The notes beneath the pieces are model-generated. The model was not told where the DNA came from, did no database searches, and saw nothing but the letters and a program-made list of their open reading frames with translations. Of a stretch of 64,000 bases of DNA, positions 1-64,000 are shown in pieces. Made by a program: the position numbers and the translations under genes. How positions within the stretch are numbered: the stretch's first letter is position 1; every line of letters begins with the position of its first letter. This stretch comes from Parcubacteria bacterium C7867-001 (GTDB lineage Bacteria; Patescibacteriota; Minisyncoccia; Phycocordibacterales; Phycocordibacteraceae), in contig LFCK01000002.1 in NCBI GenBank assembly GCA_001189095.1, forward strand, positions 131,650 through 195,649, written 5' to 3'.

Positions 1-39
1 ACCAGCGTCGAAGAGGTACTTCGCGCCGTTTCTGAATAA
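1..39 (+). CDS. 3' end of a truncated upstream gene (translation ...TSVEEVLRAVSE, stop TAA 37-39)
   Basis: Open frame runs off the window start; identity unknown. Confidence 0.2.
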   Translation, partial: TSVEEVLRAVSE

Positions 40-110
40 TTCCTACCGCATCCAGTGCGAACTGTGCTATAACGCGCCGAGACAGTTTCTAGAGAAAGGG
101 GAGTGTTTCC

Positions 111-197
111 ATGGAAGATTTATATTGGTGGGCTGGGATCATCGGCGGCAGCCTGCTGTTGTTCTGGCTCACCCACCGGAACATCAAACCCAAGTAA
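111..197 (+). CDS. 28-aa hydrophobic peptide (MEDLYWWAGIIGGSLLLFWLTHRNIKPK)
   Basis: SD GAAAGGGGAG 6-8 nt upstream of ATG; single predicted TM helix; hairpin terminator immediately downstream. Confidence 0.3.
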   Translation: MEDLYWWAGIIGGSLLLFWLTHRNIKPK

Positions 198-202
198 CAT
201 CG

Positions 203-232
203 AAGCGCGCGGCTCTGCCGCGCGCTTTTTGT
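203..232 (+). terminator. intrinsic terminator hairpin (AAGCGCGCGGC-loop-GCCGCGCGCTTTTT)
   Basis: GC stem followed by T-run. Confidence 0.5.
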
Positions 233-260
233 ATAAAACTACATGCTACGATATTCGTAA

Positions 261-1478
261 ATGAAATTCCGCGTCACGGTACGAAAAGAAGACGGAGTCG
301 AAGAGAAACGTAGTATCGAAGCAGCAAGTCGCTTCGAGGTGTATTCGAATGCAGAAAAGGAGGGCGTCACCGTCGTGCAGGTGGAAGAGGGGAGTGGCGG
401 GTTCACGCTTCCGAAGTGGGCGAACATCAAACTCTCGAGCGGCATCAATCAAGAGCAGAAAATAACGTTTACGAAGAATCTTTCGGCCATGCTCAAGGCG
501 GGCCTCACGCTTTCGCGCGCACTTTCGGTCATCGAGCGCCAGTCAGCCAATAAGTTTCTCAAGGAGGTCGTGGTCGACCTCGAGTCAGAAGTGAAGAAAG
601 GAACCGCGTTCAACGAGGCGCTCGCAAAGCACAGCAGCATTTTCTCGAAGCTTTTCATTGCGATGACGAGAGCGGGCGAGGAATCAGGAACGCTTGCGGA
701 CGCGCTCGGTGTTGTCGCTCGCCAGATGGATCGCTCCTATACGCTTCAGAAGAAAATCAAAGGCGCGATGATCTACCCGACCATTATTATGGTAGCGGTC
801 ATCGTAATCGGCGTGCTGATGCTTATCTACGTGGTCCCGACCCTTTCAGCGACCTTCGTCTCGTTGCGTGTTGAGCTCCCGTCGTCGACAAAGGCGGTTA
901 TCGCAGCTTCAGACTTCATGGCGAGCCACGTCATCCTCACATTCGGTATTCTTGGCGCTTTCCTCGCGGGGATGTTCTTCCTTCTGCGCTCAAAGCCAGG
1001 AAGCGCAGCGCTTCTCTATGTTTCGCTCCACGTTCCGGTTATTGGCGATCTTGTTCGTGAGACCATGAGTGCACGCGCTGCTCGCGCGCTTTCCTCCCTC
1101 CTTTCCTCTGGTGTTGAAATGCTCTCCGCAATCGCTATCGCAGAAGAGGTGGTTGGCGACAATATATTCGGAAAAGTCGTCCATGAAGCACAGGACAAAG
1201 TGCGCAAAGGCGAAGCGCTCTCCACCGTCTTTGCTGCGCACCCGAAACTTTATCCGGTGCTTGTGGGAGACATGATCGCCGTTGGGGAAGAGACGGGCAA
1301 CGTTTCCTCAATGCTCGGACAAGTCGCTGAATATTACGAAACCGATGTCGAAGACCGCACGAAGGATCTCTCCACCATCATCGAGCCGCTTTTGATGCTC
1401 TTCATCGGTTCGGTTGTCGGTCTCTTTGCTATTTCGATGATCTCTCCTATTTACTCCCTTTCCTCGAGCATCAACTAG
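261..1478 (+). CDS. pilC: type IV pilus assembly / type II secretion platform protein PilC (GspF family)
   Basis: 405 aa with two GspF-like repeats and three TM segments; typical PilC/GspF sequence features. Confidence 0.9.
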   Translation: MKFRVTVRKEDGVEEKRSIEAASRFEVYSNAEKEGVTVVQVEEGSGGFTLPKWANIKLSSGINQEQKITFTKNLSAMLKAGLTLSRALSVIERQSANKFLKEVVVDLESEVKKGTAFNEALAKHSSIFSKLFIAMTRAGEESGTLADALGVVARQMDRSYTLQKKIKGAMIYPTIIMVAVIVIGVLMLIYVVPTLSATFVSLRVELPSSTKAVIAASDFMASHVILTFGILGAFLAGMFFLLRSKPGSAALLYVSLHVPVIGDLVRETMSARAARALSSLLSSGVEMLSAIAIAEEVVGDNIFGKVVHEAQDKVRKGEALSTVFAAHPKLYPVLVGDMIAVGEETGNVSSMLGQVAEYYETDVEDRTKDLSTIIEPLLMLFIGSVVGLFAISMISPIYSLSSSIN

Positions 1479-1635
1479 AAATCGCGGTCTGCTTCGTTGT
1501 GGAGCCACCCGATTTCTTCCGTCGTATTCAGAATACGCCTACAGAAATCTCAGCTCCACGCCTCGCATCTCATCGATTTCTAGTTGATGCGATTGGGCCG
1601 TACAGGCTGATTCGACAAACGTACAATGCGTTATC

Positions 1636-3105
1636 ATGGAAGCAATGCGTACTATGCGCGGTATGTCCTTTATTGACGCGATCGTCGGTTCGGCGCTCGT
1701 GCTTATCGTGTTCATGACGCTCTTCGGACTCATACGCGCGAGCATTCTCATCACGGGCACCGCAAAAGCAAAGGCGGGTGCGGCTGCGGTCGCAAACGCG
1801 CAGATGGAATACATCCGTTCACTCGACTACGACTCAATCGGCACTGTCGGCGGCATCCCGTCGGGTCTCATCGCACAAAACTCCACGACAACTTTGAACG
1901 GTATTTCATACGGTGTGCGCACCTTCATCCAGTACGAGGACGACCCAGCTGACGGAAGCGGCGGCTCGGACTCAAACGGCATCACTACTGACTATAAGGA
2001 TATAAAGGTAACGGTGTATTACTCCGTCCAGAACACAACGCGCACAGAAAATCTCGTGAGCGTCGTCGCTCCGAAAAGCATCGAGACCACCACCAATGGT
2101 GGAACGCTCGCAATAAACGTCGTGGATGCGAGCGGTGCGGCAGTGCCGGGCGCGGCCGTGCGTATTACGAACTCAAGCATCTCGCCTACGGTCGACCTCA
2201 CCACCTACGCGGACTCAAGCGGGGTAGTGTACTTGGGTGGTGCGGCAACCTCGACTGAGTATCAAATTTCTGTAACATCGAATGGTTATTCGACCGCTCA
2301 GACATACGCACGCGATGCGACGAATCAGAACCCAACGCCGGGGTATCTCACGGTCGTGAAGAACGTAACGACCACAAGCACCTTCGCTATCGACCGGCTC
2401 GCAACACTCACTATTCGCACCTTCGCTCCCGCGGCGTCTGCTTCTTTCACCGACACGTTCGCAAACTCTTCGAAACTCACTACACTTTCAAGTACGACAG
2501 CTTCGGGCGGCGTGCTCACCCTCACCGGCTCAATCGGTTCGTATCCTTCTAGTGGTTATGCGCTCTCGACGACGACCTCTCCTGCAAGTCTCGAACGTTG
2601 GACCAGTGTTACCGCAACTATCAATACGCCAACCGGAACGGAGGTGCTTGTGCACGTGACAGATGCGGCAGGTGCACTCATTCCCGACGCTGCGCTCCCG
2701 GGGAATGCTGCCGGTTTTTCAACATTTCCGATTGATCTGACCGCTCTTGCAACAACGTCATACGCATCACTCAGACTTTCCGCGGACCTTTCGTCGAGTG
2801 ATCCTGATGCGGCGCCTGAGATTGATAGCTGGTCGCTTACGTATGATGCGGGTCCGCTTCCTATTCCGGATGTTTCCTTCACGCTTACCGGCGCAAAGAC
2901 GGTGGGCACGACCGGTGGAGGCGCCCCCATTTTTAAGACAACGGTCTCGACTACCACGGACTCGTCCGGCACGCGCACTATGTCGCTGGAATGGGATCTC
3001 TACAACATTACGCTTCCGAGCTACACCGTTGACTCCTCGAATCCCGCTGATCCCTATCAGCTTCTGCCGAACGATACGCTCGACGTTTCGCTCACCATCC
3101 ACTAA
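1636..3105 (+). CDS. large prepilin-like protein: pilin-like N-terminus (G-MSFIDAIVG...hydrophobic helix) plus a ~450-aa Thr/Ser-rich domain; start may be the 1657 Met
   Basis: N-terminal class-III-like signal/TM helix with acidic residue at +5 (D); T/S-rich low-complexity C-terminal region; adjacent to pilC. Confidence 0.6.
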   Translation: MEAMRTMRGMSFIDAIVGSALVLIVFMTLFGLIRASILITGTAKAKAGAAAVANAQMEYIRSLDYDSIGTVGGIPSGLIAQNSTTTLNGISYGVRTFIQYEDDPADGSGGSDSNGITTDYKDIKVTVYYSVQNTTRTENLVSVVAPKSIETTTNGGTLAINVVDASGAAVPGAAVRITNSSISPTVDLTTYADSSGVVYLGGAATSTEYQISVTSNGYSTAQTYARDATNQNPTPGYLTVVKNVTTTSTFAIDRLATLTIRTFAPAASASFTDTFANSSKLTTLSSTTASGGVLTLTGSIGSYPSSGYALSTTTSPASLERWTSVTATINTPTGTEVLVHVTDAAGALIPDAALPGNAAGFSTFPIDLTALATTSYASLRLSADLSSSDPDAAPEIDSWSLTYDAGPLPIPDVSFTLTGAKTVGTTGGGAPIFKTTVSTTTDSSGTRTMSLEWDLYNITLPSYTVDSSNPADPYQLLPNDTLDVSLTIH

Positions 3106-3107
3106 GT

Positions 3108-3698
3108 ATGAAAACCCTTCACGGATTCTCGCTCCCTGAAACGCTCGTTGTCGTCGCGCTTGTTGCAACGGCAGGTCTCGCGCTTAACGGAGCGCTCGCC
3201 TCGTTCTATCAAAAGAATGCCTATATTTTTGAATCCGCGTCCGCGGTCGATATTGCGCAGCGTGGTCTTTCAGAATCGGTGACTGCGTTGCGCGAAGCGT
3301 CGTATGGTGCTGATGGTTCGTATCCGGTTGAATCAATCGCGACGTCGAGCGTTACGTTTTATGCGGACGTCGATGGTAATGGGGCAGTTGAAAGAGTGAA
3401 GCTTCGTCTTCAATCGGGAACGCTCTATCGCGTCCGCACGGTCGCGGCAGGAAGCCCGCCTTCATATTCCGGACAAACACCATCGACCACGACCTTGGCG
3501 ACAAATGTGAGCAATGCGACCTCAACGCCGATATTCCGTTACTATGATGTTGATGGGAGCGAGATTACATCGACCACGAGTCCTCAGAATGTGCGCTCGG
3601 TTTCAGTGCGACTCGATATCGACCTCAACCCGCGCCGCGCGCCGACGATCTCGACCATGTCCGGAGCAGCAACCCTTAGAAACCTACGAGACCAATGA
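3108..3698 (+). CDS. prepilin-type pseudopilin (canonical G|FSLPE N-terminus)
   Basis: MKTLHG-FSLPETLVVVALVATAG matches the prepilin peptidase cleavage/methylation motif with E+5; 1-nt gap to upstream gene. Confidence 0.8.
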   Translation: MKTLHGFSLPETLVVVALVATAGLALNGALASFYQKNAYIFESASAVDIAQRGLSESVTALREASYGADGSYPVESIATSSVTFYADVDGNGAVERVKLRLQSGTLYRVRTVAAGSPPSYSGQTPSTTTLATNVSNATSTPIFRYYDVDGSEITSTTSPQNVRSVSVRLDIDLNPRRAPTISTMSGAATLRNLRDQ

Positions 3699-5149
3699 AC
3701 CGAACTTCTCCTAAACCGCTTCGCGGCTACCTCATGCTTATCGCCATCGTGTTCGGTGCGATTTTTCTTGGTGCCCTTGGCGCCCTCGTCTCCTTCGTTC
3801 TTACGGAGAATCGCGCACGCAACGCAAACGATGTGCAGGCACGCGCGTTCGCTATCGCAGAAGCAGGTCTTGAATACTATCGCTGGCACTTGGCCCACTA
3901 TCCAAGCGATCTTCAGAATGGGACGGGAGCAGCCGGACCGTATTCGATGACGTATAACGATCCCGAAGGGGGAGCGCTCGGCACCATCGAACTCACTATT
4001 GGCGGTAATACGTCCTGCAACCAGATAACGTCGGTCGACATCACGTCGAAGGGAACAACCGCCGGCTCTCCGGCGTACACCAAGACTATTTTCGCGCGCT
4101 ACGCGCGCCCGTCGGTCGCGGAGTACTCCTATATATTGAATGACTCCGTCTGGGCTGGTTCCGATCGTGTCATCTTGGGTCCCTATCACAGCAATGGCGG
4201 CATACGCATGGACGGTACCGCGAACTCACCGGTAACCAGCTCGCTCTCAACGTGGAGTTGCACGTCGTCCTTCGGTTGCTCGCCAACCCAGACGAAAAAT
4301 GGCGTTTGGGGTGCAGGAACGAATCAAAATCTTTGGAGCTACCCAACTCCACAGGTCGACTTCGCAGGTATCTCGGCCGATTTCGGTACGCTAAAAACAA
4401 CGGCACAAGCGAGCGGTGTGTACTATCCGCGCTATTCAACCGGAACGGCGACGACGAGCTCATCCTATTGGAACGGCTATCACCTCACTTTTAATACGAA
4501 TGGCACGGTTACGGTAAAGCGAGTTTCGGCAACAACACAGCTCCAAGTTTCACCGGTTAATTCCGCGGAATGGACGACCGACCGCGCGCTGCTTGCAACC
4601 GAGGCTGCCTACGAGACGAAAACTATTCCCTCTACCTGCGGACTCATCTTCGTCGAAGATAACGTCTGGATCGACGGCACGGTTCCGAGCAAAATAACGC
4701 TTGTTGCAGCGAACGTGGTTTCTGGCGGGACTATTAGACCGAACATTTATCTACGCGACAATCTCCAGTACTCGGTAACGACCGGCGCAGCGGGACTCAC
4801 TGCAATCGCAGCGAACGATGTGCTTATTGCACCGAATGCACCGACGAACATGACGCTCAATGGCGTGTTCATAGCGCAGAATGGTGCATTTGGTCGCAAC
4901 CTCTACCTCAACAGCTCTCGTTCGGATTGCCATTCGACCTACGAACCAAAAGGAACACTTACGATTCTCGGTACAACTGTTTCAAATAAGCGAACGGGCA
5001 CGAAGTGGATGAATGGCTGCGGGTCTGGAGACGATGCTGGATTCCAGAATCGTGTGGACTCCTATGACCGGAACCTTTCGACCAATCCGCCGCCATTCAC
5101 TCCGTCAGTCTCAACCGATTACGAATTCGTCGACTGGCGCGAGCAATAG
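3695..5149 (+). CDS. large PilX/PilY-like minor pilin or pilus tip protein (N-terminal hydrophobic anchor, 484 aa, T/S/G/N-rich)
   Basis: Overlaps the upstream pilin gene stop by 4 nt; N-terminal TM helix but no E+5; composition like secreted adhesins. Confidence 0.5.
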   Translation: MNRTSPKPLRGYLMLIAIVFGAIFLGALGALVSFVLTENRARNANDVQARAFAIAEAGLEYYRWHLAHYPSDLQNGTGAAGPYSMTYNDPEGGALGTIELTIGGNTSCNQITSVDITSKGTTAGSPAYTKTIFARYARPSVAEYSYILNDSVWAGSDRVILGPYHSNGGIRMDGTANSPVTSSLSTWSCTSSFGCSPTQTKNGVWGAGTNQNLWSYPTPQVDFAGISADFGTLKTTAQASGVYYPRYSTGTATTSSSYWNGYHLTFNTNGTVTVKRVSATTQLQVSPVNSAEWTTDRALLATEAAYETKTIPSTCGLIFVEDNVWIDGTVPSKITLVAANVVSGGTIRPNIYLRDNLQYSVTTGAAGLTAIAANDVLIAPNAPTNMTLNGVFIAQNGAFGRNLYLNSSRSDCHSTYEPKGTLTILGTTVSNKRTGTKWMNGCGSGDDAGFQNRVDSYDRNLSTNPPPFTPSVSTDYEFVDWREQ

Positions 5150-5150
5150 A

Positions 5151-5180
5151 AAAAGCCCCCGCGTATGCGGGGGCTTTGCT
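5151..5180. terminator. bidirectional intrinsic terminator (AGCCCCCGCGTATGCGGGGGCT)
   Basis: Perfect GC hairpin flanked by an A-run on one side and a T-rich tract on the other, between convergent genes. Confidence 0.6.
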
Positions 5181-5182
5181 CA

Positions 5183-5536
5183 CTACGCCAAACGCTTGAT
5201 GCGCGTCGGGTCGCCGAAGCGATACTCGAGCGCGATGCGTACGTCATGCCCCCACTCGCGACGCATAGAGGGATCACGCGCAAGTGTTGCGGCGACCTCC
5301 ATCGCCCGTTCAGGTCGCCTGAACCACTTCGCCGAAAGTCTATGCTCTCGGTAGAGAAGTTCGTCCGGAATGTGAATTATCCGCTGGTCGTGGGGTCGGA
5401 CGATAATGGCGCAGGGCGCCAAGGCCTTGCCTTCAAACGACAGACCCTGCATTCGTTTGTGCACAGGGATGACGAACAGGTCGGTGACGCATTCCTTAGG
5501 GTACGTGATGAGGAAAAGAGCTCGGGATTGAGCCAT
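5183..5536 (-). CDS. hypothetical protein (117 aa)
   Basis: Strong SD AAGGAG 7 nt upstream of ATG; no recognisable family. Confidence 0.5.
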   Translation of the reverse strand: MAQSRALFLITYPKECVTDLFVIPVHKRMQGLSFEGKALAPCAIIVRPHDQRIIHIPDELLYREHRLSAKWFRRPERAMEVAATLARDPSMRREWGHDVRIALEYRFGDPTRIKRLA

Positions 5537-5621
5537 GGACTGCTCCTTGGTCAGACTCGTACTAGAAAACTAAACATGGGGCCATCCGTCAAGCGTCAGA
5601 GGAAACTGCTATCATGGGGGA

Positions 5622-6362
5622 ATGCTCATCATCGGAAATTGGAAGGCGTACGTTGACTCCAAGGAGGATGCAAAAAAGCTCGCTGCTGCGAGTAAACGCG
5701 CTGCGAGCGGTAGAAAGCATAAGATTGTCGTTGCTCCGCCGTATCCCTATCTCGGCATGCTCAAACCCGAGCGTCCGAGCTTCCTTCTTGCGGCCCAAGA
5801 CGTCTCGCCGACGACTGCGGGCGCTGCCACGGGCGAAGTATCCGCTGCTACACTTCGCGATCTCGGTGCGTCTTATGTCATCGTGGGTCACTCCGAACGC
5901 CGTGCCATGGGAGAGACCGATGCGGTCATTCTCACCAAGGTGCAACGAGCGCTTGCGAACGGGCTCACGCCGATTCTTTGCATTGGGGAACGTGCTCGTG
6001 ACCATGAAGCCAAATACCTTGCCTTCCTTCGTTCGCAGATAGATGCAGTGTTCTCGAAGTTGCTTCCGAAAGAGCGTACGAACGTCGTTATCGCCTACGA
6101 ACCAATTTGGGCCATCGGAAAGAGCGCACTCGATGCGATAGCGCCGAACGACCTCACCGAAATGGTGCTCTATATTCGCAAAGTACTCGGTGCGTATCTT
6201 CCCGGCAAAACAGCGCTCAAGACCCCGATTCTCTACGGAGGTTCAGCTGAGCCCGATAATGCGCGCCAGCTCGCGAGCGGTACGGGTATTGATGGATTCC
6301 TCGTTGGCCATGCGAGTGCCGATTCAAAGACGTTCGCAGCGCTCGTTAAGGTCCTTTCCTAG
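5622..6362 (+). CDS. tpiA: triosephosphate isomerase
   Basis: IIGNWK, GHSERR, AYEPIWAIG and YGGS motifs. Confidence 0.92.
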   Translation: MLIIGNWKAYVDSKEDAKKLAAASKRAASGRKHKIVVAPPYPYLGMLKPERPSFLLAAQDVSPTTAGAATGEVSAATLRDLGASYVIVGHSERRAMGETDAVILTKVQRALANGLTPILCIGERARDHEAKYLAFLRSQIDAVFSKLLPKERTNVVIAYEPIWAIGKSALDAIAPNDLTEMVLYIRKVLGAYLPGKTALKTPILYGGSAEPDNARQLASGTGIDGFLVGHASADSKTFAALVKVLS

Positions 6363-6449
6363 TTCACTTTTGCTTCATCCCCGCACCGGTATAGTTTGTT
6401 TCTTGTGCCGCGAGAATGATTCCGTAGGCACAGACCAAGGAGGTGGGTA

Positions 6450-6683
6450 ATGGCTGATGGATCGAAGGTTCAGTTCGAGAATGGTGTTTCGGGACTCGTT
6501 CCGCGACACTTTCCGGCTCCAGACGAATTGGTGTATCTCAATACACCGGGCGCCTGCCGAGAGGAACATATCGACGGAACATTCAGTGTATTCCGTGATC
6601 CAGACGACCGCTCAAAAATCGTCGGATTCCGGATACGCGGATTTACTGCGATCGTGATTCGTGAATTGAATCATCCGGTGTAA
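6450..6683 (+). CDS. hypothetical small protein (77 aa)
   Basis: SD AAGGAGG 6 nt upstream of ATG. Confidence 0.5.
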   Translation: MADGSKVQFENGVSGLVPRHFPAPDELVYLNTPGACREEHIDGTFSVFRDPDDRSKIVGFRIRGFTAIVIRELNHPV

Positions 6684-6774
6684 AACCGTAGAGCCTCGAT
6701 TGAAGAAAACATACCACCACTTACAAGGCGCCCACGGCGCCTTCTTTTTACCCGCCATACGCTAGTATGTTTCT

Positions 6775-7908
6775 ATGCGAACCGTACGTGACATTCCGAT
6801 GCTCGAAAATATTCCGGTCCTTCTTCGCACATCGCTGAATGCGCCGGTCGAGAATGGCGTCGTGACCGAGTCATTCCGACTTACAGCAGCGCTGCCGACT
6901 ATTGAATATTTGCGAACGCGTCATGCAAAAGTCGTGCTCGTCAGTCATATCAGTGGAAGTGGGGCCGAGACACTTGAGCCAATGTACAAGGCAATGAAGG
7001 AATGGATTCCTAATCTTGCTTTCTGTCCTGTTTCAACGGGACCCGAGGCACGTGCCGCGGTACGCGCTCTTTCGGCGGGTGGCGTCGTGATGCTCGAAAA
7101 TTTGCGCCGAAATGCGGGAGAGGAAAAGAATGATCCTGCGTTTGCAGTTGAGCTCGCTGAGCTCGCTGATGTTTTTGTCGAGGATTCCTTCGATACGTGC
7201 CATCGCGTACACGCCTCCATCGTCGGTGTGCCGAAGCTACTTCCAAGCTACGCGGGCCTCACGGTCGAGCGGGAAATAGCAGAACTTGCCGCGGCTCTCT
7301 CACCAAAGCATCCCTCCCTCGCCATCATTGGCGGCGCAAAATTTTCCACTAAGGAGCCGGTACTCGCGCGTCTCCTTACTTCATACGACTCAGTATTTGT
7401 CGGCGGTGCACTTGCGAACGATTTTCTCAAAGTGAAAGGATATCCAGTTGGTGTTTCAAGCGTGTCAGGTGCGGATGATGCGCAAATCAAAAAGCTGCTT
7501 ACTAATCCAAAGGTGTTGTTGCCGCTCGACGTGGTCGTTGCTTCTCAGGGAGCTGAACAGAGTTCGTCACGAGTCGTGGAACTTTCAGAGGTGGGAGACA
7601 CCGAAGGCATATATGACATTGGTCCGAAAACAGGAGAAATGCTTGCCGAAAAAATACACAGCGCCCGTACCATCCTTTGGAACGGGCCGATGGGGTTATT
7701 CGAAAAAGGGTATCTCGATGGAACACGCGCGGTAGCGCGTGCAGTTGCGGAAAGTGACGCGACGTCGGTTGTCGGAGGAGGAGATACGGTTGCAGTCATC
7801 AGCGAACTGAAAGCAGAGAACCGTTTTTCATTCATCTCGACCGGCGGTGGTGCGATGCTCGATTTCCTTGTGAGCGGTTCGCTTCCGGGAATCGCTGTTC
7901 TTAACTAG
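6775..7908 (+). CDS. pgk: phosphoglycerate kinase
   Basis: N-terminal substrate-binding region, VGGGDT and STGGGA motifs. Confidence 0.92.
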   Translation: MRTVRDIPMLENIPVLLRTSLNAPVENGVVTESFRLTAALPTIEYLRTRHAKVVLVSHISGSGAETLEPMYKAMKEWIPNLAFCPVSTGPEARAAVRALSAGGVVMLENLRRNAGEEKNDPAFAVELAELADVFVEDSFDTCHRVHASIVGVPKLLPSYAGLTVEREIAELAAALSPKHPSLAIIGGAKFSTKEPVLARLLTSYDSVFVGGALANDFLKVKGYPVGVSSVSGADDAQIKKLLTNPKVLLPLDVVVASQGAEQSSSRVVELSEVGDTEGIYDIGPKTGEMLAEKIHSARTILWNGPMGLFEKGYLDGTRAVARAVAESDATSVVGGGDTVAVISELKAENRFSFISTGGGAMLDFLVSGSLPGIAVLN

Positions 7909-8315
7909 TGTTGCAACAGTGCGCGGAGTTTTTCTGCGAGCTGCGTGCGTTCTTCTTTCGTGCTCGGAAGCTTTTCTGGAAAGTTCTTTTCTTGTCCTTC
8001 GTGGAAGGGGATTAGATGCAGGTGGAGATGAAAGACAACCTGTCCGGCTGACGGCTCATTATTCATACGTATCTGCATACCAGTTGCGCCAACTGAGTCG
8101 CGTACGACAGGCGCTATTTTGCGTGCGGTTTCCGCGACCTTACTCCAACTCTCCATGTCTATGTCAAAAATGTTGCGGGATTTCTTTTTCGGAATGACGA
8201 GCGTATGGCCGGGAACGTCCGGCATGATATCGAGGAAGGCGACCGTGTCCTCATCTTCATAAATGATGTCCGCAGGGACTTCATGTCGCGCTATTTTTTC
8301 GAAAATGTCATCCAT
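7905..8315 (-). CDS. HIT-family (histidine triad) nucleotide hydrolase; start taken at MDDIFEKI, not the first Met of the ORF
   Basis: HLHLHLIP histidine-triad motif and conserved N-terminal DxIFxKI...PGH; 3' end overlaps pgk by 4 nt (convergent). Confidence 0.8.
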   Translation of the reverse strand: MDDIFEKIARHEVPADIIYEDEDTVAFLDIMPDVPGHTLVIPKKKSRNIFDIDMESWSKVAETARKIAPVVRDSVGATGMQIRMNNEPSAGQVVFHLHLHLIPFHEGQEKNFPEKLPSTKEERTQLAEKLRALLQH

Positions 8316-8362
8316 GAAGGACAGGATACCGCACACAGCAGCTTTGCTACAATGTCCGGACA

Positions 8363-10081
8363 ATGGTCGCACTCCACAAACCCATAGATGCAGATGTGCG
8401 GGAAAGATTGAGCGGATACGACGACCTCACGGCTTCTTTGCTTGTGCGGCGTGGCGTGGAAACGGCGGCAGACGCCGCTGCGTTCCTCAGTCCTTCCTAT
8501 GATGAGCATATCCATGATCCGATGCTTATAAAAAATATGCCGAAAGCCGCTGCGCGCCTCGCTGCGGCCATAACGAGTGGAGAGCGTATTGGCGTCTGGA
8601 GTGACTACGATTGCGACGGTATCCCCGGCGGCGTGGTACTACACGATTTTCTCAAGAAAGCGGGCGCGAACTTTACGAATTACATTCCACATCGCCACGA
8701 AGAGGGTTACGGGGTGAATGAAATGGGAATCGATAAACTTGCGAAGGATGGCGTAAAACTTTTAATCACCGTCGATTCCGGCATCGTCGATAACGACGCA
8801 GTCGCGCACGCTAACGCGCTCGGCATGGAAGTTATCATTACTGACCATCACTTACCGAGCGAGGAATTGCCGCCAGCGTTTGCTGTCATCGATCCGAAGC
8901 AGGAAGGGGAAACCGCTCCGTTCCGCGACTACTGCGGTGCTGGGCTCGCGTGGAAACTAGTTTGCGCGACACTCGCACATGGATTCAAAGGGCGCGAAGC
9001 GATTCCGGAAGGGTGGGAGAAGTGGTTACTTGATATGGCAGGACTCGCAACCATCGCGGACATGGTTCCGCTCACCGGAGAGAATCGTGTCATCGCGAAA
9101 TACGGACTCCTTGTGATGCGGAAGTCGCCGCGCATTGGTCTACAAAAACTTCTGAAAATTGCACGAGTGAATCAGCGTTTCGTTTCGGAAGACGACGTTG
9201 GTTTCATGGTGGCTCCTCGCGTGAATGCCGCAAGTCGCATGGGAGATCCGCGCGACGCCTTCACTCTCCTTACAACGAGCGACGAGTCGGAGGCAGATCG
9301 GCTCGCAAAAGATTTGGAGAAGGCGAATCGCGGCAGGCGAAGCGCCGCCGCGGCCATCACGCGCGCGGTGCATGAACGACTCCACAAGCGTGAAAGCATT
9401 CCAAGCGTGATTGCGCTCGGTGACCCCGACTGGCGTCCGGGACTATTGGGGCTTGTTGCAAACGGTATCGCAGAAGAATACGAACGTCCGGTTTTTCTCT
9501 GGGGCCGCGAAGCGACAATGAAAGTGAAGGGTTCATGCCGCTCAGGAGGTGGCGCGCATGTTGTGGAGCTCATGCAGGCAGCTGGCGACACGTTTCTGGA
9601 ATTTGGCGGACACGCAAAAAGCGGTGGCTTCTCGCTCGCTGAAGACGCTGTCTTCTCCTTCGAAGAGAATTTGTGTAGAGCGTATGAAACCCTCTCGTTC
9701 GCCGATGACGGAAACAGGTTTGCTTTGGCCGACCAAGAACTCACTCCGGAAGAAGCAACGCCCGAACTTCTGCAGAAAGTAAATCGCCTTGCTCCCTATG
9801 GGATGGGTAATGAGAAGCCCGTGTTTCTCTTTCGCAATGTGAGTCTCGTGAAAGTTGAATGGTTCGGCAAGGCGAATGAGCATCTGAAACTAAAAATCGC
9901 ACGAGGTCTATCATTCGATAATGGGCCGATTGACGCTATCGCGTTCTACGCGAAGCGCGAACTCGGCAAGGTCTGCGAAACGATTGCAGACCGCTCGAGC
10001 GCAACGGTTCTTGGCTCACTTGAGCGCGATCAGTTTTCTCGGGGTGCGCCCATACGTCTCAGGATCGTTTCTATTTCTTAG
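8363..10081 (+). CDS. recJ: single-stranded-DNA-specific exonuclease RecJ
   Basis: DHH motifs (DYDCDGI, ITDHH), DHHA1 region and C-terminal OB-fold region. Confidence 0.9.
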   Translation: MVALHKPIDADVRERLSGYDDLTASLLVRRGVETAADAAAFLSPSYDEHIHDPMLIKNMPKAAARLAAAITSGERIGVWSDYDCDGIPGGVVLHDFLKKAGANFTNYIPHRHEEGYGVNEMGIDKLAKDGVKLLITVDSGIVDNDAVAHANALGMEVIITDHHLPSEELPPAFAVIDPKQEGETAPFRDYCGAGLAWKLVCATLAHGFKGREAIPEGWEKWLLDMAGLATIADMVPLTGENRVIAKYGLLVMRKSPRIGLQKLLKIARVNQRFVSEDDVGFMVAPRVNAASRMGDPRDAFTLLTTSDESEADRLAKDLEKANRGRRSAAAAITRAVHERLHKRESIPSVIALGDPDWRPGLLGLVANGIAEEYERPVFLWGREATMKVKGSCRSGGGAHVVELMQAAGDTFLEFGGHAKSGGFSLAEDAVFSFEENLCRAYETLSFADDGNRFALADQELTPEEATPELLQKVNRLAPYGMGNEKPVFLFRNVSLVKVEWFGKANEHLKLKIARGLSFDNGPIDAIAFYAKRELGKVCETIADRSSATVLGSLERDQFSRGAPIRLRIVSIS

Positions 10082-10099
10082 ATTCGTTATACTTCTCGT

Positions 10100-10516
10100 A
10101 TGCATTTCACTATTTTTGCGGACGGGGGCTCGCGTGGGAATCCGGGGCCTGCAGGCTCAGGCGCTATTGTGCGGAACGGTGCAGGGGATGCGGTACTTAC
10201 TGTTTCTCACTATATAGGTACAACAACTAACAATGTCGCCGAATACAAGGCGGTTATTTTTGCACTCGTGGGACTCGCAGAATATCTCGGCGCAGATGCA
10301 TCGAGTGCGCAGGTCGAAGTGTTCATGGATAGCAAGCTCGTCGTTGAGCAGATGAGCGGCAACTGGAAGATAAAGCATCCGAATATGAAACCACTCGCCG
10401 CGGAGGCGATGCGTGCGATGCGGGAATTCGCTTCGGTTACGTTCGCGCACGTTCCGCGCGAGAAAAATAAAGATGCGGACGCTCTCGCGAACGAGGCAAT
10501 GGACAGAGGCGCATGA
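10100..10516 (+). CDS. rnhA: ribonuclease HI
   Basis: DGGSRGNPGPAG, TNNVAEY and DSKLVVEQ RNase H motifs. Confidence 0.9.
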   Translation: MHFTIFADGGSRGNPGPAGSGAIVRNGAGDAVLTVSHYIGTTTNNVAEYKAVIFALVGLAEYLGADASSAQVEVFMDSKLVVEQMSGNWKIKHPNMKPLAAEAMRAMREFASVTFAHVPREKNKDADALANEAMDRGA

Positions 10517-11994
10517 GCGGAACGCTTTTCATCGCAAGCATCATTGGAGTAATTGGCGGCATCTTGTGCCGCTTTTTTAGTACGCCGGTTTGGTCGCTTG
10601 CAGCACTGTTCGGTGTCTTCGGTTTCGTATTTATTGTTGCGTATGCTGTTAAGCGTCGCGAGGCGTATGCTCTTCTTGCGTGTGCAACAGTAGTAGCGGC
10701 ACTTATTCTCACGCGTCTTCTTTTCATTCCTTCCGAACTCCCATCTTCGTTTGTGTCGCTCGTCGACACGAAGGTTTCTTTTGAGGGAACCATTGTCAGC
10801 GATCCTGATATTCGCGATTCAAACCAGCATGTCGTTATCGAGGTCGAGAAGGAGGGGGAGGCAACAAAAATTCTTGCATTCGCGCCGCTTTTCCCGAAGC
10901 TTGCATACGGGGAGCGTGTTGAGGTTTCTGGAAAGCTGAAATATCCAGAACCGTTCACAACTGATGGGGGACGAACGTTTGCGTATGACGAGTATCTCGC
11001 GAAAGACGGAATATTCTCTCTCATCTCATATGCAGAAGTTACGGTACTCGAAGAGCCGGAAGGGTTCTTTACGAACGCGAGAGGATTCTTGTATTCGATA
11101 AAGCATGCGTTCGTTGACGCGCTCATGCGCGCACTCCCGCAAGCGCAGGCTGCGCTCGCGTCCGGACTTATTGCAGGAGGGAAGCAAGGGCTTGGCGATG
11201 ATCTGCTTGAAGCGTTTACCATTGCGGGACTTCTGCCAATCATCGTCTTGTCGGGGTACAACGTGATGATTGTTGCGGATTGGATTCGTAAACTCTTCGG
11301 GTTCCTCCCAAAACGATTTTCGATACTTCTCTCCGCGCTCGCGGTTGCTGCGTTCGTGCTCGCGGCGGGCGGCGGGTCGTCCGCGGTGCGTGCGGGGTTC
11401 ATGGCAGGGCTCGCGCTTTTCGCTCGCGTAACGAATCGAACCTACGTTGCACTCCGCGCGCTCGCAGCGGTATTCATCGGCATGCTTTTCCTGAACCCGC
11501 TTCTTTTGCTCAACGACCCCGGATTCCAGTTTTCATTCGTAGCAACGCTCGGTCTCATTCTGGGAACGCCAATCGTCGAGCGGCGTTTGTTGTGGATCAA
11601 AAATGAATTCTTGCGCGAAATAGCAGCGACGACCGTCGCGGCACAAATCGCGGTTTTGCCGCTGCTTCTCTATCAAACAGGCAATCTCTCACTCGTTTCG
11701 CTTCTTGCGAATGTGCTCGTGCTTCCGTTCGTTCCGCTCACGATGCTGCTTTCGTTCCTTGCGGCACTCGTCAGTTTCGTCGTACCCAACATTGCGCCTC
11801 TTGCGGGTGCGCCCGCCTTTGTTTTCCTTTCCTACATTATTGGCGTGGGAGAGATAAGCGCGTCGCTCCCGTACGCCCACCTCATCGTGTATGCCTTTCC
11901 GTTCTGGATCGTCATCGGCCTCTACCTCCTCATCGCCTATATTTTTCTTGAGCTCTGCGGCGCAAAAGTTGCAGCCGTAAAGGGTACGGGGTAG
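10513..11994 (+). CDS. comEC: ComEC/Rec2-family DNA internalisation channel (short form, no C-terminal metallo-beta-lactamase domain)
   Basis: Polytopic membrane protein with competence-domain signature; ATGA overlap with the rnhA stop. Confidence 0.7.
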   Translation: MSGTLFIASIIGVIGGILCRFFSTPVWSLAALFGVFGFVFIVAYAVKRREAYALLACATVVAALILTRLLFIPSELPSSFVSLVDTKVSFEGTIVSDPDIRDSNQHVVIEVEKEGEATKILAFAPLFPKLAYGERVEVSGKLKYPEPFTTDGGRTFAYDEYLAKDGIFSLISYAEVTVLEEPEGFFTNARGFLYSIKHAFVDALMRALPQAQAALASGLIAGGKQGLGDDLLEAFTIAGLLPIIVLSGYNVMIVADWIRKLFGFLPKRFSILLSALAVAAFVLAAGGGSSAVRAGFMAGLALFARVTNRTYVALRALAAVFIGMLFLNPLLLLNDPGFQFSFVATLGLILGTPIVERRLLWIKNEFLREIAATTVAAQIAVLPLLLYQTGNLSLVSLLANVLVLPFVPLTMLLSFLAALVSFVVPNIAPLAGAPAFVFLSYIIGVGEISASLPYAHLIVYAFPFWIVIGLYLLIAYIFLELCGAKVAAVKGTG

Positions 11995-12021
11995 GGTGCA
12001 AAAAGAGAAAAGGAGAGTGAC

Positions 12022-12285
12022 ATGAGTGATGAACTGGCTATTACCCTAGCGATCAAGCTTCCGATCCTGCAGGACAAAATCTACCTCGAAGATTTGCCGG
12101 AGGTTTCGGCGACCAACTTCAAGTCGGTTCCGGCCGGCATCGAGCAGCTTAAACGGAAGCTCGAAGGTTACTGCAAGACGTTCGGCAACGAACCGGTGCG
12201 TGTCGCAATTGCCTACGATGGAAAGGCGGCGCCGACGATGGTCATTTTCGCGCCCGAAAACTTCAAGTTCATCGGAGGCGCATGA
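12022..12285 (+). CDS. hypothetical protein (87 aa)
   Basis: Strong SD AAAGGAGAG; followed by a hairpin terminator. Confidence 0.5.
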   Translation: MSDELAITLAIKLPILQDKIYLEDLPEVSATNFKSVPAGIEQLKRKLEGYCKTFGNEPVRVAIAYDGKAAPTMVIFAPENFKFIGGA

Positions 12286-12324
12286 AAAAGCCCAGCGACC
12301 ATTGGTCGCTGGGCTTTCGTTTTG
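12286..12324. terminator. bidirectional terminator (AGCCCAGCGACC-ATTG-GTCGCTGGGCT TTCGTTTT)
   Basis: Perfect 12-bp stem between convergent genes. Confidence 0.6.
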
Positions 12325-12927
12325 CTAAAGCGCTTTCGCGAGTCTCGCTTCCACCGTCGACCAGTTTACGTTCGAGAGGAACGCATCAACGTAGGTCATT
12401 TTTTCTTTTGGCACATAGTCCACCATATACGCGTGTTCCCAGAGGTCGACGGCGAGAATGATGGGAAGTCCTGCAAGCTGACCAATCTCGTGATCGTTTA
12501 CGAATGAGGTGTGGAGCGTCTTTCCGACAGGATCGTAATACGTGACGACCCAACCGATTCCGCGCGTGCCAGCGACATCCTTTATATGCTTTATATATCC
12601 ATCCCGGTTGCCGTACTTTTCCTTTGCGCACGCGGCAAGCGAAGCGGCAGGGTCCGCTTCCTTCGACCCGCCCTCGAATTGTTCGAAGTAGTACTCATGC
12701 ATCCGCATGCCGTCGAACTCGAAGCCAAGCCGGCGACGCAATTCCGCAATGGCGAGCTTGTCGCCTTCACTCGCCTTGTCTCCGTATCCGGCGTAGCTCT
12801 TGAGTGTTTCCGTGATGAGATTTACGTGCTTAACGTACCCCTCGTAGAGCGCGAGGTGCACCTCTATTTGCTTCTTCGAGAGGCCTTTTAATTCGGGGAG
12901 GTCGAACGTTCGTGCGGTGTAGGTCAT
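12325..12927 (-). CDS. sodA: Fe/Mn-family superoxide dismutase
   Basis: DLWEHAYM metal-binding signature and conserved His residues; Fe versus Mn type cannot be decided from sequence. Confidence 0.88.
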   Translation of the reverse strand: MTYTARTFDLPELKGLSKKQIEVHLALYEGYVKHVNLITETLKSYAGYGDKASEGDKLAIAELRRRLGFEFDGMRMHEYYFEQFEGGSKEADPAASLAACAKEKYGNRDGYIKHIKDVAGTRGIGWVVTYYDPVGKTLHTSFVNDHEIGQLAGLPIILAVDLWEHAYMVDYVPKEKMTYVDAFLSNVNWSTVEARLAKAL

Positions 12928-13004
12928 AGAGGAATTATATACGGTACTCGTGAGGGCGGTATGAGGGTTTTGTAAGGTGGCATAGGTGGGATACCATATC
13001 CTTC

Positions 13005-14021
13005 ATGGACAACAGGATAAGTAACTGGCCGCCCTCCTCGAGCGGCTCAAAAGACCCCAAGCAAACTTCAGACGCAGAGCTTCTAACGCCGGACGAAATA
13101 GAAACGGAGCTCGAAAATATGGATCCGGAGCTGCGACTCTCATTTCGCCGTATCCCCAAAGAACTCTGGCCGCGACATTTCAATGCAATAGAAAATCTGA
13201 AAAATGATTCGGATGTCGATCCCGCACTTGTTGGTGAGCGTCAAAAAAATTATATGGCGGTCATCATCGAAGCTCGTGAGAAAGCAGTGGTTGAATTCCA
13301 TGTCTCGGATAAGGGGTTACAGGAACAGTGGCCTGAAGCTCCAGAGCAGCTGGGCTCAAAACTCCGCGAAGCGTTCGCTCTATCCGGTAATCTTCTCGGT
13401 GCAGGCCGAACTGCGCGAGTGAAGAGTGTGAAGTTCGACGGTATCGATAAGCCTATTGCGGTCAAATATCTTCTTACTCCAACTGAGAAGACACTCTCGG
13501 TAGACGGTGAGCATGACATGCTGAAAGAGGTGGAAACTATTACAAAGATAGAGGAGGCGGAAAATCGCTCAGGCGCAGGCATGCATGTCCGTGTTCCGCA
13601 TCCGTACTTCTACTTCAAGGATCGCAAACTCCAGACGTACGGCATGTCGGAAGTGAATGGTGTTGATATCGAAAACCTCCTTAAAGGAACAAACTCGCGC
13701 ATAGGACTCCAAGACACGGTCATGAACGCTCTTCGGAAGCGCTTCGAAACGCCACAATCGAGAGAGGAACTCTGGAAAGAGGTCGATACGTTTGTAAACG
13801 CTATGCATGAAGTATGTCTCCACGGAGACGTGAAGGATAAGAACATCATGGTCGACGACGAAGGCCGCTTCTTCCTCATTGATTTCGGTCAGTCGGTGCC
13901 AGTAAGTTCGATGACTGAGGAAACGCGAGCACAATTTGACGAATTGAAAGACGAGGAACGAAAGGCGATGCAGAATCGTATTCGAAATCTCGTGCAGGTT
14001 GCGGTTGCGGCTAAAGCATAA
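13005..14021 (+). CDS. atypical protein-kinase-like fold protein (Bud32/RIO/APH-like)
   Basis: Gly-rich loop GAGRTARV, beta3 Lys (IAVKY), catalytic loop LHGDVKDKNIMV and IDFGQS motif; start codon uncertain. Confidence 0.6.
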   Translation: MDNRISNWPPSSSGSKDPKQTSDAELLTPDEIETELENMDPELRLSFRRIPKELWPRHFNAIENLKNDSDVDPALVGERQKNYMAVIIEAREKAVVEFHVSDKGLQEQWPEAPEQLGSKLREAFALSGNLLGAGRTARVKSVKFDGIDKPIAVKYLLTPTEKTLSVDGEHDMLKEVETITKIEEAENRSGAGMHVRVPHPYFYFKDRKLQTYGMSEVNGVDIENLLKGTNSRIGLQDTVMNALRKRFETPQSREELWKEVDTFVNAMHEVCLHGDVKDKNIMVDDEGRFFLIDFGQSVPVSSMTEETRAQFDELKDEERKAMQNRIRNLVQVAVAAKA

Positions 14022-14029
14022 CCGTACGT

Positions 14030-14060
14030 AAAAGGGTGCCGGCAAGGCCGGCACCCGTAG
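14030..14060. terminator. bidirectional terminator (GGGTGCCGGC-AAGG-CCGGCACCC)
   Basis: GC hairpin between convergent genes. Confidence 0.55.
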
Positions 14061-14061
14061 C

Positions 14062-14697
14062 TTATTTCTTAGACGTTCTCGGTTTGTACGCGCTCGCGAG
14101 CGCGATAGCGTGCTCGAGTTCTTGGATGAGGATGCACTCCTGTTCCGCGTACGGAAGGTAGTAGCGCACCGTCTCCTCTATTTTCGCGCGACGCTTGTCT
14201 TCGGGTCGCCCATCGAGCGTCAGCAGATTGTGCAGACGGTCGGCGAGCTTGATGAACCAGAATTCGCGCGGCGCAAACCGGAAGCGCTCATGGTAGATAC
14301 GTTCCCGTTCGTGCTTGGTCCCGAAGGTTTCGTCCGGCATCGAGAGATACTCGAGCAGAAGCGCCACTTCGCGCCCGTATTCGCTCGAGATGCGTTCGAT
14401 GGTCCACTCCTTCTTATCTTCGACGCTGTCATGCATGAGAGCGGCGACGATGAGGTGATGGTCCTTCACACGCAGATACTCGATGAGGATGAGCGCGACG
14501 GCCCGCAAGTGCTCGAAATAGCGTTCGCCGCCGTCTCGAAACGTTTCGCGGAACGCGTCCTTCGCATCGTTATACGCCTTTTCGATCTCGCGGTAGCGAG
14601 GATCGTGGGGCGGCAAGAACTGCGCGATGCGCCGGAAGAACGTCTCTCGGTTCTGAGCCTCTTTCAAAAAGGGCATGTTGAGGGTGTGCCTAAGCAT
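14062..14697 (-). CDS. stand-alone HD-domain (p)ppGpp hydrolase (RelA/SpoT hydrolase-domain homologue, SAH/Mesh1-like)
   Basis: HLRAVALIL...LHDSVED and KLADRLHNL match the SpoT HD hydrolase signatures; no synthetase domain. Confidence 0.7.
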   Translation of the reverse strand: MLRHTLNMPFLKEAQNRETFFRRIAQFLPPHDPRYREIEKAYNDAKDAFRETFRDGGERYFEHLRAVALILIEYLRVKDHHLIVAALMHDSVEDKKEWTIERISSEYGREVALLLEYLSMPDETFGTKHERERIYHERFRFAPREFWFIKLADRLHNLLTLDGRPEDKRRAKIEETVRYYLPYAEQECILIQELEHAIALASAYKPRTSKK

Positions 14698-14747
14698 TGA
14701 GCCACCTTCCTTTCTGTCTTTCCTTTTCTACAAAAATAGGGGAGTGT

Positions 14748-14786
14748 CAAAAAACCACCGCCCCCAAGGGGGCGGTGGTTTTTCGG
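14748..14786 (-). terminator. intrinsic terminator downstream of rpmB (CCACCGCCCCC-AA-GGGGGCGGTGG TTTTT)
   Basis: Perfect 11-bp stem plus T-run. Confidence 0.6.
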
Positions 14787-14789
14787 GTC

Positions 14790-15035
14790 TTATTTGATGA
14801 CTCCTGCTTTCTTAAGGGTGGCGAAAGCGCCGTTCTTCTTGATGTGGCGGAGGCCTTTCACCGAGATGTCGACGAGGACCGACTTACCGAGCTCCGCAAT
14901 GAAAATGCGGCGCTTCTGGAGGTTTGCCTTGCGGCGTACTTTGCCGGTCGGATTGAACTGCGTTGCACGGGTACGGTTAGAATACCGCCCGCCAATCTGC
15001 GTGCTCTTTCCGGTGATTTCACATTCGCGTGCCAT
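14790..15035 (-). CDS. rpmB: 50S ribosomal protein L28
   Basis: MARECEITGK... with the basic KRR...NLQK pattern typical of bL28; start at the second Met of the ORF. Confidence 0.75.
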   Translation of the reverse strand: MARECEITGKSTQIGGRYSNRTRATQFNPTGKVRRKANLQKRRIFIAELGKSVLVDISVKGLRHIKKNGAFATLKKAGVIK

Positions 15036-15121
15036 AGTGGGAGGACTATAGCACGGGGGGTTTGTGTCTGGCAATTAGGGGAACCGAGTGTTACAAAGCT
15101 CTCAGAAACAAGGAGAATCTC

Positions 15122-15370
15122 ATGATTCATACAATGGTGAGTAGCGAGTCCGACCCTACGGAAAGATTCCCCAGTGTCATTCCGGTCGAGGTACTGATTC
15201 CGATGCTTCTGCTCCTCTACATCCTTGCCGATGTGGCGTGGAGGCCGTCTGTTGTGTATGCGGCGTCTCTCTTCGGAAAGACGATCACTCCTCTAGAGGC
15301 GAGCAACGGCGTTTCTGCGTTCCTGCTCCCCGTATTGCTCGCCATCGTCTTCCGATGGGTTAAAAAATGA
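15122..15370 (+). CDS. small integral membrane protein (82 aa)
   Basis: SD AAGGAG 7 nt upstream of ATG; two predicted TM helices. Confidence 0.45.
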   Translation: MIHTMVSSESDPTERFPSVIPVEVLIPMLLLLYILADVAWRPSVVYAASLFGKTITPLEASNGVSAFLLPVLLAIVFRWVKK

Positions 15371-15409
15371 ATTTCTGGCCGCCGCGCTCTGCGCGGCGGT
15401 TTTGCTATA

Positions 15410-16063
15410 ATGGACTTCATCATGTTGAGCGATCTCGAAATCAGTATCTTCTCCATCGTTGTTCTTATCTTCTCCATCATCATCCACGAGGTGGCCCACG
15501 GCTACGCCGCGTATGCGCTTGGAGATCCAACTGCCAAGCTCTCCGGCAGGCTCACCATGAACCCGCTTCCGCACATCGACCCCATTGGCTCGGTGCTTCT
15601 TCCGGCGTTCTTCGTGCTTTCGCACTCCTCGATTCTCTTCGGTTGGGCAAAGCCGGTTCCGTACAATCCCTACAATCTGAAGAACCAGCGTTGGGGTGAA
15701 GCCATTGTGGGCGCTGCGGGTGTCGCAACGAACTTCGTTCTCGCTATAGTTTTTGTACTCATCGCGCGCTTCGCGTTCGGTATAGGAGAAAGTTTGTTTG
15801 GTCAGCTCGCTGCTATTGTCGCACTCACCAATCTTTTCCTTGGCGCGTTCAACCTCATTCCGTTCCCGCCGCTCGATGGCTACACCGTGCTTCGCGGCGT
15901 TCTCCCGTATCGCTATGCGCAGAGTTTCAGGAATTTCGAAGAGCGATTGAGCAGCGCTGGTATCTTCGGTCTTATCGCCTTTCTGTTTATCTTCTCGTAC
16001 ATACTCGCAGGACCCTTCTACAATTTCGTTTTCTGGGTGTTCTCGCTCATGCTCGGGCAGTAG
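15410..16063 (+). CDS. site-2 protease family zinc metalloprotease (peptidase M50)
   Basis: HEVAHG (HExxH) in a TM helix and NLIPFPPLDG motif. Confidence 0.85.
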   Translation: MDFIMLSDLEISIFSIVVLIFSIIIHEVAHGYAAYALGDPTAKLSGRLTMNPLPHIDPIGSVLLPAFFVLSHSSILFGWAKPVPYNPYNLKNQRWGEAIVGAAGVATNFVLAIVFVLIARFAFGIGESLFGQLAAIVALTNLFLGAFNLIPFPPLDGYTVLRGVLPYRYAQSFRNFEERLSSAGIFGLIAFLFIFSYILAGPFYNFVFWVFSLMLGQ

Positions 16064-16066
16064 TCT

Positions 16067-16693
16067 ATGGTGCAGATGAAAGAAATAACTGCTGCGGTCG
16101 TCGAGAAGACGGTCGAGCTTGGCCGCATGCTCTTGAATTTCGGTCTCGTAAAGCGCGTCACGCAGCACGAGGACGGCGTGACGTATGAAAGCGATTCCAC
16201 CCACACCGTGATGCTCGGTGTGATGGCCTGCGCCTTTGCGAAGGAGTACGTGCCGGACCTCGATCTCGGAAAAGTCGCGCAATTCGCGCTCGTGCACGAT
16301 CTCGTCGAAGTTTACGCAGGGGACACGAATACATTTGGAAAAATTGAGCACAACCCGGACAAAGAAGAACGCGAGCGCGAAGCGCTCGCGCGTATTAAAA
16401 CAGAGTTCGATAGCGTCTATCCGTGGCTCGGAGACACGATCACCGAATACGAACAGCTCGCATCTCGCGAAGCGCGCTACATAAAGGTGTTCGACAAAAT
16501 CCTTCCAAAAGTCACCCATCTTTTAAACGCCGGAAGTGCGGTGCGAGCACAGGGTCAGACCAAAGAAATGGCATCAGCTTTCATCGGGGCGCAGATAGAA
16601 AAACTCGCTCATTCCTACGCAACAGACCAGTCCGAAGCCATGACGCTCCTCAAGGAAATGCATGCTGAGTTCGAACGCAAGGTGTTTCCCTAG
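16067..16693 (+). CDS. HD-domain hydrolase, YfbR-like 5'-deoxynucleotidase family
   Basis: H...HD...E...GD motif arrangement (SDSTHTVMLG, LVHDLVEVYAGD). Confidence 0.7.
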   Translation: MVQMKEITAAVVEKTVELGRMLLNFGLVKRVTQHEDGVTYESDSTHTVMLGVMACAFAKEYVPDLDLGKVAQFALVHDLVEVYAGDTNTFGKIEHNPDKEEREREALARIKTEFDSVYPWLGDTITEYEQLASREARYIKVFDKILPKVTHLLNAGSAVRAQGQTKEMASAFIGAQIEKLAHSYATDQSEAMTLLKEMHAEFERKVFP

Positions 16694-16708
16694 GGAAAGG
16701 GTAGGGTA

Positions 16709-16737
16709 TTGACTTTTATACATATATATGGTATAGT
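16709..16737 (+). promoter_or_regulatory. near-consensus sigma70 promoter: TTGACT-17 nt-TATAGT
   Basis: Read directly from the sequence; lies about 45 nt upstream of the SD and TTG start of the next gene. Confidence 0.6.
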
Positions 16738-16784
16738 GGCACTTGGGTCCGCGCATTCGCGCGTTGTTCCCCAAGGAGAGTAAT

Positions 16785-17186
16785 TTGAAACAAGGTCTCT
16801 TCTCCGCAGTTGTTCTCTCGACGCTCATTCTTGCTGGCACGGCGCACGCCGGCCCCCGCTTCGGCGGCGGCGGTTTCCGTTCGGGCGGCTATCACTACAC
16901 CGCCCCGCGCCCCGCGCCCAAGCCCGCCGTCGCGCCGAAGCCGGCTCCCAAGGCTGCTCCGGTTGCGAAGACGACGACGAGCAAGCCTGGCGCGCCTTCG
17001 CGCTACGGTCGCAAGTTCGCCTACGGCGGTCAGGACTATCAGTCGGTGTTCAGCAACAACACCCTGCTGTGGATCTGGATCCTGAGCGCGAACGGCTCGC
17101 ACTCGTCGAAGATCGACTGCACCCACCCCGAACGCCTCACGGCTCGTGAGAAGGAAGCTTGTCGCCGCGCGGTGGCAAGTTACTAA
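16785..17186 (+). CDS. secreted Pro/Ala-rich protein (signal peptide ...LAGTAHA|G, AP-KP repeats, two C-terminal Cys); TTG start inferred
   Basis: SD AAGGAGAG then TTG; the ATG at 16743 would precede the predicted transcription start; GC-rich codon usage. Confidence 0.5.
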   Translation: MKQGLFSAVVLSTLILAGTAHAGPRFGGGGFRSGGYHYTAPRPAPKPAVAPKPAPKAAPVAKTTTSKPGAPSRYGRKFAYGGQDYQSVFSNNTLLWIWILSANGSHSSKIDCTHPERLTAREKEACRRAVASY

Positions 17187-17214
17187 CGTTCGGGCTCTAG
17201 TCGGGTAACCGACT

Positions 17215-17262
17215 AACCCCCGCCCTGCGCGTATGAAAGCGTGCAGGGCGGATTGTTTTATA
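17215..17262 (+). terminator. intrinsic terminator (CCGCCCTGCGCG-loop-CGTGCAGGGCGG ATTGTTTTA)
   Basis: 12-bp GC stem plus T-rich tail. Confidence 0.55.
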
Positions 17263-17279
17263 CAAAGGAATCAATAATC

Positions 17280-17308
17280 TTGACACTTGTATTTTAGTGT
17301 GCATAAAT
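17280..17308 (+). promoter_or_regulatory. sigma70-like promoter: TTGACA-17 nt-ATAAAT
   Basis: Consensus -35 and a good -10 upstream of the LemA gene. Confidence 0.55.
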
Positions 17309-17342
17309 ACCAAAAGGACTGGGGCATGGTGCCCCGTGTTCC

Positions 17343-17966
17343 TTGGAGAACATACCAATGAAGAACATCGGTTTGTGGATTGTGCTGGGCGTCGTGGCCA
17401 TCTTTGGTCTCGGCAGCTGCAGCGCCTACAACGGTTTCGTCAACAAGAGCACGGCGATCGACAAAGCCGTCGCGGACGTCCAAGTCGACGTGCAGCGGCA
17501 GGCGAACCTGATCCCGAGCCTCGTGAAGGTTGCGAAGGGCTACTCTGACTTCGAACGCGAAACGTTCAAAGAGGTCACGATGGCTCGCGCCGCCGCTTCG
17601 GCGCCGGTGATCAACGTCGATCCGTCGAAGATCGCCAACGATCCGAAGCTGCAGGAGCAGCTCTTCGCTGCACAGCAGCAGATGTCCGGCTCGCTCGGGC
17701 GCCTGTTGGTGACGATGGAGAAGTATCCCGACTTGAAGTCGATTGCTCTCTATCAGCAAGTCAGCGACGAAATGGCCGGCAGCCAGAACCGCATCTCGCA
17801 TTCGCGCAAGGTGTGGAACGCGGTGACGGCCGACTACAACGCGTCCATCAAACGCATTCCGGGCAGCTTCATCGCCAGCATCGGCGGCTTCAAGCACAAG
17901 GACTTCTACACCGCGACGGTGCAGGGTCCGGCCGCTGAAATGCCGGAGATTTCCTTCGAAAAATAA
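17343..17966 (+). CDS. LemA family protein (N-terminal TM anchor); start may be the 17358 Met
   Basis: Single N-terminal TM helix and LemA-like alpha-helical body; conserved pairing with the downstream TPM-domain gene. Confidence 0.8.
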   Translation: MENIPMKNIGLWIVLGVVAIFGLGSCSAYNGFVNKSTAIDKAVADVQVDVQRQANLIPSLVKVAKGYSDFERETFKEVTMARAAASAPVINVDPSKIANDPKLQEQLFAAQQQMSGSLGRLLVTMEKYPDLKSIALYQQVSDEMAGSQNRISHSRKVWNAVTADYNASIKRIPGSFIASIGGFKHKDFYTATVQGPAAEMPEISFEK

Positions 17967-17978
17967 CCAAGGAGATCT

Positions 17979-18899
17979 TTGATGAGAAAGATACTCGCCG
18001 CGATTGCGGCGGCGGGCGCGCTTTTTAGCGCGACCGCCGTTGCGGCGCCGACGTTCCCCGCGCAAACGGGGTATCTCGTTGACGAGCTCAAGCTCGTTCC
18101 CGCTGCGGACCGACCTGCCCTCGAAGCTAAAATGAAAGCTGCCGAGGAACAGTTGCCGGAACACCCGCAGTTCAGGATTGTTACCGTAACGGAAAAGCAG
18201 CTCGACGGGCTCAACCCCGCTGAGTATGCGACCGAGCTCGGGAACAAGTGGAAAGTTGGCCAGAAGGGCGTCGACAACGGCGTCGTTATTCTGGTCTCAC
18301 CGAAACCGAACAATCGTTTCAACATCTTCATCGCGCCGGCGGGCGGTATCCAAGGCATCTTGAACGATGCCAAGGTCGCCCGCATCACGCGCGAAAGCAT
18401 GGCGCCGCACCTTAAGCCGGGAGACCGGCACTGGGCAGCGGCGTTCAATGCGGGCATCGACGCCCTTCGAAAAGAAATTGAGAAGGGCGCGGCGCCGGAA
18501 GACGCGAAGATGAAGGAAGGGCCTCCACCGATTCCGCAGTCAGCCCTCTGGGCTCTCGGCATCGGTGCGCTCATCACGTTCATCTTCTGTTTCTTCACCG
18601 TGACGGGCGCGAGCCTTTCCGGTGGTGCAACAGGTGGTGTGTCGGCGTTTCTCCTCGGCGTATCGTCGATTGAAGCGCTCGCCATTCCGGCCGGCATTGG
18701 TTTCGTCATTGCTCTCGTTGTCGCTGCGATATTCAAAGCGATACGCGACGGCGGTGGCGCTGGTGAGTTCCTTGATATCGTCTCCTCGACAGGAGGTGGC
18801 TTCCTCGGTGGTGGTTCATCATCCGACAGTGGAGGCGGCTTCTCTGGCAGCGGAGGTGGTGGAGGGTTCGATGGCGGCGGCGGAGGTTCCGACGTCTGA
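17979..18899 (+). CDS. TPM-domain (YgcG-like) protein with C-terminal TM segment and Gly-rich tail
   Basis: Signal peptide, TPM/Psb32-like domain, TM helices and GGGFxGGG repeats; classic LemA partner. Confidence 0.75.
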   Translation: MMRKILAAIAAAGALFSATAVAAPTFPAQTGYLVDELKLVPAADRPALEAKMKAAEEQLPEHPQFRIVTVTEKQLDGLNPAEYATELGNKWKVGQKGVDNGVVILVSPKPNNRFNIFIAPAGGIQGILNDAKVARITRESMAPHLKPGDRHWAAAFNAGIDALRKEIEKGAAPEDAKMKEGPPPIPQSALWALGIGALITFIFCFFTVTGASLSGGATGGVSAFLLGVSSIEALAIPAGIGFVIALVVAAIFKAIRDGGGAGEFLDIVSSTGGGFLGGGSSSDSGGGFSGSGGGGGFDGGGGGSDV

Positions 18900-18918
18900 T
18901 CCATCGACACAAAGTGTG

Positions 18919-18950
18919 CTAAGGCCCGGGATATTACCCGGGCCTTTTCA
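18919..18950 (+). terminator. intrinsic terminator (AAGGCCCGGG-ATATTA-CCCGGGCCTT TTCATTT)
   Basis: Perfect 10-bp stem. Confidence 0.55.
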
Positions 18951-18951
18951 T

Positions 18952-18980
18952 TTGCATTCCTCGAGTGCTTCCTATATATT
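18952..18980 (+). promoter_or_regulatory. candidate rpsL promoter: TTGCAT-17 nt-TATATT
   Basis: Directly follows the upstream terminator; about 35 nt before rpsL. Confidence 0.45.
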
Positions 18981-19016
18981 GCTCACATCCCGCAGGGCGG
19001 GATTTTCATTACCTAC

Positions 19017-19427
19017 ATGGCCACCATCAATCAGCTCTCAAAGAAGAGCCGCAAGAACAAAACGAGGAAATCAAAGACCCTCGCTCTTGGTCGTGGCTTC
19101 AATGCGCTCAAGAACCGCCCTACCTACTACGCAGCTCCGTTCAAGCGCGGCGTCTGCACGAAAGTGACCACCAAGACCCCTCGCAAGCCGAACTCGGCTA
19201 TTCGTAAGATCGCCCGCGTTCGCCTCACGAACGGCATGGAAGTCACCGCCTACATTCCGGGTGAAGGACACAACCTTCAGGAGCACTCAGTGGTCATGCT
19301 TCGTGGTGGCCGCGTGAAGGACATTGGCGTTCAGTACACCATCGTCCGCGGTCGCCTCGACACCGCAGGCATCGAGAAGCGCCGCCGTGGCCGCTCGCGC
19401 TATGGCGCTAAGAAGCCAAAGGCATAA
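19017..19427 (+). CDS. rpsL: 30S ribosomal protein S12
   Basis: PTINQL-type N-terminus, PKKPNSA and RGGRVKD motifs. Confidence 0.93.
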
Positions 19428-19439
19428 TTTTTCTAGACC

Positions 19440-19907
19440 ATGCGACGCCCAATAAAAAACAAGCACCCACGCCAGCCCGATCAGAAATTCAAGTCGGAAG
19501 CTATTTCGCGCTTCATCAACACCGTAATGCTCGACGGCAAGAAGGACACTGCACGCAAGGTCGTCTATGACGCACTTGATCTCCTTAAGAAGGAAGATGG
19601 CGTCGATCCGATCGAAGTCTTCGAGACCGCGATTCGCAACGTCTCGCCGGTGATGGAAGTCCGCTCCCGCCGTGTCGGTGGCGCTAACTATCAGGTTCCG
19701 CGCGAAGTTCCGCAGCAGCGCCGCACCAGCCTCGCGTATCGCTGGCTCATCAATGCTGCTCGCGCAAAGAAGGGAAAGCCGATGGCCGAGAAGCTCGCAA
19801 ACGAAATCCTCATGGCAGCAAAGAACGAAGGGGAAGCAATCAAGAAGAAGGACGACATGCACCGCATGGCAGACGCCAACAAGGCATTCGCTCACTTCGC
19901 TTGGTAA
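19440..19907 (+). CDS. rpsG: 30S ribosomal protein S7
   Basis: Conserved uS7 sequence; immediately downstream of rpsL. Confidence 0.93.
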   Translation: MRRPIKNKHPRQPDQKFKSEAISRFINTVMLDGKKDTARKVVYDALDLLKKEDGVDPIEVFETAIRNVSPVMEVRSRRVGGANYQVPREVPQQRRTSLAYRWLINAARAKKGKPMAEKLANEILMAAKNEGEAIKKKDDMHRMADANKAFAHFAW

Positions 19908-19924
19908 CCGGTTTTATAAAGCAA

Positions 19925-19958
19925 AGGAAAACGCGCCCCGTATGGGGCGCGTTTGCGT
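19925..19958. terminator. bidirectional terminator (AAACGCGCCCC-GTAT-GGGGCGCGTTT)
   Basis: Lies between rpsG (+) and a convergent minus-strand gene, where fusA would normally follow. Confidence 0.6.
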
Positions 19959-20249
19959 TCAGGACGTTGTTCTGCTGATTCGCAATAGGTTGGGAATATT
20001 CATTGTCTCAAATTCGTCGAGCACTTCTTGACCGGGGATATCATAGGACTCCCAAAAGTTCTGTTCCTCGTCGCGCAGAGAGAAAGTCAGAAGGCATGAG
20101 TACCATGGACCGCGCGGACGTGGATCCGCGTCGTTCTTCTCCATGAATCCTTGATTTTGAATAGCGCCAAAGAATTGCTTCGAGAGCGCTTTGTCTTCTG
20201 GGCGAAGTCCGAGCTCTCGGAATCGAGAAGCGAATTTACTTTCAGCCAT
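19959..20249 (-). CDS. hypothetical protein (96 aa)
   Basis: SD AAAGGAG 7 nt upstream of ATG. Confidence 0.45.
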   Translation of the reverse strand: MAESKFASRFRELGLRPEDKALSKQFFGAIQNQGFMEKNDADPRPRGPWYSCLLTFSLRDEEQNFWESYDIPGQEVLDEFETMNIPNLLRISRTTS

Positions 20250-20386
20250 GACTGGCTCCTTTCATCTGCCGCGGACTGTAGCATTCACAAGCATAAAAGA
20301 AAAACGCACTCATACGGCGCCGCTTTTCGTTTCGGGAAATCCGCGTATACTCGCGGGCAGGCTTTTGTTCCTAGGAGAGTTACCTC

Positions 20387-21157
20387 ATGCAGGTAGTCAA
20401 AGCATCAACCAAACTCTATCGAGACCGCGACCTTACCGCGCCTGTCGAGACGGAACTCCTCATCGGGGAAATTTTCGATGAGGACTACGTCGACTTCGGC
20501 TGGGTCCACGGAAAAGCGCGCCTTGATGGTTACCAAGGATACGTTCGTCTTCTCGATGTGCATCCCGGCGAGCGGACGACGACGCACCGCGTAAGCGCCG
20601 TGCGTACCATCGGATACGCTGCTCCGGATCTTAAATCGTCGGCCATCGAGTGGTTGTCCATCAACTCGCTCGGATGCATCGAGGAAGAAGTGAACGGCTT
20701 CACGCGGTTCAATGGTATCTGGGTACCGACGCAGCATATCGCGGCGCTCGATAAACCAACGCCGAACTATGTCGAAGTCGCTCGAGGATTCATCGGGACT
20801 CCGTATCTTTGGGGCGGGCGCGACGCCAATCACGGCGTCGATTGTTCCGGTCTCGTGCAGCAGGCATTGCTTGCGACCGGTCGCGTCGTTCCGCGAGACA
20901 GCGGACCGCAATCCGAAAGAATCGGCGTTCTCATCAATCCCGAAGGAGGCGACGGTATCGGCACGGGTGACTTCGTGTTCTGGAAGGGGCACGTCGGAAT
21001 CGTGACCGGTCTCGATGGTCGCGGCAATGACAGCCTTATTCATGCAACCGCAGATCATATGCGGGTCGTGGAAGAACCGCTCGAGCTTGTCATCAAGCGT
21101 CGAAGGGCTCAGGGCGGGGGAGAATCGCTCTGCTACCGGCGGATACTTCCGAAATGA
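20387..21157 (+). CDS. NlpC/P60 (C40) peptidase with N-terminal SH3b-like domain (YkfC/DPP6-like cell-wall endopeptidase)
   Basis: GTPYLWGG...GVDCSGLVQ (catalytic Cys), GDFVFW..GHVGIV (His) and IHA motifs. Confidence 0.85.
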   Translation: MQVVKASTKLYRDRDLTAPVETELLIGEIFDEDYVDFGWVHGKARLDGYQGYVRLLDVHPGERTTTHRVSAVRTIGYAAPDLKSSAIEWLSINSLGCIEEEVNGFTRFNGIWVPTQHIAALDKPTPNYVEVARGFIGTPYLWGGRDANHGVDCSGLVQQALLATGRVVPRDSGPQSERIGVLINPEGGDGIGTGDFVFWKGHVGIVTGLDGRGNDSLIHATADHMRVVEEPLELVIKRRRAQGGGESLCYRRILPK

Positions 21158-21194
21158 AAAACGGCGCCCCACAGGGGCGCCGTTATCTTTTTTG
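21157..21194. terminator. bidirectional terminator (AACGGCGCCCC-ACAG-GGGCGCCGTT ATCTTTTTT)
   Basis: GC stem plus T-run. Confidence 0.6.
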
Positions 21195-21203
21195 TGTGGC
21201 GTC

Positions 21204-21485
21204 TTACGCGAAGGCGATTCGCGTATAGCCGTTTGCGGAGAGATCATGACTCCCAGGTTTGAAGAGCCACTGCACGCCGTTGTAGGCGAACGTGACGATC
21301 CAGGGAATCGAGAAGAAGCAGGGTGCGCCTGGCAATCCGTTCAGGACTGTGAACACTTTGTTCTGTTCGGGCAGCGCTGCTTTTTCTTCTTTGGCTCGCT
21401 TGCTCATATGGACGCGCGGTGGCGCCTCCGTGAGTGGCTTGAAGCCCATCTCCTCGAGATTTCCAAAGTTCTTGAGTGCGGTCAT
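21204..21485 (-). CDS. hypothetical protein (93 aa)
   Basis: Weak SD GGAAGGGGA; sits between the NlpC/P60 gene and fusA. Confidence 0.35.
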   Translation of the reverse strand: MTALKNFGNLEEMGFKPLTEAPPRVHMSKRAKEEKAALPEQNKVFTVLNGLPGAPCFFSIPWIVTFAYNGVQWLFKPGSHDLSANGYTRIAFA

Positions 21486-21635
21486 TTCTATCCCCTTCCG
21501 CTAGTACCAATATGAACATTAACGTATTTTTAGCCACTTGTCCAGTTTCATGTCTCCAGCCTTTGCTTTTTGGGGGCTTTTTCCGTATCTTGTAGCTAAC
21601 GGCCCAAGGGGCTTTTTAATTTACTTACCTTATAT

Positions 21636-23783
21636 ATGAATCGAGATTATCCGCTAGATAAGGTTCGCAACTTCGGCATCGTCGCTCACGTGGACGCTGG
21701 TAAAACCACCACGTCTGAACGCGTGCTCTTCTACACTGGCTCCCAGCACAAAATCGGGGAAGTGCACGAGGGTGAGACCACGACCGACTGGATGGAGCAG
21801 GAGCGCGAGCGCGGCATCACCATCACGGCGGCTGCCATAACCTGCTTCTGGACCCGCACGTCCGAGAAAGACAAGAAGGACACGGCAAAGAAGTTCCGCT
21901 TCAATGTCATCGACACACCGGGACACATCGACTTCACCGCAGAAGTGAAGCGCTCCATGCGCGTGCTCGACGGCGCTATCGTCGTTTTCGACGGTGTCGC
22001 TGGCGTCGAACCGCAGTCGGAAACCAACTGGCGTTACGCTGACGAAGCGAACGTGCCGCGTGTCTGCTTCATCAACAAGCTCGATCGTACCGGTGCATCG
22101 TTCGAAGACTCCTACAAATCGATTCTCGACCGCCTCTCGAAGAAGGCCGTGCGCGCGCAGATCCCTATGGGTGCGGAAGGTGACTTCAAGGGTGTCGTCG
22201 ACCTCCTTTCCCGCAAGTCCTTCACCTTTGAAGGAAACATGGGTGAGAACGTCATCGAAGGCGAGGTTCCGGAAGAATTCAAAGCCGATATGGAGAAGTA
22301 TCGTGCTGAACTCGTGGAGCGCATCGTCTCCCAGGACGAAGCTGCAATGAATGCCTACCTCGAAGGAAACGAGCCGTCGCTCGAAGAGCTCAAAGCGCTT
22401 CTTCGCAAAGCGGTTATCGCAAACGAAATCTTTCCGGTCTACACCGGCTCGGCTCTTAAGAACAAGGGTGTGCAGCTCGTGCTCGACGCCGTCGTCGACT
22501 ACCTCCCAAGTCCGCTCGATCTTCCGCCGGTTACCGGCATCAATCCGAAGACCGATCAGCCAGTCGAACGTCAGGTTTCTGATGACGAGCCGTTCACCGC
22601 GCTCGCCTTCAAGCTCCAGACGGACCCGTTCGTCGGTGCACTGACCTTCTTCCGCGTATACGCAGGAACGGTCTCTGCCGGTTCCTATATTTACAACGCG
22701 AACACGGGCGCAAAGGAGCGCATTGGTCGCATCGTTCGTCTTCAGGCAGACAAGCGCGAAGAAGTGGAGAAAGTCTTCACCGGAGAAATCGCTGCATTCG
22801 TCGGCATGAAGGAAACGAAGACCTCGCATACGCTCTGCGACGAAGCGAATCCGATCATCCTCGAAGAAATTAAATTCCCTGAGCCAGTGGTGTCGCTTCG
22901 CATCGAGCCAGCTACCAAGGCCGATCAGGAGAAAATGGGTATCGCTATCCGCAAGCTCGCAGATGAAGACCCGACCTTCAAGGTGTCTTCGGACGAAGAG
23001 ACTGCCGAGACCATCATCTCGGGCATGGGTGAGCTTCACCTTGAAATTCTCGTTGATCGCATGAAGCGCGAGTTCAACGTCGTCGCAAATGTCGGTAAAC
23101 CACAGGTCGCCTACCGCGAAACCGTCATGGGTACTGCAGATGTCGAGAACAAGTACATCAAGCAGACGGGAGGTAAGGGTCAGTACGGCCACGTGAAGAT
23201 TAAACTCAAGCACCTCGAGCCAATTGATCCAGAAGCTAAGATCGCGAAGAACGTTACGCGCGAAGACCACTTCGAGTTCGTGAACAACATTAAGGGAGGT
23301 GTTATTCCGCAGGAATACATTCCAGCAGTGGAAAAGGGTATCCGCGAATCCCTCACCCGCGGTATTCTCGCTGGCTACCCAATAGTGGATGTGTCGGTGG
23401 ATCTCTACGACGGTTCGTACCACGATGTGGACTCGTCTGAAATCGCCTTCAAGATCGCTGCATCGCAGGCCTTCCAAGAAGCTGCCCAGAAAGCAAAGCC
23501 GGTCATTCTCGAACCGATCATGAAAGTCGAAGTCGTCGTTCCTGAGCAGTTCATGGGTGATATCACCGGTTCGCTCTCAGGAAAGCGCGGCGCTATCGAA
23601 GGCATGGAGGATCGCGGTATGAACAAGGCAATCAATGCCAAGGTGCCGCTCTCCGAAATGTTCGGGTACACCACGAGTCTTCGCTCGATGACCGAAGGTC
23701 GCGGTTCCATGACTATGGAATTCGATCACTACGAGGTCGTGCCAGCTAACGTAGCTAACGATATTATTGCTTCTCGTAAATAA
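21636..23783 (+). CDS. fusA: translation elongation factor G
   Basis: G1 AHVDAGKTT, DTPGHIDF, NKLD and all five EF-G domains. Confidence 0.95.
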   Translation: MNRDYPLDKVRNFGIVAHVDAGKTTTSERVLFYTGSQHKIGEVHEGETTTDWMEQERERGITITAAAITCFWTRTSEKDKKDTAKKFRFNVIDTPGHIDFTAEVKRSMRVLDGAIVVFDGVAGVEPQSETNWRYADEANVPRVCFINKLDRTGASFEDSYKSILDRLSKKAVRAQIPMGAEGDFKGVVDLLSRKSFTFEGNMGENVIEGEVPEEFKADMEKYRAELVERIVSQDEAAMNAYLEGNEPSLEELKALLRKAVIANEIFPVYTGSALKNKGVQLVLDAVVDYLPSPLDLPPVTGINPKTDQPVERQVSDDEPFTALAFKLQTDPFVGALTFFRVYAGTVSAGSYIYNANTGAKERIGRIVRLQADKREEVEKVFTGEIAAFVGMKETKTSHTLCDEANPIILEEIKFPEPVVSLRIEPATKADQEKMGIAIRKLADEDPTFKVSSDEETAETIISGMGELHLEILVDRMKREFNVVANVGKPQVAYRETVMGTADVENKYIKQTGGKGQYGHVKIKLKHLEPIDPEAKIAKNVTREDHFEFVNNIKGGVIPQEYIPAVEKGIRESLTRGILAGYPIVDVSVDLYDGSYHDVDSSEIAFKIAASQAFQEAAQKAKPVILEPIMKVEVVVPEQFMGDITGSLSGKRGAIEGMEDRGMNKAINAKVPLSEMFGYTTSLRSMTEGRGSMTMEFDHYEVVPANVANDIIASRK

Positions 23784-23795
23784 TTAAATCTCCCA

Positions 23796-23836
23796 AACAC
23801 AAAACCCGCGGCCAAAGGCCGCGGGTTTTGTGTTAT
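23796..23836 (+). terminator. intrinsic terminator (AAAACCCGCGGCC-AAA-GGCCGCGGGTTTTGTGTT)
   Basis: 13-bp stem plus T-rich tail directly after fusA. Confidence 0.65.
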
Positions 23837-23847
23837 TCTGCGAAATT

Positions 23848-24852
23848 ATGAAGGGACCCCTGTTGGTCATCGCTCTCGCACTCCTCATCGGTGTCGTTGC
23901 GGGTGCCGGATATCTCTACGTTACGTCGCAAAAAGCACCTGCCGGTCCGAATCTGATTGAGAATACGAACTCCTCTACGTCTTCGTCGACTAACTCGGTC
24001 GTTACTGAAAAAGAAAAACAGGGCACGTTGCTTATGAGTTACGGGAAAACACTTTTGCCCTCCATAGAAACTACGCTGCCAGTAGCACAAGGTTTGTGTG
24101 GTCTTGTCTACGGCAACTTCTGTGCATGGAATGGATCAGCTATTAAAGAGAAAACTTTTTATCTCTACGGAAGCAAGGATAAGCAGCCGAGTATCACCGT
24201 CTCACAGCCGTACCCAAAGACCGTTGTTCAGTACGGTCCCTCGGTGCCCATTCGCTTTACCGACGCCGGACCGACAGGTCCTCATCGCGTCTATCTGATT
24301 CATCGGAACCTCCTCGGGGAAGTGAATGAAGTCCATGAGGCACATATCGTGAGTGAAAGCGGAACAAGTGAGCTCACGCTCGTCTGGGACGGGAACGAGT
24401 CCTTGCTTAACGAACGCGGGTCGCTGGTCGTCCAGAAACTTCCCAAAGGGCACTACGAACTTGTTGTCGTGAATACCGCTACTGGAGTTGAGGGCGGCGT
24501 TTCCTCGTGGATACACACCATCGACTCTGCAAGCGACGTCGACAAGGTAACCGGAAGTTACATAAAACCGTATGCGCTCAACACGCCGCTCGTTAATTCT
24601 TACTGGGACGGTCGGGGCATTTTCTTTGATGGTGGGGGAGACGAAGACAACATCGGTCTCACGTTTAAGCGAAGCGAAATCGCTGTCTTCCGAGGCATTG
24701 ATGTGCCGGAGAAGGGTCAGCTAAACACGCTTGTATTCTTTCGTCGTCCCGACAACGTCGTTATCGTCACGGCCAATGTCGAAACTTTCCAATTTGCAGA
24801 CCAAAAACTGACCGTTGCGCAGCTGCTCCAGCAGATTGCCTCTGGAAAATAA
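23848..24852 (+). CDS. hypothetical exported or membrane-anchored protein (N-terminal TM/signal anchor, about 335 aa)
   Basis: Hydrophobic N-terminus MKGPLLVIALALLIGVVAGAG; no recognisable domain. Confidence 0.5.
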   Translation: MKGPLLVIALALLIGVVAGAGYLYVTSQKAPAGPNLIENTNSSTSSSTNSVVTEKEKQGTLLMSYGKTLLPSIETTLPVAQGLCGLVYGNFCAWNGSAIKEKTFYLYGSKDKQPSITVSQPYPKTVVQYGPSVPIRFTDAGPTGPHRVYLIHRNLLGEVNEVHEAHIVSESGTSELTLVWDGNESLLNERGSLVVQKLPKGHYELVVVNTATGVEGGVSSWIHTIDSASDVDKVTGSYIKPYALNTPLVNSYWDGRGIFFDGGGDEDNIGLTFKRSEIAVFRGIDVPEKGQLNTLVFFRRPDNVVIVTANVETFQFADQKLTVAQLLQQIASGK

Positions 24853-24854
24853 AA

Positions 24855-24885
24855 TATCCCCGCACACCTTTGGTGTGCGGGGCAG
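24855..24885. terminator. bidirectional terminator (CCCCGCACACC-TTTG-GTGTGCGGGG)
   Basis: Perfect hairpin between convergent ORFs. Confidence 0.5.
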
Positions 24886-24888
24886 TCC

Positions 24889-25050
24889 TTAAATAAGGTA
24901 GAACCAGCGGAGCAGAAAGAGCCCGATGACAAAGGTGCCGATCGCGCCGTAGAGTGCGTGGCGCAAAAGCTCCATACACTCTTCGCGGGTGAACCCTTTG
25001 CGTGGCTGCATCGGGAGCGGTTCGCCTCGCCGGTATTCCATGGGTCGCAT
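24889..25050 (-). CDS. 53-aa small membrane protein (MRPMEYRRGEPLPMQPRKGFTREECMELLRHALYGAIGTFVIGLFLLRWFYLI)
   Basis: Perfect SD GAGGAGGTG 5 nt upstream of ATG; C-terminal TM helix; absent from the ORF track because under 60 aa. Confidence 0.4.
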   Translation of the reverse strand: MRPMEYRRGEPLPMQPRKGFTREECMELLRHALYGAIGTFVIGLFLLRWFYLI

Positions 25051-25164
25051 GAGACACCTCCTCTCTCCTTAGTGAAATAAATTGTGACCTATCTGTCAAT
25101 TTCCCCTCGCTTTTTTCCCGAGGAGGAGTACGCTTACTACTAGTTGGGAAAGAAAGGGCTTCGC

Positions 25165-25629
25165 ATGACAGTCATGGAATCCGGAGACCTTCTCGAGGTC
25201 TTTGAACGTTATCTGGAAGCTTCCGACATTGAGCACGACCGTCTCTCCGACGATTCGCTCATTACGCCCGCGCCCGGTTTCCTTGTCCAAGATGCCATGC
25301 GCATCGTGCAGGGAGACGAGGACGAGTGCCTCATCCTCGGCATACAAATTTCGCCGTCCGACTTCGGATATGCGGAATTGAGTGCGCTCCTTCAAAGGCT
25401 CAATTCTTGCCTCACTGGCGAAGTTGAGGCGGGAGAGGAGGGTATTTTCTGGGCTATGCCGGTGGCACCGCCCCAAAATCAGGAAGCGTATGAGGAGATT
25501 CTCGAGCTCGCAAGCCGCGACCTCGTCCTCATCGAAATGTTCATGCTGCTCTATGATGCGTGGGGCGATCGCTACACGTTTGAAGAGCACCTCCTGAAGT
25601 GCATGCAGCCGGTCATCGGCTACTGCTAA
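25165..25629 (+). CDS. acidic hypothetical protein (about 154 aa)
   Basis: SD-like GAAAGG upstream of ATG; highly acidic composition; hairpin terminator downstream. Confidence 0.4.
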   Translation: MTVMESGDLLEVFERYLEASDIEHDRLSDDSLITPAPGFLVQDAMRIVQGDEDECLILGIQISPSDFGYAELSALLQRLNSCLTGEVEAGEEGIFWAMPVAPPQNQEAYEEILELASRDLVLIEMFMLLYDAWGDRYTFEEHLLKCMQPVIGYC

Positions 25630-25871
25630 AAATCTACCGCGCCCCGTAGGGGCGCGGTACCGTGTTCATACCTATTGACCTTTTATACGTGCGCCTGTAC
25701 GTTATAGCTAACGCGGATTGGCGCTCTTTTTATTCGACTCCACGGCATTCTGCCGGCAGGGGTGTGGTAAAAGGCGTTTCGCGGGTGGGCACAACCAGCA
25801 AGCGCCTTTTATCTTTTAGATAGTAAGGAGCATTCGCTTATCAATTTAGGTTATCGATAACTTACAAACGT

Positions 25872-27068
25872 ATGGCTGATGCATTCGATCGTTCGAAGCC
25901 GCACATGAACGTAGGTACCATCGGTCACGTCGACCATGGTAAGACCACGCTCACCGCGGCAATCCTGAATGTTCTTAACCTCAACTCGGCAGCAGGCTAC
26001 AAGGCTCGCGTCGAGAAGGTCGAGAACATCGACAACGCGCCTGAAGAAAAGGCTCGTGGTATTACTATTGCTCTTCACCACTCGGAATACGAGTCGCCGA
26101 AGCGTCACTACGCGCACATCGACGCTCCGGGTCACGCAGACTACATCAAGAACATGATCACGGGTGCCGCCCAGATGGACGGCGCAGTTCTCGTGGTCGC
26201 TGCGACTGACGGCGCAATGCCGCAGACGCGCGAGCACATCCTTCTTGCAAAGCAGGTCGGTGTGCCTAAGCTCATCGTCTTCCTCAACAAGGCAGACATG
26301 GTGGACGACAAGGACATGCTTGATCTCGTCGAAGAGGAAATCAAGGAACTTCTTGCAAAGCAGGGTTACACCGATTCCCCAGTCATTAAGGGTTCGGGTC
26401 TCAAGGCACTTGAGGCAACGGACGCAACTAATGAGTGGGCACTCAAGGTGAAGGAACTCGTCGACACGATGGACTCCTACTTCCCAGATCCGGTTCGCGA
26501 AACCGACAAGCCGTTCCTCATGCCGATCGAGGACATCTTCTCGATTGAAGGTCGCGGTACCGTCGTTACGGGCCGCATCGAGCGCGGTATCGTCAAGGTT
26601 GGTGAGGAAGTTGAAATTGTCGGCATGCAGCCAACAACGAAGACGACCATCACTGGTATCGAGATGTTCAACAAGCAGCTTCAGGAAGGTCAGGCTGGCG
26701 ACAACGCAGGTATCCTTCTCCGTGGTACGAAGAAGGAAGACGTGCACCGCGGTCAGGTCCTCTCGAAGTCAGGCGCGGTTACTCCGCACACCGACTTCGA
26801 TGCTGAGGTGTACATCCTCGGCAAGGACGAAGGCGGTCGCCACACCCCATTCTTCACGGGTTACAAGCCGCAGTTCTACGTCCGCACGACGGACGTGACC
26901 GGCGAAGTGACCCTTCCGGAAGGAAAGGAAATGGTCATGCCGGGCGACACTGTCACCTTCAAGGTGAAGCTTGTCGCTCCTATTGCTCTTGAAGAGCAGC
27001 AGCGCTTCGCTATTCGCGAAGGCGGCAAGACCGTGGGTGCAGGTGTCGTGACGAAGATCACGGCGTAA
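25872..27068 (+). CDS. tuf: translation elongation factor Tu
   Basis: [21 protein letters not shown] and SAL-like motifs; 398 aa. Confidence 0.96.
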
Positions 27069-27090
27069 CTAATAGCCTCACGATCCTCGT

Positions 27091-27450
27091 ATGGCAGCCA
27101 CTAAGACCTCGAAGAAAGCTACGGCCGCAGCAGTAGCTGCGGGCGAGAGCAAGCTTCGCATCCGGGTCCGTGCCTACGAGCACAAGATTCTCGATCTCTC
27201 GGTGAAGCAGATCATGGATACGGCAGCGCGTTTCGACGCGAAAGTCGTAGGCCCAGTTCCGCTTCCGACGGAGATCAAGCGCTGGACCGTGAACCGCTCG
27301 ACCTTCGTCCATAAAGACGCGCGCGAGCAGTTCGAGATGCGCATCCACAAGCGACTCATCGACATCCTGAATCCGAATGCGAAAGTCATCGAGGCTCTCA
27401 CGAACCTCAGTCTTCCGTCCGGCGTCACGATTGACGTGAAGATGGTCTAG
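27091..27450 (+). CDS. rpsJ: 30S ribosomal protein S10 (with Ala/Lys-rich N-terminal extension)
   Basis: Conserved uS10 core (RIRVRAYEHKILD...); immediately downstream of tuf. Confidence 0.9.
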   Translation: MAATKTSKKATAAAVAAGESKLRIRVRAYEHKILDLSVKQIMDTAARFDAKVVGPVPLPTEIKRWTVNRSTFVHKDAREQFEMRIHKRLIDILNPNAKVIEALTNLSLPSGVTIDVKMV

Positions 27451-27469
27451 GCAGAATTGCCGAAGACAG

Positions 27470-27505
27470 CACAAAACCGCCCCTTGAGGGGCGGTTTTGC
27501 GTTTG
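27470..27505 (+). terminator. intrinsic terminator (AAAACCGCCCC-TTGA-GGGGCGGTTTT)
   Basis: Sits where rplC would normally follow rpsJ. Confidence 0.6.
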
Positions 27506-27547
27506 ATTCGTCTTAATGATTAAGTGCAAGGAGAAAAGGAGAAAGAG

Positions 27548-27760
27548 ATGCAGTTCAAAACAGAAGCAGAGCGTGCCGAAGCGCGGGATACGGCGCTTAA
27601 AGCCGAAGCTGCAGCGGCCTACCTTAGGGCATGCGTTGATAATTCGCATATCAATGCAGGGCTTCCCGTCATCGATCGGCAGTTCACGGTGCCGCAAGCT
27701 CTTGAAAAGGGTCTGGCGCTTGCTCGAAAGATGGCGACAGAACAAGACTTCGTCGGATAA
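27548..27760 (+). CDS. small hypothetical protein A (70 aa, helical, Ala/Glu-rich)
   Basis: Long purine-rich SD AAGGAGAAAAGGAGAAAGAG before ATG. Confidence 0.5.
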   Translation: MQFKTEAERAEARDTALKAEAAAAYLRACVDNSHINAGLPVIDRQFTVPQALEKGLALARKMATEQDFVG

Positions 27761-27769
27761 CCAAGTCCA

Positions 27770-27805
27770 AAATCAACCGCCCCAGAGCACTGGGGCGGTT
27801 TTGCA
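27770..27805 (+). terminator. intrinsic terminator (CAACCGCCCCAG-AGCAC-TGGGGCGGTT TTGC)
   Basis: Same stem sequence as the two neighbouring terminators. Confidence 0.55.
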
Positions 27806-27866
27806 TCGTTTTCTTTTTGTCTCGCAGATGCTTTACTTCTTCGCAGACTAGGAAAGGAGGTGCGCT

Positions 27867-28166
27867 ATGGCACTTACGGTCGATGAATTCATGGAAGTCC
27901 TGCGAATCGAGAAAAAGCTCGAAAATCGCGAGGAACTCACGCCTGAAGAGCAGTCGTTCGCGAAGGAGTATAACTGCACCGGTCCCACGCCTTGCGGTTG
28001 CGGAACCAACTGCGGTCTCTTCCTCGAGCCGCGCGTCGATGGCGAACGTCCTATGCTTAACGGCAAGGAAGTGAACCCCGATTGCTACTGGCGCGAACAC
28101 GACAAGGATGCGCCGAACGTTATCGGTCGCGGACGTCGCGGCGGTCGCGGTGCCTACGGCGACTGA
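27867..28166 (+). CDS. small Cys-containing protein B (99 aa; CTGPTPCGCGTNCG cluster and C-terminal RGRRGGRGAYGD tail)
   Basis: Excellent SD GAAAGGAGGTG before ATG; five Cys; RGG-like basic tail. Confidence 0.5.
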   Translation: MALTVDEFMEVLRIEKKLENREELTPEEQSFAKEYNCTGPTPCGCGTNCGLFLEPRVDGERPMLNGKEVNPDCYWREHDKDAPNVIGRGRRGGRGAYGD

Positions 28167-28167
28167 C

Positions 28168-28210
28168 CTACAACCGCCCCAGCTTTGCTGGGGCGGTTTG
28201 CTTTTGTCCG
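28168..28210 (+). terminator. intrinsic terminator (CAACCGCCCCAGC-TTTG-CTGGGGCGGTTTG CTTTTG)
   Basis: Third copy of the AACCGCCCC/GGGGCGGTT stem. Confidence 0.55.
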
Positions 28211-28251
28211 GTTTCGTGATATAACATAGGTGGAAATGGAGGAAGGCCAAT

Positions 28252-28542
28252 ATGACACTTGGCGAAGTAATCAACGACTTCATCTTGTCACTCGTCGTAA
28301 AGGTCCTTCCGCACGAACGCAAGCGTGTCGAGCGGAAGATAAAGACCTTTAACGAGATGCACATTCAAACCCTGAAGGAGATGGACGAAATCGAGCGACG
28401 CTCGGCGGCTGGCATCGTCAGTCCCGAGCAGGCGCTTGAAGCGAATGTGAGAAAGGAAGAGGAGCTCTGGAACCAAGAAGAGGAAATCCGGAGACTCGCG
28501 TTTTTCCTCGGCATCCCCTTCGAAACAGCGGCGGCGCTCTAA
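28252..28542 (+). CDS. small hypothetical protein C (96 aa, charged and helical)
   Basis: SD GGAGGAAGG before ATG; hairpin (AAGCCGCGGCTCCCTCTGGGATCCGCGGCTT) downstream. Confidence 0.45.
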   Translation: MTLGEVINDFILSLVVKVLPHERKRVERKIKTFNEMHIQTLKEMDEIERRSAAGIVSPEQALEANVRKEEELWNQEEEIRRLAFFLGIPFETAAAL

Positions 28543-28662
28543 GCCCGCCCATAAGCCGCGGCTCCCTCTGGGATCCGCGGCTTCGCTCTTATCTAGGAAT
28601 CAGCTGCCTTGCACCCCTACGGGTACCCAGCGGCTTTGCCCCTCGTCAGGTACCCGGCTGCC

Positions 28663-28691
28663 TTGCACAAAAATGACCCTTCCGGTATAGT
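28663..28691 (+). promoter_or_regulatory. sigma70-like promoter for rplC: TTGCAC-17 nt-TATAGT, followed by a ~100-nt leader
   Basis: A second copy of the -35-containing segment (CAGCTGCCTTGCAC) lies 54 bp upstream; the leader could carry an L4-type autoregulatory structure. Confidence 0.5.
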
Positions 28692-28794
28692 CCGTGGGTC
28701 GCTACGTACACCTTTCGGGTGGACCAATGGCCGGGAACGTCCCTCTTGTTGGGGACCGGAACGCGCTGTTGTACAGCGCGAAATTTTTTACCTC

Positions 28795-29427
28795 ATGAAA
28801 TTCATCCTTGCGCGCAAAGACCGCATGACTCAGATCTTCGACGAGAAGGGAGTCGTGCATGCTGGAACCGTCCTCAAGGCGGATCCTTCGGTCGTTACTC
28901 AGGTGAAGACCGTAGACGGCAAGGACGGATACGCAGCGGTGCAGATAGGCTTCGACAAGCAGACGGAAAAGCGTCTCGCGAAGGCTCAGCACAGCAAAGC
29001 ATTTAAAGTACTCAAGGAATTCCGCATCGATAACGTGGCTGATTACACTGTCGGTGGTGAAGCTGGTGTCGATACCTTCGCTGTCGGAGAGGCGGTGCGC
29101 GTCTCGGGCACGAGCAAGGGTCGCGGCTTCGCTGGTGTCGTGAAGCGCTACAACTTCAAGGGAGGTCGCCGCTCGCACGGTCAGAAGCACTCGGAACGCG
29201 AGCGTGGTTCTTCCGGAGGCGGTCCAGGTCGCGCTGGCGGTCGCGTTGCGCTCGGTATGCGCATGGCCGGCCGCATGGGTTCTGAGCGTGTCACCGTCGA
29301 CGGGCTCAAGGTCCTCCATGTGGACGCAAAGGCAGGCGAAATCATCATCTCGGGAGCAATTCCGGGAGCACGCGGCTCGTTGGTCGAGGTCGTGTCAGCA
29401 CCGCTTGGTCAGGGCAAGAAGAAATAA
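28795..29427 (+). CDS. rplC: 50S ribosomal protein L3
   Basis: KGRGFAGVVKRYNFKGG motif; start at MKFILARK, not the upstream in-frame Met. Confidence 0.92.
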   Translation: MKFILARKDRMTQIFDEKGVVHAGTVLKADPSVVTQVKTVDGKDGYAAVQIGFDKQTEKRLAKAQHSKAFKVLKEFRIDNVADYTVGGEAGVDTFAVGEAVRVSGTSKGRGFAGVVKRYNFKGGRRSHGQKHSERERGSSGGGPGRAGGRVALGMRMAGRMGSERVTVDGLKVLHVDAKAGEIIISGAIPGARGSLVEVVSAPLGQGKKK

Positions 29428-29438
29428 TTTACACACGT

Positions 29439-30188
29439 ATGGCTACTGCAAAAAAGACCGTTGCGAAGAAAGCACCCGCAAAACGCGCTCCAAAAGCGCC
29501 TAAGGCAGATGCGCCTATGAATGCTTCTGAAGCAGTCATTTTCGATATGAAGGGTGGTAAGGCAGGCAGCATCGCGCTTCCCGCAGAACTTTTCGCAGTA
29601 AAGTGGAATTCCGATCTCGTACATCAGGTCGTCACCAGCATTGAGGCCAACAAGCGTCCGACGACCGCGAACACCAAGTTCCGCGGGGAAGTCGCCGGCG
29701 GCGGCAAGAAGCCATGGAAGCAGAAGGGAACCGGCCGTGCTCGCCACGGTTCGACTCGCTCTCCTATCTGGAAGGGCGGCGGTATTACGCACGGTCCGCG
29801 CGCTGAACGCGACTACTCCGTAAAGATCAACAAGAAGATGCGTCGCGCAGCGCTTCTCTCGCTCCTCTCCCGCAAGTGGAAGGACGGTGAAATTGTCTTC
29901 GTCGACAAGCTTTCCTTTGCTACCCCTTCGACGAAGGAGGCAGTCGTCGCACTTACTGCAGTCGGTAAGGCTTCGGGTGCCGATATTGTTTCGAAGAAGA
30001 AGAATGCTGCACTCATCGCGTTTGCAACCAAGGATGTGAATGCCGAGAAGAGTGTTCGCAACATGAGCAACGTCGTGTTCGACGAAATTCGCAACCTTAA
30101 CGCGGCTGACCTCGTGACGAAGAAATACCTCGTTATCGAGCGTCCGACGGAAGCCCTCGCGGTGCTTTCGGGCAAACTCTCTAAGTAA
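29439..30188 (+). CDS. rplD: 50S ribosomal protein L4 (with basic N-terminal extension)
   Basis: KPWKQKGTGRARHGS motif. Confidence 0.92.
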   Translation: MATAKKTVAKKAPAKRAPKAPKADAPMNASEAVIFDMKGGKAGSIALPAELFAVKWNSDLVHQVVTSIEANKRPTTANTKFRGEVAGGGKKPWKQKGTGRARHGSTRSPIWKGGGITHGPRAERDYSVKINKKMRRAALLSLLSRKWKDGEIVFVDKLSFATPSTKEAVVALTAVGKASGADIVSKKKNAALIAFATKDVNAEKSVRNMSNVVFDEIRNLNAADLVTKKYLVIERPTEALAVLSGKLSK

Positions 30189-30195
30189 TACTCGT

Positions 30196-30561
30196 ATGGC
30201 ACTCTTTGGAAACAACAAGAAGAAAGCAGTGAAGGCGCCGAAGGCGCAGGCTCCTAAAGCGACAATCGCGGATACGGCGGGCGTGCTTGAAGGCAAACTC
30301 ACGGGCCCATGGTTCTCGGAAAAGGCGCTTATTGGCACCGAGAAGGGTGTCTATGTCTTCTCCATTCCGATGCACAGCACCAAGAAGGATGTCGCCGCAG
30401 CTATCGAGAAGATGTACAAGGTGACGCCGACGCAGGTCCGCATCGCCAATCTTCCCGCAAAGAAGAAGGCGCTCCGCACTCGTCGCGGTGTCGGCTCGCG
30501 CGCACGTCGCCGCAAGGCCTACGTCTACCTCAAGAAGGGTGACACCATCACGTTCGCATAA
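30196..30561 (+). CDS. rplW: 50S ribosomal protein L23
   Basis: uL23 core (EKGVYVF...) with basic extensions. Confidence 0.88.
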   Translation: MALFGNNKKKAVKAPKAQAPKATIADTAGVLEGKLTGPWFSEKALIGTEKGVYVFSIPMHSTKKDVAAAIEKMYKVTPTQVRIANLPAKKKALRTRRGVGSRARRRKAYVYLKKGDTITFA

Positions 30562-30572
30562 CCATTATTCCT

Positions 30573-31415
30573 ATGAAAACTTATCGCCCCTACACGAAGA
30601 GTCGCCGCAACATGACTACCTTGCCGTACAAGGAGCTTCTTTCGGGCGACCGCCCGATGAAGTCGCTCCTCAAGAGCAAGAAGAGTCAGTCGGGACGCAA
30701 CGCCTTCGGCCGCATCACGACGCGCCATCAGGGTGGTGGTCATAAGAAACGCTACCGCGACGTCGATTTCAAATACGACAAGAAGAATATTCCAGCGAAG
30801 GTAGAAACCATCGAATACGATCCGTACCGCACTGCATTCATCGCTCGCGCACTCTTCGCAGACGGCGAACGCCGTTATGTGCTCGCACCAAAGGACCTCA
30901 AGGTCGGTGATCCGTTCATCGTTTCTGAAACTGCGCCGGTAAAGGTGGGCAACCGCCTTCCGCTCGGCCAGATTCCGACGGGTACGTTCATCTACAACAT
31001 CGAGCTCAAAGTCGGTGCTGGTTCACGCCTCGTCCGCTCGGCAGGCAATTACGCAGAAGTCGTCGCTCACGACGCAGGTTTCGCACAGATCAAGCTTCCG
31101 TCGACCGAAATCCGCAAGGTCTCCGACCTCTGCTGGGCATCGGTTGGTGCGGTTGGCAACGAAAACTCGCGCCTCGTGAAGTTCGGTAAGGCAGGTCGCA
31201 GCCGCTGGATGGGTATCCGTCCGACCGTTCGTGGTACTGCCATGAACGCGGTTGATCACCCACACGGTGGTGGTGAAGGACGTCAGGGCCGCGGTCTCCG
31301 TCGCGCAAAGAGCATGTGGGGCAAGCCGACCGGCAAGGGTCAGAAGTCCCGCACGCCGAAGAAATACTCCAACGTGTTCATCGTTTCTCGTCGCAAGGTC
31401 GGCAAGAAGGGATAA
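30573..31415 (+). CDS. rplB: 50S ribosomal protein L2
   Basis: GGGHKKRYR and HPHGGGEGR motifs. Confidence 0.95.
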   Translation: MKTYRPYTKSRRNMTTLPYKELLSGDRPMKSLLKSKKSQSGRNAFGRITTRHQGGGHKKRYRDVDFKYDKKNIPAKVETIEYDPYRTAFIARALFADGERRYVLAPKDLKVGDPFIVSETAPVKVGNRLPLGQIPTGTFIYNIELKVGAGSRLVRSAGNYAEVVAHDAGFAQIKLPSTEIRKVSDLCWASVGAVGNENSRLVKFGKAGRSRWMGIRPTVRGTAMNAVDHPHGGGEGRQGRGLRRAKSMWGKPTGKGQKSRTPKKYSNVFIVSRRKVGKKG

Positions 31416-31455
31416 AACAAAAAGCCCCGCTTTCGCGGGGCTTTTTGTTTCTGCT
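31416..31455. terminator. bidirectional terminator (AAAAGCCCCGC-TTTC-GCGGGGCTTTTTG)
   Basis: Lies where rpsS would normally follow rplB; convergent with a minus-strand gene. Confidence 0.65.
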
Positions 31456-31456
31456 T

Positions 31457-32116
31457 TTATGATGGCGGATGCTTTTCCTCGTAGAGCTTTACGATCTCGC
31501 GAACGAATTTCCGATCACGCTCCTTGTTTTCGTCAGTGAGTTTCTCGTATGGATCAAGCTGGTCAATGAGATCGGTAAGTCGTGCATCTGCTCGAGCAGC
31601 TTCTTCGTTGGCGAAACCACCTTGCTTCATGCGAATGCTAATTTCTCGCTTCAGGTCCTCCCCGTTACGGAGGAACCACTGTTCGTGTATTGCGTTGGCA
31701 GTTGCATCAATGAATGTCTCGTTGAGCGGCGTTCCATTGCGCGCCGCTCGGTATACGGATTCGATCGCGTAGTCATAGCTTGCGAGCGAGTCTTCCTGTC
31801 GGCTGGGCGGAAGTTCGTCGAACGAGTATGACGCAATGTCGACTGCAGGAACCGCTTCATCTCCGAAATCAGGATCTTTTCCTACGCGCTCCGGATGTTT
31901 CTTCATCCACATCCCGTCCTGCTCTGCGTGCAGCGGCTTGAAACGAGATTTGATAGTTTCGGTCCCGTCGGGGTTCTGTATGCGCCGACCCTCTCGGTAT
32001 TTCTCATGGTTCGCGCTCGCTTGAGTGCGGAAACCGGCAATCATCTCCTTTTCCTCAATAGACAGAGGGCTCACCTCCTTTTTTTTGCTGCCTCCCATGA
32101 ATCGTTCGAAAAACAT
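31457..32116 (-). CDS. hypothetical protein (219 aa, charged, no TM)
   Basis: Long ORF; last gene of a three-gene minus-strand insert within the S10 cluster. Confidence 0.5.
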   Translation of the reverse strand: MFFERFMGGSKKKEVSPLSIEEKEMIAGFRTQASANHEKYREGRRIQNPDGTETIKSRFKPLHAEQDGMWMKKHPERVGKDPDFGDEAVPAVDIASYSFDELPPSRQEDSLASYDYAIESVYRAARNGTPLNETFIDATANAIHEQWFLRNGEDLKREISIRMKQGGFANEEAARADARLTDLIDQLDPYEKLTDENKERDRKFVREIVKLYEEKHPPS

Positions 32117-32163
32117 ACTAGTGCTGTAACTGATAATGCTCTAACTATAAACGGAAGCTGCCA

Positions 32164-32994
32164 CTACTGGTACTTAGTTTTAAGAATTGCCTTGAGGTCG
32201 GAGAGGGGAATGCGAAGGGTTTGCGGACCGGCGGCGTACGCAGCAACTTGATACGGCGGGAAGAGAATAACGAGTGTTTTTCCATCGAGATAGAAACTTT
32301 GGAAATTGTCGCCGTCTGCGGAAGCTCCGTCATTGATGGCCTGCATGTCGACCTGTGAGATCGAGACACCTTCTGCTTTTGCGATGATTGCGGGAAGTTT
32401 TGCTCGAGCGAGCGAGGATATCTTTCCGAGGTAGTCGCTGTTCGGGGTGAAGAGGTCGCCAAACAATACGCCGGCTCCTGTTGCCGAATCGAAGGTAAAG
32501 GTGCGGTAGAACCCGTTACCGTGCGCACCGAGGGTATCTTCATAGATATCGAGCACGTAGGAGATGGTCATTGGTGAAGTGTAGAGTTTGTAGTCGATTG
32601 TGAGCGTGTATTTGCGGCCCTGATCGAGTCCTTGAATCTTGATATCTTCTGCGGTGAGATTTGCGAAATTGCCGTTCTCCTTGAAGCTTTCTATGGTGTT
32701 CTGCTCGAATCCTTTGATTGCGCTTACTGCGCGCTGATCCGCGAGCGCTCCAGCGGTCTTTTTGAGCGGTGTCTCACCAGGGTAGGACGTCGAGATGTCG
32801 TAATATTTTCCGTTCTCTTCGATGGATTTGGGTCCAATCGCAGATACGCTTCCTTCGTCGGTCGAGGTTGCGGTTTCAGACGGACGAGTAAATACGGAAA
32901 GAAGCGGCGACCACGATGGATAGGTGATGTAGAGGCCTTCGCCGACAACGAGGAGGATAAGAACGATAACAAGCGGCGATTTGAGGTGTTCCAT
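32164..32994 (-). CDS. DUF4163/DUF3298 (RsiV/PdaC-like) domain protein with N-terminal TM anchor
   Basis: N-terminal TM helix; C-terminal ...ILFPPYQVAAYAAGPQTLRIPLSDLK matches the DUF3298 signature. Confidence 0.6.
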   Translation of the reverse strand: MEHLKSPLVIVLILLVVGEGLYITYPSWSPLLSVFTRPSETATSTDEGSVSAIGPKSIEENGKYYDISTSYPGETPLKKTAGALADQRAVSAIKGFEQNTIESFKENGNFANLTAEDIKIQGLDQGRKYTLTIDYKLYTSPMTISYVLDIYEDTLGAHGNGFYRTFTFDSATGAGVLFGDLFTPNSDYLGKISSLARAKLPAIIAKAEGVSISQVDMQAINDGASADGDNFQSFYLDGKTLVILFPPYQVAAYAAGPQTLRIPLSDLKAILKTKYQ

Positions 32995-33063
32995 ATCACC
33001 CCATCTTAGCGCACGGAACATGAAGGAAATGCAAAGCCCCGCGCGTAGCGCGGGGCTGTATGG

Positions 33064-33630
33064 TTAGACGCCGAGACGTTTCCTTTGTTTGCGAAGGCCG
33101 ACGAGCCCACGATGCTCTTCGAGCACCTCGCGTTCAGCTCGAGCCTGAAAAATCTGATCGAGCGAGTATTGTCTCGTCGAATACAGGAAGTTCCCACCGA
33201 TGGAGAGTGCCCGCTGCCATTCGGCGTCGAGCATCGCTCCAAAGATTTTAATCTCCGGGTGCTGCTTGTAGGGCTTGTCCTGAGCTGCGAATCCGAGATG
33301 GGACGTATCGGGAATCTTGAAGTGATTCGCGACCGTTCCGTACATAACGTAGTTCGTTCCGGGATTCGCAAGGTCCGGCCTTGATTCGAAGGCGAGCGCA
33401 AGCACGCACTCGTTGTCGTAGCTGTCGTGCGCACGGAATCGGCAGGTGCCGTCCTCCTGTGGCTCGAACATGTTTCGGTGCCAACCGGCAGGAGCGTGCT
33501 CCCGAAGCCATTTGATGCCGCGAGCGACACGGCGCTCGGTAAGGAGCCTGCTCAGTCGATCAGGATCAGTACGCCGGAGCCGAAGATACTCGAGCGATTT
33601 CGCCAAAATTTCCTCTTTTGAGGGTTTCAT
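33064..33630 (-). CDS. hypothetical protein (188 aa)
   Basis: Strong SD TAGGAGGT 6 nt before ATG (start taken at MKPSKEEIL); GC hairpin downstream at 33034..33057. Confidence 0.5.
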   Translation of the reverse strand: MKPSKEEILAKSLEYLRLRRTDPDRLSRLLTERRVARGIKWLREHAPAGWHRNMFEPQEDGTCRFRAHDSYDNECVLALAFESRPDLANPGTNYVMYGTVANHFKIPDTSHLGFAAQDKPYKQHPEIKIFGAMLDAEWQRALSIGGNFLYSTRQYSLDQIFQARAEREVLEEHRGLVGLRKQRKRLGV

Positions 33631-33858
33631 TGAATACCTCCTAAGGTTCAACCTAAGCGAAACCCTAGCATGGGGAGCACCGTTTGACACCCATACGCTT
33701 TTCCTATAGATTGCTCCTATCCGCAAACACGCGGGTTCTGGCCGCTTCTGGCCTTAGGGAGCCTAAACGCTTTCAAAAACCGAGCTTCTGCACCGTATAG
33801 CGGTCGTTAGCTCGGCCGAATTTGTTTAACCCAAAAACCACTTTTACCTACCCAATTC

Positions 33859-34200
33859 ATGTCCCGATCGCTTAAAAAAGGGCCGTACGTCGCCGTAAAG
33901 CTCATGAAAAAGATCAAGGATAAGAAACCAGCTTCGGCGGGGGTTATTAAGACGTGGGCACGGAACTCGCAAATCGCTCCTGAATTCGTGGGCTTCACCT
34001 TCGGGGTCCATAACGGCAAGCAGCACGTCGAAGTGCTCGTAACCGAGGATATGGTGGGTCACCGCCTTGGTGAATTTTCGCCGACTAAGAAGTTCATCCG
34101 TCACGGAGGAAAGATGCAGAAGGAGCTCGAGCAGAAGAAGAAGGACTCTGAAATCGCAGCCGCTAAGGCTTCGAAGGAGGCTCCCGCAGCCAAGAAATAA
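33859..34200 (+). CDS. rpsS: 30S ribosomal protein S19 (with Lys/Ala-rich C-terminal extension)
   Basis: SLKKGP...NGKQHVEV...GHRLGEF core. Confidence 0.92.
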
Positions 34201-34203
34201 GGT

Positions 34204-34533
34204 ATGAAAGCAACGCTCGCCAGCTACAATCAGACGCCACGCAAGGTCCGCCTCGTAACGGATCTCGTGAAGGGGAAGCGTGTCGAGGACGCGCTTGTCG
34301 CCCTTTCCTTCCTCCCAAAGCGCGCTGCAGCTCCTATCAAGAAGCTCATCGAGAGTGCCGTTGCGAATGCCGTCTCCAAGGGCGAGAAGAAGGAAGCGCT
34401 TCGCGTGAAGAACATCAATGTCGATTCGGCAGGGATGCTCGTGAAGTACATGCCGCGCGCCATGGGCCGTGCAGCGCCGATTCGCCGCCGCAAGAGTCAG
34501 GTGACGGTTACCCTTAGCGCGGAAACCAAATAA
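34204..34533 (+). CDS. rplV: 50S ribosomal protein L22
   Basis: uL22 core; 3-nt spacing from rpsS. Confidence 0.9.
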   Translation: MKATLASYNQTPRKVRLVTDLVKGKRVEDALVALSFLPKRAAAPIKKLIESAVANAVSKGEKKEALRVKNINVDSAGMLVKYMPRAMGRAAPIRRRKSQVTVTLSAETK

Positions 34534-34537
34534 TTTT

Positions 34538-35242
34538 ATGACGCATACCGTACATCCTTACGCACATCGCCTCGGCATCATCCGTGACTGGAAGAGCCGT
34601 TGGTTCGCTGCAGATAAGAAGAGCTACCGCGAGAACGTCGTGGTCGATGCTGCTATCCGCGCCTACCTCAAGAAGAAGCTTCGCACCATGCATGTTTCTG
34701 AAATCGAAGTCGAACGCTCGGCGAACGAAGTCCGTGTCATCCTCCACACCGCCCGCCCTGGTCTCGTCATTGGCCGCTCAGGTGAAAACGCAGGAAAGCT
34801 CCGCGGCGAGCTCGCTACGCTCGTGAAGAAGGTCGCTCCGAACCACGCTCGCGCCGTGAAGCTCGACATCATGGAAATCCGCCAGCCGGAAACGGATGCG
34901 GCAATTGTCGGCTACATGGTCGCTGAAGGTCTTGAGAAGCGCCTCCCATTCCGACGCGTCCTCAAGGGCACGGTAGAGAAGGTTATGGCGGTCCGCGAGG
35001 TCATCGGTGTGCGCATCGTTATCTCTGGTCGTCTTGGTGGCGCAGATATGAGCCGCACCGAGCAGATCAAGAAGGGTCGCATCCCGCTTCAGACTTTCCG
35101 TGCAAACATCGACTACGCTCATCAGGAGGCGCACCTCCCGTACGGCCAGATCGGCATCAAGGTCTGGATCTACCTCGGCGATACGCATGCAGAGCGCGCA
35201 GCTCGTCCGGTCACTGAGCCTCGTCCGGCATCGCGCGCATAA
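34538..35242 (+). CDS. rpsC: 30S ribosomal protein S3
   Basis: HPYAHRLGIIRDWKSRWFA N-terminus, KH domain and C-terminal domain. Confidence 0.93.
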   Translation: MTHTVHPYAHRLGIIRDWKSRWFAADKKSYRENVVVDAAIRAYLKKKLRTMHVSEIEVERSANEVRVILHTARPGLVIGRSGENAGKLRGELATLVKKVAPNHARAVKLDIMEIRQPETDAAIVGYMVAEGLEKRLPFRRVLKGTVEKVMAVREVIGVRIVISGRLGGADMSRTEQIKKGRIPLQTFRANIDYAHQEAHLPYGQIGIKVWIYLGDTHAERAARPVTEPRPASRA

Positions 35243-35251
35243 TATTTTCGT

Positions 35252-35677
35252 ATGTTGTTTCCTAAGAAAGTAAAACATCGCAAGTGGCAGACGGGACGAA
35301 AGAGTCCGGAGCGCCTTGCACGCCCCGATACGCGCGGTACGACCGTTGCGTTCGGTTCCCATGGCATGAAGGCAACAACTGCTTCTCGCGTCACGAGCAA
35401 CCAGATCGAGGCAGCTCGTAAGGTTCTTACTCGTGCAACGGGTAAGGGCGGCAAACTTTGGATCCGCATCTTCCCTGATCGTCCGATCACGATGAAGCCG
35501 GCTGAAGTGGGCATGGGTTCGGGTAAGGGTGATCCGAAGTACTTCGTATTCGAAGTGCGTCCGGGTCGCGTGCTCTTCGAGCTTGATGGTGTCGCTGACG
35601 CTGTCGCTCGCGACGCAATGCGCCGCGCTGGCTCAAAGCTTCCGCTTAAGACTACAGTCATCACCCGCAGCCACTAA
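35252..35677 (+). CDS. rplP: 50S ribosomal protein L16
   Basis: MLFPKKVKHRKWQTGR N-terminus. Confidence 0.93.
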   Translation: MLFPKKVKHRKWQTGRKSPERLARPDTRGTTVAFGSHGMKATTASRVTSNQIEAARKVLTRATGKGGKLWIRIFPDRPITMKPAEVGMGSGKGDPKYFVFEVRPGRVLFELDGVADAVARDAMRRAGSKLPLKTTVITRSH

Positions 35678-35683
35678 TTTCCT

Positions 35684-35881
35684 ATGAAAAAGAATCCCCT
35701 CAAAGAAAAGACCCCCGCAGAGCTCCTAAAGATGCTCGGAGAGAAACGCGAAGAGCTTCGCGCGTACCGTTTTGCGTCGGTTGGCGCACGTCCGAAGGAC
35801 ACGAATCAGGGTGCGAAACTCCGCAAGGAAATTGCCCGCATCTTGACGGAACTCGCACTTCGTAAGAAGGTGGCTGCATAA
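35684..35881 (+). CDS. rpmC: 50S ribosomal protein L29
   Basis: 65-aa helical protein (TPAELLKMLGEKREELRAYRFA). Confidence 0.85.
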   Translation: MKKNPLKEKTPAELLKMLGEKREELRAYRFASVGARPKDTNQGAKLRKEIARILTELALRKKVAA

Positions 35882-35886
35882 CCCAT

Positions 35887-36153
35887 ATGGAAACCACCAC
35901 TCCTCGCCCCCAGAGCTTCCGCGGAACCGTCGTTAAGACGGCCATGAAGGACACGGCTACCGTGCTCGTGTCTCGCTACGTGAAGCACCCGAAGTACAAG
36001 AAGTACCGCACCCTTTCAAAGAAGTACCTCGTCCACGATGAGGGAAACACGGCGAAAGTAGGGGATGAGGTCACGATTGTTGCGTGCCGCCCGATAAGCA
36101 AGCTCAAGCGCTTCAAACTCGCGTCGACCCAGAAGTCGGCATCTGCTGAATAA
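35887..36153 (+). CDS. rpsQ: 30S ribosomal protein S17
   Basis: uS17 OB-fold sequence (GTVVKTAMKDTATV...). Confidence 0.9.
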   Translation: METTTPRPQSFRGTVVKTAMKDTATVLVSRYVKHPKYKKYRTLSKKYLVHDEGNTAKVGDEVTIVACRPISKLKRFKLASTQKSASAE

Positions 36154-36158
36154 TATTT

Positions 36159-36536
36159 ATGTTGCAAGATCGAGCCATCGTTACCGTTGCAGACAATTCC
36201 GGCGCCAAAGTCGGACGCGTGTTCAAGATTCTCGGCGGTTCAAAGAAGCGCTATGCAGAAATCGGCGACGTTGTGGTTATTTCCATCCAGACGGCAGAGC
36301 CACGCAAGGCAGTGAAGAAGAAGGATATCTACAAAGCAGTTGTCGTTCGTCAGCGAAAGCCGTACCGCCGCAACAACGGTTCGTACGTTTCGTTCGACGA
36401 CAACGCCGTTGTCATCATCGAGAAGCAGGGCAAGGAAATGGGACCAAAGGGTAACCGTGTATTCGGTCCGGTTCCGCGCGACCTCGTTGATCGCGGTTGG
36501 CAGAACATCGCTTCGCTCGCGCCTGAAATCGTCTAA
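36159..36536 (+). CDS. rplN: 50S ribosomal protein L14
   Basis: MLQDRAIVTVADNSGAK N-terminus. Confidence 0.95.
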   Translation: MLQDRAIVTVADNSGAKVGRVFKILGGSKKRYAEIGDVVVISIQTAEPRKAVKKKDIYKAVVVRQRKPYRRNNGSYVSFDDNAVVIIEKQGKEMGPKGNRVFGPVPRDLVDRGWQNIASLAPEIV

Positions 36537-36542
36537 ACTCCT

Positions 36543-36836
36543 ATGAACTCCCGAATGAAAAAGCAGAAGAATGCAAAAGGTAAGCCGCGCCGCAGCTATG
36601 TAGCGCCGGTGGCTATCAAGATGCACGTTAAGAAGGGCGACAAGGTGAAGGTCCTTTCTGGCAAGGATAAGGGCAAGACCGGCACTATCCTTCGCGCGCT
36701 TCCGAAAGAGAATCGCGTCATCATCGAAGGCGTCGGCATGGTGAAGCGCCATACGCGCGCAAAGGCCGGACAGTCGAGCCGCATCATCGAAGTGGCACGC
36801 TCTATCCATGCGTCGAACGTCGTAAAGACTGCGTAA
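36543..36836 (+). CDS. rplX: 50S ribosomal protein L24
   Basis: KOW motif [22 protein letters not shown]. Confidence 0.9.
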
Positions 36837-36847
36837 CGAATATTTTT

Positions 36848-37381
36848 ATGATGCTTTCAAAACAAAAACAGCAGACCGCCTTCGAAGCGCTTTCCGAATC
36901 GCAGGGCTACACCAACCGCATGGCGGCTCCCCGCATCATGAAGGTTATTGTGTCGTCAGGTGTTGGTAAGAAGCGTGACAAGAACCAGCTCGCGCTCGTT
37001 GAGGATCGCCTTACCCGCATCACCGGCCAGAAGCCGTCGGCTCGTCCGGCAAAAGCGTCTATCGCACAGTTCAAGATGCGCGAGGGCGACATTGTCGGTT
37101 TTCAGGTGACCATGCGCGGTGGTCGCATGTACGACTTCCTCGATAAGCTCATCCACATCGCGCTTCCGCGCACACGCGACTTCCGCGGCATCAACACGAG
37201 TGCCGTCGATGATATGGGCAACCTCACCATCGGACTCCGCGAGAACACCATTTTCCCAGAGACCGCAGACGAAGACCTTAAGGACGTGTTCGGTCTTGCT
37301 GTCACGGTCGTTACGACCGCGAAGACGAAGGAAGAAGCACTCGCATTCTTCCGCCACTTGGGGATACCATTTCAGGCCTAA
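36848..37381 (+). CDS. rplE: 50S ribosomal protein L5
   Basis: uL5 core (NRMAAPRIMKVIV..., FRGI). Confidence 0.93.
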   Translation: MMLSKQKQQTAFEALSESQGYTNRMAAPRIMKVIVSSGVGKKRDKNQLALVEDRLTRITGQKPSARPAKASIAQFKMREGDIVGFQVTMRGGRMYDFLDKLIHIALPRTRDFRGINTSAVDDMGNLTIGLRENTIFPETADEDLKDVFGLAVTVVTTAKTKEEALAFFRHLGIPFQA

Positions 37382-37393
37382 GCTAGGCCACCG

Positions 37394-37432
37394 TTTGAAA
37401 ACGCGGCGCCGTAAGGCGCCGCGTTTTCGCTT
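37394..37432 (+). terminator. intrinsic terminator (AAAACGCGGCGCC-GTAA-GGCGCCGCGTTTTCGC)
   Basis: Sits where rpsN would normally follow rplE. Confidence 0.6.
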
Positions 37433-37495
37433 GACGTATTTCCTAAGAGGAATAGCGTTAGCGGTACCTTCAGCCAACCAACAAGGGAGGAAGAC

Positions 37496-37921
37496 ATGAG
37501 GGTACTGCTGGTAGCGTTCGCGTGCTGCATCGGGTATGCCCCGTTCGCAGCTGCGCAAACGAACGATCTTTCGATAGAAGTTGCAATCGACGTGCCGAAA
37601 ATCGCGACCGTCGATCCTGACCCGATCAAGCTCAAAATCGATGTCGGGTACGAACGGCGCACGCCGGACAACGAGAAGGAATGGTATCTCGAGGAGCGGC
37701 GCCCAAGCTTCATCGGACCGCAAACCGAATACCTCGCCATCTCGGCTCCGGTCTGGAAACCGTCCGAAAATACCGAGGTGAAGGCGTGGCGCATCAGCAC
37801 CAAGGCGCGCGGGGACCCGTTCCCGTACGAGAACCTCAGGATTCCTGATGGCTCGCCCGACGTGCTTGGCCGTGTGGAGGAGAAGTCCTTCTACGGCATC
37901 AGCTTCACGTGGCGGCACTGA
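37496..37921 (+). CDS. small secreted hypothetical protein (141 aa; signal peptide MRVLLVAFACCIGYAPFAAAQ)
   Basis: SD GGGAGGAAG before ATG; cleavable signal peptide; hairpin terminator downstream. Confidence 0.55.
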   Translation: MRVLLVAFACCIGYAPFAAAQTNDLSIEVAIDVPKIATVDPDPIKLKIDVGYERRTPDNEKEWYLEERRPSFIGPQTEYLAISAPVWKPSENTEVKAWRISTKARGDPFPYENLRIPDGSPDVLGRVEEKSFYGISFTWRH

Positions 37922-37926
37922 AAACT

Positions 37927-37956
37927 GGCCCAGCGCATAGCGCTGGGCCGCCCTTA
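37927..37956 (+). terminator. intrinsic terminator (GGCCCAGCGC-ATAG-CGCTGGGCC GCCCTTATTTTG)
   Basis: 10-bp stem plus T-rich tail. Confidence 0.5.
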
Positions 37957-37988
37957 TTTTGAGCCATATAATCCCTCCGTCCCTTGGT

Positions 37989-38017
37989 TTGACAGGGCGT
38001 CTCCTAATTGATAGATT
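37989..38017 (+). promoter_or_regulatory. sigma70-like promoter for rpsN: TTGACA-17 nt-TAGATT
   Basis: Consensus -35 and acceptable -10, about 30 nt before the rpsN ATG. Confidence 0.5.
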
Positions 38018-38045
38018 ACGGGGACGCGAAAGCGGCTTTTTATTT

Positions 38046-38315
38046 ATGGCAAAACGCTCTCAATTGGCCCGAAATGCAAAACGAGTAAAGCTCGTGGCGC
38101 GTTTTGCTGCCAAGCGAGCAGCCCTCAAGGAGGCAGGGGATGCAGAGGGGCTCCAGAAGCTCCCACGCAACTCGAGCCCGACCCGCGTCAAGAACCGCTG
38201 CTCGATCTCAGGACGTGGTCGCGGCTATCTCCGCGCCTTCGGCCTCTCCCGCATCCAGTTCCGCGAGCTCGTCCGCGAGGGTAAGATTCCGGGCGTTAAG
38301 AAAGCCTCTTGGTAA
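38046..38315 (+). CDS. rpsN: 30S ribosomal protein S14 (long, non-zinc form, 89 aa)
   Basis: [17 protein letters not shown]... C-terminus [27 protein letters not shown]; start is internal to the longer ORF. Confidence 0.9.
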
Positions 38316-38322
38316 TTTTCGT

Positions 38323-38715
38323 ATGGTAAGCGACCGTGTCGGCGATTTCATAATTCGGCTCAAGAATGCCGGTGCAATAGGCGCAAAAAACGTTGCGCTT
38401 CCTCATTCGGCATATCTTGAATCTATTGCAAAGAAGCTTAAGGAGCTCGGTTTCGTTGCTGATGTCGACACTGAAAAGAAGGATCAGAAAGAGCTCGTGG
38501 TCACGCTTGCGTACGCGCAGAATGGTGAGCACAAGATTCACGATGTGAAGCGCATCAGCAAGCCGGGTCGCCGTCTCTACGCTCATGCGCGTGAAGCACA
38601 TACGGTGAAGAACGGCATGGGCGCACGCATCCTTTCAACTCCAAAGGGTATCCTTTCGGACAAGGAAGCACGCAGGGAGCACACGGGTGGCGAAAACCTG
38701 TTTGAAATTTGGTAA
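38323..38715 (+). CDS. rpsH: 30S ribosomal protein S8
   Basis: MVSDRVGDFIIRLKNAG N-terminus; start is internal to the longer ORF. Confidence 0.9.
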   Translation: MVSDRVGDFIIRLKNAGAIGAKNVALPHSAYLESIAKKLKELGFVADVDTEKKDQKELVVTLAYAQNGEHKIHDVKRISKPGRRLYAHAREAHTVKNGMGARILSTPKGILSDKEARREHTGGENLFEIW

Positions 38716-38721
38716 TTACGT

Positions 38722-39258
38722 ATGAGCAGCCGCCTCGCCAAAAAGCCGATCGAGATACCGAAGAACGTCACCGTCACTGCGGCTGATGGAACGCTTTCGG
38801 TGAAGGGTGCAAAGGCAACTCTTACCCGCACGTTTCATTCTTCGGTCGCTATCACGGTTGAGCCAGAAGGTGTCGTTATAAAAGCGAAGAATACGTCGCG
38901 CCTCGCACACGCCCTCACTGGCACGTTCGCTGCACACGTAAAGGCGATGATTCAGGGCGTTGAGACTCCGTTCAAGAAGGTCCTCCAGCTTAACGGCGTC
39001 GGTTACAAGGTCGAACTCAAGGGCACGGACCTCGTGTTCGCTGTTGGTTTCTCACACCCCGTTACGCTTTCTATTCCTGAAGGCATCACCGCAACGGTCG
39101 TCAAGAACGTGATTACCGTCGAGGGTCCTGATAAGCATGCGGTCGGCCAGTTCGCCGCAAACGTTCGTGCCGTAAAGAAGCCGGAGCCGTATCTCGGAAA
39201 GGGAATCAAGTACGAGGACGAAGTCATCCGCCGCAAGCAGGGCAAGAAGGCCGTCTAA
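38722..39258 (+). CDS. rplF: 50S ribosomal protein L6
   Basis: SRLAKKPIEIPKNVTV N-terminus and two uL6 repeats. Confidence 0.92.
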   Translation: MSSRLAKKPIEIPKNVTVTAADGTLSVKGAKATLTRTFHSSVAITVEPEGVVIKAKNTSRLAHALTGTFAAHVKAMIQGVETPFKKVLQLNGVGYKVELKGTDLVFAVGFSHPVTLSIPEGITATVVKNVITVEGPDKHAVGQFAANVRAVKKPEPYLGKGIKYEDEVIRRKQGKKAV

Positions 39259-39269
39259 TATTTTTTCGT

Positions 39270-39620
39270 ATGCCACGCACTATCGCTTCAAAAAACGACG
39301 CCCGCATCATCCGCCATCGCCGCATCCGCGCGAAGGTGAAGGGAACCGCTGCACGCCCACGTCTCGCGGTGTTCCGCAGCAATCGTTTCGTATCCGTTCA
39401 GCTCATCGACGACGAGGCAGGGAAGACCCTCGCACAGGCGCATGGTCGCGAGTTCCCCGGTGCGCTTTCAGTACAGGCAAAAGCAATCGGTGAGGCAATC
39501 GCAGAACGCGCAAAGAAGGCTGGCATTACTACGGTCGTCTTCGATCGCGGTGGATATCAGTACGCAGCGCAGGTTAAGTCGCTTGCGGACGCAGCGCGCG
39601 CTGGTGGGCTCACCTTCTAA
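39270..39620 (+). CDS. rplR: 50S ribosomal protein L18
   Basis: RHRRIRAKVKGTAARPRLAVFRSNR motif. Confidence 0.9.
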   Translation: MPRTIASKNDARIIRHRRIRAKVKGTAARPRLAVFRSNRFVSVQLIDDEAGKTLAQAHGREFPGALSVQAKAIGEAIAERAKKAGITTVVFDRGGYQYAAQVKSLADAARAGGLTF

Positions 39621-39625
39621 ATGGT

Positions 39626-40234
39626 ATGACTGACACTATGACTCTCACGGAGAACGAAGCACCGGCAGCAGCAGAGCCGGTAGCGACAGAAGCGGTTGCA
39701 GCTCCTCAGGAAGTTGCTGCACCGCAGCGCTCAGAAGACAATCGTGGCCGCCGCCCACAGCGCGGTGGACGTTCTCCTCGTCCGCGACAGGGTCGCGAAC
39801 GCGAACGCAGCGAATTCGATCAGGCAACGCTCGACGTGCGCCGTGTGGCTCGCGTTATGGCCGGTGGTCGCCGCTTCTCGTTCAGCGTGACGGTTGTCAT
39901 TGGCGATCGAAAGGGTCGTGTCGGTGTCGGACTCGGTAAGGGTGCGGATACCGCACTTGCTATCGACAAGGCTGTTCGCGATGCCCGCCGCCACCTCATC
40001 ACCGTTCCGCTTAAGGACGGCTCCATCGCTCACGAAATTTCCGCGAAGTACGCATCTTCGACGCTCACCATTATGCCTTCTCCGGGTCGCGGTCTCGTTG
40101 CTGGTTCAGCAGTGCGCACCGTCCTCGAGTATGCAGGCATCGGAAATGTCGTCTCGAAGATTCTTACTCGCACGAAGAACAAGCTCACCATCGCTCGCGC
40201 AACGGTGGAGGCGCTTAAGACGCTTTCCGCGTAA
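39626..40234 (+). CDS. rpsE: 30S ribosomal protein S5 (with about 55-aa Ala/Pro/Arg-rich N-terminal extension)
   Basis: uS5 dsRBD and C-terminal domain (GRRFSFSVTVVIGD..., GRGLVAGSAVRTVLE). Confidence 0.9.
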   Translation: MTDTMTLTENEAPAAAEPVATEAVAAPQEVAAPQRSEDNRGRRPQRGGRSPRPRQGRERERSEFDQATLDVRRVARVMAGGRRFSFSVTVVIGDRKGRVGVGLGKGADTALAIDKAVRDARRHLITVPLKDGSIAHEISAKYASSTLTIMPSPGRGLVAGSAVRTVLEYAGIGNVVSKILTRTKNKLTIARATVEALKTLSA

Positions 40235-40239
40235 TTTGT

Positions 40240-40689
40240 ATGCAGAAAAACACTCTCGCTCCGAAGACTACCCGCATGAAGAGTCCGCGCATTGGTCGCG
40301 GTGGTAAGCGCGGCAAGACCTCTGGTCGCGGTACCAAAGGTCAGAATGCGCGCGCCGGCCATCGTAAGCGCCCTGAGATGCGCGATCTCATCAAGAAGAT
40401 TCCGAAGCTTCGTGGTCATGGTAAGAACCGTGCTCGCACGGTCCGCGTCGATCGTCTCGTCTACGTCCCTGTTTCTCTTGCAAAGCTCGAGGCTGCATTT
40501 TCAGCAGGGGACACCGTAACGTCGGCAACGCTCCTCAAGAAGGGTGTGTTGAAGGCAGTCTCTGGTCGCGCTCCACGAGCAAAAATACTTGGTTCAGAGG
40601 GTCTCACTAAGTCGCTTTCGGTCTCCGGTCTTGCGGCGTCAGCATCGGCGAAGAAAGCTATCGAAGCCGCTGGCGGCTCGCTTGCCTAA
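40240..40689 (+). CDS. rplO: 50S ribosomal protein L15; follows rpsE directly with no rpmD (L30) between them
   Basis: GRGGKRGKTSGRGTKGQ motif. Confidence 0.9.
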   Translation: MQKNTLAPKTTRMKSPRIGRGGKRGKTSGRGTKGQNARAGHRKRPEMRDLIKKIPKLRGHGKNRARTVRVDRLVYVPVSLAKLEAAFSAGDTVTSATLLKKGVLKAVSGRAPRAKILGSEGLTKSLSVSGLAASASAKKAIEAAGGSLA

Positions 40690-40690
40690 G

Positions 40691-41971
40691 ATGTCTCCGA
40701 TCTCGACCTTCTTCCATAAGCTCAAGCTCGTCTTCACGGATTCAGCGATTCGTAACCGCCTTCTATTCGTCGCAGCTGCGTTCGTCGTCTTCCGCTTTTT
40801 GTCCGCGGTTCCCATTCCGGGCATCGACCATTTCGCGCTCGAGCAATTCTTTTCGAATAATCAATTCTTCGGCCTCCTCTCGATTTTCTCGGGCGGCGGT
40901 TTTGCGCAGCTCTCTATCGTGATGCTCGGCGTCGGTCCCTACATCACCGCGTCCATCATCATGCAGCTCGCAACCGTCATCTCATCGAAGGTGAAGGCGA
41001 TGTACACGGAAGAAGGAGAGGCAGGACGCACGAAGTTCATCGCGCTTTCTCGTACCATCACCATCCCACTCGCCATTCTTCAGGGTGTTGCGTTCCTCTC
41101 GCTTCTTGAGAGTCAGGGAATTATCACGAGCCTCACGCCGTTCGCGTTTGCTGTGAACGTCTTCCTTATCGCGGCCGGTTCGATGCTTCTCATGTGGATG
41201 GGCGAACTCATGACCGAATTTGGTATCGGCAACGGCGTTTCCCTCATTATCTTTGCGGGAATCATCTCAGGTCTTCCTGCAGGTATTTCCCAGACTATTT
41301 TCACCGCGACAGCGGCAGATATTCCGGCATACCTCGGATTCTTCATCCTCGCGCTCGCTGCTATTTACGCGGTCATCATGGTTTCCGAAGCTGAGCGTTC
41401 GATTCCTATCGCCTACGCGCGTCAGGTCCGTGGTGCCGCTGCAGCTACTGGCGCAGCAACCTATCTCCCGATCCGTCTTCTTCAGGCTGGCGTGATTCCT
41501 ATTATCTTCGCGCTCTCACTCCTCCTTCTTCCGCAGATGGCGCTTGCAGGCCTCTCGGCTATTGGGGTTCAGGGTATATCCGGTGTTGTCTCCGCATACA
41601 CGGCCTTTACGAACAATCCATGGGCACACAGCGCGGTTTACTTCGTGCTTGTGGTTATCTTCACGTATTTCTACACCTCTATTACCTTCGAACCGCATCG
41701 CGTCGCCGATAACCTTCAGAAGTCGGGTGCATTCATTCCGGGTGTTCGTCCGGGTCGCGAGACCGAAGCCTACATTGGTAATGTGGTGAATCGCGTCACC
41801 CTTCCGGGCGCAGTCTTCCTCGGTGCGATCGCGGTCGTTCCGTTCGTTGTGCAGGGTATTACCGGCATCACCGCGATTCTGGTCGGCGGTACGGCACTTC
41901 TCATCGCGGTCACGGTACTCCTCGACCTCATCCGAAAAATAGACGCACAGATTTCGCTCCGCGAATACTAG
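40691..41971 (+). CDS. secY: preprotein translocase subunit SecY
   Basis: 10-TM protein with SecY signature; start taken at MSPISTFF, not the upstream in-frame Met overlapping rplO. Confidence 0.93.
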   Translation: MSPISTFFHKLKLVFTDSAIRNRLLFVAAAFVVFRFLSAVPIPGIDHFALEQFFSNNQFFGLLSIFSGGGFAQLSIVMLGVGPYITASIIMQLATVISSKVKAMYTEEGEAGRTKFIALSRTITIPLAILQGVAFLSLLESQGIITSLTPFAFAVNVFLIAAGSMLLMWMGELMTEFGIGNGVSLIIFAGIISGLPAGISQTIFTATAADIPAYLGFFILALAAIYAVIMVSEAERSIPIAYARQVRGAAAATGAATYLPIRLLQAGVIPIIFALSLLLLPQMALAGLSAIGVQGISGVVSAYTAFTNNPWAHSAVYFVLVVIFTYFYTSITFEPHRVADNLQKSGAFIPGVRPGRETEAYIGNVVNRVTLPGAVFLGAIAVVPFVVQGITGITAILVGGTALLIAVTVLLDLIRKIDAQISLREY

Positions 41972-42002
41972 AAAAAGCCGGCCACACGCCGGTTTTTTCA
42001 TT
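41970..42002 (+). terminator. intrinsic terminator (AAAAAGCCGGC-CACAC-GCCGGTTTTTT)
   Basis: Hairpin plus T-run after secY. Confidence 0.6.
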
Positions 42003-42019
42003 TATGCTAGATTAATCAC

Positions 42020-42598
42020 ATGACTGACACACCCAAGACCGTTTTCTTCATCGGTAAGCCGGGCTCCGGAAAGGGGACTCAGGCGAAGCTTCTCGCAGCC
42101 AAGACGGGCTGGACCATCCTTGCCTCAGGCGCCCAGTTTCGAGAGATAGCGAAGGAAGAGAGCTTGCTTGGTCGGAAAGTTGAAGAAGCGCTTGCACAGG
42201 GTCTCCTCATGCCGCACTGGTTCGCGATGTATCTCTATCAGCGCGCGCTCTTTTCCGTGCCGGAGGACCAGAGCATTGTCTTCGATGGTTTCAATCGTAA
42301 GCTTGCGGAAGCGGAACTCAACATCGCAACGCTCGAGTGGCTCGGACGTCCGTTCGTGGTACTCAATATTCAGGTATCGGACGAGCATGTAAAGGAGCGT
42401 CTCGCTGAGCGAGCGAAGACCTCCGGCCGTTCGGACGATCGTCAGGATGCCTTCGACGAGCGCCTCGATGAATACCGTGCACATACCACGCAGTCCATCG
42501 ACCTCTTCCGCGAGAAGCACTCACTCATTGATATTAATGGCGAACAGACGCCGGAGGAAGTCTTTGCGGATATCTGCAAAGCGCTCAATTTAGAATGA
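42020..42598 (+). CDS. adk: adenylate kinase (short form, no zinc lid)
   Basis: GKPGSGKGTQ P-loop, NMP-binding and short LID regions. Confidence 0.9.
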   Translation: MTDTPKTVFFIGKPGSGKGTQAKLLAAKTGWTILASGAQFREIAKEESLLGRKVEEALAQGLLMPHWFAMYLYQRALFSVPEDQSIVFDGFNRKLAEAELNIATLEWLGRPFVVLNIQVSDEHVKERLAERAKTSGRSDDRQDAFDERLDEYRAHTTQSIDLFREKHSLIDINGEQTPEEVFADICKALNLE

Positions 42599-43365
42599 TT
42601 GCACGCACTACCGAAGAGAAAGAGGGAATTACTGAGTCGGGTCGCCGGCTCGGTGCGGTACTTGCGGAGCTGCGTCGACATGTTGCGCCGGGTGTTTCCA
42701 CGAAAGAACTCGATGACATCGCGGAAAAGATGATTCTCGAAGGCGGCGACCTACCAGCGTTCAAAGGATATACACCGGAAGGCGCACCACGCCCCTATCC
42801 GGCAGCACTGTGCCTTTCCGTGAATGATGAGGTGGTTCACGGCATTCCGAACGAGCAGCCAAAAACTCTGAAGGAAGGCGATATCGTCTCACTCGACCTC
42901 GGTCTCATACATAAAGGGTTCGTATCAGACGCCGCTATTACCGTCGGTGTCGGCGCAGTTTCGAAGGAGGCACAGGAACTCATGAACACCACTGAAAATG
43001 CGCTTGCGGCGGGAATCGCTGCAGCGAAGGTTGGTGGGCGCGTGGGCGACATTTCTCATGCGATAGAGCAAGAATATAAGGGTACGAAGTTCTCAATCGT
43101 AAAAGTGCTGGGCGGCCACGGCGTGGGCGGTCATGTTCACGAAGAGCCGTTCGTCGCTAATTTCGGCCACGCGGGAACCGGCGAGGAGCTCGTTGAGGGT
43201 ATGGTACTCGCGCTCGAACCGATTGCGACAGCAGGCAAGGGAACGGTGACGATTGCCGCAGACGGCTATACGTATCGCACGAAGGACGGCTCCATCGCTG
43301 CGCATTTCGAGCACACCATTCTCATCGAGAAGGATGGCGCACGGGTTCTTACGGAAGTAGCGTAA
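42595..43365 (+). CDS. map: type I methionine aminopeptidase
   Basis: Pita-bread fold metal ligands (D..D..H..E..E pattern); 4-nt overlap with adk. Confidence 0.9.
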   Translation: MIARTTEEKEGITESGRRLGAVLAELRRHVAPGVSTKELDDIAEKMILEGGDLPAFKGYTPEGAPRPYPAALCLSVNDEVVHGIPNEQPKTLKEGDIVSLDLGLIHKGFVSDAAITVGVGAVSKEAQELMNTTENALAAGIAAAKVGGRVGDISHAIEQEYKGTKFSIVKVLGGHGVGGHVHEEPFVANFGHAGTGEELVEGMVLALEPIATAGKGTVTIAADGYTYRTKDGSIAAHFEHTILIEKDGARVLTEVA

Positions 43366-43406
43366 TCATCGTGCCTGCGCTATAGTGCCCCCATTAGCCG
43401 CGAGGC

Positions 43407-43436
43407 CCTGCCTGCCGGTAGGCAGGATTTTTTATT
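43407..43436 (+). terminator. intrinsic terminator (CCTGCC-TGCCGGTA-GGCAGG ATTTTTTATTT)
   Basis: Hairpin plus strong T-run after map. Confidence 0.55.
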
Positions 43437-43441
43437 TCTGT

Positions 43442-43918
43442 ATGGCACATCCAAAAGAAGAGAAGACGCTTATCATCCTCAAGCCAGACGCGGTTCACCG
43501 CGGCTTTCTAGGAGAGGTCGTTACGCGCTTCGAGCGCAAAGGTCTCAAGATTATCGGCATGAAGATGATGCAACTCGAGGACGCGGCGCTTGAGGCCCAC
43601 TACGCGCACATCAAGGATAAGCCGTTCTTCGGCGGCATCAAGAACTTCATGAAAGATGCTCCGGTCGTCGTCATGGCGCTCTCTGGGATTAATGCCGTTT
43701 CCGCGACCCGCGTCATCGTAGGTCCTACGAATGGCGCTGAGGCTCCTGCAGGCACCATCCGCGGCGATTTCTCGCTCTCCATTCAGTCGAATCTCGTCCA
43801 CGCTTCGGATAGCGTTGATGGAGGTATTGAGGAAGTAAGCCGTTTCTTTGCGGAGAATGAGCTCTTCGACTACAAGCGAAACGACTTCAACTATATCCAC
43901 GCCGACGAGGCGTTTTAG
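43442..43918 (+). CDS. ndk: nucleoside diphosphate kinase
   Basis: ERTLIILKPD-type N-terminus, active-site His in NLVHASDS context; start at MAHPKEEKT. Confidence 0.9.
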   Translation: MAHPKEEKTLIILKPDAVHRGFLGEVVTRFERKGLKIIGMKMMQLEDAALEAHYAHIKDKPFFGGIKNFMKDAPVVVMALSGINAVSATRVIVGPTNGAEAPAGTIRGDFSLSIQSNLVHASDSVDGGIEEVSRFFAENELFDYKRNDFNYIHADEAF

Positions 43919-44130
43919 GGCTTTGCTATAATAGGTATAGGCCGCTCCGATAAACGCAACTTGCTCATTTTTAGGGAGTCTTAGATTCACGTGCGTCTGC
44001 AAAGCGTTTGCTTTCAATGACCACGATGCGGACACCCACGTGGCATACAAAAGTTGCCACACCGGAGCGGCCAACGAGAAAACCGACACTTTCGTGTCGG
44101 TTTTCTCGTGGCTCGTGCTAAATTATTTCT

Positions 44131-44490
44131 ATGCGTACGCACTGGCTCTTCGGAGCACTTTTTCTTTCTGTTCTGCTTGCGGGGCTTGAAATGTGGGCTA
44201 TTGAAAATTATCTCTTCTGGCGATACGTCTGGTTCGATATTCCGATGCATTACCTCGGAGGCATCGCCATCGCTGTCTTCGTCCTCGCCTTACTGAAGCG
44301 CGACCGATCGTTCCTGTTCCTTCTTGTGGTTACGGCCGCTTATCTAGGGTGGGAGATCTTTGAGTACGTCTACGGTCTTCCGCGCGAAGCGAACTATGTA
44401 CTCGACACGATACAGGATCTCGTCATGGACTCGATGGGCGGACTTACGGCGTACGTCGTTGCGCACTTCTCGCTATGGCGCTCAAACTAA
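44131..44490 (+). CDS. small integral membrane protein (119 aa, four predicted TM helices; possibly VanZ-like)
   Basis: Hydrophobic profile only; family assignment is tentative. Confidence 0.4.
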   Translation: MRTHWLFGALFLSVLLAGLEMWAIENYLFWRYVWFDIPMHYLGGIAIAVFVLALLKRDRSFLFLLVVTAAYLGWEIFEYVYGLPREANYVLDTIQDLVMDSMGGLTAYVVAHFSLWRSN

Positions 44491-45848
44491 CTTTTTTCGG
44501 CGGGGCAGGCATTGTCACTGGTTCGAACTTTCTGGTTGAAAACGATACGGGCGCGCAGGTTCTTCTTGATTGCGGCATGGAGCAGGGGAGGGACTACATT
44601 ATGGAAGACACGTACGGTCCGTTTCCGTTTGAGGCAGCTGAGCTGTCAGCGGTTGTCATTACGCACGCACACCTTGATCATGTGGGCCGCGGCCCGAAGC
44701 TTATGAAGGCGGGATACACGGGAAAGATATATATGACGGCACCAACACGCGATCTTTCAGAAGCAATACTGCGCGATAGTGTGAACATTCTTGCGCAAGA
44801 GGCGGAGCAGCGCGGTATTGCGCCATTATACGAGGCGGTGGATGTCGATGCATTTCTCGCACATATCGAGACGGTTGAATATCACGAAGAAAAGGAAATA
44901 GGGAAGGGGGTGTCCGTGTATCTGCGCAATACGGGACATATCCTCGGTTCGGCCAGCGTCCGCCTCAAGGATGCGGACGGTACAACTTTTGCGCTTACGA
45001 GCGATATCGGCAACTCGCCGTCAGTTCTCCTACCTGACGCTGAGCCCGTTACGGATGCCGAGGCCATCCTTATCGAAAGTGTGTATGGCGACCGCACGAA
45101 TCCCGAAAAGGAGAATCGTGAACAACTCCTTGGCGAAACCCTCGCTCGCGCGATTGCGCGTGGAGGAACCATCCTCATGCCAGCGTTTTCTATTGAGCGC
45201 ACGCAGGTGCTTCTCTATGAAATTGGGAAGCTCATCGAAGCGGGAACTATCCCCGAGATTCCCGTCTTTCTCGACTCACCACTCGCGATAGCGGTAACGA
45301 ATGTGTATGAAAAATGGGGCCCGACCTACTTCAAAAAAGAGCGCTTCGAGAAGAATCTCTTCGACTTTCCTTTTCTTACGGAAACACGCTCGCGCGAGGA
45401 GTCAGAGGATATAGAGAAAGCTGCGGGCGTGAAGATAATCATGGCAGGCGCTGGTATGAGTCATGGTGGACGCATCGGGAAGTGGGAGCAGCGCTATTTA
45501 CCAGAAGAGACGACAACCCTTCTCATTGTTGGCTATCAGGCTCCAGGAACGCCAGGACGCCTGCTTCAGGACGGTGCAAAGCATGTTCGCATTCAAGGAC
45601 GAGAGGTAGAGGTACGCGCGACTACCGAGACACTGCATGGGTGGTCAGGGCACGCAGACCGAGACGGACTACTGCGCTTTGCCGAAGCGTGCCTCCCGAC
45701 AGCAAAGACCTTCTTCGTCGGTCTTGGTGAACCAGCAAGTCAACGCTTCCTCGCGCAACGCATCCATGACTATCTTGGAACAAAGGCAATCGTTGCAGTG
45801 AAAGGGGAGTCGTTCCGTATAGCAAAAGGCCGCGTGATACGCTTGTAG
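44475..45848 (+). CDS. MBL-fold metallo-hydrolase of the beta-CASP / RNA-metabolising family
   Basis: THAHLDH zinc motif, beta-CASP region and C-terminal RNA-specificity-like region; 457 aa. Confidence 0.8.
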   Translation: MALKLTFFGGAGIVTGSNFLVENDTGAQVLLDCGMEQGRDYIMEDTYGPFPFEAAELSAVVITHAHLDHVGRGPKLMKAGYTGKIYMTAPTRDLSEAILRDSVNILAQEAEQRGIAPLYEAVDVDAFLAHIETVEYHEEKEIGKGVSVYLRNTGHILGSASVRLKDADGTTFALTSDIGNSPSVLLPDAEPVTDAEAILIESVYGDRTNPEKENREQLLGETLARAIARGGTILMPAFSIERTQVLLYEIGKLIEAGTIPEIPVFLDSPLAIAVTNVYEKWGPTYFKKERFEKNLFDFPFLTETRSREESEDIEKAAGVKIIMAGAGMSHGGRIGKWEQRYLPEETTTLLIVGYQAPGTPGRLLQDGAKHVRIQGREVEVRATTETLHGWSGHADRDGLLRFAEACLPTAKTFFVGLGEPASQRFLAQRIHDYLGTKAIVAVKGESFRIAKGRVIRL

Positions 45849-45849
45849 T

Positions 45850-46023
45850 ATGGGACTCGAGAATACAAATTCAAGGAAGGATACGTGGCGAGCACAAGAT
45901 AGTGCTCGACGCGCAGAAGAACATATCCGCAAACATCGGATTCCGGGCATGAAGAAATGGATCACTAAGTTGCGCGGCGGAGAGGCGAATCAAACAGATA
46001 CTCCTGGAGACACGGTGCATTGA
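45850..46023 (+). CDS. possible small ORF (57 aa) starting 2 nt after the MBL stop
   Basis: TAGtATG juxtaposition; stop codon abuts the terminator hairpin; no SD. Confidence 0.25.
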   Translation: MGLENTNSRKDTWRAQDSARRAEEHIRKHRIPGMKKWITKLRGGEANQTDTPGDTVH

Positions 46024-46052
46024 AAAACCGGCCCGCGATGCGGGCCGGTTTT
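46024..46052. terminator. bidirectional terminator (AAAAACCGGCCCGC-GATG-CGGGCCGGTTTTT)
   Basis: Perfect hairpin flanked by A- and T-runs; serves rplT on the minus strand. Confidence 0.65.
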
Positions 46053-46062
46053 TCTTTTCGTA

Positions 46063-46410
46063 TTAGGATGCTTTCGCGCTGATGCGCTTGAAGACTTCTG
46101 GGTGCTCGGTAGCAAACGTCGCGAGGACTTTGCGGTCGAGTAGGACGCCGTTCTTCTTGAGACCCGAGATGAACGTGCTGTAGCTCTTGCCGCCGTTCTC
46201 GCGGATTGCTGCGTTCAAGCGGACGATCCAGAGCTGGCGGTACTCGTTCTTCTTGTCGCGGCGGTTGGCGAATGCCTGCTTGCCTGCGTGGACGAGGGAC
46301 TCGTACGCTGCCTTCTCCTTCTTTGAGCGTCCATGGCGGTAGCCCTTCGCCATCTTGAGGATGGTGCGGCGGGTCTTAGCGGACTGAACTCCTCCTTTTA
46401 CTCGTGGCAT
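46063..46410 (-). CDS. rplT: 50S ribosomal protein L20
   Basis: MPRVKGGVQSAKTRR... bL20 sequence. Confidence 0.93.
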   Translation of the reverse strand: MPRVKGGVQSAKTRRTILKMAKGYRHGRSKKEKAAYESLVHAGKQAFANRRDKKNEYRQLWIVRLNAAIRENGGKSYSTFISGLKKNGVLLDRKVLATFATEHPEVFKRISAKAS

Positions 46411-46420
46411 ATGAAAGTAA

Positions 46421-46618
46421 TTACTGAGCCTTAGGTGCGCCCGGAAGGAAACGCTTCCTGAGCTGCGGGCTGAACGTCAAAGAAACTGCGCGCTTCTTGG
46501 CGTTCTTGGTGCGGCTGCGCTCCTTTGCATTGAAATGGTCCTGACCGGCCTTGCGGGCGACAAGCTTTCCTTTGCGAGTGACGCGTATTCGTTTGGTAAA
46601 TGATTTGTTGGTTTTCAT
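46421..46618 (-). CDS. rpmI: 50S ribosomal protein L35
   Basis: 65-aa basic protein with bL35 pattern between infC and rplT. Confidence 0.85.
   Translation of the reverse strand: MKTNKSFTKRIRVTRKGKLVARKAGQDHFNAKERSRTKNAKKRAVSLTFSPQLRKRFLPGAPKAQ

Positions 46619-64000: not shown

What the first reader, a model, noticed from the sequence alone, without database searches (positions are those of the whole stretch)
13005..14697. Atypical protein-kinase-like gene convergent with a stand-alone RelA/SpoT-type (p)ppGpp hydrolase
The 338-aa protein carries a Gly-rich loop, VAIK-like Lys, HGDxxxxN catalytic loop and DFG motif (LHGDVKDKNIMV...IDFGQS). These are hallmarks of the Bud32/RIO/APH kinase-like fold, attached to a ~150-aa N-terminal region of unknown function. 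The convergent gene encodes only the HD hydrolase half of RelA/SpoT (HDSVED, KLADRLHNL), i.e. a small alarmone hydrolase with no synthetase partner in the window. Both are regulatory enzymes in a genome region otherwise made up of housekeeping genes.
Basis: partly seen in the sequence, partly recalled or inferred. Interest (0 to 1): 0.55.

Follow-up and report, generated by a model that had tools for sequence, protein, structure and literature searches.

The report
Two unlinked enzymes: minimal kinase, alarmone hydrolase
Both genes are real, but a survey of relatives found them adjacent only in this organism: one is an uncharacterised, stripped-down protein-kinase-like enzyme found only in ultra-small Patescibacteria, the other an ordinary-looking stand-alone (p)ppGpp hydrolase that is highly conserved in that group and is mislabelled as a synthetase in the database.

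Summary
ORF 13005-14021(+) encodes 338 aa and ORF 14062-14697(-) encodes 211 aa. They converge on a 40-bp gap holding a strong hairpin terminator. The source is a Parcubacteria/Patescibacteria MAG.

The kinase-like protein passes Pfam Pkinase only marginally. However, all catalytic residues are invariant across about 100 Patescibacterial homologues. The AlphaFold model is a bilobal kinase with a truncated C-lobe, roughly equidistant from RIO1, PknB, WaaP and Bud32. Residues 28-125 form an acidic helical domain with no structural relative.

The HD protein is a clear RelA/SpoT-type hydrolase domain with the metal-binding and substrate motifs, and no synthetase domain.

The implied pairing is not supported. 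None of about 45 other loci surveyed has both genes adjacent. The slot between sodA and rpmB holds one, the other, or neither.

An unexpected lead emerged. In about a third of kinase lineages the gene lies within 5 kb of the t6A genes tsaD or tsaC and an ABC exporter. This hints at a Bud32-like role but is unproven.

Whether the genome has any (p)ppGpp synthetase cannot be told from this window. Moderate interest.

The parts
13005..14021 (+). Kinase-like gene, 338 aa. Member of a Patescibacteria-restricted family of minimal protein-kinase-like proteins.
13086..13379 (+). N-terminal acidic helical domain (residues 28-125) with family-conserved P51, L54, H58, Y83, R91.
13392..13424 (+). Gly-rich ATP-binding loop LLGAGRTARVK (residues 130-140).
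   Evidence: G132, G134, T136, A137 invariant and K140 nearly invariant. Lies on strands 130-133 and 137-142 of the model.
13464..13466 (+). Beta-3 lysine K154 (the 'VAIK' lysine, IAVKYL).
   Evidence: Invariant. On strand 151-156.
13815..13844 (+). Catalytic loop CLHGDVKDKN (residues 271-280): HGD, a Ser/Thr-kinase-type Lys at D+2, and N280.
   Evidence: C271, H273, G274, D275, K277, N280 invariant. Aligned to HRDVKPSN of MKK7 and HGDLSEYN of RIO1.
13878..13895 (+). Metal-binding loop IDFGQS (residues 292-297). Only 43 residues follow it, most of them in one long helix (305-335).
   Evidence: I292, D293, F294, G295, Q296 invariant. RIO1 and Rio2 share ID..QSV. Helix 305-335.
14034..14056 (.). 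Hairpin with a 10-bp stem (9 G-C pairs) in the 40-bp intergenic gap. It is followed by a T-run on the minus strand, so it is the intrinsic terminator of the HD gene and possibly bidirectional.
   Evidence: Terminator scan; sequence.
14062..14697 (-). Stand-alone RelA/SpoT-type hydrolase (small alarmone hydrolase architecture), 211 aa.
   Evidence: HD_4 58.7 bits. NCBIfam spoT_relA matches positions 1-146 only. PDB hits are only Rel/RelA/SpoT hydrolase domains, SAHs and MESH1. 465 homologues, the best 120 being 195-272 aa and 57-75% identical.
14509..14538 (-). RDGGERYFEH (residues 54-63): the R..GE.Y..H segment, aligned to RKSGEPYIIH of B. subtilis Rel. By established knowledge of Rel/MESH1 structures this segment supplies the first metal-binding His and nucleotide-binding residues.
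   Evidence: R54, R59, Y60, F61, E62, H63 invariant. Alignment to 8acu.
14416..14433 (-). HDSVED (residues 89-94): the HD metal ligands and the ED catalytic pair.
   Evidence: H89, D90, E93, D94 invariant. Aligned to HDVVED of Rel.
14227..14250 (-). KLADRLHN (residues 150-157): the third metal-binding Asp and the HN motif.
   Evidence: K150, L151, D153, L155, H156, N157 invariant. Aligned to KLADRLHN of Rel.
14790..15035 (-). rpmB (ribosomal protein L28), same strand as the HD gene and 92 bp upstream of it. A promoter-like site lies at 15074-15045. Together these probably form an rpmB-HD transcription unit ending at the hairpin.
   Evidence: Pfam Ribosomal_L28. 81-aa gene call. Promoter-like match 10 of 12. 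The same rpmB-then-HD order occurs in L046 and L047.

Best explanation
The finding covers two independent genes that are neighbours only in this organism among the loci surveyed.

(1) Kinase-like gene. It encodes a catalytically competent, minimal protein-kinase-like enzyme. It has a normal N-lobe: a Gly-rich loop, K154 and an alpha-C helix. Its catalytic loop is HGD-x-K-x-x-N and its metal-binding loop is DFGQS. There is no activation segment and no substrate-binding C-lobe, just one long C-terminal helix. An acidic helical domain of about 100 aa precedes it. The most likely mode of action is Mg-ATP binding followed by either phosphorylation of a Ser/Thr on a protein partner (or on itself) or use of ATP hydrolysis as a switch, as other minimal kinases (RIO, Bud32, NleH/OspG) do. 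The N-terminal domain would supply partner recognition. The family is confined to Patescibacteria and sits in housekeeping neighbourhoods. The fold and residue conservation are shown. Activity, substrate and the role of the N-domain are inferred.

(2) HD gene. It encodes a Mn2+-dependent 3'-pyrophosphohydrolase of the RelA/SpoT hydrolase type, converting (p)ppGpp to GDP/GTP plus PPi. It is probably co-transcribed with rpmB. Its sequence is closer to the hydrolase half of long Rel enzymes than to known SAH or MESH1 structures. It is very strongly conserved across Patescibacteria, so it looks like a core function rather than an accessory one. The domain identity and motifs are shown. The substrate is inferred.

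(3) No evidence points to a functional coupling between the two.
For: Kinase:
- Pkinase, RIO1, Kdo and APH are all just above their Pfam cut-offs.
- All catalytic positions are invariant in 25 homologues with 28-57% identity to the window protein.
- The AF2 model has pLDDT 85.5 and pTM 0.74, with 43 residues (most in one long helix) after the DFG.
- Foldseek top hit is PRPK at 1.3e-7.
- The family profile against PDB gives RIO1 5.4e-6, Rio2 3.5e-5, Aurora 4e-5 and Bud32 2e-4.
- The family has 45 cluster representatives at E<=1e-30 and 148 at E<=1e-10. Named members are Patescibacterial. None were found on viral contigs.

HD protein:
- Family and structure hits; invariant motifs; 465 homologues with mean column identity 62%.

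Independence of the two genes:
- A tblastn survey found the HD gene next to the kinase only in the window.
- L001 (kinase 57% identical) reads sodA-kinase-MBL-100aa-rpmB, with no HD gene.
- L046/L047 (HD 75% identical) read rpmB-HD-73aa-223aa-sodA. The 223-aa protein gives no tblastn match to the kinase.
- HD loci L042 and L043 have other neighbours.
- A terminator hairpin lies between the genes.
Against: - Kinase family scores are marginal, and no known family reaches an equivalog cut-off. 'Protein kinase' versus 'small-molecule kinase' versus 'ATPase switch' is therefore not settled.
- The protein is acidic (pI about 5), unlike the RNA-binding RIO and Bud32 proteins.
- No substrate is identified.
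- For the HD protein, (p)ppGpp is assumed from homology. MESH1-type enzymes also hydrolyse (p)ppApp (PMC7644958) and NADPH (PMC9765508). No synthetase was found in the window or in 462 kb of relatives' loci scanned.
- Lack of conserved adjacency does not strictly exclude an interaction in this one organism.
Confidence: 0.7

Rival explanations
1. The kinase-like family is a bacterial counterpart of Bud32/PRPK. It would be an ATPase/kinase that works with TsaD (the Kae1 orthologue) and TsaC in making t6A37 on tRNA in Patescibacteria.
For: - tsaD and/or tsaC lie within about 5 kb of the kinase gene in 8 distinct loci, in varying order and orientation, usually with an ABC exporter: L005, L006, L008, L010/L037, L018/L032, L025, L036 and L023.
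- On an NJ tree these loci fall on both sides of the midpoint root, including the window's half (L025, L023).
- tsaE lies 5.5 kb upstream of the kinase in L009.
- The best Foldseek hit is human PRPK.
- NCBIfam arch_bud32 scores 2.8e-7.
- JGI names several members 'Bud32'.
Against: - The Bud32 equivalog score is 30 bits against a cut-off of 125.
- The catalytic loop has Lys where, from textbook knowledge of the family, Bud32 has Thr (HGDLTxSN); this comparison was not run here.
- The protein is acidic and carries an extra N-domain.
- The TsaD in these loci is the ordinary bacterial type, above the TIGR03723 cut-off. A canonical TsaE exists in at least one kinase-bearing genome, so there is no obvious vacancy.
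- The largest clade (RmuC-L21-kinase-RecR-DnaB-CysS) has no t6A gene near the kinase. Neither do the window, L001, L003, L048 or L049.
- The window has no tsaD or tsaC in 64 kb.
Confidence: 0.13
2. The kinase-like protein is a small-molecule (sugar, lipid or antibiotic) kinase of the APH/KdoK/WaaP type. It could be linked to the ABC exporter that often neighbours it.
For: - The best NCBIfam hit is Kdo kinase at 3.1e-8.
- Pfam Kdo and APH are just above their cut-offs.
- NCBI names one member 'phosphotransferase' and another 'AarF/UbiB family'.
- An ABC_membrane+ABC_tran exporter is adjacent in seven distinct loci (L005, L008, L010/L037, L018/L032, L025, L036; the L036 match is weak, 25% identity).
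Against: - The invariant Lys two residues after the catalytic Asp (HGD-x-K) is, by established knowledge, the Ser/Thr protein-kinase signature. It is not found in APH, choline-kinase or KdoK loops.
- All these matches cover only the 50-80 residues around the catalytic and DFG loops.
- There is no helical substrate-binding C-lobe like that of APH or ChoK. Only one helix follows the DFG.
- ABC adjacency is absent in most lineages, including the window.
Confidence: 0.12
3. The two genes form a functional module in which the kinase regulates, or is regulated through, alarmone hydrolysis. This is the reading implied by the first-stage reader.
For: They are adjacent and convergent with only 40 bp between them. 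Both are plausible regulatory enzymes.
Against: - The adjacency was found only in the window's own organism (L044 and L045 are the same sequence). It was absent in all other kinase loci and the four other HD-gene loci examined.
- The genes are convergent with a strong terminator between them, so they are not co-transcribed.
- The HD family is much larger than the kinase family: 465 hits, still at 57% identity at rank 120, against 101 hits.
Confidence: 0.04
4. The HD protein's physiological substrate is not self-made (p)ppGpp. If Patescibacteria lack alarmone synthetases, it may salvage or detoxify host- or phage-derived (p)ppGpp or (p)ppApp, or act on NADPH as MESH1 does.
For: - No synthetase motif was found in the window or in 462 kb of Patescibacterial loci.
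- The protein is mis-annotated as '(p)ppGpp synthetase I' although it has only the hydrolase domain. Reported '(p)ppGpp synthesis' in such genomes may therefore rest on this kind of annotation.
- MESH1 and bacterial orphan SAHs are promiscuous (PMC7644958, PMC9765508).
- These organisms must acquire nucleotides externally (PMC6031116).
Against: - The sampled sequence is far too small to show absence of a synthetase. If there were one gene per roughly 0.8-Mb genome, about 0.6 copies would be expected in the 462 kb scanned.
- PMC6031116 implies that most Saccharibacteria are annotated as able to make (p)ppGpp.
- The sequence is closest to genuine Rel hydrolase domains.
Confidence: 0.25

Closest known systems
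RIO kinases (Rio1/Rio2; Pfam PF01163)
   Different: The catalytic loop has Lys (HGD-I-K-P-x-N) where RIO has Ser (HGDLSEYN). The Pfam RIO1 match covers only 53 of 187 profile positions. The N-terminal domain has no structural similarity to anything solved. The protein is acidic. It occurs in bacteria that otherwise lack RIO-type ribosome biogenesis.
Bud32/PRPK of the KEOPS complex
   Same: Both have a truncated C-lobe and HGD/DFG loops. PRPK is the top Foldseek hit. There is a weak NCBIfam arch_bud32 hit. A third of lineages have the gene near tsaD (the Kae1 orthologue) or tsaC.
Hanks-type Ser/Thr kinases (PknB; Pfam PF00069)
   Different: It lacks everything after the DFG (activation loop, APE, alpha-F to alpha-I). 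It has HGD rather than HRD. The Gly-rich loop is G-x-G-x-T-A rather than G-x-G-x-F-G.
Small alarmone hydrolases (MESH1, PaSAH, C. glutamicum RelH and others) and the hydrolase domain of long Rel/SpoT
   Same: It has a single HD_4 domain of about 200 aa with H...HD...D metal ligands, the ED pair, R..GE.Y..H and KL.DRLHN, and no synthetase domain.
   Different: It is closer in sequence to long-Rel hydrolase domains (B. subtilis Rel 1.5e-16) than to solved SAHs or MESH1 (1.5e-9 to 2e-4). It forms a tight, highly conserved Patescibacterial clade. It is not next to a toxic SAS. Phage SAHs are at most 39% identical.

Membership tests
Protein-kinase-like superfamily / Pfam Pkinase (PF00069) | Profile score above the curated cut-off | tested here: met
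   33.7 bits against 31.7, covering profile positions 5-152 of 263. This is marginal. Most homologues also carry precomputed PF00069 hits.
Protein-kinase-like superfamily / Pfam Pkinase (PF00069) | Gly-rich loop, beta-3 Lys, catalytic H-x-D...N loop and DFG, all conserved | tested here: met
   G132, G134, K154, H273, D275, K277, N280, D293, F294 and G295 are invariant in 25 sequences.
Protein-kinase-like superfamily / Pfam Pkinase (PF00069) | Bilobal kinase fold | tested here: met
Protein-kinase-like superfamily / Pfam Pkinase (PF00069) | Activation segment (APE) and C-lobe helices alpha-F to alpha-I of canonical eukaryotic-type kinases | tested here: not met
   Only 43 residues follow the DFG, most of them in one helix, 305-335. 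The Pkinase match stops at profile position 152.
Protein-kinase-like superfamily / Pfam Pkinase (PF00069) | ATP-dependent phosphotransfer | not testable with these tools
   Needs biochemistry.
RIO kinases | RIO domain profile over its length, and RIO-type loops (STGKEA, HGDLSEYN, ID..Q) | tested here: inconclusive
RIO kinases | RIO-specific N-terminal helix or winged-helix domain | tested here: not met
Bud32/PRPK (KEOPS) | Equivalog-level profile score | tested here: not met
   TIGR03724 scores 30.2 bits against a cut-off of 125. The PRK14879 models score 16-23 bits against cut-offs of 174-246.
Bud32/PRPK (KEOPS) | Genomic or physical association with Kae1/TsaD | tested here: inconclusive
   There is no tsaD or tsaC in the window. 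tsaD or tsaC lies within about 5 kb in 8 distinct related loci on both sides of the family tree. It is absent in the largest clade. Physical interaction was not tested.
Small alarmone hydrolase (RelA/SpoT-homologue superfamily) | RSH-type HD domain (HD_4) above cut-off, with RSH proteins as nearest relatives | tested here: met
   HD_4 scores 58.7 bits against 27.2. spoT_relA scores 2.5e-21 over positions 1-146. All 18 PDB hits are Rel/RelA/SpoT hydrolase domains, SAHs or MESH1.
Small alarmone hydrolase (RelA/SpoT-homologue superfamily) | Metal-binding H / HD / D, the ED catalytic pair, and the R..GE.Y..H and KL.DRLHN motifs | tested here: met
   H63, H89, D90, E93, D94, D153, H156, N157, R54 and Y60 are invariant and aligned to the same residues of B. 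subtilis Rel.
Small alarmone hydrolase (RelA/SpoT-homologue superfamily) | Single-domain architecture with no synthetase or regulatory domains | tested here: met
   The protein is 211 aa. The gene ends at a terminator and then the convergent kinase gene. The best 120 homologues are 195-272 aa.
Small alarmone hydrolase (RelA/SpoT-homologue superfamily) | Mn2+-dependent hydrolysis of (p)ppGpp | not testable with these tools
   Needs an enzyme assay.
toxSAS / antitoxin-SAH modules and phage SAHs | SAH encoded next to a small alarmone synthetase, or in a prophage | tested here: not met
   Neighbours are rpmB and the kinase gene. No synthetase motif occurs in the window. Other HD loci have housekeeping neighbours. 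The closest viral relatives are at most 39% identical.

The most novel reading that the evidence does not exclude
The kinase-like family may be a Patescibacteria-specific, Bud32/RIO-like ATPase or kinase that has been recruited to the bacterial t6A machinery as a partner of TsaD and TsaC. That would make it a bacterial analogue of the archaeal and eukaryotic KEOPS Bud32-Kae1 pair. The recurrent linkage of its gene with tsaD, tsaC and an ABC exporter would reflect this role. The linkage spans lineages whose kinases are only 28-57% identical to the window protein.
Probability: 0.13. Interest if true: 0.75.

Novelty: new variant of a known kind. Interest (0 to 1): 0.36.

Why it matters
The kinase-like family is a conserved, catalytically intact, lineage-restricted enzyme in organisms with very small gene sets, and nothing is written about it. 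Full-text searches combining Bud32, TsaB/TsaE or small alarmone hydrolase with Patescibacteria or CPR returned nothing. If it proves to work with TsaD, it would show convergent or shared use of a Bud32-like ATPase in bacterial t6A synthesis. The HD protein matters for annotation and physiology. It is labelled a (p)ppGpp synthetase in GenBank but can only be a hydrolase. Claims that such bacteria make (p)ppGpp may therefore need re-checking. If no synthetase exists, a highly conserved orphan alarmone hydrolase in obligate symbionts would need explaining. As it stands, both genes are new members or variants of known enzyme kinds, and the suggested pairing is coincidental.

Tried and rejected
1. 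Functional pairing of the two genes. Rejected after the synteny survey of 13 genome loci, 22 metagenome loci and about 15 look-up loci.
4. The idea that the kinase replaces TsaE. Weakened because a canonical TsaE is found in kinase-bearing locus L009.
5. Search for TsaB or further t6A genes among small ORFs next to the kinase or tsaD. None found.
6. Defence-system membership. PADLOC gave only weak generic kinase hits and nothing for the HD protein.
7. Phage origin. The kinase family is absent from viral contigs. Viral SAHs are only distant relatives.
8. Synthetase search by motif in the window and in 462 kb of loci. Nothing found, but the sample is too small to mean absence.
9. Literature on (p)ppGpp, SAH, Bud32 or t6A in CPR/Patescibacteria. 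Nothing relevant beyond one remark on Saccharibacteria in PMC6031116.
10. The AlphaFold-database fold library was unavailable.
11. L013, a Micrarchaeia locus pulled in by the DFGQ pattern, carries an ordinary archaeal Rio1 and is not a family member.
Full report
**What is there**

The window comes from a Patescibacteria (Parcubacteria) metagenome-assembled genome. The HD protein is identical to a GenBank protein of 'Parcubacteria bacterium C7867-001'. The same locus is on contig DGYL01000006.1 of GCA_002396685.1, which is 279,923 bp long.

ORF 13005-14021(+) encodes 338 aa and ORF 14062-14697(-) encodes 211 aa. They converge on a 40-bp gap. That gap contains a hairpin with a 10-bp stem and 9 G-C pairs (14034-14056), followed by a T-run on the minus strand.

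The surrounding genes are housekeeping:
- Upstream of the kinase: pgk, tpi, a HIT-domain gene, recJ, rnhA, comEC and sodA.
- Beyond the HD gene: rpmB, an M50 protease, a second HD protein (HD_3), lemA, a TPM-domain gene, rpsL, rpsG, fusA and the large ribosomal-protein operon.
- Elsewhere in the window: ftsH, recG and a tmRNA.

**The kinase-like protein**

Pfam places it just above threshold in several families of the kinase clan: Pkinase 33.7 bits (cut-off 31.7), RIO1 24.7, Kdo 23.8 and APH 23.8. The last three cover only the catalytic and DFG loops. NCBIfam gives only sub-threshold hits: Kdo kinase 3.1e-8 and archaeal Bud32 2.8e-7.

A database search found 101 homologues of 300-340 aa. Every source name that gives a taxon is Patescibacterial (Pacebacteria, Parcubacteria, 'Patescibacteria group'). 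Kaiserbacteria and Nomurabacteria appear among the genome records and cluster names.

Some names given by sources are 'serine/threonine protein kinase', 'Bud32', 'AarF/UbiB' and 'phosphotransferase'. This spread reflects the same ambiguity.

An exhaustive profile search found 45 cluster representatives at E<=1e-30 and 148 at E<=1e-10. A second tier of full-length relatives of 280-330 aa is included.

In an alignment of 25 members (28-57% identical to the query), these positions are invariant:
- the Gly-rich loop (G132, G134, T136, A137),
- K154,
- the catalytic loop (C271, H273, G274, D275, K277, N280),
- I292, D293, F294, G295 and Q296.

This is not a pseudokinase.

AlphaFold gives a confident model (pLDDT 85.5, pTM 0.74). 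Residues 1-27 are disordered. Six helices span 28-125. A standard N-lobe follows, with strands 130-156 and the alpha-C helix at 166-189. The C-lobe ends, after the DFG, in one long helix at 305-335.

Structure comparison confirms the kinase fold but singles out no family:
- Foldseek: PRPK first, at 1.3e-7.
- Family profile against PDB: RIO1 5.4e-6, Rio2 3.5e-5, Aurora about 4e-5, Bud32 2e-4.

The metal loop IDFGQSV resembles RIO (ID..QSV). The HGD-x-K-x-x-N loop carries the Lys typical of Ser/Thr protein kinases.

One NCBI record (GCA_002396685.1) calls a 300-aa product starting at M39. Homologues align well upstream of that position, so the 338-aa reading is preferred.

**The HD protein**

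- HD_4 scores 58.7 bits against a cut-off of 27.2.
- The RelA/SpoT family model matches only its first 146 positions, which is the hydrolase half.
- All 18 matches among solved structures are hydrolase domains of Rel, RelA or SpoT (best: B. subtilis Rel, 1.5e-16), bacterial SAHs or MESH1.
- The residues that define the active site are invariant in 24 homologues and align to the same residues of Rel: R54, Y60, H63; H89, D90; E93, D94; D153, H156, N157.
- There is no room for a synthetase domain. The gene ends at the terminator, and the best 120 homologues are 195-272 aa.

The family is large and unusually conserved. There are 465 hits, and the 120th is still 57-61% identical. Mean column identity is 62%. 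The GenBank name '(p)ppGpp synthetase I' is therefore wrong.

The gene lies 92 bp downstream of rpmB on the same strand. A promoter-like site lies just upstream of rpmB. The rpmB-HD order recurs in the closest relative.

**Are the two linked?**

No evidence says so. I collected kinase loci from species-representative genomes, metagenomes and exact-protein look-ups. I then searched them by tblastn for the window's neighbours. The HD gene is next to the kinase gene only in the window.

Comparing the closest relatives:
- The closest kinase locus (L001, 57% identity) keeps the backbone rnhA-comEC-sodA-kinase...rpmB-M50. Between the kinase and rpmB it has an MBL-fold gene and a 100-aa ORF.
- The closest HD locus (L046/L047, 75% identity) keeps rpmB-HD...sodA-comEC-rnhA-recJ. 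Where the kinase would be, it has a 73-aa ORF and an unrelated 223-aa ORF.
- Other HD loci have different neighbours again.

The stretch between sodA and rpmB is therefore a variable slot. The co-residence of the two genes here is best read as coincidence.

**An unexpected lead**

Conserved neighbours of the kinase fall into three patterns:
- sodA, in the window's clade;
- RmuC-(L21)-kinase-RecR-DnaB-CysS, in a large monophyletic clade;
- a set with an ABC exporter, tsaC and tsaD in changing order and orientation.

The third pattern occurs in L005, L006, L008, L010/L037, L018/L032, L025 and L036. In addition, L023 has tsaC 0.7 kb downstream of the kinase.

On a neighbour-joining tree the t6A-linked loci lie on both sides of the midpoint root, including the window's half. 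In L009 a canonical tsaE lies 5.5 kb upstream, though the kinase there follows polA and precedes fpg. Together with the weak Bud32/PRPK similarity, this suggests a possible role with TsaD.

Several points weigh against it:
- Bud32 equivalog scores are far below the cut-offs.
- Bud32 is not the best structural match.
- The TsaD in these loci is the normal bacterial type, and TsaE exists in at least one such genome.
- More than half of the lineages, including the window, show no such linkage.
- More distant relatives sit next to pth or unrelated genes.
- In such small genomes most neighbours are translation or replication genes anyway.

I rate this reading at about 0.13.

**The synthetase question**

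A regex for conserved RSH synthetase motifs found nothing in the window or in 462 kb of Patescibacterial loci. With one gene per genome, only about 0.6 copies would be expected in that much sequence. Absence is therefore not shown.

The searchable literature holds nothing specific. One paper remarks that a particular Saccharibacterium 'is unable to make (p)ppGpp', unlike most others as annotated (PMC6031116). Bacterial orphan SAHs and MESH1 are known to be promiscuous (PMC9765508, PMC7644958). Phage-encoded SAHs are known (PMC7229694). They were also found here, but they are at most 39% identical.

**Verdict**

The kinase is a member of an uncharacterised, Patescibacteria-restricted family of minimal RIO/Bud32/Hanks-like kinases with a novel acidic helical N-domain. 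That makes it a new variant of a known kind. The HD protein is a well-conserved small alarmone hydrolase, a new member of a known kind, and it is mis-annotated as a synthetase. The convergent arrangement has no detectable functional meaning. Interest is moderate. It would rise if the t6A link or the absence of any alarmone synthetase were confirmed by a genome-wide census.

Noticed in passing
window 59393-59467 (-): A tRNA-Ile gene with anticodon TAT (UAU), found by ARAGORN and Rfam. From general knowledge, most bacteria read AUA with a lysidine-modified CAU tRNA. A UAU tRNA-Ile therefore suggests AUA decoding without TilS in this organism.
   Followed up: no
window 56020-56437 (-): A full-length tmRNA gene (Rfam RF00023, 98.8 bits).
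   Followed up: no
window 14062-14697 (-); GenBank record of P0102: The HD-only protein is named 'GTP pyrophosphokinase, (p)ppGpp synthetase I' in GenBank, and several JGI homologues are named 'GTP pyrophosphokinase'. The protein has no synthetase domain. Metabolic reconstructions that credit such genomes with (p)ppGpp synthesis may rest on this mis-annotation.
   Followed up: partly
window 12928-14789; L001 2568-4853; L046 8655-9774: The stretch between sodA and rpmB is a variable slot in an otherwise conserved backbone (recJ-rnhA-comEC-sodA ... rpmB-M50). It holds the kinase plus the HD gene here. In L001 it holds the kinase, an MBL-fold gene and a 100-aa ORF. In L046 it holds the HD gene, a 73-aa ORF and an unrelated 223-aa ORF without Pfam hits.
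   Followed up: partly
window 10513-11994 (+); L001 280-1755 and 3660-4505: ComEC here (493 aa; DUF4131 plus Competence domains) lacks the metallo-beta-lactamase domain. In L001 a separate 281-aa MBL-fold protein is encoded just after the kinase gene. This may be a split ComEC. No MBL partner was looked for in the window.
   Followed up: no
L005 7611-8792, L008 7069-8232, L037 13738-14919: The Patescibacterial TsaD proteins are 387-393 aa. The NCBIfam TsaD model (314 positions) matches them in two stretches, implying an insertion of about 50 aa near the N-terminus. tsaD is repeatedly found divergent from or near the same ABC exporter, and is preceded by a DHH/DHHA1 gene in L006 and L037.
   Followed up: partly
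window 16067-16693 (+): A second, unrelated HD-domain protein (HD_3, 80 bits; weak YfbR-like 5'-deoxynucleotidase match) lies 1.4 kb from the alarmone hydrolase, directly after the M50 protease gene.
   Followed up: no
window 3695-5149 (+), 23830-24852 (+), 52701-53984 (+), 12022-12285 (+): Four ORFs have no Pfam match: two of 484 and 427 aa, a 340-aa ORF after fusA, and the 87-aa ORF between comEC and sodA.
   Followed up: no
L050-L097 (viral contigs): 48 viral contigs encode SAH-like HD proteins 27-39% identical to the window's protein. This is consistent with published phage-encoded SAHs (PMC7229694). None belongs to the tight Patescibacterial clade.
   Followed up: no
L009 3285-5915 / 5890-6858; L003 4718-5917 / 5932-6900; L049 7461-7997 / 8001-8861: In some lineages the kinase gene overlaps or abuts an upstream same-strand gene in an operon-like way: polA (26-bp overlap), mgsA/rarA (14-bp gap) and pth (3-bp gap). 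All are housekeeping genes of different pathways.
   Followed up: partly

Follow-up and report, generated by a model that had tools for sequence, protein, structure and literature searches.

A divergent LemA-TPM gene pair and an orphan secreted-protein gene in a GC-rich, variable slot beside rpsL of a Parcubacteria genome

Genes and signals between the HD_3 gene and rpsL

The window, a 64-kb stretch of DNA from Parcubacteria bacterium C7867-001, carries three adjacent genes between an HD_3 phosphohydrolase gene and rpsL (Table 1). They encode a small Pro/Ala-rich protein with a predicted signal peptide, a LemA protein and a YgcG-like TPM protein. Their layout supports a prediction of two separately transcribed units for envelope proteins, each with strong expression signals: unit 1, the small gene, and unit 2, lemA-tpm, in which tpm starts 15 nt past the lemA stop on the same strand and has its own AAGGAGA ribosome-binding site (RBS). 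No paralogs of the small protein, LemA or TPM were found elsewhere in the 64-kb window.

Table 1. Coordinates of genes and predicted signals at the locus (window positions).
Feature	Position	Strand	Basis or description
HD_3 phosphohydrolase gene, left flank	16067-16693	+	Pfam HD_3, 1.9e-22
Promoter of small secreted protein gene, sigma-70-like	16709-16737	+	TTGACT, 17-nt spacer, TGn-TATAGT; 10/12 with extended -10
Small secreted protein gene, 133 aa	16785-17186	+	Open reading frame and RBS; NCBI call with the same coordinates
Intrinsic terminator, unit 1	17220-17251	+	13-bp stem, 10 G-C pairs, then ATTGTTTTAT
Promoter-like site of lemA-tpm	17280-17308	+	Perfect TTGACA, 17-nt spacer, TGc-ATAAAT (or 16 nt then CATAAA); 10/12
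lemA, 202 aa	17358-17966	+	Pfam PF04011
tpm (YgcG-like), 305 aa	17982-18899	+	Pfam PF04536
Intrinsic terminator, lemA-tpm	18921-18946	+	10-bp stem, 8 G-C pairs, then TTCATTTGCA; z -4.33
rpsL promoter-like site	18951-18980		TTTGCA-18-TATATT
rpsL (S12), right flank	19017-19427	+	Pfam; opens conserved S12-S7-…-EF-G block

The unit 1 promoter lies in a 91-bp AT-rich gap (GC 0.46) behind the HD_3 gene. Across both strands of the 64 kb, ten sites scored at least 10/12 (5.7 ± 2.5 expected), and two of the ten were the promoters of units 1 and 2, both correctly placed just upstream of their respective units. A sequence-only reading of this DNA had called both promoters unusually canonical; their rank and placement stood, but the description was overstated for the second, whose -10 hexamer matches at only 4/6 positions. 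Because this hexamer lacks A2/T6 in either register, the lemA-tpm site was absent from a stricter promoter scan. The hairpin terminators named in the same reading were confirmed at both unit ends (z -6.9 for unit 1 and -4.3 for lemA-tpm), with 17187-17265 folding at -44.2 kcal/mol (z -6.85). An Rfam scan of 16000-19600 at E <= 1 found no leader or riboswitch, returning two chance-level matches far below gathering scores.

The small gene starts at a TTG at 16785, 4 nt beyond AAGGAGAG. An in-frame TTG upstream, at 16743, was considered as an alternative start and rejected, as it has no RBS and comes 6 nt past the -10 hexamer. The product is basic and has a Sec-type signal peptide (residues 1-22, ending …AGTAHA before GP), followed by a RFGGGGFRSGGY motif, an AP/KP-rich disordered linker and a C-terminal domain of about 60 aa with four strands, a helix and two conserved Cys. 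The ORF reading, with which the NCBI coordinates agree, thus upheld the proposal of a TTG-initiated signal-peptide protein with AP/KP repeats. No Pfam or NCBIfam family matched it. In an AlphaFold2 model, residues 1-73 had pLDDT < 50, while C-terminal blocks from residue 71 averaged 65-84, and Foldseek comparison of the model with the PDB gave no match at E < 0.4. Given the moderate confidence in the C-terminal 60 residues and the lack of a structural match, no fold was assigned.

Homologs of the small protein were found in one cluster among 1.84 billion representatives (P0206, E 4.7e-10), and an exhaustive HMMER search returned one true homolog and three low-complexity Pro-rich matches. A metagenome scan with the patterns FAYGG[QR][DQ]Y and GGG[FY]R[SG]GGY matched 600 stretches, none of which encoded a relative of the small protein. 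The P0206 gene is itself monocistronic: a TGn-TATAAT promoter precedes it, its TTG start follows AAGGAGG, and a hairpin terminator closes the unit. The gene adjoins an RNase R gene whose 90% cluster bears the name 'Patescibacteria group bacterium', and its locus shows no LemA/TPM linkage. As judged by sequence similarity, the small protein is one of an apparent two-member family, the other member being encoded on a contig of Patescibacteria-like character, and the small protein has no functional tie to LemA/TPM.

LemA matched PF04011 over the whole profile (positions 1-149 of 149) at 133.2 bits (cut-off 26.2; E 8.7e-39) and the LemA structure 2ETD at 3e-26. Its N-terminal anchor, MKNIGLWIVLGVVAIFGLGSC followed by SAYNG, has a lipobox-like LGSC directly before the conserved YNG motif, and the N-termini of 68 LemA homologs likewise carry a lipobox or signal-anchor right before the conserved YN motif. 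We take MKNIGLWIVLGVVAIFGLGSC to fit the PROSITE-type lipobox rule, making the protein a candidate for lipidation. TPM matched PF04536 at 82.3 bits (cut-off 22.1; E 3.7e-23; profile positions 3-124 of 125) and the PDB entries 7TBR (5.6e-17), BA41 5ANP (4.4e-08) and 2KW7 (1e-05). From its translation, it comprises a signal peptide (…ATAVA before AP), a TPM domain at residues 34-164 and a Gly-rich C-terminal tail, with one to three hydrophobic segments at about residues 187-255. These matches bear out the earlier identification of a LemA and YgcG-like TPM membrane pair.

Sources of the GC peak

With a GC content of 0.602, 16785-18899 ranked top among all 2115-bp intervals of the 64 kb (mean 0.549, sd 0.015; +3.5 sd), and every interval at or above this value (0.09%) overlapped it, in line with the GC enrichment noted earlier. 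The codon preferences noted with it were partly misjudged. CTG, GTG and GCC had been read as dominant, but the three genes mainly used CTC for Leu (57%; CTG 18%, CTT 14%), GTC for Val (40%; GTG 30%) and GCG for Ala (46%; GCC 27%); the dominance of GGC (52%) was correctly seen.

Against a background of the 64-kb window, which is rich in ribosomal genes (74 background genes) and stands in for the whole genome here, lemA had the highest GC3 of 77 genes (0.833, z +3.0), and its GC excess derived entirely from GC3. In the small gene the excess was split about evenly between codon position 2 (Ala/Gly/Pro/Ser) and GC3 (0.776); lemA and the small gene ranked first and second in the window for GC3. For tpm, GC3 was ordinary (0.670, z +0.5) and synonymous usage host-like; about 80% of its excess came from codon positions 1 and 2, with Gly and Ala making up 31% of residues. 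For the small gene and tpm, 55-80% of the GC excess was due to positions 1 and 2. On the GC3/G3 axis lemA was the most extreme gene, the small gene moderate and tpm ordinary within the 74-gene background, and the GC3/G3-rich style of lemA recurred in four other, unrelated genes of the window. The distinct codon usage claimed for the region was thus most marked in lemA, but neither extended to tpm nor was exclusive to these genes. At four-fold sites, lemA was G3-rich (0.44) and almost free of A3 (0.01), whereas G3 was avoided (0.12-0.26) in the r-protein and elongation-factor genes that were tabulated; the lemA spectrum is hence not a translational-selection pattern.

Under a host model, synonymous-codon likelihood was above expectation in all three genes (z +2.2, +2.1 and +0.6), the same direction as r-proteins and EF-Tu/EF-G. 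Because scores above expectation would result from origin in a higher-GC donor as well as from strong adaptation of a native gene, this test does not discriminate between the two, and RSCU principal component analysis, third-base spectra and dinucleotide signatures were therefore added. On PC1, the expression axis, lemA and the small gene leaned towards the ribosomal genes. No foreign dinucleotide signature was found (delta* 0.046 versus 0.052 ± 0.017 for all intervals; z -0.3), with 60% of intervals deviating in relative abundance at least as much as 16785-18899. The intergenic DNA flanking the region has host-like low GC. Collectively, residual or atypical GC3 (lemA, unit 1) accounts for one part of the high GC, and Ala/Gly/Pro-rich protein composition (tpm, unit 1) for another.

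The variable slot and the origin of lemA-tpm

In this uncultured Parcubacteria (Paceibacteria-type) genome, the slot between the conserved L28-M50 genes and rpsL is a variable one. It was compared with six loci from three relative lineages, with rpsL 90-93%, S7 88-90%, EF-G 88%, EF-Tu 93-95% and M50 68% identical to the window proteins. The relatives retained the order L28-M50…S12-S7-EF-G, as seen in L084, which has L28-M50 and S12-S7-EF-G with other genes in between. Their M50-rpsL slot held unrelated genes, and LemA, TPM, HD_3 and the small protein were all absent from their 20-kb neighbourhoods; the presence/absence check suggested earlier thus found lemA-tpm missing from the same slot in every sampled relative. 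HD_3, which has an ordinary composition (GC3 0.638, z 0.16), gave no tblastn match in the relatives' loci L080-L085. The non-core genes across this ribosomal cluster all show equal lineage specificity, and absence from relatives therefore does not set this region apart. Around the region only short, chance-level repeats were found where insertion scars were sought, the sole tRNA of the window lies at 59.4 kb, and no mobility-gene domains occurred among the scanned adjacent genes on either side. The native dinucleotide signature, the ordinary synonymous usage of tpm and the lack of repeats, tRNA or integrase run against transfer.

Among 5.8 billion proteins, the closest LemA was at most 44% and the closest TPM at most 35% identical, while core proteins had relatives at 88-95%. 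Thousands of sampled Paceibacteria-type genomes yielded no LemA ortholog above 44%, although S7 reached 90% there. The best matches from the suggested closest-relative search lay on contigs of 69-70% GC with non-Patescibacteria gene content (Rho, hemE, aroE, coaE, MutS, FtsQ/FtsA), and named TPM matches came from Rhodomicrobium, Ancylobacter, Casimicrobiaceae and a betaproteobacterial YgcG. We take the two loci with the closest homologs, L087 and L090, to be alphaproteobacteria-like, judging by gene order and the named TPM matches only. In a neighbour-joining tree of 68 LemA sequences (100 bootstraps), the window LemA sat on a long branch with a best sister support of 30%, and no donor can therefore be named. 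Given the unrelated genes in the relatives' slot, the low identities and the best matches in non-Patescibacteria high-GC genomes, a lineage-specific gain of lemA-tpm, either old or from an unsampled donor, is likely. There is no sign of recent transfer at the region.

On balance, we consider it reasonably probable that the region holds two independent, strongly signalled envelope units in a variable slot: lemA-tpm, an envelope helper pair gained horizontally but not recently, and unit 1, a separate secreted protein of a tiny family, with the GC peak partly due to codons and partly to protein composition. The gain would most likely have followed the split from the sampled relatives, and the donor may have had a higher GC. 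Since the nearest of these relatives are distant (M50 68%), ancestral presence with repeated loss could also account for the distribution. It is possible, if rather unlikely, that all three genes are native, highly expressed old residents that underwent no horizontal transfer. Their GC peak would then combine Ala/Gly/Pro-rich proteins with an exaggeration of the genome's own preference for GC-ending codons, and their absence in relatives would reflect loss and regional plasticity. The above-expectation codon likelihoods shared with r-proteins and EF-Tu/EF-G, the continued use of CTC as main Leu codon and the PC1 placement of LemA and the small protein all fit this account. So do the ordinary GC3 of tpm and the contribution of codon positions 1 and 2 to the GC excess of the small gene and tpm, the typical dinucleotide signature, the absence of insertion scars, the strong promoters and the variation among relatives in every non-core gene of the cluster, and LemA is an abundant membrane protein elsewhere (PMC3931704). 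It is harder to reconcile with the G3-rich, A3-poor spectrum of lemA, which departs from that of r-protein and elongation-factor genes and points to a bias not linked to expression, with the lack of closer orthologs despite well-conserved S7 relatives, and with best homologs outside Patescibacteria.

The sequence-only reading had proposed a horizontally acquired envelope module. Lineage-specific acquisition fits lemA-tpm, but the region lacks uniform foreign codons, insertion scars and an identifiable donor, and it is not one module, as the small protein's homolog stands alone beside a Patescibacteria-like RNase R gene. A single recent three-gene island from a higher-GC donor, with donor codon usage retained, is accordingly very improbable, even though the three contiguous genes form the GC maximum, LemA and the small protein have the top two GC3 values, and all three genes are absent in relatives. 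Besides the separate location of the small protein's only homolog, a terminator and a promoter lie between the units, tpm has host-like GC3, the dinucleotide signature is native, mobility features are absent, and the nearest homologs, at only 35-44% identity, reveal no recent donor. We also considered an assembly chimera or contamination, in which the contig would have taken in a GC-rich piece from another organism, since the TPM signal-peptide region is interrupted in two public assemblies: at window 18025/18026 the NCBI scaffold carries a 151-N gap flanked by a mismatch on either side, and a Logan contig ends at 18015. However, the left junction (HD_3-small gene-LemA) is unbroken in the Logan contig at 100% identity, the right junction (TPM-rpsL and onward) is unbroken in the NCBI scaffold, and a 1.5-kb contig of a third sample spans small gene-LemA-TPM across the gap. 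With continuity backed by three independent assemblies, the break falling between two genes that are partners everywhere else, and flanking intergenic regions of host-like low GC, the probability of a chimera is close to negligible.

Proposed roles and comparison with known LemA and TPM systems

LemA would be anchored through its N-terminal lipobox or signal-anchor, and the TPM protein would be exported through a cleavable signal peptide and retained by its C-terminal membrane segments. From these predicted topologies, both folded domains should face the outer side of the cytoplasmic membrane. By analogy, the pair most likely helps to maintain membrane and envelope, assisting membrane-associated complexes either in a scaffold/chaperone-like way or as a phosphatase-type factor, with expression predicted to be high-level or induced by envelope stress. 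To our knowledge, no biochemical function has been established for any bacterial LemA-TPM pair, and mechanism is argued by analogy only. In Treponema denticola, one of 16 major membrane proteins belongs to the LemA family (PMC3931704), and lemA and a TPM gene were both up-regulated in a membrane-stressed sppA mutant of Flavobacterium columnare (PMC13236525). TPM domains have been proposed as chaperone-like partners in membrane-complex assembly, with a generic phosphatase as the competing idea (PMC11237479).

Unit 1 is predicted to be monocistronic and to yield a small basic secreted protein with a disordered Pro/Ala linker and a Cys-pair C-terminal domain. A bolder proposal, which we consider unlikely, is that this protein founds an undescribed family confined to Patescibacteria-type genomes. 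It would then be a strongly expressed protein of the surface, or one spanning the wall, that combines a Gly/Arg/aromatic motif near its N-terminus, a Pro/Ala spacer and a disulfide-stabilised four-strand and helix domain without structural match. It might serve cell-surface contacts of these small, probably host-attached bacteria, and lemA-tpm would have been captured alongside from a high-GC proteobacterial neighbour or host. If abundant at the surface, the protein would offer a handle on the cell surface of these uncultured bacteria.

The GC spike beside rpsL is best described as a divergent copy of a ubiquitous, uncharacterised LemA-TPM pair next to an unrelated orphan secreted protein, rather than a new system, and it has little importance beyond annotation. 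It suggests that reduced genomes of this type still acquire envelope-maintenance genes and, on predicted expression, express them strongly. In this clade, the ribosomal-protein supercluster accommodates many lineage-specific insertions and hence acts as an accessory-gene hotspot.

Within the LemA family (PF04011), including Thermotoga maritima 2ETD and Listeria monocytogenes LemA, the window protein shares the full-length profile match, the N-terminal anchor followed by a helical domain from YNG, and a TPM gene immediately downstream. It differs in being very divergent (at most 44% identity to anything sampled), in adjoining rpsL in a Parcubacteria genome and in having the window's highest GC3. 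It is also homologous over its whole length to MamQ, a LemA-family magnetosome protein (NCBIfam NF040966; E 1.7e-26). The link between MamQ and formation of the magnetosome membrane hints that the fold may help to shape membranes. Identity with MamQ itself was rejected, as the score was 93 bits against an equivalog cut-off of 250 and no magnetosome genes were present.

The TPM protein resembles YgcG-like proteins (PF04536; 7TBR, BA41 5ANP and PG0361 2KW7; matches named 'YgcG family protein') in its signal peptide, TPM domain, membrane segment(s) and Gly-rich tail, an architecture shared by the closest homologs in L087 and L090, although it is at most 35% identical to any homolog and probably has more than one hydrophobic segment. 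In contrast to Bacillus subtilis YdjH-type TPM proteins, which are associated with PspA (PMC11237479), it has no PspA, band-7 or ZnR partner in the window, and its partner here is LemA. The proteobacterial-type LemA-TPM-TPM operons of L087 and L090, which hold the best LemA and best TPM matches, share the order and orientation of the first two genes. Their third gene, for a second TPM-like membrane protein of about 225 aa, is missing here, where a terminator and then rpsL follow, and no second TPM was found in the 64-kb window. A TPM gene downstream of LemA is the norm: tblastn gave 48 TPM matches across 77 LemA-bearing loci, and all 40 of those listed lay downstream of LemA. In this respect, lemA-tpm is an ordinary member of the very widespread pair of LemA and YgcG-like TPM.

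Gene order and transcription units of the islet

The islet lies directly before rpsL, in a window with 77 usable genes under a self-trained codon model (Table). ORF reading, together with profile and structure matches, confirmed the anatomy that a sequence-only reading had assigned to it. The small gene starts at a TTG codon with AAGGAGAG 4 nt before it, and NCBI gives identical coordinates. Translation bears out the secreted AP/KP-repeat protein described in that reading: a signal peptide (…AGTAHA/GP) precedes a Gly/Arg/aromatic motif and a stretch rich in AP/KP, and the C-terminal region contains two Cys. LemA scored 133 bits against PF04011 and matched the solved structure 2ETD, while the TPM protein scored 82 bits against PF04536, matched structures 7TBR, 5ANP, and 2KW7, and carries hydrophobic segments and a Gly-rich tail at its C-terminal end, as expected for the proposed LemA and YgcG-like TPM pair.

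Coordinates of features in the window
Feature	Position	Strand	Remark
HD_4 (SpoT-like) hydrolase	14062-14697	-	LemA-like GC3/G3-rich codon style
L28	14790-15074	-
M50 peptidase	15410-16063
HD_3 hydrolase	16067-16693
Promoter, unit 1 (small gene)	16709-16737		TTGACT-17-TATAGT, extended -10
Small secreted protein (133-aa ORF)	16785-17186
Hairpin, unit 1	17220-17251		T-rich tract; z -6.9
Promoter, unit 2 (lemA-tpm operon)	17280		TTGACA, then TGc-ATAAAT
LemA	17358-17966
TPM-domain protein	17982-18899
Hairpin, unit 2	18921-18946		T-rich tract; z -4.3
rpsL	19017-19427
rpsG	19440-19907
NlpC/P60 gene	20387-21157		interrupts supercluster; S7/EF-G slot
fusA	21636-23783
Interrupting gene	23830-24852
Interrupting gene	25144-25629
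Interrupting gene	27524-28542
Interrupting gene	31457-33021
Secreted 141-aa protein	37496-37921	+	interrupts supercluster; LemA-like GC3/G3-rich codon style
427-aa membrane protein	52701-53984	+	LemA-like GC3/G3-rich codon style
Perfect sigma-70 consensus	56607-56636	-	TTGACA-18-TATAAT
123-aa membrane protein	58963-59334	-	LemA-like GC3/G3-rich codon style
tRNA-Ile, anticodon TAT (UAU)	59393-59467	-	ARAGORN

Both transcription units had been credited with canonical promoters and hairpin terminators. Only 10 sites in the 64 kb, on both strands, matched at least 10 of 12 promoter positions when the listing rule of a stricter scan was lifted (Markov-1 random expectation, 5.7±2.5); two of these are the islet promoters, each in a short AT-rich gap just 5' of its gene. 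The second is less canonical than claimed, as its -10 hexamer matches at only 4/6 positions, and it is absent from the stricter scan. A hairpin with a T-rich tract closes each unit, as had been described. No Rfam family matched in the islet region. Elsewhere, the sole perfect (12/12) sigma-70 consensus of the window lies in surroundings where the codon-based model called no confident gene.

Window 7358-27815 is 99.99% identical to NCBI GCA_002396685.1 contig DGYL01000006.1, and NCBI assigns the proteins to 'Parcubacteria bacterium C7867-001'. In the matching NCBI scaffold, 151 Ns interrupt the sequence at window 18025/18026 (10669-10819 of scaffold locus L001), flanked by one mismatch on either side; a Logan contig, assembled independently, stops at 18015. 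We rejected an assembly chimera because each islet junction is unbroken in one of the two, the left in the Logan contig and the right in the NCBI scaffold, and a 1.5-kb contig from a third sample covers the small gene, lemA, and tpm. At 18015-18026, the TPM signal-peptide coding region runs through a GC-rich, nearly palindromic stretch (GCGGCGGCGGGCGCGC…GCGACCGCCGTTGCGGCGCC), and the break there is likely a sequencing or assembly dropout, which leaves the NCBI TPM gene model truncated at 255 aa.

Base composition and codon usage

The claim that the islet is more GC-rich held, as the GC of 0.602 at 16785-18899 marks the highest region for 2115-bp windows across the 64 kb (mean 0.549, sd 0.015). 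The cause of this excess differs among the three genes. In the small gene (GC 0.654, rank 1/77; GC3 0.776), half comes from codon position 2 of an Ala/Gly/Pro/Ser-rich protein and half from GC3, while in lemA (GC 0.593; GC3 0.833, rank 1/77, z +3.0) it comes wholly from GC3. For tpm (GC 0.609), GC3 is ordinary (0.670, z +0.5) and about 80% of the excess falls in positions 1 and 2, with Gly and Ala making up 31% of residues. A large share of the islet GC signal is amino-acid composition.

The islet had also been described as distinct in codon usage and dominated by CTG, GTG, GCC, and GGC. With the three genes pooled, this was true only of GGC (52%); CTC (57%, CTG 18%), GTC (40%, GTG 30%), and GCG (46%, GCC 27%) lead for Leu, Val, and Ala. 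In a principal component analysis of codon usage, axis 1 set the ribosomal protein and elongation factor genes apart, and axis 2 followed GC3/G3. On this second axis, lemA lay furthest out among the genes of the 64-kb window (3.40); the small gene was moderate (1.87) and tpm unremarkable (0.73). G-ending codons account for 44% of four-fold codons in lemA (A-ending, 1%) versus 12-26% in the tabulated ribosomal protein and elongation factor genes, and thus the lemA bias is not expression-linked. Four unrelated genes (the HD_4 hydrolase and the 141-, 427-, and 123-aa proteins) share this A3-poor style, with axis 2 scores of 1.8-2.8, and may form an accessory class with a common compositional history; the first two have no Pfam-assignable counterpart in the relatives' loci sampled.

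The base-composition-normalised dinucleotide signature of the islet was typical (delta* 0.046 vs 0.052±0.017). All three genes scored above expectation in synonymous-codon likelihood, a result expected equally of strongly adapted native genes and of genes from a higher-GC donor. Separately, ARAGORN placed a tRNA-Ile with anticodon TAT in the window. Such a tRNA is an uncommon way of reading ATA, which accounts for 12% of Ile codons across the genes of the window.

Relatives and probable origin of the islet

Thousands of S7 homologs were found, the closest (88-90% identity) named Paceibacterota, Pacebacteria, or Patescibacteria. Six loci from three lineages of these relatives keep the order S12-S7-(variable)-EF-G-(variable)-EF-Tu-S10, and in one of the six, L084, L28-M50 is conserved upstream as well. 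What lies between M50 and rpsL differs wholly in content: L084 carries an MFS transporter, a GDSL lipase, a pilin-like gene, PG_binding, and CAP, while loci L080-L083 carry type-IV-secretion-like genes and a lipase upstream of rpsL. When window proteins from 11-31 kb were searched by tblastn against the relatives' loci, only core translation genes and M50 (68%) matched; the loci lack all the interspersed genes, including those for HD_3, the small protein, LemA, TPM, and NlpC/P60. The islet is therefore lineage-specific, as is every other non-core gene in the cluster.

The str/S10/spc supercluster (19907-38700) is itself repeatedly broken up by lineage-specific genes, examples of which are listed in the Table. 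Besides the NlpC/P60 gene, these slots hold two ORFs without a Pfam match (EF-G/EF-Tu), three small ORFs (S10/L3), two opposite-strand genes, RyR-like and DUF3298 (L2/S19), and, farther along, the secreted 141-aa protein. Since relatives carry other genes in the same slots, the slots look like accessory-gene hotspots in the clade. About 4-8 kb 5' of rpsL, L080-L083 have a PrgI/TraC-like/TraG-type ATPase cluster directly before the GDSL-lipase gene, further support for a slot that collects accessory, possibly mobile DNA.

Apart from an identical protein, the best LemA matches among 5.8 billion proteins shared 39-44% identity. In one-genome-per-species contigs, the best came from Cyclobacteriaceae (42-43%), Elusimicrobia, other Bacteroidota, and Cloacimonadota; Patescibacteria matches there were weak (Saccharibacteria, 34%, and two partial), one partial match being interpreted as a diverged LemA-like gene that has no TPM gene as partner. 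The top match (P0005, 44%) lies on a 69% GC contig with a LemA-TPM-TPM operon and genes for Rho, hemE, aroE, coaE, a dnaQ-like protein, and sulfate-ABC components. The best TPM match (35%) is again in a LemA-TPM-TPM operon, on a contig of 70% GC that also encodes MutS, Ddl, FtsQ, and FtsA; the named TPM matches are Rhodomicrobium, Ancylobacter, Casimicrobiaceae, and a betaproteobacterial 'YgcG family protein'. In a neighbour-joining tree of 68 sequences, the window LemA sits on a long branch whose best sister group has 30% bootstrap, so the tree points to no donor.

The small protein matched no Pfam or NCBIfam family, and an exhaustive HMMER search of 1.84 billion representatives returned one real homolog, P0206 (128 aa, E 4.7e-10), which shares its architecture; 48 positions are invariant, among them RFGGG, FAYGG, IDC, and both Cys. 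The P0206 gene stands alone on a 2.7-kb contig (GC 0.50), with AAGGAGG before a TTG start, a TTTACT-16-TGc-TATAAT promoter, and a hairpin terminator. The adjoining RNase R belongs to a 90%-identity cluster that includes a protein named 'Patescibacteria group bacterium', and neither LemA nor TPM adjoins P0206 on this contig. No other members turned up when JGI metagenome contigs were scanned by pattern. AlphaFold2 modelled residues 1-73 at pLDDT below 50 and a C-terminal domain of four strands and a helix (10-residue blocks from residue 71 onward average 65-84), for which Foldseek found no PDB match at E <0.4. The lone occurrence of P0206 on a Patescibacteria-like contig, without LemA or TPM, marks the small gene as a rare orphan outside the LemA-TPM module.

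These results bear on the earlier proposal that the islet is a single horizontally acquired module. In its favour, lemA-tpm is absent from relatives and its closest homologs lie outside Patescibacteria. However, the small gene appears, from its sole relative on a Patescibacteria-like contig, to be unrelated to lemA-tpm, the dinucleotide signature is typical, and searches of the islet flanks found no direct repeats, tRNA, or mobility genes. The sequence observations were thus largely right, but the single-module interpretation only partly so. The lemA-tpm pair was probably gained by this lineage, through an acquisition that is old or from an unsampled donor.

Proposed role of the LemA-TPM pair

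LemA has a lipobox-like N-terminal anchor (…FGLGSC/SAYNG), with a lipobox or signal-anchor at the same position in homologs, and the TPM protein has a cleavable signal peptide. Their folded domains would therefore sit at the outer face of the cytoplasmic membrane, and they may act together. The 16 major membrane proteins of Treponema denticola include one of the LemA family (PMC3931704), and in Flavobacterium columnare an sppA mutant under membrane stress induces lemA together with a TPM gene (PMC13236525). TPM domains have been argued to be chaperone-like in membrane-complex assembly, with a generic phosphatase as the competing view (PMC11237479). Together with homology to MamQ, these predictions and reports suggest a role in envelope and membrane maintenance, with strong or stress-induced expression.

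The window LemA is homologous to MamQ, yet scores under the MamQ equivalog cut-off. Searching 77 LemA-bearing loci by tblastn gave 48 TPM matches, with TPM downstream of LemA in 40/40 among the matches listed, so the pair is the norm. Unlike the proteobacterial LemA-TPM-TPM triad, the window lacks the third gene. Its lemA-tpm adds a new and divergent example of a gene pair that is already well known.

Follow-up and report, generated by a model that had tools for sequence, protein, structure and literature searches.

Why is the str-S10-spc ribosomal protein (r-protein) gene cluster of Parcubacteria bacterium C7867-001, an ultra-small groundwater bacterium of the Patescibacteria/CPR, interrupted by other genes, and what do the breaks mean for control of r-protein synthesis? 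A sequence-only reading of the 64,000-nt stretch of DNA analysed here (the window) had attributed the breaks to at least six foreign insertions, each with its own terminator, and had concluded that control was rewired.

Organization of the cluster

The gene order is rpsL-rpsG / fusA / tuf-rpsJ / rplC-rplB / rpsS-rplE / rpsN-secY / adk-map / ndk (Table 1). Identities of the ribosomal and translation genes were backed by Pfam, as was ndk (NDK); tuf has the NCBI name EF-Tu, and adk and map were named from translations and position only. The split order described earlier was borne out almost gene for gene by Pfam and by the ORF and hairpin maps. S10 is apart from L3-L4, as had been claimed: rpsJ pairs with tuf, and rplC starts a separate block. 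Hairpin predictions also agreed that a terminator-like hairpin ends each r-protein block. Judged by these predicted terminators, the division of the cluster into separately terminated blocks is real. The L30 gene (rpmD) is absent from it, the rpsE-rplO spacing being just 5 nt. Downstream of map, the site usual for infA, rpmJ and the alpha operon is taken by ndk and then a Beta-CASP/RMMBL RNase J-like gene.

Table 1. Features of the cluster and its surroundings, by position in the window
Feature	Position	Strand	Details
Block 1, rpsL-rpsG	19017-19907	+	rpsL 19017-19427, rpsG 19440-19907; Pfam S12, S7
Hairpin rpsG/i1a	19929-19954		convergent genes; T tail good on minus, weak on plus
Insert 1	19959-21485		i1a (-) 19959-20249, NlpC/P60+SH3 (+) 20387-21157, i1c (-) 21204-21485
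Hairpin after NlpC	21160-21184		bidirectional
Block 2, fusA + terminator-like hairpin	21636-23834	+	fusA 21636-23783; Pfam EF-G domains
Terminator-like hairpin after fusA	23796-23834		18 bp
Insert 2	23863-25659		i2a (+) 23863-24852, i2b (-) 24889-25050, i2c (+) 25165-25629, plus hairpins
Hairpin after i2a	24858-24882
Hairpin after i2c	25635-25659
Block 3, tuf-rpsJ + terminator-like hairpin	25872-27499	+	tuf 25872-27068, rpsJ 27091-27450; rpsJ Pfam S10
Terminator-like hairpin after rpsJ	27472-27499
Insert 3	27548-28542	+	orfA 27548-27760, orfB 27867-28166, orfC 28252-28542
Hairpin after orfA	27775-27800
Hairpin after orfB	28172-28198
rplC promoter + leader region	28663-28789
rplC promoter-like pair	28663-28691	+	TTGCAC-17-TATAGT; relatives TTGCAT-17-(TG)TATAGT
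rplC leader P1 hairpin	28699-28733	+	outer stem 28701-28704 with 28728-28731, inner stem 28706-28712 with 28718-28724
P1 internal loop	C28705 / C28725-A28727	+
rplC leader terminator-like hairpin	28762-28789	+	CGCGCUGUUGUACAGCGCG (28762-28780) + U6 tract; candidate attenuator
Block 4, rplC-rplD-rplW-rplB + hairpin	28795-31450	+	rplC 28795-29427, rplB end 31415; Pfam L3, L4, L23, L2
Hairpin after rplB	31415-31450		bidirectional
Insert 4	31457-33630	-	i4a (RyR-like) 31457-32116, i4b 32164-32994, i4c2 33064-33630
Hairpin between i4b and i4c2	33035-33057
Block 5	33684-37428	+	promoter-like pair, 146-nt leader, rpsS through rplE 33859-37381, hairpin
rpsS promoter-like pair	33684-33712	+	TTGACA-17-TAGATT, identical to rpsN pair
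Hairpin after rplE	37397-37428
Insert 5	37496-37950	+	i5, 141 aa, signal-like N-terminus, then hairpin
Hairpin after i5	37926-37950
rpsN promoter-like pair	37989-38017	+	TTGACA-17-TAGATT
Block 6	37989-41999	+	promoter-like pair, rpsN through secY 38046-41971, no rpmD, hairpin
Hairpin after secY	41971-41999
adk-map, ndk + hairpins	42020-44109	+	adk-map 42020-43365, ndk 43442-43918; cluster end
Hairpin after map	43407-43426
Hairpin after ndk	44074-44109
RNase J-like gene	44475-45848

Relative to the Gammaproteobacteria/Bacilli cluster (PMC8046335), the genes, their relative order and their orientation are the same; however, the C7867-001 cluster is broken at five internal junctions and lacks L30, and in the window map is not followed by the genes of the alpha operon.

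A chimeric scaffold could give the appearance of insertions, and the source is a metagenome-assembled genome (2015; 8- to 42-fold coverage). However, 3-4 contigs of different sources carry exact copies of the proteins, the 281-kb scaffold has a near-identical 280-kb counterpart contig, many independent assemblies have the same architecture, and composition is uniform across the window, without a shift at the inserts. An assembly or binning artefact is therefore very unlikely.

In archaea, S12-S7-EF2-EF1alpha-S10 stands apart from L3-L4-L23-L2-S19 and the genes that follow, and S10 travels with the EF-1alpha gene. C7867-001 resembles this order in having S10 beside EF-Tu and apart from the L3-led block; it differs in being bacterial, in its extra breaks (rplB/rpsS, rplE/rpsN, fusA/tuf) and in its variable gap cargo.

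Genes in the gaps

Thirteen other ORFs lie at five junctions of the cluster. They match the intervening ORFs listed earlier; the proposed "at least six" insertions came down to five sites, the sixth break being the cluster end after map. The ORFs of insert 1, assessed by ORF, Shine-Dalgarno (SD) and coding scores, encode i1a (96 aa; 'hypothetical protein' in NCBI), an NlpC/P60 protein (Pfam NLPC_P60, 1.7e-12; NCBI name 'NLP/P60 family lipoprotein') and i1c (93 aa). The insert 2 products are i2a (329 aa, N-terminal TM segment by hydropathy), i2b (53 aa, TM) and i2c (154 aa, acidic), all three without a match in Pfam, PHROG or PADLOC. The insert 3 ORFs (70, 99 and 96 aa) are each preceded by a GGAGG-type SD site; orfB combines a Cys-rich core with an RGG-rich C-terminus, and no homologue was found among 5.8 billion proteins except in its own 90% cluster. 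Insert 4 encodes 219, 276 and 188 aa on the minus strand, i4a with a weak Pfam RyR match and i4b a DUF3298/PdaC-like membrane protein (Pfam DUF3298, 3.8e-15). A Pfam search of the window's inserts revealed nothing beyond NlpC/P60, DUF3298/PdaC and the weak RyR match, and PHROGs and PADLOC gave zero matches for the ten hypothetical inserts tested. Most cargo here is orphan small or envelope proteins.

The position of these ORFs within an r-protein cluster raises the idea that they encode ribosome-associated factors specific to the lineage, or stand-ins for r-proteins that were lost, and stay there for co-expression. CPR lack L30, so novel ribosome partners are conceivable; the Cys-rich and RGG-rich parts of orfB and the conserved position of the i4a/DUF3298 pair across genera point the same way. 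However, six of the 13 ORFs run opposite to the r-protein genes, hydropathy shows TM or signal-like segments in four, NlpC/P60 and DUF3298/PdaC are envelope families, even the nearest relatives have no conserved counterparts of the rpsJ/rplC ORFs, and hairpins insulate the same-strand ORFs. We regard this role as very unlikely. The claim that the inserts are expressed alongside the ribosome is likewise not supported, given the opposite-strand ORFs; those on the same strand have hairpins on both sides and SD sites of their own.

Hairpins and promoter-like sites

Perfect GC-rich hairpins of 8-18 bp were present in nearly every gap, after rpsG, NlpC, fusA, i2a/i2b, i2c, rpsJ, orfA, orfB, rplB, i4c2, rplE, i5, secY, map and ndk. 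Between 19 and 44 kb, each of the 15 strong hairpins was intergenic. Terminator-like hairpins numbered 41, versus 23.2 +/- 4.4 in shuffles; in the 64-kb window, 30 of 37 hairpins were intergenic and 15 lay outside the cluster. By these predictions the hairpins are a genome-wide terminator-like type and are not specially tied to the inserts. The idea of an own terminator per insert stood insofar as hairpins occupy the gaps, but those of i2a and i2c lack a plus-strand T tract and that of orfC is weak. In relatives, a terminator-like hairpin was detectable just 3' of the upstream r-protein gene at ~1/4-1/3 of gapped junctions.

Promoter-like hexamer pairs numbered 7, versus 8.5 +/- 2.8 by chance. 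Promoters had been proposed before rplC and rpsN; the position of the rplC pair is kept in relatives, but the overall pair count is at chance level. The leaders of rpsL, fusA and rpsS also have a predicted promoter, a short GC hairpin, a U run and AUG.

Junctions and cargo in related genomes

We compared GTDB-labelled CPR loci with non-CPR controls, counting a junction as open when its gap exceeded 400 bp. Loci were chosen by similarity to the window's L3, such that "clade-wide" refers to the L3-nearest CPR lineages (Paceibacteria-like) and not to all CPR. The rplB/rpsS gap was open in 28/34 CPR loci versus 1/33 controls, fusA/tuf in 16/20 versus 2/16, rplE/rpsN in 12/19 versus 0/24, rpsJ/rplC in 10/37 versus 1/37, and rpsG/fusA in 4/16 versus 1/16. 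Within-block junctions were open in 0 to 2 CPR loci each. Controls break chiefly at tuf/rpsJ (12/23). In the nearest relative (L130, with 75% identity in L3), four of the five junctions are gapped and hold other genes, and entire blocks are rearranged in L013 and L107. Among 393 gap ORFs, 294 were singletons and the recurring families were heterogeneous, including surface proteins, pyr genes, kinases and IS200-like transposases. L162-L165 also carry the i4a+DUF3298 pair in their rplB/rpsS gap; in L130 and L002 this gap holds DUF3298 alone. These findings show that the block boundaries are clade-wide among the L3-nearest lineages, that the cargo of the gaps turns over, and that the module of RyR-like and DUF3298 membrane proteins persists in several lineages.

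Did mobile or foreign DNA land at least six times in an intact cluster, in recent events that each brought a terminator? Most of the inserted ORFs are orphans; tblastn of 14 insert ORF candidates against 160 related loci gave no match for 12 (i4b matched, and i4a homologues were found only in later searches of further loci). The inserts use SD sites, which are missing from the genes that open the r-protein blocks. IS200-like Y1 transposases occur in the rplB/rpsS gap of five relatives, and mobile elements therefore do land there. However, most related CPR loci have gaps at these junctions too, with other cargo, and integrase, transposase, flanking direct repeats and adjacent tRNA were all not found at the inserts. 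Insert GC (0.49-0.60, versus 0.56 for r-protein blocks) and codon bias are normal, i4a+DUF3298 is syntenic across lineages with an L3 identity of only 67-75%, and the hairpins are of the genome's general type. Since interruption is the rule across the wider clade, the foreign, lineage-specific character proposed for the insertions is not supported, although the inserts are not r-protein paralogs. We consider recent horizontal insertion improbable.

A conserved leader upstream of rplC

Sequence upstream of rplC is conserved: a predicted promoter, TTGCAY-17-TATAGT, opens a ~95-nt leader. Its first hairpin, P1, has an asymmetric internal loop (C / CAA) that, with its closing pairs, is invariant over loci with L3 only 47-75% identical, while the stems covary in the alignment. 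P1 pairing was 88.6%, versus 13-43% in slid controls, with six pairs changed on both sides; none of 500 shuffles reached the observed score, a statistic inflated by related sequences. Covariance model R1 gave the window's P1 36.7 bits (E 7.8e-8). At E<=0.0034 it found 33 matches in 2.1 Mb, all on the plus strand directly upstream of rplC, four of them from outside the seed. A non-seed rplC upstream match in L125 (E=0.023) was about equal to one off-target match (E=0.024), and two more matches were in loci retrieved in an unrelated way. The model places the leader upstream of rplC in 35 loci. It was present in 14/22 loci with an rpsJ/rplC gap >400 nt versus 0/36 where rplC abuts rpsJ; the leader tracks the rpsJ/rplC split.

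Two leader types were found. In type A, the window's type, P1 is in most cases followed by a terminator-like hairpin with a U tract ending 9-18 nt before ATG (14 nt before it, for the hairpin in the window); in the second, P1 lies 1-3 nt from ATG, without a terminator. The P1 3' strand CCAAUGG could pair with the terminator 5' arm and loop (CCAUUG or CUGUUG) in about half of leaders: a script found a full 6-bp partner in 8/21, and by eye ~12/21 have CYRUUG in the terminator hairpin. This antiterminator pairing is not universal (mean z versus shuffles only -0.99). Alternative folds differ by 0.1-2.6 kcal/mol in seven leaders, and near-isoenergetic folds are not rare in random RNA.

The leader hairpins could instead be generic 5' stabilisers or translation-initiation structures, with ribosomes landing on the U run in an S1-type, non-SD manner and P1 shielding the 5' end from RNase J. 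The similar layout of the rpsL, fusA and rpsS leaders, the lack of SD sites in first genes of blocks, the RNase J-like gene and the half of leaders without antiterminator pairing are in line with this. However, the invariant loop amid covarying stems points to specific recognition, the P1 motif is confined to rplC among matches at E<=0.0034, and one P1 is coupled to two expression platforms (terminator or start codon), an arrangement typical of ligand- or protein-sensing leaders. A generic function is possible but rather doubtful, and we read the leader as a candidate autoregulatory attenuator of the L3-L4-L23-L2 block.

The leader had no match to Rfam 15 models at gathering score or E<=10, and a search of E. 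coli 16S and 23S rRNA revealed no segment that mimics P1. It resembles the Rfam r-protein leaders (L10, L13, L19, L20, L21, S15, L4-Archaeoglobi, L2-Alphaproteobacteria and others) as a small structured 5' UTR element that is restricted to one operon in one clade and combines covarying stems with a conserved loop, but matches none of their models. To our knowledge, no r-protein leader has been described for Patescibacteria, and a literature search found none. The rplC leader is apparently a conserved RNA element without prior description.

Probable block-specific control of r-protein synthesis

Separation of S10 from L3-L4 had been taken as loss of E. coli-type L4 control. This is a weak argument because the E. 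coli L4 leader is a narrow enterobacterial/gammaproteobacterial feature, not general in bacteria. Both leaders precede an r-protein operon encoding L3-L4-L23-L2, with an upstream hairpin and then a terminator hairpin before the first gene; feedback by an operon product (L4-mediated transcription attenuation and translational repression in E. coli; presumed here) and transcriptional and translational versions are common to both. The CPR leader differs in lying before rplC and not rpsJ, because S10 split off with tuf, in resembling no known leader by sequence or Rfam, and in being restricted to some of the CPR lineages.

We infer from the predicted signals that the blocks are separate transcription units, the supercluster being a chain of rpsL-rpsG, fusA, tuf-rpsJ, rplC-rplB, rpsS-rplE and rpsN-secY. 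The gaps would be neutral slots, because each unit has a terminator-like hairpin at its end and a promoter-like site of its own at its start; unrelated genes on either strand could sit there without disturbing r-protein expression. At rplC, a block product in excess over rRNA (L3, L4, L23 or L2) would bind and lock P1. In the first leader type the terminator would then form, resulting in attenuation; in the second the start site would be occluded, resulting in translational repression. The rewired control proposed earlier is supported in part, by phylogenetic evidence that the rplC block has its own promoter and a regulatory leader that the earlier reading had not noticed. A chain of independent units with block-specific control, clearest at rplC, probably replaces operon-wide control in these bacteria.

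Breaks in the ribosomal gene cluster

The window proteins (KND51303-KND51331) are encoded on a 281-kb scaffold of C7867-001, a MAG from Hanford site groundwater with a total of 812 kb and 53% GC (PMC4508563). Ribosomal gene order is not discussed in the genome paper, whose main text contains the term "ribosomal protein" zero times (PMC4508563). In public genomes and metagenomes, the L3 sequences nearest to that of the window were all from Patescibacteria/CPR (Paceibacterota, Kaiser-, Nomura-, Taylorbacteria and similar), with identities of up to 60% for GTDB representatives and up to 75% for metagenome contigs.

rpsL, rpsG, fusA, tuf, rpsJ and rplC through secY were found on one strand in conserved order, the same order as in 160 related loci. 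adk and map were identified from translations and position, and the other ribosomal and translation genes by Pfam. The places and strands of the 13 intervening ORFs were verified by translation, inspection for Shine-Dalgarno (SD) sites, and codon-usage score. These checks bore out the split cluster and the gene order described in the sequence-only reading; its "at least six" insertions came to five insertion sites. The str/S10/spc contiguity is broken at five junctions of 0.5-2.4 kb each, with the 13 ORFs in them; the controls were contiguous. The L30 gene is absent from the cluster. An RNase J-like gene and the infC-rpmI-rplT operon come after ndk; the alpha-operon genes are therefore not at this place.

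The window also contains rpmB, a tRNA-Ile gene with anticodon UAU (ARAGORN; Rfam tRNA, 71 bits), and a full-length tmRNA gene (Rfam RF00023, 98.8 bits) at a position where ARAGORN made no call. A UAU anticodon is unusual in bacteria; AUA is normally read by a lysidine-modified CAU tRNA.

Coordinates of genes, gaps and sequence elements (window positions unless a related locus, L plus number, is named)
Feature	Position	Strand	Remarks
rpmB (L28)	14790-15035	-	
Short GC hairpin + U run	18987-19003, 21601-21613, 33801-33818		between promoter-like site and start codon
U-rich start contexts	19004-19016, 21620-21635, 28784-28794, 33840-33858, 20372-20386		rpsL, fusA, rplC, rpsS, NlpC
rpsL-rpsG	19017-19907	+	Pfam
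Gap 1	between rpsG and fusA		(-)96 aa, (+)NlpC/P60+SH3, (-)93 aa
NlpC gene	20387-21157	+	in gap 1
fusA	21636-23783	+	Pfam
Gap 2	between fusA and tuf		(+)329 aa membrane-anchored, (-)53 aa, (+)154 aa acidic
tuf leader hairpin	25740-25800		AGGCG...CGCGGG...CGCCUU
tuf-rpsJ	25872-27450	+	
Gap 3	between rpsJ and rplC		orfA, orfB, orfC
Promoter-like site, extended	28663-28691		TTGCAY-17-(TG)TATAGT; conserved
P1 (5′ hairpin of rplC leader)	28699-28733		CGCUACGU, stem-loop, ACCAAUGGC; ~10 nt after promoter
Variable hairpin	~28739-28756		between P1 and terminator-like hairpin
Terminator-like hairpin	28762-28780		GC-rich; U6 to 28789; ATG 28795
rplC-rplD-rplW-rplB	28795-31415	+	Pfam
Gap 4	between rplB and rpsS	-	three genes
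RyR-like + DUF3298/PdaC-like membrane protein pair	31457-32994; L162 1714-3598; L164 4619-6690		strand opposite the r-protein genes
Promoter-like pair before rpsS	33684-33712		TTGACA-17-TAGATT
rpsS through rplE	33859-37381	+	Pfam
Gap 5	between rplE and rpsN		(+)141 aa, signal-like N-terminus
Promoter-like pair before rpsN	37989-38017		identical to that before rpsS
rpsN through secY	38046-41971	+	Pfam; then adk-map, then ndk
RNase J-like gene	44475-45848	+	Beta-CASP/RMMBL; downstream of ndk
infC-rpmI-rplT	46063-47172	-	operon just downstream of cluster
tmRNA	56020-56437	-	
tRNA-Ile (UAU)	59393-59467	-	
rpsL directly 3′ of rplB	L013 11704-13441; L107 11657-12938		
IS200-like Y1 transposase	L022 15756-16445		rplB|rpsS gap; Pfam-tested
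pyrD-pyrE-pyrF cassette	L133 5097-7600		fusA|tuf gap; Pfam-tested
Insertion in P1	L028 246-291; L116 9916-9961; L085 68-113		conserved GCCCRAUAGGCU

GC-rich, strong hairpins were present in essentially every gap. Terminator-like sites numbered 41, versus 23.2 ± 4.4 in shuffled sequences (~2-fold the expectation), and the perfect hairpins of 8 bp or longer within 19-44 kb, 15 in number, were without exception intergenic. The split-cluster observation therefore stands: the physical split is correct and well above chance. A GC-rich stem-loop with a U tract followed NlpC, fusA, rpsJ, orfA, orfB, rplB, i4c2 (a gap 4 ORF), rplE, secY, map, and ndk; the + strand U tract was weak or absent after rpsG, i2a and i2c (both gap 2 ORFs), and orfC. 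Because 30 of the 37 hairpins in the whole window were intergenic and half lay outside the cluster, they represent the general terminator type of this genome. The proposal that each break carries a terminator thus held for the hairpins, found in nearly all gaps; some lack a + strand U tract, and they are not specific to the inserts.

The junctions in CPR relatives

The 160 loci were the surroundings of L3 homologues, half of them (80) taken from GTDB species representatives and half (80) from metagenomes, and the window proteins were mapped on them by tblastn. A gap was counted if longer than 400 bp, and CPR-labelled loci were compared with non-CPR controls (Chloroflexi, Actinobacteria, Firmicutes). 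Gaps in CPR clustered at exactly the five junctions of the window and were rare there in controls: rplB|rpsS was open in 28 of 34 CPR loci vs. 1 of 33 controls, fusA|tuf in 16/20 vs. 2/16, rplE|rpsN in 12/19 vs. 0/24, rpsJ|rplC in 10/37 vs. 1/37, and rpsG|fusA in 4/16 vs. 1/16. Junctions within blocks were open in only 0 to 2 CPR loci each. The non-CPR controls were interrupted at other places, tuf|rpsJ (12/23) above all. Four of the five gaps also occur in L130, the closest relative, whose L3 is 75% identical.

In two Elulimicrobiales-like loci, L013 and L107, a full-length rpsL (68% identical) lies directly 3′ of rplB. It is followed by rpsN in L013, from which place the rpsS-rplE block is gone; in L107 no further r-protein gene was detected after rpsL. 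These rearrangements indicate that the blocks move as units.

A synteny comparison had been suggested for finding lineage-specific insertions. Since the same five gaps occur in CPR relatives, the interrupted order is largely the norm in the wider clade, and lineage specificity largely falls away; the inserts are not r-protein paralogs. In Parcubacteria-type CPR the ribosomal supercluster is normally modular in this way: its seams (boundaries between ribosomal gene blocks) are conserved, its cargo changes fast, and the cargo includes one old module and many orphans.

Contents of the gaps

Among 393 gap ORFs from CPR loci, 294 were singletons. Pfam analysis of one representative per recurring family revealed mutually unrelated families: PKD/CARDB surface proteins, pyrD-pyrE-pyrF, an IS200-like Y1 transposase, diacylglycerol kinase, histidine kinase, aspartyl protease, and a PaaX/Cas2-like protein. 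The transposase occupied the rplB|rpsS gap in five loci (L022, L028, L093, L116, and one more). The seam used by the pyrD-pyrE-pyrF cassette differed by genome, being fusA|tuf in L133, L135 and L139 and rplB|rpsS in L014.

Three window inserts were assigned to families: the NlpC/P60 protein (PF00877, 47.7 bits vs. cutoff 23; an SH3_16 match was near threshold), the DUF3298/PdaC-like protein i4b, and, tentatively, the divergent RyR-like protein i4a. The remaining inserts had no match in Pfam, PHROGs or PADLOC; PHROGs and PADLOC were run on ten inserted ORFs and gave zero matches. orfB had no homologue beyond its own cluster among 5.8 billion proteins. The gap 3 ORFs of L130, L081, L082, L162, and L164 were considered as diverged forms of orfA-C and rejected, as no similarity was detected (phmmer at E ≤ 10, pairwise BLASTP). 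TM or signal-like segments were found in four window inserts, and 6 of the 13 inserted ORFs are encoded on the strand opposite the r-protein genes.

The inserts had been called foreign in the sequence-only reading. No integrase, transposase or phage gene was found in them with Pfam, PHROGs and PADLOC. Direct repeats flanking the inserts were limited to chance-level matches inside coding sequence, and no tRNA attachment site was present, the sole tRNA of the window being at 59.4 kb. Insert GC was 0.49-0.60; the r-protein blocks have 0.56 and the whole window 0.549, and GC3 was similar. With no recombinase, flanking repeats, adjacent tRNA or composition shift, the label "foreign" was not upheld; the window gaps are not recent foreign insertions.

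The old module is in the rplB|rpsS gap. i4b matched DUF3298 (PF11738) with 57 bits vs. a cutoff of 24.1, matched PdaC weakly, and has an N-terminal hydrophobic segment. The i4a match to the RyR domain (PF02026) was 20.3 bits, below the cutoff of 27.4; 4 of 20 members of its family matched RyR at E ≤ 1e-3, and the family signature HExW...PYxxLxExEKExDR is conserved. An exhaustive HMMER search placed i4a homologues in the same gap, on the opposite strand and beside a DUF3298 gene, in the independent assemblies L162/L163 and L164/L165, whose L3 is 67-71% identical to that of the window. The occurrence of the i4a-DUF3298 pair in the same place in independent assemblies indicates long residence there rather than recent acquisition. 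A membrane protein of ~100 aa separates the RyR-like and DUF3298 genes in L162 and L164. DUF3298 alone was found at rplB|rpsS in L130 and L002.

Leaders and start contexts of the gene blocks

In at least 10 CPR loci, a promoter-like pair TTGACn-17-TAYAWT precedes rpsS and is followed by a CCCGC...GCGGG hairpin and a U run. CCCGC...GCGGG with UUUU was seen upstream of rpsS in L130, L025, L087, L033, L138, L002, L037, L122, L109, and L041. In the window, identical promoter-like pairs precede rpsS and rpsN, and short GC hairpins with U runs lie upstream of the start codons of rpsL, fusA and rpsS. Candidate functions of the GC hairpin and U run are that of a 5′ stabiliser against RNase J and that of an attenuator. 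The tuf leader hairpin is common to L130, L081 and L082, and more distant CPR loci have a CUCGCGC motif upstream of tuf; this hairpin may be a second clade-specific leader. The elements predicted upstream of rpsS, rpsN and tuf support block-wise transcription.

The first genes of blocks (rpsL, fusA, rplC, rpsS) have no SD site. They share with NlpC a U-rich stretch containing UUACCU 2-12 nt before AUG. SD-flag scoring found AGGAG/GGAGG-type SD sites in 11 of the 13 inserted ORFs, all except i4a and i4b; NlpC has both the U-rich stretch and an SD flag. The start contexts of tuf and rplD are nearly identical (AUAAYUUACAnACGUAUGGCU).

A conserved structured leader upstream of rplC

The 130 nt upstream of rplC were listed for all loci, and this region was unexpectedly conserved. 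From 5′ to 3′ it comprises the extended promoter-like site, P1, a variable hairpin, and a GC-rich hairpin with a U tract. Leaders of type A have P1 and a terminator-like hairpin, with 9-18 nt between the end of the U tract and ATG in most cases. In type B (L025, L033, L038, L109, L117, L121, L132), P1 lies 1-3 nt from ATG and the terminator is absent. Use of a single sensor with two different expression platforms is characteristic of genuine cis-regulators.

The proposed P1 consists of an outer stem of 4 bp and an inner stem of 7 bp or more, with an internal loop (C / CAA) between them. P1 positions were 88.6% paired in 27 sequences, vs. 13-43% when the 3′ partner was slid, and none of 500 shuffles reached the observed score. 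Six two-sided pair changes were found, e.g. the third inner pair goes from C-G to U-A and the fourth from C-G to G-C. A covariance model of P1 gave 33 matches at E ≤ 0.0034 in 2.1 Mb searched on both strands; all were on the + strand immediately upstream of rplC, and 4 of them were outside the seed. L162 and L164, two loci that had been retrieved in an unrelated way, likewise gave a match upstream of rplC. The match upstream of rplC in L125, also not in the seed, had E = 0.023, approximately the same as the single off-target match (E = 0.024). P1 covariation and the matches at E ≤ 0.0034 indicate that the leader is a conserved structured 5′ UTR element specific to the rplC block. Its presence tracks the rpsJ|rplC split: the leader was found in 14 of the 22 loci whose rpsJ|rplC gap exceeds 400 nt and in 0 of the 36 whose rplC abuts rpsJ. 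In L028, L116, and L085, P1 contains an insertion with a conserved element that may be an extra protein contact.

For seven leaders (L130, L082, L122, L016, L138, L091, L147), two predicted folds were within 0.1-2.6 kcal/mol of each other. The first consists of P1 and the terminator; in the second, the terminator's 5′ arm and loop (GCCAUUG or GCUGUUG) are taken up by pairing with the 3′ strand of P1 (CCAAUGGC). In several of the seven, the 5′ strand of P1 also pairs with the 3′ arm of the terminator. As modelled, these alternative folds are a classical terminator/antiterminator switch. Excess of one operon product would lock P1 and thereby allow termination, a step that we infer by analogy with the E. 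coli S10 leader, in which operon-product feedback acts by attenuation. A complementary hexamer suited to the antiterminator was found in 8 of 21 leaders by script and ~12 of 21 by eye (mean z vs. shuffles, -0.99). In the window, the CCAAUGG strand has a competing partner, UUGUUGG, in the variable hairpin. No rRNA mimic of P1 was found in E. coli 16S or 23S rRNA with the covariance model and a structure-aware pattern. Loose sequence echoes exist between 23S 442-457 (GACCGAUAGUGAAC) and type B (GACCAAUAGACAAC) and in 16S 1220-1245 (GCUAC...CAAUGGC); they were not relied on because the paired partners are absent.

The leader could instead be a generic 5′ stabiliser combined with a U-rich, non-SD ribosome landing site. 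Such a role suits the simpler hairpin-plus-U-run leaders of rpsL, fusA and rpsS; however, it is at odds with the invariant internal loop of P1 and with the restriction of P1 to rplC. Judged from its sequence features, the rplC leader most likely acts as an attenuator of the L3-L4-L23-L2 block and is a credible addition to the known r-protein leaders. The rewired control envisaged in the sequence-only reading is retained in that the rplC block has its own conserved promoter-like site and structured leader; its sharper form, attenuation, is the predicted one.

Discussion

No match to Rfam 15 was obtained, at gathering score or at E ≤ 10, for the window leader, the L122 leader, or nine leader-bearing loci, and a scan of the whole cluster at permissive E-values gave no r-protein leader, just generic terminator-like noise. 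A literature search found no account of the fragmentation or the leader, and absence there is not proof of novelty. The fragmentation falls under known gene-order plasticity; the rplC leader is apparently undescribed.

We consider it quite possible, if a little short of probable, that a lineage of Patescibacteria split the S10 operon at rpsJ|rplC and acquired, for L3-L4-L23-L2, a leader of a new class that senses an r-protein (P1 with its C/CAA loop, joined to a terminator or a start-codon-occlusion platform), and that the CPR supercluster as a whole consists of autonomous modules, its five conserved seams serving throughout the clade as landing pads or nurseries where orphan and envelope genes evolve fast.

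R-protein gene order is a common textbook example of extreme conservation, and both CPR phylogenomics and MAG quality checks are built on the 16 syntenic r-protein genes found in this cluster. The Parcubacteria-type CPR cluster is routinely open at five fixed seams, which changes how contig-level synteny is to be read there. The opened seams also offer a natural test case for which co-transcription links among r-protein genes are truly required. Secreted or membrane proteins and orphans abound in the seam cargo, which makes it a convenient place to seek host-interaction genes of episymbionts. To our knowledge, essentially no gene regulation has been characterised in this phylum; the rplC leader offers a concrete candidate for feedback control by an r-protein that lends itself to testing, and it could join RNA family libraries.

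Follow-up and report, generated by a model that had tools for sequence, protein, structure and literature searches.

We found that the 1.1-kb stretch between rpsJ and rplC in Parcubacteria bacterium C7867-001, a groundwater bacterium with a tiny genome (812 kb), is probably a lineage-specific accessory islet at a natural break of the S10 cluster. It would hold three unrelated genes, and two of its hairpins (hp2 and hp3) would be local copies of the rpsJ terminator; we give this reading a probability of about 60%. As an example of gene gain at an operon break the locus is tidy, and it does not represent a new kind of system; of most interest in it is an undescribed family of small proteins represented by orfB. 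All coordinates refer to the window, the whole 64,000-nucleotide stretch of DNA that was analysed.

The initial annotation had placed three small SD-bearing ORFs between rpsJ and rplC. The ORF list with translations confirmed their coordinates, lengths and SDs: the interval holds orfA, orfB and orfC, all on the + strand. The features of the locus are, in order:

27091..27450, + strand: rpsJ (S10), last gene of the tuf-rpsJ unit, without an SD in front (from the ORF list, the upstream sequence and the S10 of relatives)
27472..27499, + strand: hp1, assigned as the resident intrinsic terminator of rpsJ; 12-bp stem CAAAACCGCCCC/GGGGCGGTTTTG, loop TTGA, tail TTTTGCGTTTGATT
27497..27525, + strand: weak, putative promoter-like element TTGCGT-17-TTAAGT, ahead of orfA and overlapping the tail of hp1; pattern picked after the site was inspected
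27548..27760, + strand: orfA, 70 aa; SD AAGGAG at 27536-27541
27775..27800, + strand: hp2, putative rpsJ-terminator copy after orfA; 11-bp stem AACCGCCCCAG/CTGGGGCGGTT, loop AGCA
27867..28166, + strand: orfB, 99 aa; SD AAGGAGGTG at 27854-27862
28172..28198, + strand: hp3, putative rpsJ-terminator copy after orfB; 12-bp stem AACCGCCCCAGC/GCTGGGGCGGTT, loop TTT (AAA in the sister strain L081)
28198..28225, + strand: putative promoter-like element TTGCTT-16-TATAAC, ahead of orfC and overlapping the tail of hp3; defined after the site was inspected
28252..28542, + strand: orfC, 96 aa; SD GGAGGAAGG at 28238-28246
28553..28583, + strand: imperfect hairpin closing orfC, AAGCCGCGGCTCCC/GGGATCCGCGGCTT, with a weak U tail; -24.9 kcal/mol, z -2.4
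28603..28668, + strand: tandem duplication, GCTGCCTTGCAC at 28603 and 28657, giving a second copy of the rplC promoter's -35 region; not present in L081
28663..28691, + strand: rplC promoter TTGCAC-17-TATAGT (TTGCAT-17-TAGAGT in relatives), the right edge of the islet
28692..28794, + strand: rplC leader, conserved and structured, with a terminator-like hairpin at 28762-28780 and a T run just before the ATG
28795-29427, + strand: rplC (from the ORF list)

Each of the three ORFs carries a purine-rich SD 4-6 nt ahead of its ATG, and a strong SD is absent before rpsJ, rplC and tuf. Strong SDs were found upstream of 16% of gap ORFs vs 3.6% of flanking ORFs (p = 0.0015). Those of the three small genes are unusual in this SD-poor genome.

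Comparison with L081 showed that at least two of the ORFs are genes, as had been proposed. For orfB, omega is 0.069 and 32 of 44 differences fall at codon position 3; for orfC, omega is 0.18. Shifted reading frames of the two give omega > 1.5. The rplC coding sequence, 82% identical between the strains, has an omega of 0.063, so that the constraint on orfB is as strong as that on rplC (0.07 vs 0.06). Codon-usage scores of all three ORFs lie above the 95th percentile of out-of-frame ORFs. Judged from these substitution patterns, orfB and orfC are real genes encoding functional proteins under purifying selection. The ORFs could instead be open by chance, without coding for anything, within a long regulatory spacer, as their small size, the lack of an annotated family and the lack of comparative support for orfA would allow. 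The omega values and third-position differences refute this for orfB and orfC; the codon scores and the 32 family representatives of orfB also count against it, and we regard it as very improbable.

The three proteins are not paralogs: all-vs-all BLASTP at E up to 100 returned 3-residue matches only. A similarity between the start of orfA and an internal segment of orfC was treated as chance. Scans against Pfam, PHROGs, NCBIfam and PADLOC gave no significant match for any of the three, and sequence searches of the PDB gave chance-level matches only. An orfA-orfB-orfC triplet shared with relatives, which the initial annotation had proposed to look for, was not found, since tblastn of the three against 80 related loci gave no match; weak opposite-strand matches to orfB a few kb downstream of rpsJ in relatives were judged spurious. 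Conservation in related genomes held in part: orfB and orfC occur in L081, and orfB has a wider family, but no homolog of orfA was found.

orfA is absent from L081, and a search among 5.8 billion clusters found only orfA itself, by a word-prefiltered method that recovered only 1 of 32 orfB relatives. Its codon score of 0.127 per codon exceeds the 95th percentile of the null, and its GC3 of 0.51 is below that of its neighbours (0.66-0.75). It would be a recent strain-specific addition of uncertain status, without conservation support. orfC is known only in this species and its sister strain and has no family or fold match, again by a word-prefiltered homolog search that recovered only 1 of 32 orfB relatives. 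The protein is predicted to be a helical hairpin (AF2 pLDDT 85.5, from a single sequence). Its dS between the strains is 0.25, and that of rplC is 1.15. The 5' region of orfC (28199-28251) is 98% identical to that of L081, though nearby synonymous sites have diverged; the orfB 5' region is 97% identical.

These properties would also fit an origin of orfA, and perhaps orfC, not by import but de novo from non-coding spacer made by local duplications of terminator and promoter regions. No homologs of either gene were found beyond this species, the gap ORFs of relatives are almost all singletons, local duplications are present in the region, orfC is a simple helical hairpin and orfA has a low GC3. 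We nevertheless consider such an origin improbable. orfB comes from a pre-existing family, so import does happen at the site; orfC is already under purifying selection; and no non-coding precursor was found in relatives. The homolog search for orfA and orfC was also of low sensitivity, which weakens the argument from missing homologs.

The initial annotation had closed each ORF with a hairpin of the same stem. Three hairpins with identical arms AACCGCCCC/GGGGCGGTT are indeed present (27475-27496, 27775-27800 and 28172-28198), but they sit 3' of rpsJ, orfA and orfB, respectively, and orfC ends in a different hairpin, which is identical in L081. Likewise, of the three proposed terminators, hp1 and hp3 were called by a simple terminator consensus scan but hp2 was not, its U tract being interrupted (UUUUGCAUCGUUUUCUUUUU; TTTTGCATCGTTTTCTTTTT). 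Predicted RNA stabilities are -25.0, -21.9 and -24.6 kcal/mol for hp1, hp2 and hp3 (z -4.1 to -4.9), and no shuffle folds as well. The AACCGCCCC/GGGGCGGTT stem pattern has 3 matches in the 64 kb vs 0 in 100 shuffles, and the exact stem 9-mer occurs nowhere else in the window. Similarity among the three is greater than among the window's other terminators: across 41 perfect-stem hairpins (820 pairs), only the hp1-hp3 pairs share at least 9 nt (11, 9 and 9 nt).

Relatives revealed where this stem comes from. In 16 of the 80 related species, rpsJ is followed 15-41 nt past its stop by a hairpin with the core ACCGCCC...GGGCGGT and the same TTTTGC tail, and hp1 is therefore taken as the resident rpsJ terminator. 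The core ACCGCCC is kept across species with 72-94% S10 identity, with loops that vary (GAAA, GCAA, TTGA and others), and 17 of 20 stem-core copies in 788 kb of relatives lie at the rpsJ junction, 3 elsewhere. This does not fit the repeated insertion of a terminator-bearing cassette that had been suggested, the stem being an orthologous terminator and not a dispersed one. The alternative suggestion, duplication of one unit, also fails: the proteins are unrelated and the repeated part is only ~35 nt, the hairpin plus its T-rich tail. hp2 and hp3 are probably local copies of the rpsJ terminator, not mobile-cassette ends. The hp1 5' flank resembles the rplC -35 region, which was treated as chance. 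The sister strain has a different terminator after rpsJ, AAAACGGCCCGC/GCGGGCCGTTTT, and a history in which hp1 is ancestral and the others were copied from it would thus require one of the strains to have undergone a further replacement.

A factor such as a processing nuclease or a regulatory protein could also recognise the conserved stem by its sequence, in RNA or DNA, and the copies would be kept identical for this shared factor. This would account for a core that outlasts its varying loops and for three local copies identical over 9-11 nt while the window's other terminators all differ. Every copy has standard terminator anatomy and position, however, L081 has swapped its rpsJ copy for an unrelated stem with gene order kept, and Rfam searches of the region, with gathering thresholds as well as with E up to 10, gave no match. 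A strong terminator beside a highly expressed gene may also simply be replaced slowly, which could explain the conservation as well, and we find a dedicated site quite improbable.

We also weighed whether the small genes travel with, or insert via, the palindromic hairpin as mobile cassettes, like integron attC sites or IS200/IS605-derived palindromes. The orfA segment lies between identical palindromes and is absent from L081, where window positions 27451-27806 (hp1, orfA and hp2) stand in place of just the core of the rpsJ hairpin. An independent case of hairpin-gene-hairpin occurs in the relative L005, in which a second hairpin copy flanks a 109-aa gene and the loops are reverse-complementary (TTTC, GAAA). 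The orfC dS, far below that of rplC, would suit a more recent exchange of the islet. Against this, the stem is resident after rpsJ in 16 species that lack these genes, and copies away from the junction are few or none in the sequence searched. The stems are perfect, 22-27 nt long and followed by T tails, whereas attC sites, at ~57-141 nt, are imperfect palindromes that contain extrahelical bases. The ORFs within ~4 kb on each side gave no recombinase domain, nor was one among the best 25 of 62 families in a window-wide Pfam scan; integrase, tRNA and prophage markers were likewise not found near the locus; and viral contigs and phage records contained no relative of the orfA, orfB or orfC protein. 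The terminator is duplicated in only 1 of ~44 other expanded gaps (repeated hairpins are absent from 43 of 44), and duplication is therefore not a regular consequence of insertion. Mobile cassettes are an unlikely explanation. A dispersed palindrome of the IS200/IS605 or REP/PATE/MITE type was rejected on the same distribution of the stem, in the window and in relatives.

The interval itself recurs as a site of expansion, which supports the reading of an accessory islet. The S10 of Paceibacteria relatives is 85-95% identical to the window rpsJ product, and among relatives with at least 80% S10 identity, only the rpsJ|rplC and rplB|rpsS junctions of the S10 operon are expanded. The gap from S10 to L3 has a median of 929 bp (>150 bp in 34 of 35) and that from L2 to S19 a median of 1207 bp (>150 bp in 15 of 18); the other seven junctions of the cluster have medians of at most 48 bp. 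Relatives at ~70-75% S10 identity mostly have a canonical gap of 14-37 bp. By BLASTP, the 86 gap ORFs of at least 60 aa are almost all singletons, and their Pfam content is mutually unrelated (DUF3141, sugar transferase, SDR, pirin, an RT plus bAvd, NUDIX and others).

At the right edge, the rplC promoter and leader are kept in at least 22 relatives. We folded the leaders one by one between conserved anchors, as their helices vary in length among relatives; the leader has no Rfam match. It is a neighbour of the islet and not part of the islet finding. The tandem duplication upstream of rplC spans ~54 nt and indicates that local duplication is active at the locus. The element at 27497..27525 resembles the junction of terminator tail and rplC-promoter -35 box in the relative L011.

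These data suggest how the islet could have formed. In the Paceibacteria clade, the tuf-rpsJ unit would be closed by its own intrinsic terminator, and rplC-rplD-rplW-rplB would be driven from a promoter and structured leader of their own. Between the terminator and this promoter, insertions would be tolerated, with different genes filling the space in nearly every species. hp2 and hp3 would have arisen as genes were added, through copying of the ~35-nt hairpin and T-rich tail. Such copies may insulate each small gene so that the ribosomal protein units remain separately transcribed. Expression of the small genes probably comes from read-through of the terminators from the heavily transcribed tuf-rpsJ unit, or from the weak promoter-like elements on the terminator tails.

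orfB carries the CTGPTPCGCGTNCG Cys cluster and GRGRRGGRGAYGD tail that the initial annotation had noted, and it had rightly been given no named family. A search returned 32 family representatives at E <= 1e-3, all from an unnamed family of small four-Cys proteins of which the Cys cluster is the conserved core. The motif is LCGCG(x0-2)CGxxLEPRVDGER...GKEVNxDCY, with Cys43, 45, 49 and 73; C43 and C49 are invariant and C73 is kept in at least 90% of sequences. The resemblance of the tail to RGG did not hold up, as the family conserves only a loosely basic tail; that of orfB is basic and disordered (AF2 pLDDT of the protein 72.5). Most long-form relatives have an N-terminal two-helix extension, and their genes usually lie directly after rplJ-rplL, as seen in at least 6 representatives; these loci were found with a narrower profile, the first one being too diverse. 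For the ribosome-associated or stress-linked role raised in the initial annotation, this gene position is the one hint. Against the PDB, the family profile reached bL31 with a non-significant E of 0.45 over 29 residues, and structure comparison gave no fold match. The orfB product is probably a small zinc-binding four-Cys protein with a basic tail. It is conceivable, if rather unlikely, that the family is a previously unrecognised translation-linked Patescibacteria protein, a small zinc-knuckle protein with a basic tail that would associate with the ribosome or with ribosomal protein mRNA. If true, this would account for a gene that stays at the 3' end of ribosomal protein units, following rplJ-rplL elsewhere and rpsJ here.

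Patescibacteria have among the smallest and most streamlined bacterial genomes, yet this clade has opened its S10 cluster at two fixed landing sites for genes. The locus offers an easily aligned model of how reduced genomes gain genes without disturbing ribosomal protein stoichiometry, with a terminator on one side and a promoter and attenuator on the other. It also points to a family of small Cys-rich proteins that is conserved but unannotated and that gene order links to ribosomal operons, and it brings to light a conserved leader RNA of rplC with no entry in Rfam. The locus is of value for annotation and as a clean model for comparative work.

We compared the parts of the locus with known systems. 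hp1-hp3 resemble ordinary intrinsic terminators in their perfect GC-rich stems of 11-12 bp, loops of 3-4 nt, T-rich tails, position 5-25 nt past a stop codon and predicted stability of -22 to -25 kcal/mol. They differ in that one identical stem occurs three times within 750 bp and hp2 has its interrupted U tract; conservation of the stem sequence itself at the rpsJ position across many species is also not expected of an ordinary terminator. The locus shares with integron cassettes small ORFs that look promoterless and point the same way, a palindromic element behind every ORF, and a unit present in one strain and absent from another. Here, however, no integrase was found within ~4 kb, and the hairpins, short and perfectly paired, are the same as the host's rpsJ terminator and not attC-like. 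The orfB family is like small zinc-ribbon and zinc-knuckle proteins, bL31 among them, in its size, its conserved CxC...C...C cysteines and its basic tail. The weak profile alignment with bL31 pairs CGCG and EV(C/N)SxC(H/Y), and like Cys-containing ribosomal proteins such as bL31, orfB-family genes adjoin ribosomal protein operons. Unlike them, the second knuckle has one Cys, not two, and the long forms mostly carry the two-helix extension. In E. coli, the S10 operon leader is subject to L4-mediated attenuation. The rplC leader is similarly structured, ends in a terminator hairpin and precedes the L3, L4, L23 and L2 unit, but it stands before rplC and not rpsJ and has no sequence or Rfam relation to that leader. 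Finally, bacterial pangenomes reportedly contain hotspots of gene gain between conserved core genes (e.g. Oliveira et al. 2017, Nat Commun). As in such hotspots and islets, a fixed interval between conserved genes here holds mostly unrelated accessory genes that differ by species. In contrast to them, the rpsJ-rplC interval has no integrase, tRNA or prophage marker found near it, and it lies inside the normally contiguous S10 cluster of ~0.8 Mb Patescibacteria genomes.

Three small ORFs, orfA, orfB and orfC, lie between rpsJ and rplC. They appear to form an accessory islet where the operon is interrupted, with copies of the resident rpsJ terminator insulating it. The host, Parcubacteria bacterium C7867-001, is an 812-kb genome bin from Hanford groundwater with 53% GC (PMC4508563). 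OrfA and OrfC are identical to its hypothetical proteins ABA06_03310 and ABA06_03320.

Features of the rpsJ-rplC locus (window coordinates, strand, description)
25872-27068, +, tuf
27091-27450, +, rpsJ (encoding S10), then hairpin hp1
27548-27760, +, orfA, then hairpin hp2
27867-28166, +, orfB, then hairpin hp3
28252-28542, +, orfC
28553-28583, +, hairpin closing orfC, unlike hp1-hp3
28663-28691, +, rplC promoter TTGCAC-17-TATAGT, then a structured leader
28795-29427, +, rplC (encoding L3), then rplD, rplW and rplB

We compared the islet with that of the single close relative, sister strain L081 (a 1297-bp contig, run DRR274965), which carries the end of rpsJ, orfB, hp3, orfC and rplC, with orfA absent. 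Between the two strains, dN/dS was 0.069 for orfB, where third codon positions account for 32 of the 44 differences, and 0.18 for orfC, against a baseline of 0.063 for rplC. OrfB residues 39-99 are identical despite many synonymous changes. Since dN/dS is low in the true frame and exceeds 1.5 in shifted frames, these data indicate that orfB and orfC are protein-coding and constrained. No comparative support was found for orfA; its codon usage score exceeds the 95th percentile for out-of-frame ORFs, which makes it a plausible but unproven gene. The islet is made up of two validated small genes and one unvalidated, strain-specific ORF, orfA. Across the compared region (27867-29100), dS declines from 1.15 in rplC to 0.75 in orfB and 0.25 in orfC, which fits a sharing of the islet between strains that may postdate that of the adjacent core gene. 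Immediately 5' of orfB and orfC the two strains show 97-98% identity, compared to 82% for the rplC coding sequence, which suggests regulatory constraint or recent exchange.

As the initial annotation claimed, a purine-rich Shine-Dalgarno (SD) motif precedes all three small ORFs and OrfB carries a Cys cluster. No SD was found before rpsJ, rplC or tuf. In the window and 80 related loci, a strong SD was present before 16% of gap ORFs versus 3.6% of flanking ORFs (p = 0.0015); the motif is rare before core genes and enriched before accessory genes of the rpsJ-rplC gap. Promoter-like elements overlap the hp1 and hp3 tails; the search pattern for them was picked after site inspection. We infer that these elements and the SD sites are expression signals.

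The hairpin pattern AACCGCCCC-N3-12-GGGGCGGTT has three matches in 64 kb (27475-27496, 27775-27800 and 28172-28198) and none in 100 shuffles, and the exact 9-mer of the stem is confined to the locus within the window. Of the 41 hairpins with perfect stems in the window, most are intergenic terminators, and their stems are diverse; only the three locus pairs, among 820, have at least 9 nt in common, a greater likeness than among the other terminators. The nearest match beyond the locus, a terminator at 14750-14783 (AAAAACCACCGCCCC/GGGGCGGTGGTTTTT), has 8 nt (ACCGCCCC) in common with rpsJ-type hairpins. Predicted stabilities of hp1-hp3 are -22 to -25 kcal/mol. A consensus terminator scan passed hp1 and hp3 and did not call hp2, because its U tract is interrupted. 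The earlier observation was largely right: the common stem is real, but its hairpins close rpsJ, orfA and orfB rather than each ORF, and orfC has an unrelated imperfect hairpin.

The hairpin core ACCGCCC...GGGCGGT with a TTTTGC tail lies 15-41 nt past the rpsJ stop in 16/80 loci, with only three copies elsewhere in the 788 kb covered. This argues that hp1 represents the native rpsJ terminator, orthologous between species, from which hp2 and hp3 were copied. The repeated unit spans only ~35 nt. The initial proposal of repeated insertion of a terminator-bearing cassette was not borne out, since the hairpin appears to be the host's own terminator copied, nor was duplication of one unit, since the three proteins are unrelated and we rejected them as paralogs. 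An independent second hairpin copy flanks a 109-aa gene in relative L005, but repeated hairpins are lacking from 43 of the 44 other expanded gaps. A ~54-nt tandem duplication at 28603-28668 (GCTGCCTTGCAC twice), which gives the rplC promoter a doubled -35 region and is not in L081, indicates that local duplication happens here. In L081 a different terminator follows rpsJ, and only the core of that terminator is replaced by the hp1-orfA-hp2 segment of the window; we therefore keep hairpin-mediated insertion as a reading, albeit an improbable one, and favour copying of the rpsJ terminator. The hp3 loop is flipped between strains (TTT at 28184-28186; AAA at 440-442 in L081), and the loops of the L005 pair (4236 and 4648; TTTC and GAAA) are flipped relative to one another; in both cases the palindromes are otherwise identical, which suggests inversion or template switching within stems.

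To place the junction among relatives, we used 80 species-level Paceibacteria loci centred on rpsJ. At S10 identities of ~70-75%, rpsJ and rplC are mostly 14-37 bp apart; at 80% or above, they are separated by 160 bp or more, up to 4.8 kb. Expansion is confined to two junctions of the cluster, S10>L3 (median 929 bp) and L2>S19 (median 1207 bp); at the other seven the median does not exceed 48 bp. The 86 gap ORFs (at least 60 aa) are almost all singletons with miscellaneous Pfam content. In the minimal gaps (L010, L011, L021, L027) the rpsJ terminator is followed directly by TTGCAT-17-TAGAGT and then the conserved leader. Since these gaps consist of terminator, promoter and leader, the S10 cluster in this clade appears to be split into separate transcription units, with the breaks as gene-gain hotspots.

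In one relative the gap carries genes for a reverse transcriptase and a bAvd-like protein, a diversity-generating retroelement signature; others hold DUF3141, sugar transferase, SDR, pirin, NUDIX and NYN genes. A second islet in the window (31416-33858) splits rplB (L2) from rpsS (S19), a junction expanded in 15/18 relatives. It contains three minus-strand genes (one weak RyR-domain match, one DUF3298/PdaC-like, one without assignment), a terminator at 31415-31450 and a promoter, TTGACA-17-TAGATT (33684-33712), 5' of rpsS; the hairpins flanking this islet (31415 and 33035) have AGCCCCGC in common.

The rplC promoter and ~100-nt leader (28663-28794) are conserved. A hairpin lies between two conserved leader anchors, GCUAYGW and CCWAUGGC; its stem sequence varies by species, and the segment folds as a hairpin in 22/22 relatives examined. 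A terminator-like hairpin (28762-28780) with a U run ends ~10 nt before the rplC ATG, with no SD. The leader has no Rfam match; the window's only gathering-level matches are a tmRNA gene (56020-56437, minus strand) and a tRNA gene (59394-59467, minus strand). We regard the leader as a candidate attenuator through which the rplC-rplD-rplW-rplB unit may regulate itself.

None of the three small proteins matched Pfam, PHROGs, NCBIfam or PADLOC, viral collections held no relative, and among 5.8 billion clusters a word-prefiltered method recovered only sister-strain copies. The predicted structure of OrfC is a helical hairpin, for which no informative match was found. An exhaustive HMMER scan with OrfB (E of 1e-3 or better) recovered 32 family representatives of 59-120 aa with the motif LCGCG(xx)CGxxLEPRVDGER..I.GKEVNxDCY...HPIGR. 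C43 and C49 are invariant, C73 is present in at least 90% of sequences, and a loosely basic tail lies C-terminal to the motif; long forms, OrfB among them, have two extra N-terminal helices. One member touches the PknG rubredoxin domain (E = 1e-4), and the profile reaches bL31 in the PDB only at E = 0.45. From these family features, a zinc knuckle is likely but unproven.

OrfB belongs to an undescribed Cys-rich family that is synteny-linked to ribosomal operons. In L094, L083, L091, L100 and L101, rplJ-rplL or rplL immediately precedes the gene, which is followed by a conserved 192-196-aa protein of unassigned function and an MscS-like channel, a downstream part also found in L085, L098 and L099. 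This order is kept in several Paceibacteria (for example, L094 1179-4136 and L100 2921-5867). Two members precede YecM-LemA-TPM, and others neighbour nusA/pilB, SPFH/ruvB or pilin/ClpB. The neighbourhoods are a hint, not evidence, that the family is translation-linked. Since family members follow rplJ-rplL elsewhere, orfB after rpsJ is an independent second case of a family gene lying at the 3' end of a ribosomal-protein unit.

Follow-up and report, generated by a model that had tools for sequence, protein, structure and literature searches.

Few bacterial gene orders are as conserved as that of the S10-spc-alpha cluster of ribosomal protein genes, which is also the backbone of ribosomal-protein phylogenies and of the binning of candidate-phyla-radiation (CPR) genomes. 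The cluster has internal promoters and is subdivided into several transcription units, while the rplB/rpsS stretch of the S10 unit is normally contiguous. The non-ribosomal residents of the spc and alpha operons (secY, adk, map, infA and rpoA) run in the same direction as the ribosomal genes and are co-transcribed with them. The S10 leader of Escherichia coli is an attenuator hairpin controlled by L4.

Among proteins with DUF4163 and DUF3298 domains, the anti-sigma factor RsiV has an N-terminal cytoplasmic sigma-V-binding domain ahead of its transmembrane (TM) helix (PMC5014341). Lysozyme is not bound by MPT64, nor do all DUF4163/DUF3298 proteins bind it (PMC5014341, PMC6553557). The passage of PMC10865251 that cites Rv3036c gives it as an exported esterase. 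Our literature searches on DUF3298 in Parcubacteria, on the S10 operon in CPR and on rplB/rpsS insertions found nothing relevant. In the literature searched, we found no genomic linkage of DUF3298-type genes to ribosomal genes, and a search for work on bacterial RyR-domain function was unproductive.

Here we describe a locus that is best explained, in our view with good probability, as an antisense transcription unit that is conserved in its lineage and lies at an operon boundary within the S10/spc ribosomal cluster. The window, i.e. the whole 64,000-nucleotide stretch of DNA analysed, contains on its plus strand the genes rplC, rplD, rplW and rplB, followed by three minus-strand ORFs and then by rpsS, rplV, rpsC and rplP (Table 1). 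Its L2 protein is 70-89% identical to the L2 of 80 Paceibacterota/Kaiserbacteria genomes. The gap between rplB and rpsS is 2443 bp long. The same layout is present in NCBI record DGYL01000006.1 and in the independent Logan assembly SRR29904085, which rules out misassembly, and the conserved homologues and confident AF2 models of the block proteins rule out spurious ORFs. The three minus-strand genes described by the first-pass annotation are thus real. The perfect Shine-Dalgarno sequence that it assigned to the 188-aa protein was also found, as an AGGAGG 6 nt upstream of the orfA ATG, and public annotation takes the same start. Coordinate 33726, given as the edge of the block, is the upstream TTG of the longest orfA reading frame.

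Table 1. Features at and around the rplB-rpsS boundary, in window coordinates.
Feature	Position	Strand	Description and basis
rplD	29439-30188	+	ORF list
rplW	30196-30561	+	ORF list
rplB (ribosomal protein L2)	30573-31415	+	ORF and translation; ends the upstream S10-type transcription unit
Bidirectional intrinsic terminator	31415-31450	both	Common to rplB (+) and orfC (-): AAACAAAAAGCCCCGC-TTTC-GCGGGGCTTTTTGTTT
orfC	31457-32116	-	219 aa, or 213 aa with the Met7 start of the public annotation
orfB	32164-33021	-	285 aa, or 276 aa from Met10 (32994), the likely true start
GC-rich hairpin	33035-33057	-	10 bp, weak U-tract; between orfA stop and orfB start; terminator scan
orfA	33064-33630	-	188 aa; ATG start
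Divergent promoter region and rpsS leader	33631-33858	.	Between orfA and rpsS; no terminator
Predicted antisense promoter	33662-33690	-	-35-like GTGTCA (33685-33690), 17 nt, extended -10 TGcTAGGGT (33662-33670)
Predicted rpsS promoter, sigma-70-type	33684-33712	+	TTGACA-17-TAGATT; 10/12 matches; promoter scan
rpsS 5' leader	33713-33858	+	Fold -46 kcal/mol, z -2.84
rpsS (S19)	33859-34200	+	ORF list; heads the downstream unit rpsS-rplV-rpsC-rplP-rpmC-rpsQ-rplN...; neighbours Pfam-annotated in the source record

The canonical S10 organisation, in which rpsS directly follows rplB and is co-transcribed with it, was not found here: a terminator follows rplB and a promoter precedes rpsS. We called the promoters, transcription start sites and terminators of the locus by consensus and conservation. 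The terminator between rplB and orfC, which a terminator scan picked out, combines an A-run and a T-run with a perfect stem of 16 bp; its folding energy is -32.5 kcal/mol. Of 79 related loci, 68 have a comparable hairpin after rplB; it is missing where the gap is shorter than 100 bp. Rfam searches of the intergenic regions returned sub-threshold matches only, all of them caused by the terminator hairpin matching the terminator parts of other models. The block had been described as flanked by bidirectional terminators. This description stands for the rplB/orfC side but not for the rpsS side, which consists of divergent promoters and a leader. The other strong hairpin (33035-33057), which has a GCCCCGCG core in common with the rplB terminator, sits inside the block rather than at its flank. 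It could be either a terminator or attenuator of orfA or an intercistronic stabiliser. As it may stop transcription ahead of orfB, orfB may need a promoter of its own.

On the rpsS side, the -35 elements of the two predicted promoters overlap, placing the promoters back-to-back. The antisense -35 is weak (4/6 matches). In related loci that have an orfA-like gene facing rpsS, the motif ACCCTAGCA is kept at the position of the antisense promoter, and a TGnTAGGGT box is conserved on the antisense strand near the rpsS -35. Consensus and conservation thus point to a promoter role for this element, with a putative start site near 33655. In nearly all related loci, whether or not they contain inserted genes, rpsS is preceded by the same promoter, as TTGACA/TAGATT or as TTGACG/T with TATCTT.

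The rpsS leader contains two hairpins. The motif of the promoter-proximal one (ATCCGC/GCGGGT, at about 33719-33736) occurred 91 times in 1.38 Mb, 89 of these directly upstream of rpsS. In an alignment of this hairpin 93% of cells were paired with little covariation, and since the stem hardly varies within the ingroup its statistical support is weak. The second, long hairpin has its core at 33780-33815 and a GUAUAGC loop. The long leader is confined to the subclade of the window, where a MAFFT/RNAalifold alignment misaligned the long hairpins and was uninformative. No Shine-Dalgarno sequence was found ahead of rpsS, and Rfam 15 gave no match in 33631-33858, either at gathering thresholds or at E ≤ 1. 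A role of the proximal hairpin in stabilising the 5' end would be equally plausible as attenuation or protein binding.

The first-pass annotation regarded the block as an insert and proposed looking for it in sister genomes. We found an orfB homologue in the rplB-rpsS gap of 43 of the 66 related species-level genomes that have both flanks, so the block is not peculiar to this genome. All copies are antisense, both in the 46 genome loci (46/46) and in every flanked metagenome locus. The gap was shorter than 100 bp in only 4 of 66 loci, i.e. the adjacency of rplB and rpsS is broken in roughly 94% of the species examined. When the search was reversed and begun from orfB, both flanks were recovered on 41 of 80 metagenome contigs, and on 24 of the 28 that extend at least 2.5 kb to each side. 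The divergence of orfB tracks that of rplB (Mantel r = 0.56; none of 2000 permutations as high). Mapping orfB on an rplB tree, a rough single-gene neighbour-joining tree, placed losses in several lineages. Some members of the sister clade have gaps of 81-260 bp without orfB, which is therefore dispensable or relocated there. The GC content of the block (0.52-0.57) is like that of the window (0.549), and no direct or inverted repeats flank the block. As judged from these sequence comparisons, the block is an old, vertically inherited feature of a Parcubacteria/Paceibacteria (Kaiserbacteria-related) clade, with orfB as the conserved core gene of the island. Scans of the block with PADLOC and PHROGs gave no matches, and we rejected an anti-phage defence or phage origin.

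How did this arrangement arise, and what does it do? That it was recently acquired as a horizontally transferred or mobile insert specific to this genome is extremely unlikely. The exact orfA-orfB-orfC trio was seen only in this species, and the nearest relative (L001) has different companion genes in the gap. Yet all three families recur at the same gap in other lineages, orfB co-diverges with rplB, composition is native and flanking repeats are absent. Domain scans detected no integrase or transposase in the block of the window, and IS200-like genes were present in the gap only in two outgroup loci (L078 and L079). The opposite orientation of the block within a highly expressed cluster led to the suggestion of transcriptional interference with the S10 cluster. 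In its strong form, the antisense unit would chiefly regulate the ribosomal genes, by convergent or antisense transcription into rplB or rpsS. We consider this very unlikely, since the perfect bidirectional terminator separates orfC from rplB on the convergent side, the units diverge on the rpsS side so that the predicted transcripts do not overlap, and the genes encode conserved, well-folding proteins. It is harder to argue against synteny by inertia, in which the gap is neutral and permissive, orfB stays because nothing moves it, and its place beside the rpsS promoter is without regulatory significance. This possibility, which departs from the antisense-unit explanation only in denying functional coupling, deserves some weight even if we doubt it. 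Consistent with it, orfB has been lost in several lineages, further junctions of the same ribosomal cluster are also interrupted, and the cargo of the gap across lineages is very diverse and unrelated (NUDIX, HIT, 2OG-oxygenase, methyltransferase, purC, IS200-like transposase, AbiEii and giant secreted proteins). Inertia alone does not readily fit the invariant orientation, the antisense promoter boxes conserved beside the rpsS -35, or the retention of orfB across roughly 30% L2 divergence although it evolves three times faster.

We therefore favour the conserved antisense unit. In this clade the cluster is split between rplB and rpsS, with a strong intrinsic terminator after rplB and a conserved predicted promoter and 5' hairpin of rpsS's own. 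The antisense unit would run from the extended -10 promoter, back-to-back with that of rpsS, to the bidirectional terminator common with rplB. Bounded in this way, it would not collide with ribosomal transcription. Genes between the terminator and the promoter would leave expression of the ribosomal operons undisturbed, and for this reason the boundary may persist as a permissive landing site. Companion genes that vary between lineages surround orfB, and two such families, orfA and orfC, are present here. A bolder version, which we offer as speculation and think unlikely, is that the rplB/rpsS boundary is a dedicated bidirectional expression module. The overlap between the -35 elements of the orfA/orfB promoter and the rpsS operon would then couple the output of envelope or surface proteins to ribosome synthesis in these organisms with tiny genomes, and the promoter-proximal rpsS hairpin and U-run would be a previously undescribed ribosomal-protein leader that works as an attenuator or as an autoregulatory binding site.

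The domain search on orfB bore out the membrane-anchored DUF3298 extracytoplasmic protein of the first-pass annotation. The protein matches Pfam DUF3298 (PF11738) with 57 bits against a cutoff of 24.1, over profile positions 2-84 of 84, and 25 of 26 family members share this match. For the DUF4163/PdaC domain (PF13739), orfB scored 20 bits over residues 67-169, below the cutoff of 29.1, while seven of 26 homologues matched the HMM (best E 6.8e-10). A divergent DUF4163/PdaC domain is thus probably present. A hydrophobic helix occupies residues 15-33 (mean Kyte-Doolittle score 2.14), starting at residue 6 if translation begins at Met10, and of 43 family members examined nearly all have a TM helix. 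The helix is preceded by a cytoplasmic tail of only about 6-14 residues, equally short in nearly all members of the family. Searched against the PDB, the family profile matched 3cyg (1e-13, aligned from residue 87), 3s5t (1e-12), MPT64 (5e-12) and RsiV (7e-10). In its predicted architecture, orfB has a short tail and one TM helix, and its DUF4163/DUF3298 ectodomain is of the type seen in MPT64 and RsiV. There is a TAAGAT box 8 nt ahead of the Met10 codon; that it is a promoter is a guess.

Could orfB act like RsiV, i.e. as an anti-sigma factor and lysozyme receptor that responds to ligand by regulated proteolysis and sigma-factor release? The TM helix and DUF4163/DUF3298 ectodomain, the profile match to RsiV (5jen, E 7e-10) and a weak NCBIfam RsiV match agree with such a role. 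The last of these, however, is 23.7 bits on the RsiV equivalog NF052658, whose cutoff is 250, and the nearest solved relatives are MPT64, 3cyg and 3s5t. Because the cytoplasmic tail is so short, there is no sigma-binding domain. We found no sigV-type ECF sigma gene near orfB, whose neighbours are orfA, orfC and ribosomal genes, and Pfam scans and precomputed annotations of the contexts inspected contained no sigma gene in the gap of any locus. The RsiV-like role raised by the first-pass annotation is thus highly improbable, and an anti-sigma role of orfB is largely refuted. The PdaC-like role named alongside it is not supported either: in an HMM scan only the DUF3298 and PdaC-domain models matched orfB, with no polysaccharide deacetylase domain at E ≤ 1. 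Less easily dismissed, though we judge it improbable, is the idea that orfB is not a binding module but an exported enzyme, such as an esterase like Rv3036c or a hydrolase that modifies the cell wall. The top NCBIfam match of orfB is the Rv3036c esterase model (NF043047, 51.6 bits), and within the family His167 and Ser202 never vary and Asp178 hardly does. On the other hand, the score is far under the equivalog cutoff of 200, the match covers only the DUF3298 part, the GAH motif is general to DUF3298, and the deacetylase domain is lacking. Our preferred interpretation is that orfB is not an anti-sigma factor and would be exported N-in/C-out, as an envelope ligand-binding or hydrolytic module of the MPT64/3CYG/RsiV-ectodomain type.

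The other two genes are lineage-variable companions of orfB. The orphan family to which orfA belongs has 18 proteins and no known fold, and its gene was immediately upstream of the DUF3298 gene in all contexts inspected. orfA is a cytoplasmic orphan and the upstream partner of orfB. orfC is soluble and helical, and like half of its relatives it weakly matches the RyR HMM (PF02026). Alignments of its model with RyR repeat structures span 71-125 residues and show 12-24% identity. Foldseek found no significant match in the PDB and a PDB sequence search was likewise empty. The weak HMM match and the structural model suggest that orfC is a divergent RyR-domain-like protein.

The above results describe a whole clade in which the rplB-rpsS adjacency is broken and a non-ribosomal membrane-protein gene is fixed antisense inside the break. 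For taxonomy, the arrangement provides a clean synapomorphy-like marker of the clade. It is also a naturally occurring case in which accessory genes have used an operon boundary as a landing pad. DUF3298, the orfA family and bacterial RyR-like proteins are functionally uncharacterised, and the strict linkage provides a handle for experiments. We predict that orfB is expressed together with the ribosomal genes. Rfam has no entry for the rpsS-specific leader hairpin, a candidate cis-regulatory element.

Like secY, adk, map, infA and rpoA, orfB is a non-ribosomal gene that has kept its place in the ribosomal cluster through a long evolutionary history. Unlike these classical residents, it is always antisense, has its own divergent predicted promoter and sits at the rplB/rpsS break inside the S10 unit. 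As in the E. coli S10 leader upstream of rpsJ, a conserved hairpin and U-run lie between the promoter and the first ribosomal gene, but the rpsS hairpin is 5-7 bp long, starts at about +2 from the predicted start site and precedes rpsS instead of rpsJ. orfC resembles the prokaryotic RyR-domain proteins (PF02026; B. thetaiotaomicron 3NRT) by its weak HMM match and model alignment. RsiV (PDB 5JEN) has, like orfB, a single TM helix followed by a DUF4163 and DUF3298 ectodomain (PMC5014341), whereas orfB lacks the N-terminal sigma-binding domain and the partner sigma gene and scores far under the equivalog cutoff. The closest relatives of orfB are MPT64 (Rv1980c), 3CYG and BF2082 (3S5T), which belong to the same DUF4163-DUF3298 family (profile E 1e-13 to 5e-12) and are also exported or extracytoplasmic, stand-alone proteins without an extra catalytic or regulatory domain. 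orfB differs from this group in its N-terminal TM anchor, in forming a CPR-specific subfamily and in having its gene fixed antisense between rplB and rpsS.

Three minus-strand genes, orfA, orfB and orfC, lie in the 2443 bp between rplB and rpsS in the window. The same arrangement was found in DGYL01000006.1 (GCA_002396685.1) and in the independent Logan assembly SRR29904085. The latter rules out an assembly artefact and shows that the three opposite-strand genes reported in the first-pass annotation are real. The orfA product matches ABA06_03355 from Parcubacteria bacterium C7867-001 at 100% identity. The bidirectional terminators said to flank the block were present on the rplB side only, the rpsS side being a promoter region. 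The ribosomal cluster is interrupted a second time between rpsJ and rplC, where a Pfam scan of two of the three small ORFs (27867-28166 and 28252-28542) gave no match. In related genomes (L085, L087), the rpsJ-rplC and rplE-rpsN intervals likewise contain genes without annotation. Elsewhere, the window contains a full-length tmRNA gene and a tRNA-Ile gene whose anticodon is TAT (UAU). A genomic UAU tRNA-Ile is uncommon, since in most bacteria AUA is read by a CAU tRNA carrying lysidine.

Features of the window and of related rplB-rpsS loci (handles beginning with L are genomes or metagenome contigs; other positions are window coordinates)
Feature	Position	Strand	Remarks
tuf	25872-27068	+	ribosomal cluster, before rpsJ
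rpsJ	27091-27450	+	after tuf
rpsJ-rplC interruption	27451-28794		~1.3 kb; ORFs 27524-27760, 27867-28166, 28252-28542 on the same strand
rplC	ends 29427	+	then rplD, rplW
rplB	30573-31415	+	last before gap
predicted bidirectional terminator	31415-31450	both	perfect 16-bp stem, A-run and T-run flanks
orfC	31457-32116	-	219 aa
orfB	32164-33021	-	285 aa; Met10 at 32994
TAAGAT box	32995-33010		8 nt before orfB Met10, downstream of 33035-33057 hairpin
strong hairpin	33035-33057		between orfA and orfB
orfA	33064-33630	-	188 aa
orfA Shine-Dalgarno region	33631-33648		contains a perfect AGGAGG
antisense extended -10	33662-33670	-	TGnTAGGGT
promoter-proximal rpsS hairpin, then CUUUUCAUU	33713-33740		~90 related loci, e.g. 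L047:7864-7921
long leader hairpin	33764-33828		core 33780-33815; relatives L001:9232-9382, L003:3374-3502, L004:10338-10488, L092:3717-3865
pyrimidine-rich rpsS leader	33835-33858		...CCACTTTTACCTACCCAATTC-ATG
rpsS	33859-34200	+	then rplV, rpsC, rplP, rpmC, rpsQ, rplN, rplX, rplE
tmRNA	56020-56437	-	Rfam RF00023, 98.8 bits
tRNA-Ile	59393-59467	-	
orfA homologues directly upstream of DUF3298 gene, divergent from rpsS	L011, L012, L047, L051, L055, L085, L087, L090, L102/103, L106, L114, L162		
nucleotide-related enzymes in gap	L171, L004:7172-8020, L173, L032:6879-7322, L018:4264-5106		NUDT9-like NUDIX, HIT, 2OG-Fe(II) oxygenase
outgroup cargo	L078:6535-7284, L079:5262-5924, L080:8174-9466, L028:5774-9304, L071:3702-6851		
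GGTTCTGAAACGGATTAGGATTTATGAGGGTGTTTTGGAACGGTAC element	L027, L029-L031, L034, L035, L040, L056, L059, L060, L076		
GGTTCTGAAACGGATTAGGATTTATGAGGGTGTTTTGGAACGGTAC element, metagenome loci	L094, L095, L100, L121, L125, L132, L135, L137, L148		

We compared the gap across 80 species-representative loci fetched via L2, the rplB product (70-89% identity; Paceibacterota, Kaiserbacteria and Parcubacteria MAGs). Gap counts refer to the 66 loci with both rplB and rpsS. Canonical adjacency (gap <100 bp) was found in only four of these, while 57 had gaps of 300-4032 bp. An orfB homologue (31-50% identity) lay within the gap in 43 of the 66, and every orfB copy was opposite to the ribosomal genes (46/46). 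On a neighbor-joining tree of rplB, orfB occurred in essentially the whole window clade, patchily in the sister clade, and not in the outgroup with ~70%-identity L2. Sister-clade gaps of 81-260 bp look like orfB losses. Pairwise distances of orfB and L2 were correlated (Mantel r 0.56, 0/2000 permutations), with orfB evolving about three times faster. In a reverse test, a metagenome search by orfB motif returned 80 contigs. Both flanks were present, on the opposite strand, in 41 of them; another 28 had one flank, mostly because the contig ended. Of the contigs reaching at least 2.5 kb to both sides, 24 had both flanks, one had one and three had none. The GC and GC3 of the window block are native, and no flanking repeats or mobility genes were found there. 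The locus comparison, the reverse test and these block features argue that the DUF3298 gene, orfB, is an old, vertically inherited resident of the rplB-rpsS junction. The first-pass annotation had viewed the block as an insert; one peculiar to this genome is ruled out by the clade-wide antisense orfB, its co-divergence with L2, the native GC and the lack of repeats and mobility genes.

The remaining gap content was highly variable between loci. It included a small coiled-coil protein (10 loci), a 2OG-Fe(II) oxygenase-like protein (7 loci), NUDIX, HIT, methyltransferase and purC genes, AbiEii and secreted proteins >1000 aa, with IS200-like transposases in the outgroup. Since outgroup gaps carry other cargo, the hotspot at this junction is general to the wider group. 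Nucleotide-related enzymes were recurrent. In outgroup genomes without the DUF3298 gene, the gap held a toxin-type nucleotidyltransferase (AbiEii), Y1 transposases of the IS200-like kind or the >1000-aa secreted proteins.

The orfA and orfC families are both tied to this gap. OrfA had no match in Pfam, NCBIfam, PADLOC, PHROGs or, by sequence search, the PDB, and only 18 relatives among 5.8 billion protein clusters; its family is an orphan, clade-restricted one. Its position next to the DUF3298 gene recurs across loci, and orfA may work together with orfB. OrfC appears RyR-domain-like, with a Pfam match below threshold. A full-library search found 87 relatives, RyR was matched by half of those aligned, and the AF2 model was very confident (pLDDT 92.5). 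Each of the four proteins most similar to orfC (37-50% identity) is encoded in an rplB-rpsS gap, adjoining the rplB 3' end. At L171:4001-5531, an orfC-like gene with a RyR domain and a NUDT9-like NUDIX gene overlap as in an operon; this hints that the function may be linked to ADP-ribose or nucleotide metabolism.

OrfB was correctly recognized as a DUF3298 domain protein in the first pass: it scores 57 bits with Pfam against a cutoff of 24.1, and a membrane helix precedes its ectodomain. The PdaC/DUF4163 domain was weak (20 bits, cutoff 29.1). Among 26 homologues, DUF3298 was matched by 25 and PdaC by seven. The family profile retrieved the solved structures 3cyg (1e-13), 3s5t (1e-12), MPT64 (5e-12) and RsiV (7e-10). 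In nearly all of 43 family members, a short basic tail at the N-terminus leads into a single hydrophobic helix, and the ectodomain follows. OrfB is predicted to sit N-in/C-out in the membrane. No member has room for a cytoplasmic sigma-binding domain, the defining feature of RsiV (PMC5014341). No sigma gene was found near orfB, and its scores with the NCBIfam RsiV and Rv3036c-esterase models were far under their cutoffs. OrfB lacks the features that define RsiV, PdaC and the Rv3036c equivalog, which speaks against an RsiV-like or PdaC-like role. It represents a new subfamily within the DUF4163/DUF3298 group, which includes MPT64, 3CYG and the RsiV ectodomain. The MPT64 data show that lysozyme binding is not a necessary property of this fold (PMC5014341, PMC6553557). 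The ectodomain may bind or hydrolyse a ligand from the envelope or the environment. His167 and Ser202 do not vary across the family, and Asp178 hardly does; an enzymatic, esterase-like role is possible but of low probability. Met10, with GGGGTGAT ahead of it, is the most likely start, and the resulting tail resembles those of homologues. Where orfB directly faces rpsS (L013, L042, L044, L048, L057, L067), a TATACT box lies 6-8 nt upstream of the ATG, a placement that suggests a leaderless mRNA.

A strong hairpin (<= -15 kcal/mol within 55 nt of the stop codon) followed rplB in 68 of 79 loci, and the 11 without it included all four gaps <100 bp. Nearly every locus had a near-consensus promoter ahead of rpsS; the window's clade has TTGACA-17-TAGATT, its sister clade TTGACG/T-17-TATCTT. 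In loci without an inserted gene, this promoter lies directly after or overlapping the rplB end, which argues that the internal promoter is older than the island. On the antisense strand, the extended -10 is conserved together with a GTGTCA at a distance of 17 nt, and this GTGTCA overlaps the -35 of rpsS. From these motifs we infer back-to-back promoters; antisense transcription would start near 33655 and give a ~25-nt leader that includes the orfA Shine-Dalgarno. If the predicted promoters and terminators work as such, the antisense unit would start back-to-back with rpsS and end at a terminator common to rplB. With this divergent start and shared end, the previously suggested transcriptional interference with the S10 cluster is unlikely. 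Sister-clade loci, also those without an inserted gene, have a conserved ~60-nt non-coding element (GGTTCTGAAACGGATTAGGATTTATGAGGGTGTTTTGGAACGGTAC) close ahead of the rpsS promoter, about 60 nt before its -35, with a TTGACA box on the opposite strand.

The rpsS promoter is trailed, about 8 nt past its -10 box, by a conserved (T)CCCGC-loop-GCGGG hairpin, after which comes CTTTTCATT. Its regular expression matched 91 times in 1.38 Mb, 89 of them directly upstream of an rpsS start. Loop insertions form nested hairpins (L013, L042/L115, L155), outgroup stem sequences differ, and the spacing to the -10 box is fixed; we therefore favour a stem acting at the RNA level. Formal covariation was weak because the stem hardly varies, and no Rfam family matched. 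The hairpin might stabilise the 5' end, serve as an attenuator or bind a ribosomal protein. A leader lengthened to ~145 nt occurs only in the window's subclade. It contains an additional long hairpin with a GUAUAGC/GUAUAUC loop and with stems that vary between genomes; automatic alignment misaligned this hairpin. RpsS has no recognisable Shine-Dalgarno, and its U/C-rich leader lacks one across the clade; the neighboring orfA has a perfect one.

In architectural and evolutionary terms, the block is probably an antisense unit for an envelope protein, insulated from its neighbours and placed where an operon boundary is permissive. That the shared promoter region couples its expression functionally to ribosome synthesis seems unlikely. 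The conserved architecture is unexpected for synteny specialists and CPR genomics. In the literature searched, we found no conserved, always-antisense resident at an S10-unit break that is combined with a hotspot of variable cargo and a leader specific to rpsS. Non-ribosomal genes within ribosomal clusters are known (secY, adk, map), as are internal promoters. However, those genes are co-directional with the ribosomal genes, whereas the resident described here is always antisense.
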